54,482 nt of DNA from Catajapyx aquilonaris. Lineage: Eukaryota. Under the pieces are notes generated by a model, which made no database searches, was not told where the DNA came from, and saw nothing but the letters and a program-made list of their open reading frames with translations. This document shows, in pieces, positions 1 to 54,482 of this stretch; within the stretch, counting starts at the first letter, position 1; every line of letters starts with the position of its first letter. Location of the stretch: assembly GCA_000934665.2 (NCBI GenBank), contig JYFJ02002575.1, positions 1 to 54,482 on the forward strand, read 5' to 3'. The position numbers and the translations under genes are program-made.

Positions 1-1
1 C

Positions 2-409
2 CTCGGAATTCAGGACGAGTACAACCCATGTGGACACGGGGTGAACCACTTCCTCTACCTGTTCAACACCCTGGTGTCCGAGACTTACCAACCGACATTT
101 GCGAATGTGGATGCTGAAGCTGAGTACACCAGCAGGGTCGTGGTGGAAGGGGTACGACGGTACTCCCCTTTGGCGTGCATCGTAGGGGTCAGCTTCGGGT
201 CAATGATAGTCTTTGGCTGTTGGTGCTTCGGGTTTTCGATGCCGATCACTATCGGACGAATGAGTTGGCTCGATCGACTCAAGTTTGCACTTCTCAAATT
301 CATCACCATGTACTGTATGAGTTTTAATGTTGTTTATAAGATTGCCAATGTTATTATGAGACTGGAGATTGGGAGGCTGATTAATAAGCTGAAGATTATA
401 GGGACATAA
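2..409 (+). CDS. 3' end (partial) of a probable DUF2236 / MpaB-rubber oxygenase-like domain protein
   Basis: Frame is open from base 2 (LGIQDEYNPCGHGVNHFLYLF...) to TAA at 407-409. LGIxDxYNxC resembles the conserved C-terminal motif of arthropod DUF2236-family proteins as recalled, and a hydrophobic C-terminal segment follows. The 5' part lies outside the window. Confidence 0.5.
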   Translation, partial: LGIQDEYNPCGHGVNHFLYLFNTLVSETYQPTFANVDAEAEYTSRVVVEGVRRYSPLACIVGVSFGSMIVFGCWCFGFSMPITIGRMSWLDRLKFALLKFITMYCMSFNVVYKIANVIMRLEIGRLINKLKIIGT

Positions 410-1654
410 GCTACCGATTAAAATGAAAGGGTCAATTATGTTATGGAAAGTTGAAATATTATCCTGACAACTTTTTTTGGGACTAAACGCTATGAACAGG
501 TAGCCATCGATTGTTATTTTCGAATTTGATTTAAGGCAATTCACAAATTTGCATGACCTTTTGTCCTTCCCTCTAATGAATTCCCATAATTATAATTATA
601 ATACTAGTTCTTGTGGTGTAAAAAGCACATGTCAGTTCAAGGATGCGGGAAGAGTCATTGAAATATTACACAACATGTTGTAACATTCGCACGTGCACGT
701 CAGTCATGTTCACCCCGCATGTTTTGGACACTTTCGTGTACGTAGATTGTAATCGTAAAGATTAAAGCTTTCATTGTTGAGTAACCTTCAATAATTATTA
801 CTTTCCTGTAATTTTCCCCAAGTTTAGGGTCAGAATCATGGTCAGTACATAACCCTTCAATTTTGTATCATTATGATGATTTTTAAAAAACTTCCTGTTA
901 CATTCTTGGCACTTGATGATTTAAAAAATTAAGTACATAACATGTAATTGAGTCATACGGTCGAGGTGAAAGCTGTGTTAAATGCTTATATGCAGTAACA
1001 TAAATAAAATGTGTAAGCTACAGTGCATTTGAGTTCTCGTTAGACTTTTTGAACACTTATTGCAAGAGATATCAATAATTTTATGAAATAATGTCATGTG
1101 TGTGTCATTTACAAGTCAAATATAAGTGAGATGTAAATTGCCGCATTTCATTGCCGGCATTTATTCCAGTCGTTGAATAATACTGCCGCATGTTTGCTGA
1201 AAAATGACAGAATAGCGCATGATTCTTAGCTAATTTTGCCAAAATGTTTGCAGAAAGCATCGCCTTGCCAGAAAGCATCCCATGTGCATGTTGCGTCTGA
1301 TGCTGCACCAGTTCTGCTGCCGCCTGCAATCTCGGGAGCCATCCACAAGTGGCCTGCGATCGCAAATGGTGGGACTAACCTGGTGAGCATTCTTTACACG
1401 CACCTTGACGTAGATGCCTTCAATTCATTTACAAGAAAGATTTTTGGAGCAGTGCGTAGGAGTGATACTCGGATATAGAACAGACTGAATAACAATTTAT
1501 TAACATTGAACATGAACCCGAGAACATGTGGCTACTATTCCAACATCAATCTAGACAGAATGTGTAGCACCATCAGTTTCCACTGCTCCGTGCTAACTAA
1601 TGCAACTTTAACAGATGACATAGGAAGTGCCACATTCATCAACAAACATCAGGA

Positions 1655-3864
1655 TTATTTTAAAGCAGCGTCATCATGCATGCGACCCGCTCCCCCAACA
1701 CCTTGCCCCTCTGCTTTCACTGCGACGTTGTCCTCTTCACTCTTTACGCCACCATTCTTCATGACAACATCTGGACTGGCAGCAATTCCGTCCATGGGGA
1801 CGCCGCCATCTCCTGCTTCCTCCATGGCCTCCAGCTGCAGGTCGTCAACTATCACAAAGCAGGCCGAATTCCCGGGGTCATCTTCGGCCACAGCCAGACC
1901 CTCAATAGTCGACTCCTGCCCAACCTGCACGGAAAGATATTTTTACTGTTTAAAATAGGCTCGTGTGAATGTTGAAAAAATATGTAAATTAAATAAATCA
2001 ATTACCTCCACATCATACTGCTTCACACTTAATCCCGCTTCTTCTGCACCGTCGACATGGTGTATCTGCAGCTGGTTGACGATAATGATGTCCTGGAAGT
2101 GCCCCTCGCCGTTCATGTGCGCGTAGAGCATGGGCTTCCTCATGTAGCCCCTCCCGCACACCTTGCACTCGTAGGGCTTCTTGTCCGAGTGGGTGAACCG
2201 ATGGGTGTTGCGGTTGTCACGGGAATTAAAGGCCTTCCCGCAGATCTCGCACTTGTGCGGCTTCTCCCCCGTGTGGATCTTGAGGTGCTTCTTGTAGTGG
2301 TTTGGGTAGATGAAGGCGGTGTTGCACTGCTCGCACTTGTAGGGACGCTCCCCAGTGTGGACTCGGTTGTTGTGGTAGACCAGAAGGCGGCGCCTCTTGA
2401 AACCAACGTTGCAGGACTCGCATCTGTACCGGCGGTCATTGTAGTGCGTGGCACGCTTGTGCGATCGCAGGTTGGATCGCTGGGAGAATCGGACACCACA
2501 CACCTCGCATTGGAACGGACGCTCGCCAGTGTGCGTTCGCAAATGAGTGACATAGTTCTCCTTGCGGGTGAAGGTCTTTCCGCATGAATCACATCGGAAC
2601 GGACGCTTATCAATGTGTACGGACATCCGGTGAACTTCCAATGCGTACGCCGAGGCGTAACCTCGCCCGCACTGCTGGCACACAGTATAATCCGGCTCCA
2701 ACGCATGTTCCTTCTGATGCTGTTTCAGGAGATGGTCGTTGAAAAAAGCCTTTCTGCACAACCGGCAGTAAGTAGGCGTAACCTCCTCCTGGTGAACCTT
2801 TAGGTGAGCCTTCAAGCAGCTACGGACAGAGTACGCCGAGGTGCAAACGGGACACTTGTATGGCCGGACGCCATCGTGCGCATTCACATGATCCTGCAGC
2901 ATCCGCTGGCTGTAGAACATGCGTCCGCAACGATCACATCCGTACTTACGACACCAGTGTCTCTTTGTATGGTCCTGATACTTGCGTACGTCCTGCAATA
3001 AGCAAATTAGTACAAGTATTTCATCAAAGTTACATTACAGACCTGGAAGCGCATTTCGCAGGGGAAGCATATGAATGGATCTTCCTTGGCCGCATGTTCT
3101 TCCAAGTGCGACTGGAGCGATGAGGCTTGGTTGAACTCGGCCAGGCAGACCTCGCATGCATACAGGCTATCGCCGTGAGCTGTACTCATGTGGTCGGAGA
3201 GCCACTTGGACCACACGAATGAGCGCGGACACTCGTGGCACTTCATCCTACCATTTCCTTCAAGCGGAGGGTCAGCACCACTCGAATCATCCTCCTCCTC
3301 CTCTTCCTCATCGTCCTCGTCGAAATCAAAGTCTCCATCCGCCAGATGCCCATCCTTGCAGCCTTCACATGCACCGGTCTCAACCTCAGGCGGGTTCTGC
3401 GCTCGTCTGCACACCTTTCCTTTAGGCAGCTTTTCCTTAGCCTGTTCATCCTCATCTGGCTGTCCGCTCTCCATCTTCTCCCAGAGCGCAACGCTTCTGT
3501 TATACTTGCACCGAATGTCGTCCTTCATGGCCTCCAGGCTGACCTCCACCGTGTCCACGTCGTTCAGCAGCTTCACGCACTTTTTGCACACCATGTGCGA
3601 CCGTGCCTCTGTCTGACTCAGCGGAAAGCCAAGGATCTTTCCCAGTCCTACGAGCAACGGCTTGCCGCGGGACGCATTGGTCGTCCGCTTCCCTTCTCGG
3701 AGTAAGTTGCAGCATCCTCGTGTCGAGGCCGGGATCTTGGTTCCGCATACCATGCAGATGATGTGCTTCGGTGAACCGGACGTTGCCGGGTCAAGGGTCG
3801 GTTCAGGCGGTGGGACAGCGTCCGCAGTGGAATTACTGGGCATACTTTCCATTGTGTCCACCAT
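1655..3864 (-). CDS. ZAD (zf-AD) domain C2H2 zinc-finger transcription factor, ~692 aa, 13 fingers; coding exons 3864-3043, 2992-2006, 1924-1655
   Basis: N-terminal CMVC...VCKKC followed by a helix (ZAD pattern), then an acidic linker and 13 CxxC-12-HxxxH fingers with TGERP/TGEKP linkers. GT-AG introns 2993-3042 (50 bp) and 1925-2005 (81 bp) are both phase 0. The first intron splits finger 3 (CFPCEMRFQ|DVRKYQDHTKRH), which supports the join. Confidence 0.9.
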
Positions 3865-3899
3865 AGCCTGGAAATTGTGGGAATGTTAATAAAGTGTTC

Positions 3900-4257
3900 C
3901 AATTATTCGGTTCCTTTCAGATGACCTTTTGATGACCCAACCTGATATTAATCGTTTTCCTTTTAGATGATTTTTTAAAACCCTTTTGATGACCCAACAA
4001 TCCCTATTAGATGACCTTCAGGTTATTAGATGACCCAACCCTAATTATTGTTCCATTTAGATGACTTTTTAATTACCCGTCAACCTAATAATGTTATTCA
4101 GTTCCTTTTAGGTGACCTTAATTGACCTTTTGATGACCCAACGTAATAATGATTATTCTGTTCCTTATTAGATGAACCTTTCTTACCATTTTGATGACCT
4201 AATGATTATTCGGTTCCTTTGAACTTTTTTTTTTTTTTGACCTTTTGATGACCCAAA
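3900..4257. repeat. Degenerate minisatellite (~6-7 units of ~50-65 bp) filling the probable 5'UTR intron (3868-4262) of the ZAD-ZNF gene
   Basis: Recurring blocks TTATTCnGTTCCTT..AGATGACCTTTTGATGACCCAAC. It is bounded on the minus strand by a GTGAGT donor at 4262 and a TTTCCAG acceptor at ~3868. Confidence 0.75.
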
Positions 4258-4504
4258 CTCACCTAAAAGCCTGACGGAACGTTCCTCAGAGTAGCCCAAG
4301 ACCTTCCAAACAATCCTCCAGCCCACAACACTTTCCAGAACAATCAAACGTATCCACGGGGAACAATAAATAATTCGACAACAATCAGTTGGCAAGACAA
4401 CTGATGATTTTTCGAAGAAATTTCGAACGTTCCAAATTTTTTTTAAAGGCGAGTCTATACCGAATGAAGACTCGCTCTTTGGTTCCGCTTACGGCTCTTT
4501 GCTC

Positions 4505-4566
4505 TGGCCAATCAGATTGCGAGGATTGGATCAAAGATGGCGGCCAGTGGACTAAAGATGGCGGCG
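4505..4566 (-). promoter_or_regulatory. Probable promoter of the ZAD-ZNF gene: two CCAAT boxes and two YY1/Pho-type motifs
   Basis: CCAAT at 4508, ATTGG at 4525, and AAGATGGCGGC at 4534-4544 and 4555-4565, all just upstream of the inferred non-coding first exon. Confidence 0.5.
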
Positions 4567-4655
4567 CATTGTAGACTGAGCCGAACCTTTCTTATAGATA
4601 TAATGCGCGGGCTTTTTAAACAACATTTCAATTTTCAGGCGATTTTATTTAATTT

Positions 4656-7600
4656 TTAATTACAATCTGGTTCATTCTTCCGGGCGGATCTTTCTTGTTC
4701 TAGGGAGAGCATGAGTTGGTTCAGGTTTGATGACATGTCATGGACTGTCTGGAGAAGAGCTTCCGTGTTATATTTGCTCTCTTTACAGCTCTTGTTGTCT
4801 TTCATGTCCACCATGGTTGTGAGGGAGCACACAATGTCCTTTGGCAGCTTCCAACCCTCCCTGTTGAGGACCAGTCCAGTTCGAAGGTCGACCACTATGT
4901 GACCTTTTGGAATCTTGTTGAACAGAAGCGTCTTGTCACGGATGAAGCTCCACAGCTTCTTGTGCACCACGACACAGCAGCAGTATCGGCTGAAGAAGGC
5001 TGAAACCTTTGTGCACCTGTCATTGATAAGAAAAATTGTAAGAACTTTTACATCCATTGACGTACATTTACTGTTAACGTTACCTAAGTAAATGACTGAT
5101 TCTATTCCCTATTGTTCCTTTCTTCTTTCCAAAGAAAAATGTTTCAATGTAACAGATGAGCTTGACCAATGAAATGTGGCTGTACAGCTGAGCCTGTTCC
5201 CTTATGGCCTGTATGTCACTGACTGCCAGGGCATGCAGAAGGTTCATGAAGACCAGGACAATGAAGAAGAGGAAGATGAAGAAGAAGAGGCTGGCAGTGA
5301 CAGGAAGGCTCTTGAAATCCATATTGTCAAAGTTTATGTCACCTAACATCATCGCCATCATCTTGATGGCAACGGTTTGAGGGCTGTTGAATATACCATT
5401 TGTGCATAAAATTATGCTGCCAGTGTCCTCGTCATATTCGCATACATGGAAGGAGATGTAGAAGGTTATGACGAATCCTATCAGGACATAGATGAAAATT
5501 ACAAATATGTGCAGGTAGTTGAGAAGTACTGTGGAGAACATTGCTAAGTACTTGGCCATCACAGGCAGACGACCTATCAGAAGCACGAACTCAAGCCATG
5601 CGAAGAATATGAAGACTGTAGTCAAGTTTGTCGTTAATTCACTGCTCGACGTAATTAATGCTAATGGTAGGATAGAAATTATGCCCATCTCCATGTAGTT
5701 CTCCCAGCTGCAAAAATAGGTTCTGAAGGATCCAAGGAACTGCGCAAACTCGCGAAGAAAAAGAAGCAACCATGTCACGAGCATGATTGGAGCTACGACC
5801 ATCAAAGAAGCGTCTACAACACCAGCCAGGTAACTTGTTGTCGTTGTGTTGTTCAATTGATTGTAATGATAGTCCAAGCTGTCCAAATGATTGGCAACAA
5901 TCAGCTCGTAAGACCAAGACGCAAGGAACAGGCCATAGAAGACGAGATTGAAGTATGAGAACATCGATATGCACTTGTACTTGAAGTGAAGGTACGAGGC
6001 GAATACAGGGTGCTTCAGAAGGTTTGTCTGCGAATTAAGAAAGTACTCCAGTCTGGCGTATTCAGCTGTGATTGCTGAAGGTCTGAACAGCTCGAAATCG
6101 ACGACCACGTTCTGTCCCTGCTCATACACGCAGCCGTCCAGGTATTGAGACAGGGTAGCCTCGTGCATGGCGTCGATCGGGGTCTGCCCAGTTCTGTCCT
6201 CTGCCCACGGGTCAGCACCGCAGGACATCATCGCCACGACTGTGCTTCTGGCCCTGTGGTTTGCGGCCAGATGAAGAGGAGTCTGGCCGTGGAAGTCCTT
6301 GTCGTTGACGAAGAAGGGGTACTCACCACGACGCTGCATCTTGCTCAGGATCGTCTGGATGCACTGGTCGTAGTCCTGGTTCCATGGGTTCAGGTTGACC
6401 TGTCCGAAGGGACTGAACTCCTGGAGTCTGCTTGACAGGCCTTGGGACAGCACGTGGAGGACGTTGCCTCCGTCGTGGGTGGACACGTGCAGACGGATGT
6501 TCCTCCGACGAAGAAGCACGTCCATCACTCTGAAGTACCCCCACGAAGCGGCCAGAAGAAGAGGAGGTACAGGGCAACAATCGCAAACCACGTTGGGATC
6601 CGCACCCTGAAGCAGCAACGCCTCTACACAAGAAGACAACCCCAACACGCAGGATAGTTGCAGAAGCGTGTAACAACCATCGTCATCGTTTATGTCTTTG
6701 TACGACGGCAGCATATCCAGAAACATGTCCTCTCGTTCGCAATATAAGGACCTGAAGAGGCTCGCCTTCATGTCCTCCCTAGTGGCGTCTATCTCTGTGC
6801 GCTTCATTAGAATGCTCACAGCCTCATTGCACTTTCTAGATGCGGCAATGCTGATTGGTGTGGATCCCTTCCATGATTTTGCGTTGACCAGCACCCGTTC
6901 CCAGGACAGGATGACCTCCAATGTGCTCCCGTCGAATGGTCCTGACCCATCGGTGGTTCCCAGAATAGCAAAATGAAGAGGCGTCAGTCCGTCCTTGTTT
7001 CGAAAGTTGAACTGCACGTGCCCCTTGTCATCTCTTGCCAGAAGACGTACGACGTCGCTTCGTCCATTGAGTGCTGCCAGGTGCATGGGAAGGTTGCCTT
7101 GATTGTTCGGGATGTACTGGCTGGCACCTCTCTTCAGCAGGTGGGTCATTATGGTCAGACTTCGACTTCCCTGGACCAGGACGTGCAAAGACGTGTTTCC
7201 TTCGTCGTCCTGTAGGTTGACGTCGATGCGGCTGTCCCTCAGAGAAGTCAACAGCCAGATCCAGTCCTCCTCTCTGATGGCCTGATGTAAGGACGGCTGC
7301 CTGGTGGACACCTTTGTCTTGCTGGTGACCACTCTGGTCGAGATCCCGGTTGGATCGGTCAGCCACTCGGCCATCTTCAGGTGACCCTCTGCGATGGCCA
7401 GTTCGAAAGGTCTCTTCCCAACCCTGTTTCTGGCCCCGTAGTTGGCTCCTGAGTCCACCAGAGTCTTCGCCACCTTCATCTGGTTGTTGATGGCTGCCAG
7501 ATGCAAAGGGGTGTTGGCATCTCCGTTCCTCCCGTCCACCTCCAGTCCCCACTGGACCATCTCCCTGACCACCTTGTGGTGCCCGTACTGTGCAGCCAAG

Positions 7601-8325
7601 TGCAGCACCGTGTTCCCACCAGAGTCCACCTCGTCCTTCAGTCCGAAACCGATGACCCTGATGGCCTCCAGATGACCCCACCTGGCAGCCACGTGCAGAG
7701 TGTTCCTTCCTTCTCCGTTGACCTGACCCGGATCTGCCCCTGCCTCCAGAAGCAACCTGACCGACCCAGGGTTGGCAGTGGCCAGATGCAGAGGCGATTC
7801 CCCTTGTTCCCCCTTCGAGTTGACCAGTCGGTGACCTCCTTTGCTCAGCACCCGTCTCAACAAACAATTCTGGGCCAGACACATTGGGCTGTGCAGCAGT
7901 GTCCTGCCGCCTCTCCCGACGACTGCGACGTCTGCGTCTCTGGACAGCAATAGCTTCAGACACCCCTCATGAACCATTGATGACCCCCAGGCAGCGACCA
8001 AGATGGGGGTGTCTCCTTCGTGGTTCTTTCTGTCCACTTCTGCCCCGTGTCCTAGCAGCAACCTGACCGATTCCAGGTCTCCTCTGGAGGCTGCCAGATG
8101 CAGAGGGGTGTCTCCAGAGGCGTTGGAGCAGTCCACGTTGGCTCCGTACCTCAGCAGCGCCTCCAAACACTCCGTCTTCCCTTCTGCCGATGCCTCGTGA
8201 AGTGGACTCCACGTACCTGCGGGCCATACCTCGTCCCATCCGACGTCCGACAGACCCCTCATCTTCTGTACCACCGACTGGACATCGCCTCTGGCTACGT
8301 CGTCAACCAATTTGTTCAGCTGCAT
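4656..8325 (-). CDS. TRPA-subfamily cation channel, painless/pyrexia-like, ~1200 aa; exons 8325-5084 and 5016-4656
   Basis: About 19-20 ankyrin repeats (TPLHLAA-type), the pre-S1 LLKHPV motif, six hydrophobic segments, a pore region (MMLGDINF), the S6/TRP-like NLLHALAVSDIQAIREQA motif, and a C-terminal coiled coil in exon 2. A single phase-2 GT-AG intron spans 5017-5083 (67 bp). Minus-strand AATAAA at 4644-4649. Confidence 0.88.
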
Positions 8326-9897
8326 GGTGTCAGGGCCGCATTATTGCCGTCACATCTAAGAGTACTCATGTAATTTTGGTACCGTCACTAACCGCGACGA
8401 TTATAATTAGCCATGAAAATCCATATGAAATACTTACGTTTACAGCATTATGCGAATCTGAATAACACACGCTTTTTCGCGGCTTTGTAGTACTGTACTC
8501 TCACACATACTTATTGGCTATTATCGACATTATTCTGATGACGTGACAGGATGCCCAATATATGTAGCTGTTTTTTTCTCTGATATTTCTATCGCGTTGA
8601 CCGGATGTGTACCGATGCAATGCACAGCATTTGTGCTATTGAACTGGCCTATTAGCAGAGTCGCGAGCGCATGTAGATTATGGCCACTACCTGACTTATA
8701 CCTACACCACGCGCATGACTTGGATGTTTTACCAACAGCATTGTCATAAGACATATCATTGTCATATTATATTGATAACGTGAATCGGAATTATTACTGA
8801 AAATGCCCTTACAGCTAAACATATCGCACTATCTACCAAATAAAAGCACATTTGGGAATAAATGCCCAAGATAGGATAATAGACCACGCACGTAATTAAA
8901 ATTGAAGCATTAAATTGGTAATTAGCCCAAAATAATTTTTGCTGATAGACGCTTTGCCGACAGAGATTTTAAAACGGTTTAGGATTGCATTCATCGAGTA
9001 TACGGTCGACGAAAGGTCAATAATATGTATTAGAAGATCCGATGACTTTGTCCTGATGCCCTGCATATTTCCTTCCCAGATTTATTAATTTAGACATCTT
9101 TTAGGACATCCTGTGAGATACAGTATGTGATATTGAAGTACGCATTATGAAGCTATTCAAACAAGTTGCCTCCGTCAGCTACAATTTCTAGATCTAGAAC
9201 ATTGCAAAGACAATAATTACAGTCAAACCCAACTGGAATATTACACAGCCGAGAACATCATTCGCCCCACGCCGGTTTTGTAATTAGCAGTTTCAGTTAT
9301 CCAATGTTTGAAAATATTACCCTTCAAAAACACTGTAGCGGTCAGACAGCATTTATTTTTTTTAAACATATTGAAAAGCATAAAATCTTGCGCATGAAGA
9401 TCATTCACAAGAAGCAGTAATTTGAAGCATAATTCGCTTTGTTAATTTTTGTGACTTTTGGTGTAGCCACGTGCTCAATAATATTGGTTCCAAGACAACA
9501 TCATTGAACACGACTCACGTAAATGGTTACAAAGCGTTGCCAAGAGACGACTGAAGCCAACAATTTATTGTTGCAAAAGAAATTATTCCTTCGACTGATC
9601 GGTATTCCATCTAAATTAAACTGTAAGTTTAGTTATCCACTTTGAATTAAGATCGCAACACATTCTGTTGATATGCGCATGCAATCGGTCACAATCTTAT
9701 TACTCCTCTCATTGCACCAAGTGCAATCAGTGTCATTGTTGAAACCGGTTTCATGCGAAAGTGAATATTGGCAAAACGTGATTCATGGCCGCTGTGTCAA
9801 GACAATTCCGTAAAATAGATTCTACTCCTCATCAGGTCAAAGTACGAAGGCTTGGAGTCTCGATTTACGCTTCAAGCACTTAAATTAAAATAGAGCC

Positions 9898-11471
9898 ATG
9901 CCACGACGAAACACATTTCCTCGTCTGGAACAACTGGCCCTCAAGTCCTTCGTCCAGCTGGTGCTTGGATGCTGCCAGGCACTACCGAAGGGACACAACA
10001 GTGAGATCGCAGCTCTTTCCAGCTCCATCCCCGTCACCCTGGCTGATGACTACATGAAGGAGCTCATATCGTCGTATGGTTGGGAGTGGCCCGGAGTCAA
10101 CATCCGCAACGCCATATGTCCCTGGTGCACACACCTCACCCTCGGGTTCACCAAAACTGACCTGAAGGTGGCCAAAAACCTGGACCGGCTGAAGCACCTC
10201 ACCTGCCTGACGGTGAAGTCTGACCGATTCATCCAAGGATTCATCCCCAATCCTAGTATTACACTGCAGCATGCCATGGCTAGGTGGTGGTCAAGCACCT
10301 GCCCAGACTCCCGATGCTGAAGTGTCTCCGACTGAGAGGGAAGGTCACGGACGACATGAACCTCATTGAGAAGGTGGCGAAGTACTGCCCACTTTTGGAA
10401 GAGCTGTCGTTCGAGTGGGGGATGTCCCCCAATCAGCAGGTGACACTGGGGAGCTGCCAGGAATTGAAGAGCGTGTTTGTCACCTACGCAGGTCAGTCTG
10501 CGAGAGATGTGCTGGCCATCCTGCGGACCGTCCCTCAGCTGGACACATTGACGATCTGGCGCAAGAGACTGGTGAGGTCATTCCTCAAAGCTTGCGATGG
10601 GACGTATCACATTCGGAAACTGAATATCTGTAATTATAATGAGATGGTAAATGATGTTGAGTTTCTGGCGTGTCACTTCCCGGAACTGCAAGAGCTGACC
10701 CTGACCAGGTGCGATGACCTGTCGCCAATCAACAGCATGGTGCACCTGAAGGAACTGGGCTTGTCAGAATGCACCCCTTATCAAGTCTCGGTAGTGGATA
10801 GCGCAGTGTTCTCTCGCCTAGTGAGCCTCCGTCTCACTGATGTTCCAGATCTGCAGACGGTACTTGGAGTAATCAGCGGCCCATTGCAAGGCATGGAAAA
10901 GTTGGAGCTGACTCTCTGCGAACAGGTCGATCTGGTGCAGGTCAACAACCTGTTCCCAAATTTGACGAGTCTTGTCCTGCTTGGCAACCATCAGTTTACT
11001 AGCATCGCGAGAAACAAAGACAACCCTTTCGTGCATCTGAAGATCCTTATGATTGTGATGTATGATGATAACTCTTTTGGTATACACCATCTGGCTTACC
11101 TGCTGGATCACTCCTATGGTCTGGAGGTTCTGGAGATATTGCAGCGCGGTTGGGGCCTGGATGACTCCGCTGTCCACGACCTGCTTCAGCGCAACCCAAT
11201 GATCAAACTGAAAGAATTAGAATTGTGGAGCCACCGCCTGACCCCATCTGTCACATCAGTGATCTTCGACTACTTTGGGGAAGACCTGGAGTACGCACGT
11301 TTTGGCGGTGAGCAGATGAGGAACTTACCGGACGGTTTCATTACTTCGATGCAAGAGAAGTTGAAGCCATACTTCTTCAACATGAGGATCGGGGACGTGG
11401 TATTCCAATGCCTGGCGGACAGATGCACCTTATTGAGGGCATTGGACGCGTTCATAAGGCAACTAACATAA
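9898..11471 (+). pseudogene. Intronless leucine-rich-repeat protein with an N-terminal BC-box-like motif (PRAME/ZYG11/FBXL-like substrate receptor), interrupted by a frameshift near 10281
   Basis: Starts MPRRNTFPRLEQLALKSF (xLxxLxxxxF BC-box-like), followed by many LxxLxL repeats in ORF 10284-11471. The two ORFs overlap in different frames, with TAG at 10281-10283 immediately before ORF2. AATAAA at ~11487 and ~11499. It could be an intact gene with a sequencing indel. Confidence 0.6.
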
Positions 11472-12780
11472 CTAAACTAAAACCGAAATAAAAAGCGAAA
11501 TAAACATGTGTGCTTTACGTGGCATTTGAAGACTATAAACACGGGGAGAAAAAGGTAAAGGAAGATTTATTATGAATGGACAGTTATTGATCGTGTGATT
11601 TTTCAGGTATAAAAGACGGTATATAGTTTCCCCATCCACCTAAATTGCGCAGTTACGGTAACCGTAATGACCCAATAATGACCTTTACTCCAATGTGGAA
11701 TCGATTCTTAGTTTGGAGTTACATGCTCGTGTTTTTAAGACAGACAAACCTTGAACATCCCGCAATTTGGAGGATAAAGGGAAATTATAATTTCGAATCA
11801 TGTTTCTAAAGTGAAATTTTCTTGATTCTTACTGATCAAGTACATCGATAGTGATTGCATAGTTACTCGTACTTGGGAACATCAAGATCCTCATGCACAT
11901 GGATCTTCCTGTAGTGTGTCAAAGTACATGACATGAGATGAAATTAGTCACAGCCTACAAATTATGATGTTACATAGTACGTATATAAAGTGTAATTCAT
12001 AATAGCATGTTAGGAGTAGCATAAAATGTAAGGCTAGTAAAAGTTAGAATATGACAGGAAAGCCCTTGCTTCATTCACTTTTTTCTAGTAAAGTAGACGC
12101 CAAGAAAGTCATGTTGGAGACACATTTTGAAAATAATTATTAAGCTGCTTTCAAAGAAATACTGGCTAGCACCTTATTCTATAGATATAGAAATCTGCGC
12201 AGCTGCAGCAGAACTAAGGAATGAAATAAAACACACACAGTGGACTCATCTTACTCCCGATCATAATAAAGCGCTATTCCTGTTGTACCGGTACCTCTTT
12301 GAAGAGTGCCCACAGTTCTTGATCTTGATAGATACGGTATTTTCTCTTGGGGAATTCCCCTCGACACGACGAAACGGGCCATTAGTTTAAAATTTTTCTC
12401 CCAAATGCGATTCTATACGATGATGGTTTTTTCCCCCCCAATTGCAAGTTCAGTCTGAATCAGGCTTCACAAATTCATTTGTCAAAATTTAATCATTGTT
12501 TATGACATACATATAGTATGTAGCCTTCACCTATGTAGATAGTCGAAATGATTTGTTTAATATGTGATACGTGTCTAAAACGTGTTAAGACGCTGTAAAG
12601 CACGTATAAACGTAAAGATTGTTTTCATACAGATATAAATAACTTATTTTTAGAGGCCCATCGGGGTCATTCATAGAGAGGTTAATCAAAGTAATAATTT
12701 ATTAAGATTATGGCCTTGTAACTTGGTGGGACTACATTTGTGTTGGAAGGGTTTTTTTTTCTCAAATTCTGAGAGTTGGT

Positions 12781-15058
12781 TCAGTTCGTAATGAAGGCAA
12801 CAGGTGATTCGCTGCCCGTTTCTTGTGTGTCGTTTCTGAAGAGGCTTCTGGCTAAAACTTTAGCTCCTGCCCAGATTTCGGTGGCAGTCGGAATGATTTG
12901 GGAAGGCGGCAGAAGGAAGCCTTTCTTGCCCTTGTCTCTCAGCTCGAAAGTGTAGCTTTTGGCTATTCCGACCACTTCCTTAGCCCAGTCCATGCTCGCT
13001 CCAGAGGTTTTATCTGGAGAACAATACGCAACCGTTTTGTAGACCACCGCAGATTTTGATGTCGAGTTGTACTTACACAATATCTTGGGCGTCTGTCCCA
13101 CCCTGTACTTGGTTCCGAACACGCTTTCAACGGCATCCACCGCTTTTCTTCCTAATTCCAGCTGAAATTTCGTTCGGAAATTGAGCGTTATTTCCTGCAC
13201 ACCTAAACTTCATTATATTACCAATTCATCGTGGTCATCAGGCTCATCATGCGTGTGTCCCCACGGGAATAACAGCAACTGCAATGAAAAAGCTGCATGT
13301 GTGATTTGAATTGCCTTATTGGCCTCCTGAATAACTATAACCTGTGAAAAGCTGTGAAGAGCCAGGTACAACTTGATGGATTCCTTTCTCTCCAACACAA
13401 AATCCGAAATGGCCTTTGTTTCCGGTTCCGAAAATGCCTTTGGCCCCGCGTAAGTGTCCGAGCAAGGATCTTGGCTGGTACCAGGCCCTGTAAAGAAAAC
13501 AAACAACAATGACGCAACTTCCAAGTGCATGAGACGACCTTTCTTGTGCTGAATCATTAGGCAACAAAAGACACACTGACCGTTCCACTGAGAGTCGAAG
13601 TTTCTATTCGGATCTGTACCACGACAGCATATTGTACCACTCATTACCCTCGTCTTTCTCCACAGCCGGTTCTGAAATTGCCGCAAAAAAATATGCATAA
13701 ATTACAATATTTCCATGGGAAATTAAGCTTACATCAGTGTGGGTGAACTCGTAGCCATCTGGGTTTGACACTGGAAGGATGTACCATTTCAGATTGTCAG
13801 CCAAATCCTGATTCTTGTCATATTCCTCCAGCAGTTCATTCATGAAGAACGTGGCAGTAGCTGGACTTATCCACTCCCTCGCATGTATACCTACAAGGAC
13901 AAAAATATTTCATACACTTAAAAACATTCTCGATAATATATAATAATTCATGCCTGCTTCAAGGAAGACTGCTGGTGCGTCCGGGTTGCTCTTTGGTGAT
14001 ATCTGCAGTAATCTCATCTCACGATTTTCGGTCGTGTTTCCAAACGGTATGACTTGTACTCTGTCAGGATATTTCTCTGCCAGGCTATCCATGTATTCGT
14101 ATATCTGCAGGAAACGAAACCCAAAATCATCTTACGTATTTTATCCAGGAAATTTCTCACACTTATTCATAGTAGGTCTACTATAGTAATATAATTACAA
14201 AATAAAAAAACTTTCAATAGTTTGCATAAGAAAAATCGCAAGAATGCCTTACACTGCATACAGCAAGACACGCTCTAATTTAAAGTATGTCCACAAAACA
14301 ATATGAACCTCACATTAGTTATGTGCATGAGATTGACATGTCGTGAGGTTTTTTCCAGACATTGTCCCCGCCCTTCGCCACGAAGATGAAAATATGACCG
14401 TGAAAAGCTGGGGCCTATATTAATGGCTGTCATTTGTCTCTTCTCTGCCACGCTTGGCTTGCACAAAATGGTTACAAAAGAAGCGCATGCGAGATGTTTA
14501 TTTCAGTGTGACTCATAAAACCTACCGTACTGAGACGATGGTAACTGGACCAAGTCATGGAATTCCTTTCCTCCACCGTGTTTTCGTCATTTGACTTTGC
14601 CTCCTGAAGCATCCTATACATAAAGCATCATAATTTAATTTGATGCAAGTGTGACCTCCCATAAAATTACATAGTGTATGTGACCTTTTGACGTTGTCGC
14701 TGACCGTCTCGTACGGAAGGTTATATTTTTCTAAAAAATGACAAAATTGCTTTTCTCTAAATGGAGATGTCATAATGTCCGTGGTGCTGTCCAGGTTAGG
14801 TTCTGTCCAAAAATCGAGTCCGCTCCATTTCTGCAAGTCTTGTAAAGCGTCCAGATGAGTAGTGTTGGTCGCGTTCACTCTAAACAGCTTATGCCTGCAC
14901 AAAATAATTGCGTTCAATTATAATAATTAGCAGCAGTGCTACTAGCGTTTATTATTTTACATTAAAATGGTTGAAAAACATTACCCGTCAAAATCCACGA
15001 GTCCTCTGTTTTTTCCCATGGCCACTAGGCAAAATAGTGCTTCCGTAATGGCCCACAT
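12781..15058 (-). CDS. Secreted M14A zinc carboxypeptidase (A/B family) with propeptide, 430 aa; exons 15058-14985, 14894-14685, 14613-14526, 14104-13954, 13890-13733, 13671-13581, 13487-13342, 13278-13222, 13161-13077, 13013-12781
   Basis: The spliced frame (1293 nt) gives a hydrophobic N-terminus, a propeptide (LDFW), and the motifs GIHAREWISPA, NPDGYE, RLWRKTR, DPNRNF, LHSFSQ, YKTSGASMDW and FELRD. All zinc and catalytic residues are present and all intron phases are consistent. One donor is GC. Confidence 0.93.
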
Positions 15059-17379
15059 CTTCCGTATTAATTTCAACACTTAAGTCGCACAAATAATTCA
15101 CAGCACCGCACACTAAAACATCGTGATGACACCAGGTCCGTTTCTACCTCCTCCTGGAAATGTGTAGCCAACTTTTATAGGACGTGCCATCAATTTGGGT
15201 TACCAGTCCTTGGCGTAAGCGATTCACTGGCAGTATAATTTTTTTTTGCGTGTGTTGTGTGCTTGATCAAACATGCTAATGTGTTCTCATGCCCTACATT
15301 CGGTTAACCAGGACTTGTTTTTTTTTACTATTTTATTATTTCCCATACCTGAAGTACTGGATGTCAGGTTATGGCTATGATTAGGTCTTTGACCTTGTTC
15401 GCAAGTTAGGTGACGTCTAAATATTTTTTTGCAGGGTTTCGAGAGAGGGTTGGTAATCCTAACAGACAAAACCCCCCCTTCCTTTTGTATTCTGGTCACG
15501 CCTTGAAGGANCCCCCCCCCAAAGCTAAGTGCGCTAGTTGCATTAATTACCTTGTTAATGAAACGCATGTTAACACGTCTTGAGCATGACCCCCTGTGGC
15601 CATTGAATTCCGATCCCATTCAAAACCATTGGGCAAGGTCCCACTATATGCGAGATATCGCATCCATGCACGAACATAAAACTAGTCCATGACCGTGATT
15701 TTATAATGAAGACATTTTTCCCGATTAAAACCTGGAGCTATAATCGGGCACGTGTTTGCTGAAAAAAAATTTTTTGCAGACGGATGCCCTTCCCTGTGGC
15801 GAGAGGTCAACCTTAATTCCACCCCCGCCTCCTCCAAGTGTCATGGCACTCCCTGGAGCGTGACCTGGACACGCATGGTGACCCTTTCTTTGCATATACG
15901 GACAAGTTGCTGGGAGTCTGCAACTATTCGGCTTCTACATAGTGATGGTCAAGTGAATGGAGCCTGGTGGCGCCACTTCGCGTGATTTCTTCTTGTTCAC
16001 GTGTGGGTCACTCATATTTAGTTTGTGAAGAGATACTGGCGGGTACAGGCCAGGTGGCAAAGGTGGGGGCGGTTTATAGGTAGAAAAAAAAATAATGCAA
16101 AGAGAGAGAGAGATCCCGGGGACAGGATGGACTTCCGGAGCAGATGACGCTCCTTTTGAGGGATAGGTTGCAGTTGGAGAGCTTGTGTATTGCTGGGACG
16201 TGTGTCTATAAATAAGGTGAGTTTTTGAGCTGATGACGGCCTTGTTCTGATCGATATTCACTTTTCTCTGTTGGAAAATTCGGGCGGGGATTTTTGCTGT
16301 TGTGTGTGATGAGGAGGGTTTGGAATCAGGAAGCTCGTATAGTGTTGTGGAGGGTGTTGTCGAGGTAGGAATCACTGGAAGTGTGGCGTGATTTTCTCCA
16401 TTTGGAACTCAAGGTAATATTAGCCTGTTGTCACGATGAACTCGCTGGGGAGTAAACCGCTGCAAAAAAAATATTGTGCACAGTATGATGCGCGTCATTT
16501 ATTTATAGGTGTGGAATGCATGGACTTGAAATGAAACAGAGAGGTTTAGGACCAATTGTATGAACAAATTTATATCATAAATATCACAATGCATATTATT
16601 TGACACTTACTCAGCAAATTTTACCCCATGCCTCTAACGCAATAATATTTTAGAAGATTCAGCTTTGTTACTGCATGATAATAATAATCTTCTGCAATAC
16701 ATTACTCCTTCATATTATCCAGTCGCAAATTAACAATTAATAAATATGCTAAAATGTACACAATATAGGGACAATGTTCAATCCACGCTTATTCCTGCGC
16801 AATATTGATAAGATTCGGATTTATTACTCCATGATCATAATAGCTTATTGCATTATTTATTACCAAGTTTATCCTCGCAAGTGAACAACTTATAAATATG
16901 GTAAAAATGTATACTGCAAATTCCCACACTTGCCAGTGTATGAGAATGTCTGAATATTGATTCGTGTTCATTCTGTAGTATGATCATGTATCATTCGGAA
17001 TCACATTACACTAAAAGAGTACAGCCAAACGTAATTAGCAAATTACATACATATTAATGCGCATATCAAATTGCACGACAAAAATATGCTGCCAGATTTT
17101 ACTGCGCAGAGAGCAGTTTCTATGGGCTACACTAATAATTACCGTAATCTGATAGCATTATGGCTTCGGAACGATAGCAATTTGCCTCAATTATGGCAAT
17201 AACTGCACGTTTTTAGCATATTTTTGCAGGCTCTTGCCCTCCCCCGACGTAATAATCTCCGGCTTCTCCAGCAGTCTCGTCTCGCGGACAATAAAGTGTC
17301 AACACTCCTGGTTGTTATGGACACCAGCCTTTTTTTTGTGACATGTGTGCCATTTAAACAAACTAGGTCAATCGTCAAA

Positions 17380-17452
17380 GCCCCTGTGGCCCAATGGATA
17401 AGGCACCGGTCTCCTAAACCGGGGATTGCGGGTTCGAGTCCCGCCAGGGGTA
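17380..17452 (+). tRNA. trnR-CCT: tRNA-Arg (anticodon CCT)
   Basis: Acceptor stem GCCCCTG/CAGGGGT, D-arm with A box, anticodon stem CCGGT/ACCGG with loop CTCCTAA, T-arm GCGGG-TTCGAGT-CCCGC. 73 nt, with an oligo-T Pol III terminator at 17458-17465. Confidence 0.97.
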
Positions 17453-18026
17453 CGACCTTTTTTTTAAAAAAATATTTCATGCCATTTTGTTGATGGTCAG
17501 TTTTTTGAACGAAATATAAGGTTGGAATTAATTTTTCTGGCTAGATTTTCACCCTTTTTTATATTACTACTATATGACAAAATTTATACTAAAATTTGCC
17601 CGATAAATCGTGCCAGTGCGTGTATATGTCATTCATGGCTGCATTTTTCGCACTGACCATTCCCACACCCTTGTCCTTCAACACAACTTTTTTTTTTCCG
17701 TGTACATCAGCAGGTGTTTGCATTCACATGGCCGAAAGAATGCGGTGGTGACATAATCCGATATATCGGAAGTCGGCGACAATCGGAGGGTGGGGACCGG
17801 TAATTTCGCAGGTGGTATAGTTGGCCTTCTCTGTTTGGTGCATGGCAATTAGGCAAGGGGCCTCCAATTGGCCAGGTGAAGGACGAAGGAAGTGCAGCAT
17901 CGAGGATGCCACGAATCGACGCGTTTTTCCCTCGAATTTTTTCAAAGAAGGGAAAGAGAGCCGCTTTCTCTCTACTCCAGGTTGAATCTCGGTTGATCCC
18001 TTTCAGTCTGAAGGTGGCCAGCAGGC

Positions 18027-21000
18027 ATGGAGGCTCAACACTTCTTGGGGATGCTGAAGGAGAAGCTGGCCTACCTTCCTGGAGGTCATGACCGAAAAGG
18101 GAGGCCCATTCTGGTGGCCACAGTTCCTTCAGACGGGATGGTTTGCAGTCAGCATGACCTGGGACGGCTGCTCACTTACCTCACCTCATTACCTAGGTAA
18201 TATTAATTAACTATTATTCCGCACTGGATTTGCCATTTAGAGCCGTTACAAAACTCTGAAGACTTTCAAGTGGATCGTATCTCTTATATTTCCGCGTTTA
18301 AAATTATATTCATGACTGACAAGGTTAAGTGTATAAATAAAAAAAATCATTGTTGGAATTATTTTTCTTGCCAATTTAATCTCCTGGAGCTATTTCTTGA
18401 CTCGTAAAATAGAAGCAAGAAGGCTATATTTTGTCCTTAACTGTTAATGGTTAATCCCAAAGATAAATTCATCGTTTATTTACAATAGTTTGGAGGGTTT
18501 TTTTTTTAAAAAAAAAACATGCAGCAATCCAGGATTATTACAATAAAATGTTTGACTGTTGAAGATTTCATTTTCCTTTATGGATACCAATTTCAAATAT
18601 AATACGTCAATTTCTCTATAAAAATATTGGTATATCGTCCACATCGTGATCTAAATAACTTAGACACTTTATATCGACAAAAATGTGCGTTTGGCAGTTA
18701 TGTAAATTTGAAGCAATTTAAAGTGTCTTCTTTAAAGTGTTCAGAATTAGCCAATAACAGCAAATATTATTCGAAAACATGTGATTACTGATTATAGCAG
18801 TTACCCGTCTTGATGACTCTACATTATAGTGATTCTCAGCCATCAACCTCGGACCACCTACAACTGCAAAGTGACAAACTGTACCCTGAAACTGTACTGG
18901 CAGAGAAAATTCCTGAGATTTATGTACTCTGTCACTTTCAAGTTCAAAAGCCACAATTGGATTCGTCATACTGCCTCACTATCCGTTATGATATCCTTGC
19001 TATTTTTCTCTCATCTCACCGGTTGTTGTTACAGAAAAGAGGTACGATCAGGAGGTTTCACGGTGGTGGTGGACATGCGGAAGGGGTCGTGGAAGACCGC
19101 AAAGCTGTGGTTGAAACAAGTGGAGGCCTCACTTCAGATGCTCTTAACCCAGCTGTGCCTCGTTAGACCGGAGCATTTTTGGGACAAACAGAAAGTGGAC
19201 TGCACAAAAGCTGAGACCGGAATACAGGTTTGACATTCATTTCCAAGACTTGTTATCTTGTCGCCGCACCTTGATGACTCTTAAACCCTTTGATGGCCAC
19301 AGGTCATGGTTGTGACACCCTCGAAGCTTCACCGTCTGGTCGATTCTTCCCAACTGCCCCCTGAATTTGGCGGGTCTTTGCCGTACGATCACGAACAGTG
19401 GCTGCAAAATCGGATCGTGAGTTTGCCTGACTCCAAGTCATTCAAAGAGACGGCCGGGGGGAACAAAAAGAGGAGAACGTCATCGCTATTTTTAAATTTT
19501 TGCAGAGATTGGAATCGTTTTTGAAGAATGGAGAGGCAGTCAAGGCGGACCTGGAAAGAATGTGGCTTAGACTAACGGCTGCTAAGCTGGCTCTTCCATC
19601 CTCAGATTTGCAGGTTGTGACTAAAATTAGTCAGGAAATGTACGCAGCTTCAATTACTGCTGCTAGGAAAGTTATTGACGAAGGCAAGTGACCATCAGTA
19701 CGTCTTCAATGAAAATCCATTAATATTTCTCCTATGTATGCAACCGGAATTGCAACATTTTATGACAAATATAGTCTAATTGATTAGGCAAAAATATTAG
19801 AAATATATATTCACCAAAGCAAAATTTTGCACGTTCTTGAAACATTTTGCAAGCACTTTTTAGTTATTTTTTCTGCACTTGAATGTATCACTTTCTGGGC
19901 GGAATATTACTCCAAAAATCTGCCTAAACACACGGTAATACGTGGTTCTGAATATTAATTATAGATTCGTACATTTTGAAATTTACCATTTTAATTTAGG
20001 ACATGATCTGCTACGACATCTGAGAGATGATACCGATTACGGATTCAAGTCCGTCCCGCAAAAGTTAACAACGGATATGTCAGATTGTCAACATGAGGTT
20101 TGTACAAATTGTGCACCCGCAATTATTATAATCACTGTTTAATTTTATTATTGTACAGATTACAGATTTATTGGAGCTGATCAAGAGGCAATTAGTGGTA
20201 ATGGAAGCAGCTAAGCGCGAACTGGACTCGTTCCTCATACAAGCAAGAGCCTTACAGAAACTGAAAGGCGACACGTCAAAATACATTCGGTGGATCCTTG
20301 CCGAAGGTCAAAAGGTCACTTCCGGAGCCACCAACGTCGGCCTTGACCTCAGGGTAGCAGCCGAGATGAAGCAGCGTCACGATCAGTTGCAACAAAAGTG
20401 CAACGTAAGTTGAGGACGCAAAGAAAATTTATGGATAAAACTTAATGAGACACTAATGTTATTAATTAATGAATAATTGTATTCCATTTTAATAAGGGCT
20501 ATTTGATTGGTTTTAAATATTCTTTCAGGCTCGTTATTTGGAATTTGAGTCTCTCTTTCGTCAAATGTCCGAGTTGGAATCTAGTCCGATGGGCCTTCCC
20601 AAGGATCTAATGGGTCAAAGGGACAAACTGATTGATCTCTATCGATCCATGTCGGACAGGATGGAAGAGAGGCGATTACTTTTGGACGTTTCCCACGCCT
20701 TTCATTCTCTCATCGAAGAAGTCAGTCTACTCTTCGCGTGCCAGCTGGCCTCCTTTTTTCCCTCCATAATAATAACTCTCAGCGTGATGGCTAATTAATT
20801 ATGGTCCGTTGCAGATTGCGAGCAGCGCTGAAGAACTACAGGATGTCAAGGAACCAATGGATGTCGAATCGACCCGTAAAGCACAGGAAACATTGCGGTT
20901 GTTTGACAAAATGGAAGCCAATATGGGTACGGGGACGTCTGTCCAAATTGGCCATTTTTTACAACTGCCTAAAAATGTTCTTATGATCTTTCAGAGAGAT

Positions 21001-24000
21001 TGTTCAAAGAAGCGGAATCGGGAGGTCAGAAACTGAAGAAGCTGCTGTCGGTTCCAGTAAAAGATCTGGAAGGTCGCATAATGGCAGTGGATTACAGGGG
21101 TCACATTTCGTTCATAGAGCAGATCTGGCAGAAGACTAAAGTCCTTCGTCGCTCGTTTGTCGACACCCTGCAAGTGAAGAAGCTGAAGATCCAGCAGATC
21201 ATTTGCATCCACAGCTGCGAGACTGAGGCTGAGAGGACCATCAAGTTGCTGGAGCAGCTGCATTTGGTCTTCCTCAGCTCAAACATCTACGTCGGATGCA
21301 AGGACCAGGAAGTCGACGAGGTGAAGATGGATCTGGAGAAGTTCAAGAACGTGGCCAAAAGCACTTTTGACCAAGGTCAGCAGCTTCTGGACACATCGAC
21401 GCTTTTACGAAAGCAGCACAAGCTGTGTCCAGAACCTGCGGAGAAGCTGTGTCAAAGGCTGCACAGCGCCTGGAGAGACTTCCAGGTGTCGTTGCAGCGC
21501 CACAAGCTCAGATTAAGAACCACCAGCACCTTCCACAAGAGTGCTACCGAGGTACAACTATTGTTAATTCATGATGTCCTGGACTATTCACTAACTCAAT
21601 TCCTTCTTCCAGTACAAGAAGCGGCTGCAAGAACTGACCAAAGCGGTGAAGGAAATGTCCAGCGTCTCTTCGTCCCTCCTGAAAGAGCACAAGATGAGAC
21701 GATACATGTCATCAGGCGAGAGGCTCCTGGAGGACGTGGGACGGACCTTAAATTTTGGGAAGCTGGTCAAGGCCCAACTGGAAGAGCCCGTGTGTCAGCA
21801 GAGGTAAGAGGTTGAGAACACTGAAGTTTGTTGATCTTTAAAAAACGCAGCAGGTGACATCTTTTTGCGCGACACTCTCTGGCAGACTCCTCTCTCCATG
21901 TTGTGTTGGCAAACGACCTGGTTTTGCCCATAAGTCTTGATTATCAGCCAATTCCCGCCTGCACCCACACTTGGCAGGGGTCTTCCAAAATTAACTCGGT
22001 ACATCTACCCTGCACATTACCAACTGCAACGCCTCACTTTTTTTTCGCCATATTCCAAATTAGGTGCGAATTACACTCGAGACATAATTATGAAGAGAGA
22101 GCCTTATGGCTGAAGCAGTAATTTAATGCTATGGAGTAATTTTACTTTTGACCGAAAAAAGTTGCGCCAAGTTGTTATTTTTATATCGGAAATTGGGTCG
22201 GAGCGGCTATTTTACGCTTTTTTGTCGGCCAACATGTTTCACCACCATGGAACAGGCCACTGATCATTTTGGAAGTGCCTCCTGTGTACAGGGTGGTTAG
22301 ACCAACATATGGTGCCATGAGCCACACGGGGATGTATTATTTACTTCTAATATCAGCCGAACCTTGCCATGGCACAGATTCCTCAAATTAAAAGCATCCC
22401 CAATTTGTTGTGGTGCGCGTGGATTCGCCTGCATAAACCCCGCAAGAAGCTCCTATTTTCAGATCTCTCCAGAAGATCCTGATTTGCGATTATGCCTAAG
22501 AGACGAGTCTTCAGGTGTGGGAAGATTCGTTGGCACCGGGCAAGGTTTCAAAATATGTCTTCTCATTTCCTTGGGTCCACTCTGCGATGCAATGAGCGAC
22601 CTTCTTTTCGATGATTTTTTACTTGCTGATGGTATAGAGTAGTTGTTGGCAAGCTTTGTATACTGTTCCGAAAAATCTTGTTGGGTCCATGTGGGCTCCT
22701 CTCTTCTTCTTTTTTCTTGTTCACATCACGCACGCGTGTGCTCAAGCCAGATGGACCCTGTGTACGTTGACTGGGGATTGAGCTGCTTGCTGGCCCCCTG
22801 ACGGGTTTCGCCAAATGCTACACGTTTTGTCTCGGCCGAATTTCTGCTGGAGTCACCACCTTTTTTAAAAGTAGGACTCGGAGTGATTTTGAACCGAAGA
22901 GTTGGATGGTCGTGGAATGGATTTCACGTGAGTTGGTTGTGCACTCATTACAGATCGAGTGATACGATGGTTGGTGAATTGGAGTGGAAAAGGAAGTTGT
23001 TGTGTACCGATATGTTCGTTTTATAGGTGAAGTCTGCTGTGCTTGTAAACTGCTGTCGTAAAATTGGGAGGTTAGTGCACTAGAAGTCTTGTCAAGGGAC
23101 AAGAATATTGCTAGCATTATGCTGATTCCTGATGGTGGTACCACGCCATAAGATTAAAAAAAATATCATTCACTGTCAAAGATTTTTCTCTTAATCTGCT
23201 TTCATGCATAACCGGGCCTAAAACTCATAATTGCATGGTTTTACGTTCGGTTTGCGTGATTTTTACTGGGGTTTACATACGCTTGATATAGCAAGCAGCC
23301 TTATTGGTCAATTATTTGAATTATTTGAAAATGAAATAAATAATTGAATTTCCTCAATTCACTGGTTACTATTATCAAGTAAAGAAAGAGTGATAAAAAG
23401 GCTAATGAGCCCCAGCTGTGTAAATTATTTTCTCTGCATGAAGAGTCATAATGCAGCATCTTACGGGGTAATGCATTTTTTTGTACAAAACGTGTCTAAA
23501 ATTCAAGGTTGGTGTAAACTGTCCAACTCCAAATAAAATTGCGCAATTACTGTGCTGTCTGATGCTGCACATTATATGAGGCATGGCTCCATATATGTTC
23601 TTAGGAGTAATATATCAGACGCAAAAATTCAACCTTATTATAATTGAAGGACTTGTTGCTTGCTGGCACCACCACTGGTCTCACGATATAAATTAACCTG
23701 TTATGACACCTGCTTCCGGGAATTACTTGCTTCTCATTTGCGAATGTTTAATTATGTGGCCAGCTGGAATGCCAAAGTCACTTGCAATCGCCATTATTAA
23801 TAATAATTCTGCGGCTGCCAATTTACAAGCTCTGCCACCTTTTGTGTTCCATAACAGGAGAAGCAACCAACTTTGTAGTGAAGTAATTACAACTCTCAGC
23901 TTGTGTTATTGCCCGGTAAGCTGTAAATGGCCCGACAAGGTCTTCACTTTTAGCCAGAAAAAAGAGCTCTTCGCAGAAGCACACTCTCAGTACCTGTAAT

Positions 24001-26170
24001 TACCGGCACTGCGGTATGTGAGGTGCCAAACATGGCTGGTATGACTGGCGTCCATATATCTAGTCAGCAATCTTGTCACAGAGCCACACTATGTGCGCAT
24101 TGGTGGTACCGCATCTCAGAAATATACACTACTTTATGCCAGCCGACAGAGAGATGATAATGAGCGCACCTAGATATTTGCGCGACGGGTATGACCTTCT
24201 CGCAATCCCATATTCGCGTCACTCACACTCAGACACCTGTCATTCCCCACAATTAGTCGGCTTCCTTTTTGTGCATCACATTGTTTTTTTTGTCCCTCCC
24301 CAATCTGGAGAGTAGGTTGCAACTCAACAACAACAACAACTCAAAGGCGACACCCAATGATATCAGATGCACATGTCGAAGTCGATTAGGACACGGTGCA
24401 TCGGGTATGTGTGTCTTGCATCGCCAAAGTTAAATTAATGACGAGAGAAGGTCGGGGTGGAGCAGCCGGTTGCCAGCTAAAGACCTTTGGAGTTTATTTC
24501 TGTACCACTATGTTGGCATCAAAATAGTGCACACACACACGGGGACGGGAGGAAGCGTTTTGGATCAGCTCTAGGATTTCCGCTTGACTATTTTCTTCCG
24601 CCTCTTTTTTTTTTTTCCACGTGTGTAATTGTTAGGTTTGGCGGCATCAGAGAGAGCTATAGAGAGAGGAAGTCCATTAACGCAGGTCGACAGTTGTGTA
24701 CATTTTATGGGAACCCACTGGTAATTTACTGTAAAAGCTAAAGGTCCTGCGGAAAGTGAAAGTGCGACGTCCAATAAATACTGTACTTCTGTTAATTTAT
24801 TTCCCTAATTTTCTACCTTTTCAGCAACGCGTCTGGTTCAACCCCCAGCCGAATAGCCATGGACGCGATCGAGTCCGAACTGACGCAGTTGTCACACCAA
24901 GCTGGCGAACTGACCGACGCCATTTTCGCCAACTCTCCGCAGACAGCATCAGTTCCACGCGAAGATGTATGTCAAAATTATATCGTGTAACTCTGCCCAA
25001 GGCGGCATGGATGGGGATTAATCACTCCAATCGCGCATGCGTATACCAGACCTGCGTGCGCAGCCTATTCCAGCAACCCTGCGTGCGCATCCAATCCACT
25101 CAGTGTGAGTGCGCATGCGCGACTGACGTGATTAATCCATCACCTTTCCCCCCTTTGGAGATGTGCAGAGTTCACGTAACGTAACCCCTACGTGACGTGG
25201 ATATGTCCGTCACGCGCGTAACGTGTTGTTGAACTGATTTGATTTTGCGCAGGCTCCTGAAGACGAAGACGAATACGTGACGACGTCTGAATGCACCTGC
25301 CACCATGGGGACGACGTGACGTATTTTTCGGACCTGTCTCGTTCGGCGTCTCTTACGTACCGGACAGCTTCCGAGGAGGAAACCATGTCCGAATTGTGAG
25401 TTGGGTCGCGGGACAGTGTGTGTCACATGCTTTATTCCAGTACAAATTGTAGTAACCTTACCTTTTAACGTTAGTCTCCCCATCACTGTACAGTAACTAA
25501 CCCTATACAGAATACAATTATGCCCATGTGGTCAATAAATAAATGTTAACTCTTTGTGGGGGTAATTACTCCACAAGTTATTTGCAAGTCACGATTGTAC
25601 CTTTTGTTGCCATGGGTGTCATTGTAAACGTGGTATTATTTTGTGCTCACACTACTGATCAGTATTATTGTAACCCATCGTTTTGTTCCTGGTAATTCTG
25701 GGCATTTGACCCTAATAACCTTCACTGCAAAAAATGTATCAATATAATTTAAAAGATTGTAAAATTGTTGGCTTGTCTTATTTACACAACCAATTAATGA
25801 ACTTTATTTTTGCCTATGCAGCACAAGAGTCATCACAATGCAGTTATTACTTTCAAGTAAAATCCAACACTACCTGTAATATATTGGTCATGAATGTTTC
25901 TTTTACAAAAAGTCACTTCAGTTGCGGTATCACATGCAATGCTATTTTGAGCTGAAATGTTCAATTTGATGATGGAGTTGAGCCTTATGCAGAGTAACAA
26001 TCATTAAGATTTGATAATATGGCATACACTGATATGTTATCAGCCTACCTCGTGGCAACAATAAAGTTTTAATGACGCATAACCCGATACAATACCCTGC
26101 TTCAGCAATGGGAATCAAGAGACCTAACCATGAACTATAGGAGTGCATCGAATGCTTAGAATCTAACCGC

Positions 26171-26266
<96 letters not shown>

Positions 26267-26448
26267 CTACTTTTAGGGAATTGGACGTAGAGAGTGGCGC
26301 ACCGAGTCCCCAGCCGACAGCTTCATTGTTGGAAGAAGCAATGGAGGCTGCCGCAACAGAAGCGAACGACAATTCGACAATGCTGGAGATGGAAGCCAGG
26401 ATTTCTGCCATGACTCCAGACTCTCTACTTTTGCACCATTTGAAAGAG
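18027..26448 (+). CDS. SESTD1: SEC14 domain and spectrin repeat-containing protein (SESTD1-like), >=741 codons; exons 18027-18196, 19035-19227, 19303-19416, 19506-19683, 20000-20097, 20159-20404, 20529-20720, 20815-20926, 20995-21551, 21613-21803, 26277-26448; 3' end unresolved
   Basis: The spliced protein MEAQHFLGMLKEKLAYLPGGHDRKG...GFTVVVDMRK...RPEHFWDKQK...QLPPEFGGSLPYDHEQWL matches the recalled SESTD1/Trio-type SEC14 N-terminus and is followed by spectrin-like helices. Phases are consistent across all junctions. The last exon (26277-26448) is less certain and ends at a phase-0 GTAAGT donor. Confidence 0.85.
26171..26266 (+). repeat. Compound microsatellite (AAT)13(GAT)19
   Basis: Directly visible perfect trinucleotide runs at 26171-26209 and 26210-26266. 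Confidence 0.98.
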
Positions 26449-29400
26449 GTAAGTCGTCATAATTCCATGAGATAAAAAAAAGTGCTCACCCGAATAATGA
26501 GATGAAACCTATTGAATTTTGTAAGACTCAAATTTGTGCAATATTGGTCATAATTATCCACGTTAAAGTATGCCTTTGGTTTTCGCAAAATTGATATAAC
26601 TGTTGGCATGTCATGTTACACTTTACTATGATGCCGTCTGACACAATTTGCCTGTTTGTTTGTGTACACTCTGAACTGGCCTTGACTCCTTTTATTGCAT
26701 GTGACCCTCTATGTCTTCAAGTTGTGGTTTTAGTGTGTGAAGGAGACAATAATTTCTAGGAATGGATCTTTCGCGGAATAATACTGAGCCTAGAGTGTTG
26801 TTGAAGGCCTCTCTTTTGCAAGGCAGTAAATCCAACCTGCCAGACGAGTCTTATTGCCTTTCGGTTCAGGTGTTACATTGTAAGCACAAATATGGCGTGT
26901 TTATAAAACCTTGCATTGTGTTACACTCTTGTTTGCTCTCGGCTCAACTTTTAAGTTCAGTATAAACTTCTGTGCATACTACAAATGCCCAAAATAATAC
27001 GCGTCCTTCCCAGCATGGTCCTTCCATTGTTCAATTTTTACAAGAAAATCCTTGTGCTCGATTTTTATTACGGTTAATATCCTCGATATGGGTGTACACT
27101 TCATGGCGCGGTTTGAGTTATGATAGTTATTTTCTTGCTGTATACGAACCGGAGATTATTAGCATGCTTGTCGCTAACTTTCACTGTCAGCAGCACATGC
27201 ATAATCATATTCTACCATATTTGCCCAACAACCTAATCAAATTGGTAATGTGTGTAAATATGCCCATGTCGTTTGCATAACTTGAGTGCATCCATTTCCA
27301 TCAAACGAGGTCCTGTGTTAACCATCCAACTTGCCATCCCAGCCAAGGCGATGATGCGAAAATTTTTTCGGCCGACGAAACCGATTATCGCTAATTAAAC
27401 TGGTAATACGTCTCGACTCTTTTTATACCAGAAAGGAGGTCACGTCTCTTCATAACACAATAGCGATTCATCATAATCTCACCTTCCGTTCTCTTCAGCG
27501 GGGTATATTAAAATGCAAACCCCCCCTCCATTCACCCTTACCAGCATTATATATATACCATCGACTTTCTTCGATCCTTTTTTGGCCAACCTTCCTCAGA
27601 GTCAGAAGGATCCACCATTGTGTACACATATTGTATTCCCTTCAGAGTGTATTCCAGCCAAGTCCCATCCGCCTAATGGAATTCAAATGAACGGCAGCTT
27701 TTTTACATCGAGTTTTGGTCCGTTGGTATAAACTTTGAGAGCCAGGGGAAGATGACAAAGGCCTATTTTTATTTTTATTTTTAAAAAAATCTCCTCGTGT
27801 TCGCAGGCCTAAACGTGCATATTAATAAGTATTTTTACTCATTCATTTATGACAAAATTATGGCAGGAATGTGTTGTAATGATAAAATGGGTTGATGTCA
27901 CTTAACTGTTGGATTTATGAATAGGGAATCTACATCTCACATTGGAGCGTTTGAAATTATACAGTCTACAGATGACTAGTATGGTATTTAGTCATCTGTT
28001 AGAAAACAGAGTAAATTGAGTTGTGTGACGCATAAGTGTAGCCAGAATTGCTTCCTTTTTTTGTAACGCGACATTTTGGGGCAGGGATTTCTGTGTCTGT
28101 GAAGCGCAAAAATAGTTGGGTTGAAGGCTAAGCATTCTTGTCTCTGCGGGGATTTCGAAGCTTCTTCCTCTCGAACGTGTGTGTGTGTGAGTATGTGTGT
28201 GGGGCGTATAAGGCTTCTCAAAATGTGGGTGGAAAGGAGAGGGGGAGGGGGGATGTGGGAAATTTTTATGACCCGTTTCTAACTGTCACATGCCCGGTTT
28301 CATTTTGCTTCCTGACATGCCTTAAGCGGGAACAGCATATTTCCGAATAGTCAGGCGAGAACAGCTCAATGTCGCAATTACGACATGTGCAGCACATCAT
28401 CCTTATGTGTCAGCTGTAAATGAAGAAATTAGCCCCAAAAAGAGTCGTCCATTCATGATGCTTATTAATAAATAAAATAGACCATGTCATTGAGAAATAT
28501 TTTTATTTCCATCATAATTTAAAATAATATACCTATGCAATCCGTAACAATTTGGCAATGAAAAGTACGCATCCATCAAATGAGAAGTAGCCTCAAATTA
28601 TTAATTTATTTGAATTGTTGCAGAAATGTTTCCCAATAGCATCTTTTCTACAAAAATTTACCAGTTTTCCCATAATTATGAAAAAAATTACCTTAACTGA
28701 ATGGTGTGTAGAGCAAAGAGGAAGAGAAGGACAGCAAGATGCCAGGAGAAAAATCATATTAATTAATAGTTCTAAATATGTGTGATCACATGTTTTCCTG
28801 TGATTCTCAGGTTTCTTTTTACAATATCAAAATCCATATATTCCAAGTCAGTGTGATGTTTGATGGATGGCCGCAGTCTTTATTATAAGAGTGCATGGCG
28901 TAATGAAGCGGGCAATGTGAATGCCCAAATATATGAAAATTAAGGGTCTAAGTTTGGAGTTTTAATTGTGCAACTCTGTACTTTGCTCGGAGGGATGAGC
29001 ACTAGTCGTTAAAAAAGTGTATCATTACCAAAGCCCCTCGCAATTCGAAGAAAACGAGGCGACCCACATGTGCTGACGTCACATCCAACAATTGCGCTTT
29101 TACTCCTTCAATCCTACCCACTCTCCGATACATAGTAGGCGGTATTAATACGAAAAAAAGTGCTATAAAACACAGCGTTGCCAGCTCAAATGCCATGTGC
29201 ATGACCTTACATCGAATGGAAACCAGCACCGATGATTTAGTTAGTCGCACGTGTGCCAGCATCCTGATCAGCAAATGAGGGGTTGTGTGTGAGAGAGAGA
29301 GTGTGTGTGGTATGCTTACGAGCCTTTCTGAGGAGCATGCGCTCTGTTTGCCTTCCCACACGAGACGTGTACGCCTCCTATCCCGAGAGAGAGATGCTGT

Positions 29401-29573
29401 AACATGCGCTTCCTTCATTCGGGCCCCGGCAGCCGAGCCGGCAAAGCGTTCAAAGTGCCACACATGACGTAACATTACGAAACCGATCCGATCGACAATA
29501 TTCGCGTAGTGGATTATTATTATTTTAATTGTAACCGAAAAAATTAATTACGGTAGTGTAGTGTGCTTGGAGA

Positions 29574-32500
29574 ATGACTGACACGATGTCGGGTGTGTTG
29601 CGTGTGTCCGACGCCGATGGGATACCCAACGGAGGGTTAGTGATTCGTGCTAAGGCTGGATCGACCCAGAGTACGGTCACGAACAAGCCTCCGACCACGA
29701 CCATCAGTACCATCGCGGTTCAGAGTGGAAAGAACCGTATTGTCATCGCGCTTCTTCAAGTGAGTTGTTGTTGCGTCGTCACTTGCCTACATGAGTTAGA
29801 TATATGTTTAATGTTAGTACACACGTTTGTAAGTGACGACACAGTGCAGAAGATCCTCCTGATGTCGTTTTAGCAAAGATTATAGGTGACATGGCACAAA
29901 AATTGCACAGTCAAATCGTACAAATTTTCCGCAGTTTCATGAAATTAAAATTGCCCGTCATTGGCTACAGATAACATGTGGGCAGCATTTCTAATACGTT
30001 ATGGTACCTATAAATAAAATAGAGTGAACATACTGTTATATCAATCATGTCATAACACTGATATTTATTTTCATAGTTTCATATATTGTCAGGGTCCATA
30101 TCGTCATTTCTTTGCGTAATTTTGTCATTTGCATAATTTAATAGGCCTATTTTAATTCATTTCATCCAATATAATAATACAATCGTATTATACAAGAACG
30201 TTAACATTGGTTATTCCTAATTATCATATGTATACCGTACTAATTACCACTCGTAATTAAGACATATCCACTTTTGTGCCTCGAAAAAATCTAAAAATTC
30301 CCGTGAGGTCAAGGGTATTACACTGTATACAGCGAGTGCATTTAAACCATCTGGACCCTCATTTTTTCCATTGCCTATAGAGAGATAACCTTTAAGGTCA
30401 TTCATACCGCGTCTAAATTGAGCTCCTCCGAGGCTGATTTACAACTCGGTCTGCAGGAGGCCCCCTCTTTTGCTGTCGGTTTTTGTTCGGAATCCTAGTG
30501 CACAGCCTAAGAGCTGGTTGGTATCGTGCCAGACGTTTTATCTGAATGGTTGAAATATAGCGAAGGGTTTAATGTGTAAAAAAAATGGCTAATATGCAAA
30601 CAAGCGCGTAATTATTGGTTACATTGACACGTGGTGCAGACCCGTGGGACACAATGTTGTGTGGCTTGGTTGTGTATTGATGAGGATGTGGGGCGATTGT
30701 TGCGCTCGGAGCGTTGGCACCGACGACTTACTTCCCAAGTAGATAGTCGGATTAAAGGCCACTTGACCGTGAAAGTTCCCGAAATATACGGCCAAGTACG
30801 ACTTCCTGGAACGTGATCTCAGTGGACGCAAATAGAAAATCTAGTTGTCCTGCAGGGAAAAAGAGGTGGTTTTGCTCCTCCACAGTCATTTCTTCAGCTT
30901 CAGCTTCAGCTTAATTGAAACATATAGTGTGTAGTGTTCACCACATTGTGGTGAACACTACACACTATATGTTTCAATTAAGCTTGATTCGCAGTAAAAA
31001 TGACCTCATATGTCAATGGGTCACTGGCAGGATTTCAGGACAACTTTCTCATATTATGCTTATTTTCTCCATCGGATATTTGTCCGACCCGATAGTACCG
31101 CTATCTCTCGTAGGGTGGCAGGACTGTGCAGATGGAGTATGCGCCATCTACGCTTGAAGATTAGTACTACATGGTAAATCGGCGGGTCATCTCATTCAAG
31201 TTGTTTGATTGTCACTAGATGTTGCCAAACTTTGGCAACGGGTTTTCACTAGTAATTCCTAAAATAAACTTAAACTTATGTGAGTACATTTTTCAAATAT
31301 CTGCAACTGACACCTCTTTCGAAGTACACTTTTAAGTCTGAAGGAGTCAGGGCTGTAATATTGCGATTACCTCACTGCACGTATACTGTGCACACCGCGG
31401 GCGGTACATTTTTTTTTCAACGCCGCGCCGGTACTTTTTCTCACCTTTTTCGAGGACACTGGAGCAATTCGTGACCAGACAAATCTGCTAGATACTATCA
31501 GGCGCGCGACTGTCTGCTTGTTGTTTTGGAGAGTTGAAAACAGTAGTGTCGTAATCTGAACTACTAGTAGTGTAATTGCATCAGAAATTCTATATAATAA
31601 ATTATGGAATTAGTTGAGCACCGTTCTATTTTCCACTTTTTTTTTGGAAACAAAATTGCTTTTTTGGCGTAATATTTCACTTTCAATGTCGGCTGAGGTG
31701 ACTTGGAAGAATAGAACATGGCCATGAGTAACGGATGTAAGTGTTCACTTCTCTCTCACACTCACTCAGCCATAAGCCCCTCTATAAAGCTCGAGCACTT
31801 GAATGACGTTGCAAGGACCCCCGTATCGTGCCACCGATCGTAAAATATGTCCAAGTATTTAGACCTCTGCGTGCGAGTTGTATACCGATATGGAGCATTG
31901 AAAGAGACAGAAAAAAAAGAGATAGAGAAGAAACCAGACTTGTTAAGGTCGTGGAAATTATGCCCTGATACTCCAGAGAAAATAACGCTCTTGCCTCCTA
32001 CCAAGGCAGGCTAATAATTCTGGAGAAGATGCCCCCAACGAAGCCTGTCAGTGGTCAGATGACTACCTGGTGTTGAAGGGGTTAACTCCAAGGGTAAATT
32101 CACTCGACAAAAAAATAAGGGGGAATTTTCTATGGGGCTTATAGGTCAACAAGCTAATTATTTTGTGGCGTGCTCTGCTGCTAATGAGTGGGAAAAAGCA
32201 AGGAGCGATTTATTAGTACGGAGTAATTTATTAGGTTGAAGTTGCTTCACACGACTATGCAGCAAACAAGCTGAACAAATGCTTTAAAAAGTTACTACAC
32301 ATGTCAGCATATGCGGTGAATAGGAGGAAAAATATCAGAAATTAAATGAGGAAAGTATTCTTCTCGAGTAGTTTAAATGTAAATGTAATATGGGCCATTC
32401 TCTCCTTCACGCACTTGTACCGTAATTTTGTAGGTCAACTTTTTTAAGGCGGAAAATATTCAGATAAAGTCATCGTTCCTGTTATACAGATGATCCCAAA

Positions 32501-35500
32501 TTGTTACAAGAACTGGCTGGAGCGTTAATTTCCCATCATTTTGTGCGAAGCACATATGAAGTGACCTAACAACCTTTGCCATTATTAGTGAAGACAGTCC
32601 GTGGTAAATCCTCATCTTTCACAAATCCACCGTGGTAATGAAATCTGATCTCGAGTCGTCCGAAAGTGTCCGTTTTTATCGCGACTTGTCTCAAATCCTG
32701 ACAGTTTTTTCTGGGAGGTCCATCTCGTCCAGATCTTGAAATAACAAGATTTTCTTTTCCGTCTCCTTATTTGGTTCATTTTTTTCTCTCGAAAGCAAGC
32801 TCTTTTCACGATGATTCCCCTCGCTCTTGTTGTGCTTTTGAAGAGGGTGACAGCTGGATTATCCAATCCAGGTGTGAACGTCACTTTTATTCCTCTTATT
32901 TTTTTCTCTCTCTGTCTCTCACCCCTCCTTTCTCGTCTCTCTCCCAGGGGAGTTTGCTTTTCTTTACCGAACCAGCTTATAGTTCCCGATGCGATAAATT
33001 CTTCTTAGCGTGTCTAGGATTGGGGAAACGCCCGAAGGCCTCGTCTGGGACATCGTGGTTCCTTTAGAGAAGAGGGGCTTTTGAGAATTTTTAGGCGAGG
33101 TCTTGAGCTCATCAGGCCTTGGTAGGGGGCTGGATCATGGGGCCGCTTTATTTTCAGCAACAATCAGGACGGAAGCCAGGATTCTTTTTTACTTCTTCCT
33201 CTATGGAGGGTGGAAGTGCAAGGTGAAAGGACGTTAGGCACAAAAATATTTTCGTTGGTGAAAATTCGGCGACACTTTTTTTATCAGTTGTAGCTGCAGT
33301 TTCATTGCATTCAATGCTGCTGAAATTGTGAAGATGGAATTAATTGCGATAATTGCTCCGAGTACTGAAATGTGTCGTGTAGAAAAAGTTTGAAAATGTC
33401 TGGTCGTGCAAAATTTGACATGTATTTTAGACCACCCTGGTAGAATATTGCAAAAAAATGTGACCCTTTTCTGGATGCCTTTTAAAACAAGGTCAATTAC
33501 CGTGACACCTTAGCTGTGGTTGTAAAAAAAAAATGTGCAAATTTCGATTTTAGAGCAGGTTATAAGTTTTCTGGGTTGAGCAGATGGAGCTCTTGGGTTT
33601 ATTCCAACTGGGACTAACTCTTTATACTGCGGGGTTGAAATGTGCAGCAGATGGCATAGTTCTACATAACTTCCTACTTGTATATTCAGCACGTTTGCGC
33701 AAGTAAAAGCGTCAACTCTGTAGATAGACAACTGCACCGTCGATTAGCGAATTTTTATATAGTGCAACATGCCATGTAAGGGCATTTCCTGTTGATACGA
33801 CCTTGTGTTCACGCTCTCTCTCTCATATTTCGGAAAGCTTCTTTTATAGATTAGAAAACGTAAACAAAGCTGCGAGAAAGGTCGATACTTATTTTTGCAG
33901 CTAAGTGTAATATAAATAGGCTGCCTCACCAGCCATTTGGCAACGGTCTGATACAACAAGATAGAAGCACGTATTGTTGTGCAACCCAGTCATCAGGTCA
34001 AGGAAGCAACAAAGTATCGTGTAAATCTGATCCATGAAGGTTGGCCAAAATCAGTCTATTATAATAATTTGGTGTGCTGTTGAATAATATTGGCGACACA
34101 CTATCGGAAATATTAGAGACATCATATATTGTGTTTACTCATATTTTTCTAAAGATTTTGCTTGCGCCTTTTTGGCACAATTTTTTCCATCCTTTTTGAC
34201 ACCTGCTGGTGTCATCAGAGAAAAGCGATATTATCTTACAAGAGAAATAAATATGAGACGGATCCAACCGGTGTTACTTTCAGACCCGCAAAAAAATGGC
34301 AGGGTGTTTTGAACCCGGAAGAAAAGTTTATTTTTTCAGATAGGTATTTTTGCATGCTCGCAGAAGACACGTACTCCTTTCGCTACTGACTTGGGCTGCC
34401 TCGAGGTAGTGTCTTGCCTTGCTTGTTTGAAGCTCCGAAAAGAAAAAAAAAATGTAGGTCAGTTTCTCGTTAACTGTCGGTTCGTAATGTGTTAGTGCGA
34501 AGACATTTTATTGCCACTTCGGCCTCACCGTCTTTGACCAAAACGGCAGACTAAAAAGGCGTCTCGTTTTTTGGGACTCACCGCCTTCCAATCTAATTGG
34601 CATTGAGCGTGACTTTGCTGGCATTGGCCACAGAAGGAGCCGACAAATTTGGAAATTTTGTGAGTTACAAAAATTCACACTAATGCTCTTAGTATGTACG
34701 CGGTTTTTTTTGCAGGGTGAAATAAGAGGTCAGAGGGCGGTTGTTTTGCGAATATGCAGCTTACGTTAGGCCACAATAGTCACGTTTGAGTAACGCCAAT
34801 AAAAATAAATGGTAATTACCATTGGCTTCATACGTGACCGGAGTAAAAACAAACGTGGTCATTGACCGCCGTGTGATTAATGAAAAGCGAAGCAGCCTCG
34901 TATATGTGACTACGACTGAAGCTTGTAATTACGGCGATTGCGCCTGGGGAAATTAAATAGTCGTGCCCGTGTTGTAAACGGGCGTGGCTAGGATCTGCCC
35001 TATTTTTAAAACCCATGTCATTGGAACAATATGACGATTGTACAATGTACGTGATAGCCAAAAACCTTTTCGTGTCTCATTTTGGTGTGTGTGAAGAGGT
35101 CACAGTTGCAGTTAGAGCGTCCCACACACGCGTCTGATTGCCTGAAATGCACGATGCCGTCATTTTAGTGGGCGACAAAATGTGCGATAATGTGGACTAA
35201 TTACTCCTGTATCTTCAAGGTCATTGAACTTTGTTGCAATTTTAACACCGGGAATGCTGCAGAACTGTTAATAATCTGCGAGAGGAAACACTTAATCTCT
35301 TGGCAGTTGGGTGTGGATACACAAAAAGAGACAGGTCCCAGAATCTTCAAGCATTTGTTTGGACGAGAAGAGACCGCGGGGATGGGAGTCTTTCACATGT
35401 AAGCACAGGAGAAAAAAAAAACTTGCTTCCAGGAAAAGTGATCGCGAAAAGGAAACATAAATATATCAGTAGCGAAAAAGCGGGGGCATCATACTTTTTT

Positions 35501-38500
35501 ATGGTGGGCGATAAACATCTAATGCTAATAATTATTACAGCTGGTACATTCAATTAATTGACCTTGCGTAAATTAGGGCGGCGTGTAAATCAATTATTCA
35601 AGCCTGATAAGGCTAGGTGCGTGCAGAATTAATAATTAATGTTCATAGATCCGGCCTTTACCGGGTTCATTAATATAACTGGAAAATTGTGCGAAAATTC
35701 ATTAATGCAACTTTAACTAATTATTCTTAAAAATTAAAAAAATATTCGTATTACGTATTTGTTTCGCTTAATGAAACATTGCACGTACTTTTGACTTATT
35801 AATAAAACTCTAATACATTTTGTGAATTAATGTCCTCCTCCAGGCATGATGAAGGTTGGGGTGTTACATCTGCACATCTGTTTTCATTAACCCCCCAGTC
35901 AATAGACAATGGCGAAAGGAACATGACTGGATTAGCATGATTTAGGTGAGACCATCGGCTATCAATTGCTCCGAGAGATAAATTTCAAGCCTACTCCCCT
36001 GGAGAGATAATTTTATTAAATGCGGCCATATCATGAATCATCATTTTTCCATCCGCTGCCACTCTCTCGACAGGTTTTCCCTCGGGGACTCATTACTGCT
36101 TAACAACTGTACACCCTTGCATTTCAGCTGTGTGCTGCATAAGCAGCTTCTGCAGATAACAAATCTCAGAGTCTCATGCAATATTAATGCATTCAGACGT
36201 GTATGACACCGTATTACCATTTTTGCGGCCGGCAACAAAAGTTTAATGGTCCTCGACACCAAGGACTGTGGGACACTTTAAATGCAGAAGGTGGTTTCTA
36301 TGGCCAGCCCGTCTTCCGAGTTGACAAGAGGGCAGAGATTTATCTGATGACATCATAAATTAATTACGAGGTGTCCCCCGCTGCGGAATAATGTCCTGAC
36401 CTCCTTGGCATCGTTCCAGTACATCAGAGACATCGTCATCAATTAAGCCAGAAGCATACTCAAATTAAGCAGTCAGGACGTTGACCGGAATGTAATCTAG
36501 TGCGCCACGATTGAGTGCGATTGGTCGGACCAATTATGAATGAAATTAATGAATGAAGGACCACCCAAAAACCGCTGGAATAAATTTCATGTTGTATGCA
36601 CGAATTTACCGCTTACATGATGCAGTTAGACTGGATTTATTCTGTAAAGGGTGACTTATTGACCTCTGGAGAAATCCCCTATAAGTAATGTCAAATTCAA
36701 TCAATTTTACAATTGTCTTACATTCTGAACAGTACATTATTTTATGAATATTTGAATGAAGAATAATATTTGATTGAAAGTGGATTCAAAATTATTCTTA
36801 AACCTAAACGAATCATTTGTAATGGTGCGCTATACTGCGTAACAATTATCTTGTGCAGCACATAATTGTGTTGCCAAATGCTGCTGCAAATATTGCAAAA
36901 TTATTTGCATGTGTATCATATTGGCCAATAGGAGCCCTCCAGGTATTTCTCCCGATGTCGTAATCACATTTCACAGCTCGAAGCAAGTTTACAGTGCGAG
37001 AACGTCCGGATTAAGCAAACCGTAAACATGTCTGACGTATCCGCGTTGCAATAATTGCCTTCGGAACAAAAAAAATCGCATCGTTTTGATCTCTTCTCAC
37101 ACGCGCAAGACACCGACACACTGTTTGAAAAAAACAACAACGAGAGAGCGCAAGTTTCTTCCTGAAGAGTAAAAACATGGATCCATTTATCATGCACGAC
37201 TTGCATCCGCGTATCCCAAGATGGACAATGGAATCTCGTCTGGTGACTTCGCTTGGCTTTTGTCGTACCAGGCCTATACGTGATCGTGCAGGTTCTTTTT
37301 TTTCTTTTCTTCAAAACCATCTCCTTGCATCTAACATAACACCATCTCGGAATCCTTCACACTCTTAACGACCTGGGAAACAACTGTGGGCCCATGTGCC
37401 GACGGGACATAAAAAAAAGTAGTGTACACTTAGGTATTCCCTATTTAATTATTCTCCTGTAAATTACATGAAGTGTTGCAAGTTGATGATACGCTTAAAA
37501 TAAAGACTATTTCAGACATTTACTATTTGATATTGAACGATTATTTGAATAAAAGTGCAATGCAGATTCTGTAACAGTTTTTAAGATGTGTAATGACTTC
37601 ACAGTGGCGACCAAAAATTCTGTATATAGCCTCTAATGGGCTCCAACTCTAGATAAAATTTCCAGGAAGCAAATATTCAGGAAGGGCAGGTTTTGTTATA
37701 CATATTTTTTTTTTTTGACTGGGCCAGCAGGGCTTCTGGCTGGCTGCTTGATGATAGGAAACCAAAGCGGCAGTGAGTCAGGGTTATTTTGGGGGTGAGA
37801 AGGGGGTGTAATGTTGGTATAGTGGCGCCTTCTCTTCCCTAACCCACCCCCTTCAACCACACCCCACCTTTCCCCAGCAGCTTTTCCACCTGGCACTTGT
37901 GTCTGCTACCACATTTTTACTGCCGTTTGGTCATCCTCCGGTCCAGTGGTAATCAAGCACAATGCGATTGTGGACCGGTTTCCCCATTAGGAAAACCTCT
38001 CATCAAATCCGCATTAATTAGGCTCTTTCCCTATAAAAGATAGCAGTTGGAACCAGGTTTCAAGCTCGAGAAGTATAACAATGGCTTCTGCTGCTTCCAT
38101 GTTACTAGAACCTCAAAGAGTCCATCATTATGAAGGTTCGACTTGCGATACCGGCTGAGGAACAAGCATGCAAGCGTGCGAGTGCATTCAGGTTGAACCA
38201 GTACGAGCAGACATGTCATGTGTGATAAATGCAGACGATTTCCTTCGGAGCACGTTCGATGCCAAGCTTTTGCAGTCAGAGAATATCCTCCATGTCGCCT
38301 TGGAAAGCGACACAAACGTATTGCACCATCAAAAGCGTGGCATAGTGGCATGCAAGGTGTTTCATAAATTATACAAACGTCTAAAGAGTTTCTGGCAATC
38401 ACATAATCACTTTTTGTAGTGGTGTCAATTTGTCTCACATAGGCCTATTACATCGCATTTGAAATGGCCACAGGAAATGCTATGAAACCTTTCAGAATTT

Positions 38501-41500
38501 GAATTTTGATGGAAATGATAGATCAATTTTAATTTGATCAAAACTGAACGTTTATGAATTATCCTGGTATAGGTATGCATCCCTCCTTGCGGCCGTCACT
38601 TTTTAATTAAAAATATTGCTGTGTAATTTGAACTTAACGATCATATGGGACATGTCAGAACATGGTATAATAGCCTACTCTCTTTAGAGTAGACGAATAA
38701 TAATTCTCGCAGTGTGATTTTTGCTCCGCTCATCAGTTTTTCTAAATAATTGTGAGCCACCCTGTATAAGCTTACCTTCAGACTTAATTATAGTCTATGA
38801 TGAAACAACAAAAAAAACAAGCAAGGTGAGCCTTAATATTGATGTCGTTAGGATTGCGGCCATCGTCTTCAGCTATATCAGGGACAAACCCTACATTATA
38901 CGTCCAGAGAAAAACACGGTCGTTAGCAATGTATGGTGCACTGGGCGCCCTTGACATTAGCTTTAGATCTTAAACCGCAATCTGTGTTCTCGAGCACAAA
39001 ACCGTGGTTAAAGAACCGTCGTAAATTTTTGGAGATTCCTTGCATTATTTTTATACGTTCCCTTTGGGCCGAAGAATACATCCCCCCCCCCCCTTTTTTT
39101 TAAGCCGCATTCCAAGCTGTCGCAGAGATGGAAAGTTAACGCTCCGTTGTGTTTTTATACACTCAAGAAGCTTCCCCACATCTCATGCATGTGCAATGAA
39201 CCCAAATAGGAAGAGGAAATTCAAGACCGGATTTTACGACTCTACTGGTGGGGCATCATGCAACTTATCGTAATAATCACGATCGCCTAAAGTACAATTG
39301 GATGTGTACGTACTCTACATAACCATGTCTATATATTCGAAAAAAATTATTACGTAGAAGAGACAGAAATTGACAAAAATGCTGAGTGTGAAGTTTTCTA
39401 ATGAGCAGAGTCATTATTGTGATGATTGATGAACTAATATAGCATATTTTTATTAATAAGATCCGGTTTCTACCTGTTAATAACCTGCAATAAATATTAT
39501 CATTCACATTAATCGACAGTGCAAGGCTTTTACTTGCCCTTAATCTTCTGGGAATGTGCAATAACCCTTTTTTGCCCTGCTTTTGAATTCACAGAGGGTT
39601 ACGTAATAGTATGTGGTCACATATTCGCCTACTATATGTTTCCATCTTCCTGTTTGCTTTTTTTTTCTTTTACTGTTCTTCCTATCTTGGCTCTACTAAA
39701 TTTAAGATTCGGTGCCACTGTAACAAGTCACGTAGGTCAGCCCCAATCAAAGCTGGAAGGTCAAGTTGTGAGTAATTGGGCTTTGGAAATGGCAGGTGAC
39801 CTGACGGGGGCTACTATAAATCTCTTTACACCAACTAAAAGTTAGTGGAAAAAAACGGTAACTCGTTAGGAAAAATAACAGCTTACTTTTTTGAAGCTAT
39901 TGAAACTCGTTAGTTTAAAGAGATCTCAAAGGAAATGCCGCTGCTTTTAGAGAGTTAACCTTCAAGCTTTGAACCCGATATGTCTTTGTTAAAATTGTTC
40001 ATTTACTGCAGCCTACGTTCGTCCTACTCGACTCGTGTAAAGACTATGATCCAGGCAATTATGCTTATGACTGTTGCAGCGGGATGTGCATGATTTCATC
40101 TCCCTATTTGAATCGTTTACTGTCAGGAATATCGCTGACGACTGAGTACGGAAAAAAGTCACACAAAACCTGTTTAAAGAGAAAGACACCTGTTGGAATC
40201 AACAATAAGGATAAGAAATCTGTCATTGTTGTTTCTCATTAAACTGGTTCGTGGGGTAAGCAGTACACAACTTATTCATCTGTCTTTTTCTTAAACATGA
40301 AGCGTAAAATATTACCATCAGTGGTCACTTCTCAATAAAAGATTACAGTCCTTATAACTACAGTAGATTTTATCTGAAGTAAAAGAAGGCTTACCTGGCT
40401 TACCCATAACGATATGATTTTTTTTCTTCAATATTGCACACAAGACACAACATGTAGGCGACGTGAGGACCATTTCTCCACACTATGTTTGGAGATTCCA
40501 TCACAAGCCACGAACCATTTTGGAAAGATTGCCCAAGCGTGATCTTCTCCATTTGTCAAGGGAGCCTTGCAGATAACAATCTGGCGAGAGTGGAAACAAA
40601 AAAATAATAATGTACAGTATTATATGGACAGGAGAGAGAGAGAGAGAGGCTGAGAGTGTGAGATATTTTTTAAAGTTATATCCCGGCTCTCTAACTTGAC
40701 GGGGAAATGGGGGCAGACATCCTTGAATATTATCGAGACTCCTACCTTTCACTGTCAGTGTCGAGTGCCCATTGTTGTTGGTGCCAAGGGTCGTCTAGAT
40801 GCAGCCTTGGACCGCATTAATTTAATGGACATGCTGGAAAAAGGGGGAGGACTATAAATGAACCCATTCCATAGTATAGACATTCCAAATATGGGCAATA
40901 TATTTCATAATTGAAACTTAATTTCTGTCCAGCTGATTCTGCTATAGACAATTTAATTTTAATTGCCTCTAATTGTAGCCCAACTCTTCAATGAATATTA
41001 GATTAGGACCAAATGCATAGCTAGTTAACAACTGTTTATTTACAATGGGTTCGATTTGTGCATTCCAGAGCAGAGACACACTGCAGCTGAAGGTGCTGGA
41101 AATGTCTCCACAGCTGACTCAACTTGGCAACACCCTGGAAGAAGCCCTGGAGCTACAAAAAGCACACGATGATGTCTTAGTCAAACTACAAGTAAGTGAA
41201 AAAAATAATGTAATTTTTATAAAAAGAAAATGATGCCTACGTACCAGTTTGGCCGGATTCACTTATTTGCTTCCATTGTAGTGACAAAAAAGCGCAACGG
41301 CCTCGAGTTTCCTCTTTTTTTATCCTTTCCACTCGTATTATTCAATTGGCAACGGACCGCAGGTTTTTTTCCCACCAGGACTCTCCGAATGACCACTTAA
41401 TTGACCAGGCGGAAACATTTCTTTGCCAGTTGGTTTAGGCCTGCACAGTACGTGACAACACAGCCGCATTTTACACTTATCACTTTGACTCAATACACAT

Positions 41501-44500
41501 CACAATCAGCCGAGGATGCCCGCAGTATCATTGATACAACTATTTATTAATATATTTAAAAAAAAAACGTGTCAAAAGCTGCTCGAAAATGTATTTTAAA
41601 AATATCGATGCTTTACTTCCAAAGTATCGATGTTTTACTTCCAAAATATCGATGCTTTACGCCTAAAAATATCGATACGTCCTATTCAAAATATCGATGT
41701 ATTGTGTCAAACATATCGATATTTGTTGTTGAGGGACGTATCGATAAAGATGGCGGCGCCAAAGAAAATTCTGGACAAAGCGACAATCGGTTTCGTTTGG
41801 AACAAAGAGGCAAATATTGGGGCTGGACCCGCACTGATCATGGGGCCGAACCTGCACACGGGCGACCCAGGGGCGGAACCCGTTGAAGGCAGGATAAGAA
41901 CAGTTAGCGGGGCAATCATGGACACGTGGGGTAATGATGAACAAAAAAAAAGGGGGGAAAAACTTCACATTCCATATGTATATATTTGTTTCAAAACTAA
42001 TTTAATATTTGACATTTCAGAGCAAGCAGAGTCCAGTGGAGGAGCTACTGAGGCAAGCAGACCAGCTGATTTCGAACCAGAAGGGCAGGGCGGAGGTGTA
42101 CGCAGCTATGGCAGATTCATTGGGAGCCGCTTGGAAGGACCTCAACGCACAGCTGGAGCTCAGGAAGGTCATACTGGACATGCACGTCACTTTCCACACG
42201 TACGTACTGATCAAATCTTGCCAATTGCTGTTTGCTCACATTGCGTCTATTTTACAGGCGAAGCAGCGAATTCCTGGAACGCCTTCAGTCCCTGGAGAAG
42301 GTTTGCCGTGATCCTTCGTTACCATCGGAGACGGATCATGCGAGACGGTTGATCTCTCAGCTGGCAGATTTGAAGAAGTCGATGCTCGAGACATCTATGT
42401 CTGCCCTTCAGGAAGGCCAGATTTTGCTGGAGAAGCTAAAAGAAGTTGTTGCTGTTGGAACGTTGGACTCTAGGCCAGGCGAAGTTCGAGTCCCAGCACA
42501 GTTTGCCCAGTCGCAGGTTGAACATTGGATTGAGAGCCTCCATGACAAGAGGAAGATTGTCGAAGTTCTGTGGATGCGAAGGAAAAACCTTTTAGAGCAA
42601 TGTTTAGCATTGAGTCTGCTTAATAAGGACTTGGATCAGGCTGAAGCCGAGCTTAAATCAAAGCGAGATGCACTTGGACGTTGTAAACAGTTGGGAGATT
42701 CATCATCAAGTGCTGAGGTTCTCTTGATTGAGCATGATAAATTACTGCCTGCTGCCAAAGAGCTTCAAGACCGTACCTTAAAGCTGACACGAACGGCAGA
42801 GCAACTGTGCATGTCTGGTCATTACGCTGGTGAGGCAGTCAAGTCTCGTGCTTACAATGTGCTGGAGCAGTCCACAAGCTACACTTCCATGATTGAAGAC
42901 AGACATATGTTGCTAGAGGAAGCAGTCAGCTTTTTCAAACATGGACAATCAGCCTTGACGAAACTTGATCAGCTGGAGATGAGGCTGGCGACTTCAGACA
43001 CTTCAGGGCTGGCGCAGTTGCATTCCCAGGTTGCGCAGGCAGTTCATGATGCGACTGCAACTCCAATACATTTAGGAAGGGGACTGCTGGAGAAGGTGGG
43101 GGTCACAGGGGCTGCCGGGGCTCAGGTGAGGCTCACTTTTACATCTTCATTTTAAGTGTAAGGAAGTGATATAACGATATGTTGATATTTCGGGATAATG
43201 CTAGTACACAGTATCCATTACATATCTAGTCATTTTGTCACAACTTTTGTGACATCCAAGTTAACTATGGATTGCACCACACTTTGTAAACTGTTTATCT
43301 GGAGAAAAATATTAAATACCAAAACTTGGAACAATTGCCCAAACAGGTACCTTATGATATCAGTAAAGTTTTCACACTTGTTCAGAATTACTTCAGTGTG
43401 TAGTTGAAACTACACTGCATTGATGAAATTGTTACAGTTTTGTAGTCACTTACTTGGAAACATGATGGAGTTAGCTGAAGAAAGATTGTTTGTTTGCCCT
43501 ATGTAATTGTCAATTTCATAAGGTTTTGCATTATTGTGCGCAATTACGCTGTATACGCTGTATTATAGGTATATGAAAAATACTAAAGCATAACACTATA
43601 TGGCAGATATGGTTCCTATTTGAATTGTAGTTAAAGGGCCACTCCGCCAAAATTAAACCTTGAAATTACTGCAAACATCACATGACCTTCAAAATGCATG
43701 CTGGTGAAAGTCTGTTGTTGCACTCCATAAGGAAGCCATGAATTTTCGAAGTACGGTATTAAACTGTCAAGAGCATGGGACCAAGTATGATGTCAGGTGT
43801 AACTCACTTTAACAATTGTGGCTTCGCTATTTTCACACTTCACAGCCATGTCTTTTGCTTGTGTTGCCGTTGGATGCGACTGTATCCAATGGGGAAGATT
43901 TGGCCTTGTGTTTCTAGCACTGAAAGGATTATGAAGTGGCTAATGAGAATTGAAAGGGCTGGCACGTGAGAGAATAGGTGTGCTTCAATGGTTCAAAGTA
44001 ACAGTGAGGAAGACATTGAGTTTTTCATATGTCCAGAAACTTGATTGGGAGTGAGCAGTGTGTCCTTAGTTGTCTTTGCGCCCAGATGAACTAATCATCC
44101 ATGAACTGTGTGCTTGCAGGGAGTGAGAAGAATGGTGGAAGAGCTGGAAAACAGGAAGATAAATCTTCTGTCCAGTTGTAGTGCACATAAGGAGGAGAAT
44201 ATGAGAGTAACGAAGGCTGTCAATATCTTCCTGGAAAGATTTAATGAGGTAAATGACATGGTTTTTTACTCATTTTTGACTCACAGTATGGCAGTGAAAT
44301 GGACAATTATGTTATTGTTTTTACAGCTTTATGGTTGGCTGGTCAGCATTGGTGGTGCATTTGTGCAGGGTCACCAGGATATGGGCAGTGTTTTGGCCAT
44401 GGCCAAAGACTTCCTTGAATTACATCAGAGGCTCTTGAATGACATGCAGGTAAATAAATCTTTGCACTTTGATTGACAATAATACGTCAGTGACTAGACC

Positions 44501-47500
44501 ATTACATGAGAAATTTTTGTGTAAATTTCCTTAGCTTAATTTATTGTTGTTCTTGTATGCTGACTATATTTTCATTTGGCAAGTGAAATTGCAAATTGGG
44601 CAAGTTGCTTTCATTTTATCAAGTGACTTGGTGTTTGATATATACCAGGGAAATTAATTGTTGGTTTGTGCTATAATTTTCAGATGAAACGAACAGAGAT
44701 TGAATCGTTTATGAAGTCCCTGACCCCACTGTCAGAAGTTGTTGATCCATCACAGCGCAGTGACTTGGAGCACAAAGCCGAGGAGCTACGTACAGAGTGG
44801 TCCCAGTTGAACTCGCTTCTGGAAGTGCGGATTGAGTTGGCCACGGTGTACGTCAAGTTCCACAAGCTGGCTGTCCAGCTGGCCAAGGACATGGAGGACC
44901 TTGAGAACCTGATCAGAGAGGCAGACGACCCCATCTCAGAGCAGGCTTTCCAGAGGGTGGAAGAGACCTGGCTGTCCATGCAGCAGATGTACATGCAACT
45001 GGCAAAGACAGGGAAGAATTTCATAGAGGATGCCAACAAGGTGAGAATGGAAAACATGTGTGGCTTGTTCTGCACATTTGTTTGTTTGAAGTCTGCACCC
45101 TTCTCTCTTTTTTTGAACTTGACTCTGTCAAACATGGGTGACGTATTGCCCCCAGGAAGTAAGTCATGTATGCACATCCTGTGAAAAATGTATGCACAAG
45201 GGGCGCGGCACAGTGATTTAATGGCTTATGTCATAGCCTCTGAAGTCCCACGTTGGATCTTTGTTGTCAAAAAGATGTTCATGGAAATAATGCACTATTC
45301 ACCCTTGTTATTCACCATGTGGGTAATTACACAAGGAGACATGAATGACAATTGCTGTGCTCTATAGTCAAAGGTTAATGCCAAGATGCTACGATCGGGA
45401 TTTGGAATGTCAAAGTATTGGATCTCTGTGGCGTCATAAATACGGCAAGCAGGAAAAGTTATAGCGAGCCAATTTGTGCTTTGGCTCAGAAAACGCACAG
45501 TAAAAGTTGAACTTCCCCAAATTCTGTTGAATAAAAAAAATGTGAAGGTGTAGAAAGGCTGGGGTTGAAAGGCCCCATTTGTGTCTGTGAAGTGTCGGCT
45601 GTAAAATACTTGGAAGGCATGTATATATACCCCTTGCATGGATGTGTGACAAGTGGTGTGTGTGTGTGTGGGGCTGGCTGGGATCCAATCCCTTTGCCTC
45701 CTCCCTCTTTTTTTTTTGAGACTCAACTTGCTATCTTGCACTTCTCCTTTGCAAAAAAAAAAAATTATATATAAAGGTCTCAGACCCCTACTTGGATGTG
45801 AAGAGAGCCTGCTTGTGCGTGGAGACTCTCCTGGAGCACCTGGGCAGCAGACAACTTTCGCTGACCACCTTTTGGCACGACTGGCAGGCACAGGTCACCG
45901 TTGGAAGGGAGTTCACGGAACGCTGGCAGACACTAATGTCAGAGTCGAGGAAGGTCTGTCTGATTACGCTTACTTCTGGTGTACTTGCAATCACTTTTGG
46001 AGATTCTAAACATTGCTTTTATAAAATGCATGCTCACCTTCTAATTTTAATCAGATGAAAAGCAATATTGAAAGTGTTCCTCTGCAATACTCTAGTTCAG
46101 TTATGTTTAGTTTCACTACACCACAGTTTCGAAAATGAAAAATTTATTGCGGTTACATGTGTGCCTTCAGATCATATGAGGCATTACATTGCAACATTAC
46201 AGTCAACGTAATTAATTTTGACATACGGTTATGAGACGTTAAAGGTATTATTGACATAGGCTGGCTGCGTCCCAGTTGGTGGAAAAGTGTAGACTGATTT
46301 GCCCTCAGCACAGATCTGAGTTGGCAACGCAGAGGAATTCCCAGACAGAATATGTTCTTAGTGCAGTGAAAAATGTTCACGTGAAAGTTGTCACTTGCAG
46401 CCATGAGAATTGGTCCTTGTTTTCAGACGATATCGTGGGTGAGCAAACTGGATGTGCAGTTCTACCCAGTACTGACGAGTGAGAATGTCCAAGCCAAAGT
46501 TGTGTTTCGAGAGTTGGAAGACAAGCTGCAGACATTTGTTCCCGAGGTGAAGAGAGCACTGGCGGAGATAGAGCTGAGGATGAAGAGTGTCGAAACCCAA
46601 GGGCAGAAAGGTTGGAAATCTCTCCCCATTATTTTCTTTCCCACTCTCTTTCATCCTGTCTGTACCCCCATTTTTTTTTTTCTGTCTCTTTGGCTTCCAA
46701 TGCATGTTGGTGCAATGAGAGTCTTGAAAAGCGAGTGAGTTTCCTCTTCCTCGTTCTTCTCTCTCAGAAGGAGAGGAGGAGGAGGAGGAGGAAAGTGGAG
46801 CGCTGCAGTTCTAATTTCAGTGTTGAATGACTTCCAGTTGTGTGGGTGTCTTTGAAGCCCACAAACTCCGGGTAAAATTAGATGTTCTGGAATCGCCTGC
46901 TGCATTTTACTATTTCTTTTCACCTGCTGAACTCGAAAGAGTCAGTGGCTATTTCTCATGCATACTTTTCGTGCATGATTATGTTCTTCTCATAATGTGT
47001 CGAGATATGTAATTAGAATGTACTGCCAATTTTATAAAGTGTTGCAAAATGTACGTCAGTCATGAATAACAATTTGAACCCAGATTTAGCATTTTGTAGC
47101 TTATGACAACCATATAAATTGGCTGTTAATGTCTGACAGAAGGTCACGACTATTGGAAGGAATACTAGTCCTATTAAAACTTCTGGCAACATTTTGGAAA
47201 AGTATTACTATCTGGTATATAATTAAACAAGTTTCTTATTGTGCGCTGCTCTGGCATAAGGATGGTTTTAGACACACGTATCATGACAGGTGACACGCAA
47301 GGACAGAGGGAGAAGATAACCTCGGAGCTCTCAACCCAAAACCAAAGATTCCAAGTTCTTCTGACTGAGTACCAAGCCCTGATGCAAATGCTTATTGCAT
47401 TCTTCAAGAACTTGGCAGAGGTACAGTCCTTTCTCTCTCTCATCTGTGACGGGCATGCATTTGAACTATTTTTTATGTACACAGTTGGACAAAATGGTGG

Positions 47501-50500
47501 AGAACCTAAAGATCCAATACCACACCACAATCCTGCCAAGCGATTTGTCCGAAGTTGAACTAATGCTGAAGGAGCACGAGGCATCAAAGCAAGCTGTGAT
47601 GGAGCTGTTCAAGTTCACGCAAAATGAAAGCGCACAGATTATATCTAGGATACAACAACAGGTTGGACTTTATAGACAGTACATCTTGCGGATATTAATG
47701 TCTTGTTTCACTAAAAGAATTGTAGACAATGTACCACGTGTCATTTTTGCACTTAATTTAGTACTCTTAGGTGCTATTATTGTATTTCAAATGAAGGTAG
47801 CATGTATTTTCTCTCTGCAGGAGCCACCCGAGGCTGCTGATCATGACATAGCCAGGATTAAGTACGTCCTAATCTTGAAGCAGAAGGAATGGGAAGTCGC
47901 ATGGGAAGAGAGGAAGCATCAGCTCGAGTCGCACCTGCAGCTCTGCCAGTTTAACTCTGATCTCCACCAGATTAACGGCCAGTTGAATGATCTCAGTCGC
48001 CAGCTGTCCAATATGAAGGGCCAGTACGGAGAGTCATTGTCCACTGCCAAAGCCACTTCACTTGCTTTCCACAACTTTGAGCGAACAATCGAGGTAAATT
48101 TGGTGTAACATTTACGTATGGTTTTTGAAAGATAGGTTACACATACCTTAGTAATGTTAATCCAAAATTTTCATTTTCACAGCTTCTGGAGCATCGCATA
48201 ACCACCTTTGTTAGTACAGCTGAGAAGATGCTTCAGGAGCAGCACCTCTATTCGCATCACATTCGTTTCGAGCTTGACCAGCTGAGGTCAAAGTGGAGCT
48301 CATTCTACACCCAGGTTGGAGAGACTCGCAGGCTCATAGATCTTAGCATTGAGTACTTCCAACTGGTGGAAGAGGTGAGAGAGCTTTTTTGGCTTTTCGC
48401 GACACACTACTTGCATCCTACACTCATCCTCTGTCTGTTTGCATGCAAAAAAAGGGGCTTAGTAAACGGTAAGTGGTGTACTAACCAATTTAGTAGTGCG
48501 TTTGGATCATTGCGGATGGACTAATTGTGACCTCTTTGCAAAGGCTGAAGATTGGTTCAAAGAAGGGAGCAAGCTTCTAGTCAGCATCGCCAGGCAATCA
48601 AGTGCGGTTAGGAGCCCAGAAGAAGCCAACAGGTTGTTGGAGCAGGTCAATTCATTTGTGAGGCCTGGAGAAGCCAGGCAGGAGGATCGGATTAGGCGAA
48701 TAGCATCCATGACTGTGCATCTTTACGGTGAGTTCCAGTTATTAAAATGGTGTGTCCGTGGAAGTCATTATCTTGGCTGATCTGTGAGAAAGTGACTGTA
48801 ACATCGATTTAAAAATATGTGGAGCTCAAAAATTTCCAATGTTAATGATTTTTAACTTTTTTTTTGCCTTTAAATTGATTGAACCGACATGTAGTTCAGA
48901 ATGCGTGATTGCATGCGATTTGAGCCAGACAGTCTTCCACGTGACTTACAGGTTGAATGCACCTAGTAATACCCGCTGTTTCTGTGCCAAGCAGGCGAAG
49001 ACAGGTCAAACGTTTTCAACTCGGTTGTAAAAGAGAACCGCGACCTGGTTGAGTCCTTTGTCCTCATAAATGAACAACTCCGCTCTCTAACCATCAACCT
49101 GCAGCAGGCCGAAGCCCAGCGCCAGAGACAACTCAAGGTAAGATTAGGTCAATATGGATCTTATTAACATTGTTGCCAAAAAAAGGGCGCGATCCTATTT
49201 CAAGATGGAGACACTGCACCTCCCAAAAAAAACGAGACTTGGCAACCCTCATGAAAACACTGCCCTATAGAACGGTTAGAACTTGGCAGTGAGCTCAGTG
49301 GGGCTTTAAGGTTAGGGCTTGATTTGGCGGCGCCCAAAAAAAACCTCCTTCCCCCCTCCGCCATTTGCTACACCATACCTCCTTTCTACCCACCAGGAGA
49401 AGGAGGAGGCACAGGCCAACTTGGCAGCTGCTCAGGCGGAAGTGGCTGCGGCCAGAGCGGCTGCCGCTGCTGCAGAGGAAGCACGCAGGGCTGCAGAGGC
49501 TGCGGCCAAGGCCTTGAAGGAGGCCACTGCTTTCTCGCAAGTGCAGAAGGTGAGACATTGTTTTTAGGATTCATACTGGGTGAGTCATAACATTATTTTC
49601 TGCTACCGTTTCCAACTCGCAGACTATATAGGTCTGCACTCCGACCAACAGTGACTGCAGTAGGCATCAGTCCAGCATCACATATGAGTTACATATTATA
49701 AGTGCCTCTCACTAGTTTCATGTGATGCGTATTGGCTTCCAGTCCAAAAGACTTGCCTGCAGTTTTCCTTCAATATGATGTTATGAAATGCATAAGTGTT
49801 GTGACTCACTCTGTGTAAGTGGCAGTGCAGTCAGCAGGTTTGGCTGCTGAACAACTGATCCGTTCAGTTTTAAAAGTCTGCAAACGTCTAACCAGAAGTT
49901 CTGCTTCACCCAAACGCTGTATCACATGTATTTGCGGTTCATGATTTAGAAGAAAGGGAAATAATCCTACTGTTGCTTGTCATGTGTGCCCATTGCTTAA
50001 ATGAAGAGTTTACCGAACACTGACGGCGATTATGCCACTGCTTTTGTTCAAAATATTGGTCATACCATCTGACATGTCAGTGTCTTAACATATTAAATAA
50101 GCAGATTACATTTTGATGGAGATGAACTCATTTTTAGTATGGCAGAAGTGGGTTGCAAAAAAGATCTCTGAAGATATGTGGCACTGGTCCAGCCTTGAAG
50201 CAAACTCGACCCAACAGGTACTAGGACGCCTACGTTGAGAATTTGCGGCTCTAAAATTACTAGAGGAAGTCATCATGTATGAGCAACTTATTTGAATTTA
50301 TCACTATTTCCATTAATTACACGGGCACCTTAAAAACTTGAATAATGTGCTAGGAAAACTTGTAATTTTTCAGCAAGCAAGGCAAAAATACATTTATTGC
50401 TAATAATTTCAACAGGTCACAATGTTAAGGAGATTTTTTAGAGTCAACAGTATTTTTAATTTGAATTTTGTGCTTTAAGCTGCTGATCAACTGATATTGG

Positions 50501-53500
50501 ATGTTCATCTAAATTAATCAATCCGTGGTTGTAACTGTGTGCATGTATGTTTTGCAGGTGGAAGTGTTGGAAAGGTTTGCTTATCCAATCCCACCCTCAC
50601 CTGAACGACCTACGAGAGAACCGAGTCCTCCAAAGAAGGCCAAGTACGTGGAGGAACTACCACGACCACTGGCTCCGATCTTCACCGTTCCCTTAAAGGA
50701 CATCACTATCCAGGAAGGGAAAAAGTTCCGATTTGAGTGCCGTGTTACTGGATTCCCAATTCCAGAAATTACTTGGTATAAAGACAGGATCTCAATCCAG
50801 AACAATCCAGACTACCAGACTGGCTACCACACTGGTATTTGCACCCTCAGCATAGACGAGACTTTTACAGAAGACTCGGCCGTGTTCACCTGCAAGGCTG
50901 CTAATGCTGCAGGAACTGCGGAAACAAACGCCAAACTTACTGTGCAAGGTAAGGTTCAGAAGGTTTATTCAGATGTAGGAAGAAATGCGTCAAGCACATA
51001 CTTCGTTTACTTACAGAGTCGGAGTCCACTGAGACACTCAGCCCACCTCGTTTTACCCAGAAGTTTGAGTCAGGAGTGGCCAGAGAAGGAAGCACCTTCC
51101 AGTTCCAGTGCTTTGTGACTGGTAACCCATTACCTACAGTGCAGTGGACAAAGAACGACGTCTGCATCGACAATTCTTCAGACTACGTTATTACCTTCAA
51201 CAACGGTGTGTGCACTCTTCGATTTGAGGAAGTTTTCCTGGAAGACCAGGCCGAGTACCTGTGCAGAGCTACAAACAAACTTGGAATGGACCAGAACACT
51301 GCAAAACTCACTGTCGAGCGTAAGTTTGTGTTATCTGTTCAAAAGCTGTGTAGATTGAAATGTTGACTGCTTACTTGGTAATCAGGGATATCCTTTTTTT
51401 TAGCTCTTGAGCCGACAGAGGCACCATCATTTGTGGTCCCCTTGTCAAACGTGATGGCCAGAGCAGGACAGAAGATCAAACTGGAGTGTGAAGTTGCAGG
51501 ATTGCCAGGACCGCAAGTGAGCTGGCTGCACAACAACAAGCCCATTAAAGAGACCTTTGATATTAAGGTGAGCATGAAATTGTGAGCATTAAAAAAAACA
51601 AACAGTGTTGCAAAAACTTCGATTTTTACGGGCGACACGGTGGCCGAGTGGTTAGCGCCGCAGCCTTCCACCTCTAAGGTCCCGAGTTCGATCCCCAGGT
51701 CGGGCGGAGGATGCTTATGTGGATAGAGTATCGATGGGTTCTCCCCGTGTTCGCGTGGGTTTTCTCGGGGTTCTCCCGTTTCCTCCCACTATCAAAATCC
51801 ATCACATTTCAGGCAAATGATTAAAGTCGGTAATTCAAAAGATGATCCCCTAAGAGGCCCAAGGGGCCTATATCACGGGGTATCCATTATTATCATTAAC
51901 TTTGATTTTTACAGACGCAGTTTGATGGGAAGAAGGCAACTCTGGTAGTATCGGAAGCTTTTCCGAAGGATGCAGGGACGTACATTGTATCAGCTAAGAA
52001 TATTGCGGGAGAAGCTACCAGCTCATGCAATGTGTCTGTGAAGGTAATAAGCCAATTATTATAATACAAATTATCTGATCTAGATGATAACATGGAGGAG
52101 TATAAAATTATTTTTAATTTATTAGTACTTTGCCAAAACGAGGGAGATCTATCATTCCATGTCATTTTTCTCACTCTCAGATTGAAGGATATTGAGTTGT
52201 TCCTTTTTGGTTCAGATTATTAAAATTATGCGCTTCTCCTGCAGGGACGCTTGCCAACTGAAACATCTGATTCCGAGCTGGCAAGTGACATGGAGCCCGT
52301 GAAGCCAATGATCCAACTTCCTCTGGCTGATGCGAAGATCTTGGAGGGAACCAAGATCCGATTCGATTGTGTCATTGTCGGCCAGCCAGAACCAGAAGTA
52401 TGGTAACCATACAACTGGACTTGATTGAACGTGCGACTAATTTGTATCTTTTCACCAAGGTGATTTGGTACCACGACGAGCGACCTGTGAAGGAATCGAG
52501 CGACTTCCAGCTCCTCTTCCATGGCGACAGGTGCTCCCTGATTATTCAGGAAGCTTACCTGGAGGATGCTGGAGAGTACAAGGTTGTTGCCATCAACTCT
52601 GCTGGAGAAGCCTCCAGCAAGTGTAGGCTCACTGTTGAAGGTATGTCAAATTGTTATGGCAAAGGACGCTGCATAATAACAATTTGGCAAATAATAATTT
52701 TCAGCTCTTCCTGAGACAAGCGTGACCAAGACTAAGGAAGTGCTCGTGAGCGTGACAAAGGCAGAATCGCCAAAGTTTACCAAACTTTTGAGTGACATAG
52801 CAGCTAAAGAAGGTGACAGGGTCTTGATGGACTGTGCAGTGAGAGGAGACCCAACGCCTACCATAAAATGGTACAAGAACAATCAAGAAGTGCAGGATCC
52901 ATCAATTGTTCAGGTGTGCCAGTAAAGAATTACTCTGAACGTAACTCTGTGATGTTTGTGATTTCTCGGGAAGTTACGAGAATATGACTTGAAATTGACA
53001 CAGTGTGTAAATCATCTTGTGTTGCAGGTCACACCAGACGGCAAAACGTCATTGACGATAGCGATGATGACACCTGACCATCGTGGTGTTTACACCGTAA
53101 AAGCCAGCAACACAGCGGGAGAGGCCAAGTGCATCTGTGAGCTGTCCTTGAAGGTGGATGTTAGCAGGGAAGAGGCTCCCAGCTTCCCTCCAAAATTCCA
53201 GACTCTCTTTGGAGATCAAAACGTACAATCTAGGCTGCCAGCAAAGTTTTCATGTGTCATCACCGGGAAACCAGTTCCTAAGGTATTCACAGCACGAATC
53301 ACTGATTACTTTAAAAAAAAATAAGCTCAGACAATAAGAAATGTCTGGACAAAATGTTGCGTTATGATGCGAAGAAGTTCCAGATCCAAAATTACTCAAT
53401 AAATCCCTTGTTCTTTTCAGGTTCAGTGGTTTCATAAAGGGAACTTGATTCCTTCGGGAGACAGGACTTTTGTGACTTCTAGTGATGGTGACCATCATAC

Positions 53501-54482
53501 ACTGTACATCGCAGAGCCTCTTCCAATTCACACGGGACAGGTCACATGCACAGCAGAAAATAGTGCAGGAAGGGCAACATGTATGGCTTCACTTTCTGTC
53601 AGAGGTAAAATTTTGTGCCACTTTATCTGCATTGTTTTCCAATGTTTTGTATTGTTGAACAAATTTATAGGATTTCTCACTCTCATTTCTTTACAAGGAA
53701 AGCATATTTACAGTGCGATTTATTCCAGATCCAACTCCAGTAATGTCAGTTATGCCCAGTGTTGACAGCAAGGTACAGGAGAAGTTTGAATCGTTCTCCA
53801 TGCAGAAGACGACCTTTGTCCAGTCCTCAAGTAGCACCACTACCGAGATCGGTGGCCAAGGGGTAGAACCGAAATATGAGAAGCACTCTTTCAGTAGCCA
53901 GGAAGAACACTCTAAGAAGACAGTCAGTGGGCTGCCTGAAGAGGAGGTACGTGGATAAAATGATATGAATTTTCATGTGCAGTAATCGTAATGTTTTTTG
54001 TGTTCAGACATTGTCCCGCCAGTCCAAAGAGGTTCATGAAACAGACGAGCAGCCTGCGTCTGTTCAAGAACGGGCCGCCTTCTTTATGTCTAAAGGTGGG
54101 GTGACCACTGAAGAGAAGATCATTGATCGTACATCCTCCCCACTGCCCATCAAGCAGCGACCCTCGGCTGGCCCTCGGTTCACAACACCTCTTACCGGGA
54201 CCATGATTGAGGAAGGAGGAACCATCATTCTTGAAGGGATGGTTGATGGTAAGTTGTATTGCATGATTTTCTAGGAAAGAGCAATATGTTTTTTCTTCGG
54301 ATAATATTGCTGTCAATCTGGAACTTGCTTCGTTAGGATTAGTATGTGAACTAACACTGACATCGATTTTTTTTTACTATTGTGTAGGTTATCCTGAGCC
54401 AGAAATAACTTGGGCCAAAAATGGACAAGCAGTCCAGAAAAGACCAGGTTTGGAGACGAGCTTTATTCACAACAAGGTTCGC
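29574..54482 (+). CDS. sls: Titin-like / sallimus (zormin-type) muscle protein, 5' part: CCDC141-like spectrin-repeat region followed by I-set Ig domains; continues beyond the window
   Basis: Exons 29574-29759, 41069-41191, 42021-42199, 42258-43125, 44120-44248, 44327-44449, 44684-45040, 45777-45953, 46427-46610, 47290-47420, 47485-47661, 47821-48093, 48183-48374, 48544-48727, 48995-49137, 49397-49549, 50558-50948, 51017-51319, 51404-51567, 51915-52043, 52245-52397, 52460-52640, 52705-52913, 53028-53282, 53421-53604, 53729-53946, 54008-54248, 54388-end join in one frame with GT-AG introns. They encode spectrin-like repeats, six complete I-set Ig domains plus the start of a seventh, and the sallimus/zormin-type linker GRLPTETSDSELASDMEPVKP. 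Confidence 0.9.
30908..30984. repeat. Perfect 77-bp palindrome (38-bp arms, 1-nt centre)
   Basis: AGCTTAATTGAAACATATAGTGTGTAGTGTTCACCACA-T-TGTGGTGAACACTACACACTATATGTTTCAATTAAGCT. The arms are exact reverse complements. Confidence 0.97.
41603..41757 (+). promoter_or_regulatory. Array of seven TATCGAT(A/G) DRE-like motifs followed by a YY1-type motif; candidate internal promoter or insulator
   Basis: TATCGAT starts at 41603, 41625, 41647, 41670, 41692, 41714 and 41739; three are the full TATCGATA. AAGATGGCGGC at 41747-41757. The motifs are directly visible; their function is inferred. Confidence 0.5.
51630..51897 (+). mobile_element. Full-length tRNA-derived SINE with V-type central domain (V-SINE-like)
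   Basis: A box TGGCCGAGTGG (51641), B box GTTCGATCC (51686), and core GTTCTCCCCGTGTTCGCGTGGGTTTTCTCGGGGTTCTCCCGTTTCCTCCCAC (51738-51789) matching the recalled V-SINE conserved domain. It has a 3' stem-loop and an (ATT)-type tail, and is flanked by the 15-bp direct repeat AACTT(C/T)GATTTTTAC at 51615-51629 and 51898-51912. Confidence 0.88.

Follow-up and report, generated by a model that had tools for sequence, protein, structure and literature searches.

The window, a 54,482-nucleotide stretch of Catajapyx aquilonaris contig JYFJ02002575.1, contains two neighbouring genes on the forward strand, and very probably covers the 5′ portion of the sallimus/I-connectin (invertebrate titin) locus as well as the neighbour conserved upstream of it. 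Gene 1, with its ATG at 18027, encodes a protein combining a Sec14 domain with spectrin repeats. Gene 2 has its own ATG at 29574, about 3 kb downstream of gene 1, and its 16 spectrin-repeat exons are spliced onto an array of immunoglobulin (Ig) domains. The original prediction, a SESTD1-like gene followed by a co-oriented CCDC141-like gene, was borne out in its layout: 18027 and 29574 are ATGs on the + strand, a consensus GT donor begins right after 26448, and 49549 is the end of an exon. The features of gene 1 and of the spacer that follows it are as follows.

18027..21803, + strand: gene 1 exons 1-9, Sec14/CRAL-TRIO domain and spectrin repeats, 646 aa, stop-free
18027-18196, 19035-19227, 19303-19416, + strand: exons 1-3, AG..GT borders
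19506-19670, 20159-20404, 20529-20720, + strand: exons 4-6, AG..GT borders
20815-20926, 20995-21551, 21613-21803, + strand: exons 7-9, AG..GT borders, frame open
24825-24966, 25253-25395, 26277-26448, + strand: probable C-terminal exons 10-12, the chain that keeps the frame and scores best for splicing
26449..29573: spacer between gene 1 and gene 2, with no Pfam-recognisable ORF

We inferred the splice sites of gene 1 exons 1-9 from homology and consensus; a variant of exons 4 and 5 using donor 19687 and acceptor 20188 scored below the 19670/20159 pair against homologues. The product of these nine exons can be aligned over its whole length with SESTD1-like proteins; its top match is P0123 (aa 1-683; 32% identity, E 5e-112). 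When single exons were compared with Pfam none rose above the cut-off, the best being Spectrin_SESTD1 at E 0.013 to 0.08. In the spliced protein, a profile built from seven Pfam-delimited CRAL_TRIO_2 segments of homologues matched residues 42-151 (106 bits, E 1e-32), and a profile of 23 Spectrin_SESTD1 (PF24915) segments matched residues 351-447 (46 bits, E 8e-14), while 0 of 200 shuffled controls were reported by these profiles at E up to 10. Gene 1 thus carries a divergent N-terminal CRAL-TRIO (Sec14) domain, a lipid-binding module, as indicated indirectly by the home-built profile, and a SESTD1-type spectrin repeat (PF24915) C-terminal to it. The probable exons 10-12 are the least secure piece of the model. 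A profile made from the C-terminal extensions of the homologues recovers the ORF at 25238-25396 (E 6e-7), the exons at 24825-24966 and 26277-26448 are not significant against the same profile, and the C-terminal parts of the homologues, searched by tblastn against 21.7-29.8 kb, matched only weakly (best E 0.006).

The original prediction had also placed gene 1 with SESTD1 and not with Trio or Kalirin, and among the fetched proteins the evidence agrees. With the largest exon as query, a full HMMER search returned 76 matches in which SESTD1-type proteins rank first, a label based on Pfam and a single Atlas look-up; the same exon had retrieved nothing from 772 candidates in a word-based homologue search. 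Spectrin_SESTD1 is listed in 24 of the 29 long matches scanned, and proteins of the Trio/Kalirin type, which bear RhoGEF, come in only at E 5e-4 to 9e-4. In the tree, gene 1 falls on a long branch (1.53) within the SESTD1-like side, which is split from the Trio-like, RhoGEF-bearing rows at an SH-aLRT of 98. The nearest Atlas cluster of its clade-mate P0139 is the chordate ‘SEC14 and spectrin domains 1’ (score 0.95); an Atlas look-up of the gene 1 exon itself gave SESTD1/Kalirin neighbours at a low recognition value (2033) and serves as a lead only. No RhoGEF or PH domain was detected in the 39 and 94 ORFs scanned in the region, and gene 1 appears to lack the DH-PH (RhoGEF) module, unlike Trio, Kalirin and MCF2L. 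Judged by its sequence, gene 1 is predicted to correspond, in arthropods, to vertebrate SESTD1 and to Drosophila CG15822.

The features of gene 2 were mapped in part with X1, a set of spliced contigs (not raw reads) from one run of unrecorded type.

29574..29759, + strand: gene 2 exon 1, start codon and conserved N-terminal motif TTTISTIAVQSGKNRIVIALLQ; GT donor after 29759
29760..41068, + strand: intron 1, 11.3 kb; the join of exon 1 to exon 2 is backed by an X1 loose end
41069..49549, + strand: exons 2-16, spectrin-repeat rod, CCDC141/zormin-like
41069-41191, 42021-42199, 42258-43125, 44120-44248, 44327-44449, + strand: exons 2-6
44684-45040, 45777-45953, 46427-46610, 47290-47420, 47485-47661, + strand: exons 7-11
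47821-48093, 48183-48374, 48544-48727, 48995-49137, 49397-49549, + strand: exons 12-16
49550..50557, + strand: intron joining the spectrin part to the Ig part, skipped by X1 record 3, GT..AG ends
50558..54482, + strand: exons 17-28, titin-type I-set Ig domains (six complete, one partial); gene 2 continues past the window end
50558-50948, 51017-51319, 51404-51567, 51915-52043, 52245-52397, 52460-52640, + strand: exons 17-22, from X1, where a further joint to 52705 is read
52705-52913, 53028-53282, 53421-53604, 53729-53946, 54008-54248, 54388-54482, + strand: predicted exons 23-28

No recognisable gene lies between gene 1 and gene 2. A Pfam scan of 94 ORFs (at least 60 aa, either strand, 21.8 to 41 kb) found none that reached the curated cut-off and two sub-threshold matches, and intron 1 of gene 2 likewise holds no Pfam-recognisable ORF. 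In a rather doubtful alternative, the two genes form a single transcription unit, at least some transcripts of which begin with the SESTD1-like part, pass through the CCDC141-like one and end in the Ig array, so that a cnidarian-type ‘connectitin’ would survive as an arthropod isoform. The exon that probably comes last in gene 1 finishes at 26448 with phase 0, a consensus GT donor and an open frame (unspliced read-through would meet a stop at 26473), and in-phase AG acceptors lie at 29562 and within gene 2 exon 1; these acceptors, however, have poor polypyrimidine tracts, and phase 0 would agree by chance one time in three. The X1 loose end before 41069, whose 30 displayed letters are identical to 29730-29759, measures 255 letters, 69 beyond the coding part of exon 1, but a plain 5′ UTR explains the extra letters equally well. 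A SESTD1-like part stands ahead of a CCDC141-like part in single gene models in 7 of 197 fetched proteins, firefly and bee included, and both parts are found in one protein in four predicted Frieseomelitta isoforms, one Abscondita model, P0023 and P0150, although same-strand neighbours are often merged by gene predictors. Exon 1 of gene 2 moreover has its own ATG right after a stop codon (29559-29561), and the crayfish model (Cherax), with which the gene 2 N-terminus aligns from residue 1, begins at the same residue.

Given the phase-0 consensus donor at the last exon of gene 1 and the fused bee and firefly models, a three-part transcript may exist in insects. That donor 26448 is alternatively spliced in insects into 29562-29759, yielding a Sec14-spectrin-Ig protein and leaving the SESTD1-like gene not fully separate, seems to us improbable. 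If it were so, the single-gene ‘connectitin’, otherwise described only for cnidarians and placozoans, would persist as a bilaterian isoform, and the fused Frieseomelitta (four isoforms) and Abscondita models would be counterparts of the three-part protein.

Within the rod (exons 2-16), the joints from 45953 onwards were read directly in X1 record 3, and those before 45953 were placed by tblastn collinearity with P0001-P0004 and by GT/AG borders. The resulting spectrin rod of about 1130 residues is followed by a short alanine-rich coiled segment before the Ig domains, and contains DUF7799, Spectrin and Spectrin_7, all above their Pfam cut-offs (Spectrin_7, PF25101, at 57.3 and 51.0 bits and DUF7799, PF25075, at 31.4 bits, against a cut-off of 27). 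Residues 30-1131 are collinear with residues 2-1110 of catfish CCDC141 over 1140 columns (25% identity, E 1e-74), in an alignment that takes in the N-terminal motif TTT.S..AVQ.G. The prediction that this part would resemble CCDC141 rather than a Trio-like spectrin is upheld among the fetched proteins by scores of 267 bits for catfish CCDC141 and only 63 bits for a Trio-like protein. Furthermore, a profile of insect homologues finds the named catfish CCDC141 at E 1.4e-68, and Spectrin_7 and DUF7799 are common to gene 2, catfish CCDC141 and the chordate CCDC141 Atlas cluster. The same profile matches proteins named zormin (Cochliomyia), titin (Drosophila grimshawi, Rhopalosiphum, Amphibalanus and Mytilus) and CCDC141-like (Ceratosolen, Ctenocephalides and Ornithodoros), and the spliced gene 2 protein is 53% identical to a Schistocerca protein over 1997 columns. 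The homologies of gene 2 are, by these alignment scores, far beyond chance, and the rod is homologous to vertebrate CCDC141 over its full length, N-terminal motif included. The closest matches of the window proteins come from insects and crustaceans.

Downstream of the rod, and in the same reading frame, lie I-set Ig domains, which form a long tandem array as in sallimus, I-connectin and titin, with six complete domains and one partial domain in the window. I-set scored above the Pfam cut-off in 7 of 39 ORFs scanned, with two more just below. Translated together, the 22 exons spanning 29574 to 52640 yield a stop-free 1633 aa, and the six predicted exons to the window end, which are backed by alignment with P0006 up to its residue 2038, extend this to 2034 aa. 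X1 record 3 continues for about 5 kb past its position 2323, and one X1 record overruns the end of the stretch; the Ig array would continue into full-length sls past the window end, and the kettin-type Ig-linker modules, PEVK-like spring and Fn3 domains of such a gene would lie farther 3′, outside the window. Gene 2, whose rod is joined by in-frame splicing to an array of I-set Ig domains, very probably represents the zormin-type N-terminus of the sls gene, which encodes a sarcomeric protein.

Among the nearest models from insects and crustaceans, many carry the automatic annotation ‘muscle M-line assembly protein unc-89’, as would be expected if gene 2 were instead the start of an obscurin/unc-89-type gene. 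We consider this quite unlikely. RhoGEF (PF00621) is present in none of the precomputed Pfam lists of the listed family models, the dipteran members bear the names zormin or titin, and zormin is described as a Drosophila sls isoform in PMC12657953 and PMC12198301. The first Ig exon also finds titin chains as its best matches among solved structures (3b43 at E 5.5e-65), a weak point in view of the promiscuity of Ig similarity. The zormin-type start of a sallimus/titin gene is therefore the identity that we prefer for gene 2.

The junction between rod and Ig array was read in X1 record 3, a spliced contig of 7480 nt at depth 50 that lists 15 GT..AG joints, with 8 more undisplayed, and joins 49549 to 50558 with 153 letters on the shorter side. 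The frame is open across this joint and the protein stop-free over its 2034 aa, in agreement with the original proposal that the CCDC141-like start is spliced in one frame into titin Ig domains. That the joint is an assembly artefact linking two separate genes is hardly credible, even though the evidence consists of contigs from a single run without raw reads, since it has canonical GT..AG ends, preserves the frame, is anchored by those 153 letters in a contig carrying 14 other clean joints, and recurs as an identical architecture in independent gene models of many arthropods and a mussel.

Adjacency of the genes in other protostomes and deuterostomes, a further element of the original prediction, finds support in the fused insect models and in the Drosophila and human gene orders given in the literature. 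Hanashima et al. 2025 (J Mol Evol 93:306, PMC12198301) state the human gene order SESTD1-CCDC141-TTN, treat it as equivalent to Drosophila CG15822-zormin-sls, and date the arrangement to before the bilaterians, with an ancestor named “connectitin”. An ancestral bilaterian microsynteny in which CCDC141 corresponds to zormin at an ancestral titin locus is thus supported and, as the original prediction had suspected for parts of it, already published (PMC12198301 and PMC12657953). The ancestral single-locus origin that we infer would correspond to the published ‘connectitin’ model, and the functions that we would assign to the genes are those described for zormin, CCDC141 and SESTD1 in the literature. 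By gene position, the neighbourhood provides evidence for the descent of arthropod sallimus and vertebrate titin from one locus, and points to CCDC141 as a zormin-like head that became detached from this ancestral locus; descent from one locus bears in turn on the question whether striated-muscle springs arose once. The one-locus argument has been printed for human and Drosophila, and what the window contributes is only a further arthropod case, independent and backed by a transcript, with an exact map of the exons.

Compared with known systems, gene 1 recalls Trio and Kalirin (Sec14, spectrin repeats, DH-PH, Ig-Fn3-kinase) in its Sec14 domain, which is 37% identical to that of the RhoGEF-bearing P0193, but differs from them in grouping with SESTD1-like rows and in the absence of RhoGEF/PH from the window ORFs scanned. 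The overall order of the SESTD1-CCDC141-TTN trio is said in PMC12198301 to mirror the domain order of Kalirin. The vertebrate SESTD1-CCDC141-TTN neighbourhood (human 2q31) has the same three components in the same order, according to that paper. The fish CCDC141 rod is collinear with the window rod from the N-terminus to about residue 1110 and ends in an I-set Ig; vertebrate CCDC141, however, stands as a gene of its own and has only one Ig, whereas the rod of the window, at an identity of only 25%, runs on into a tandem Ig array. Drosophila CG15822-zormin-sls shares order and strand with the window, a Sec14-spectrin gene being followed by spectrin repeats joined to Ig domains, which make up the N-terminal part of the invertebrate titin gene (PMC12198301), and dipteran zormin/titin models other than the Drosophila melanogaster locus match the Ig part of gene 2 at 45-47% identity. 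The window differs in coming from another arthropod species, in which the spectrin-Ig junction is seen in a transcript contig.

We used the spliced transcript contigs of sequencing run X1, the single run covering the window (type unrecorded), to map the exons of gene 2, the zormin/CCDC141-like gene (+ strand, ATG at 29574). The 7480-nt contig of X1 (record 3, depth 50) has 15 listed GT..AG joints, from 45953/46427 to 52640/52705, and 8 more besides; among them, joint 49549/50558 connects the last spectrin-region exon with the first Ig exon. Further upstream, a 255-letter loose end before 41069, whose 30 displayed letters are identical to window 29730-29759, and a 12-letter loose end before 45774, identical to window 45026-45037, link exons 1 and 2 and exons 7 and 8, respectively. 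The remaining borders (exons 2-7) were taken from homology and canonical GT/AG sites. By tblastn, the proteins matched by exon 42256-43125 align collinearly across 41.06-52.4 kb of the window; one of them, P0003, is also collinear with 29685-29759. The resulting 22 exons from 29574 to 52640 encode 1633 residues without a stop, and six further predicted exons extend the open frame as far as the window end, for a total of 2034 residues without a stop; these last six are supported by a Schistocerca model, which aligns at 53% identity over 1997 columns, up to its residue 2038. The original prediction that the CCDC141-like part runs in one spliced frame into titin Ig domains was thus correct, given the open frame and the RNA joint at the critical junction, 49549/50558. 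Within the intron between 51567 and 51915, one X1 contig is 2 letters shorter than the window at 51869, and the loose ends found at 51630 and 51806 point to retained intron sequence or an alternative exon there. Intron 2 carries a 22/44-base tandem repeat (41598-41720).

The window is eukaryotic and intron-rich, with a GC content of ~0.40-0.46 over the region. A Pfam survey of 39 translated + strand ORFs identified, above cut-off at 42.2-46.1 kb, DUF7799 (31.4 bits), Spectrin (30.7) and Spectrin_7 (57.3 and 51.0), together with I-set Ig domains in seven ORFs at 50.5-53.8 kb, two others falling slightly under; at 18-22 kb the survey gave marginal Spectrin_SESTD1 matches only (E 0.013 and 0.08). 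When the largest spectrin exon (42256-43125) was used as query, five proteins matched, four of them of insects at 41-49% identity, including one named CCDC141-like and a Timema protein, P0001, which has both Spectrin_7 and I-set domains. A profile of the insect homologues then matched 164 proteins at E <=0.001 among 8000 scored candidates; those listed were arthropod and mussel models with the spectrin and Ig architecture seen in the window, under the names zormin (Cochliomyia), titin (Drosophila grimshawi, Rhopalosiphum, Amphibalanus, Mytilus), unc-89 and CCDC141-like, and a catfish protein named CCDC141 (P0114; E 1.4e-68). Pairwise, gene 2 residues 30-1131 align with catfish CCDC141 2-1110 (282 identities in 1140 columns, E 1e-74), starting at a conserved TTT.S..AVQ.G motif, and the single terminal Ig domain of this vertebrate protein matches the Ig domains of gene 2. 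P0005, which is Trio-like and has a DH domain, scored only 63 bits. Identities were highest to polyneopteran insects (53-57%), then decapods (47-48%), which identifies the source as an arthropod. Titin chains were the best solved relatives of the first Ig exon, a similarity that is not specific among Ig domains.

Gene 1, the SESTD1-like gene on the + strand, was assembled with homologues as a guide into a predicted nine exons from 18027 to 21803, encoding 646 residues without a stop. Its largest exon drew no matches in a word-based search; a HMMER search of 1.84 billion representatives yielded 76 proteins at E <=0.001. Pfam scans of the longer ones (29 of the 76) listed Spectrin_SESTD1 in 24 (23 above cut-off), CRAL_TRIO_2 in seven and RhoGEF in only two, whose E-values were 5.5e-4 and 8.9e-4. 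One hit, a bacterial repeat protein, was judged spurious. Many homologues, such as P0123 (E 5e-112, 32% identity), align end to end with the gene 1 protein. Profiles built from Pfam-delimited homologue segments recognised residues 42-151 as a CRAL-TRIO domain (106 bits) and residues 351-447 as a SESTD1-type spectrin repeat (46 bits), and reported none of 200 shuffles of the protein. A quick maximum-likelihood tree was computed for 26 rows: gene 1, 17 SESTD1-like rows, 3 fused models and 5 rows that are Trio-like or unclassified (fragments and N-terminally offset matches left out). Gene 1 grouped there with arthropod-type SESTD1-like rows in a starred clade of 11, on a long branch of its own (1.53), and a branch with SH-aLRT 98 separated the RhoGEF-bearing rows, leaving gene 1 on the SESTD1 side. 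The nearest Atlas cluster of P0139, another protein on this side, is a chordate one, 'SEC14 and spectrin domains 1' (score 0.95). ARAGORN called a tRNA-Arg (CCT) at 17380-17453 (+), ~570 bases upstream of the gene 1 start codon; flanking ORF translations look tRNA-derived, so that both a genuine tRNA gene and the head of a SINE are possible.

Left unspliced, exon 9 would run directly into a stop at 21805 and give a 647-residue protein, comparable to the 704-residue homologue P0129. Three probable exons follow it:
24825-24966, + strand, first probable exon after exon 9
25253-25395, + strand, middle probable exon
26277-26448, + strand, last probable exon (exon 12)
Statistical support is confined to the middle one (E 6e-7 in a comparison with profiled C-terminal extensions of the homologues). 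Perfect (AAT)13 and (ATG)20 microsatellites (26171-26266) lie immediately before the probable exon 12 and give rise to long His/Tyr runs in minus-strand ORFs.

Both genes lie on the + strand. None of 94 ORFs of >=60 residues on both strands at 21.8-41 kb reached the Pfam cut-off, and thus no recognisable gene lies between them or in the 11.3-kb intron 1 of gene 2. Seven of the 197 fetched proteins (four Frieseomelitta isoforms, one Abscondita protein, P0023 and P0150) are single models with a SESTD1-like part before a CCDC141-like part, indicating at the least same-strand adjacency in bee and firefly. P0150 (1569 aa) carries CRAL_TRIO_2, Spectrin_SESTD1, DUF7799 and Spectrin_7 within one chain, has only 24-29% identity to the window's two genes, and may represent a connected SESTD1-CCDC141 form from a non-arthropod animal. 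Gene 1's probable last exon finishes in phase 0 at a consensus donor with the frame open, and in-phase acceptors occur inside exon 1 of gene 2 and at 29562, where the acceptor is formed by the stop codon that terminates the frame ahead of the gene 2 ATG. Together with the fused bee and firefly models, this allows a three-part transcript with gene 1 exons spliced into gene 2. We nevertheless consider it unlikely: the acceptors are weak, gene 2 has a conserved start of its own, and gene prediction may have merged neighbours in the fused models.

Further ORFs and exons with recognisable domains lie upstream in the window:
1946-3885, minus strand, multi-finger C2H2 zinc-finger protein across two adjoining ORFs
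5083-8340, minus strand, uninterrupted 1086-residue ORF that combines numerous ankyrin repeats with an Ion_trans domain at the C-terminus and looks like an apparently intronless TRP-type cation channel
10284-11468, + strand, 395-residue ORF with F-box/LRR-type leucine-rich repeats
12784-14917, minus strand, M14 zinc carboxypeptidase exons, activation propeptide included (Peptidase_M14 and Propep_M14)

The neighbouring SESTD1-like and CCDC141-like genes have published counterparts. According to Hanashima et al. 2025 (PMC12198301), SESTD1 and CCDC141 lie 5' of TTN in human, and CG15822 and zormin 5' of sls in Drosophila; the two sets are treated as orthologues, and the synteny as older than the protostome/deuterostome split. 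For cnidarians and placozoans the paper describes a single connected gene, 'connectitin', a paralogue of TRIO/KALRN; its synteny survey represents protostomes by Drosophila melanogaster only. Zormin is likewise given as the CCDC141 orthologue, and joint CCDC141-TTN transcripts are cited, in PMC12657953; literature searches on 'CG15822' and 'connectitin' found no further relevant paper. The ancestral SESTD1-CCDC141-titin microsynteny that had been proposed for this locus is therefore right and already published (PMC12198301, PMC12657953). The Catajapyx locus is real and well supported, and is an ordinary member of this conserved arrangement.
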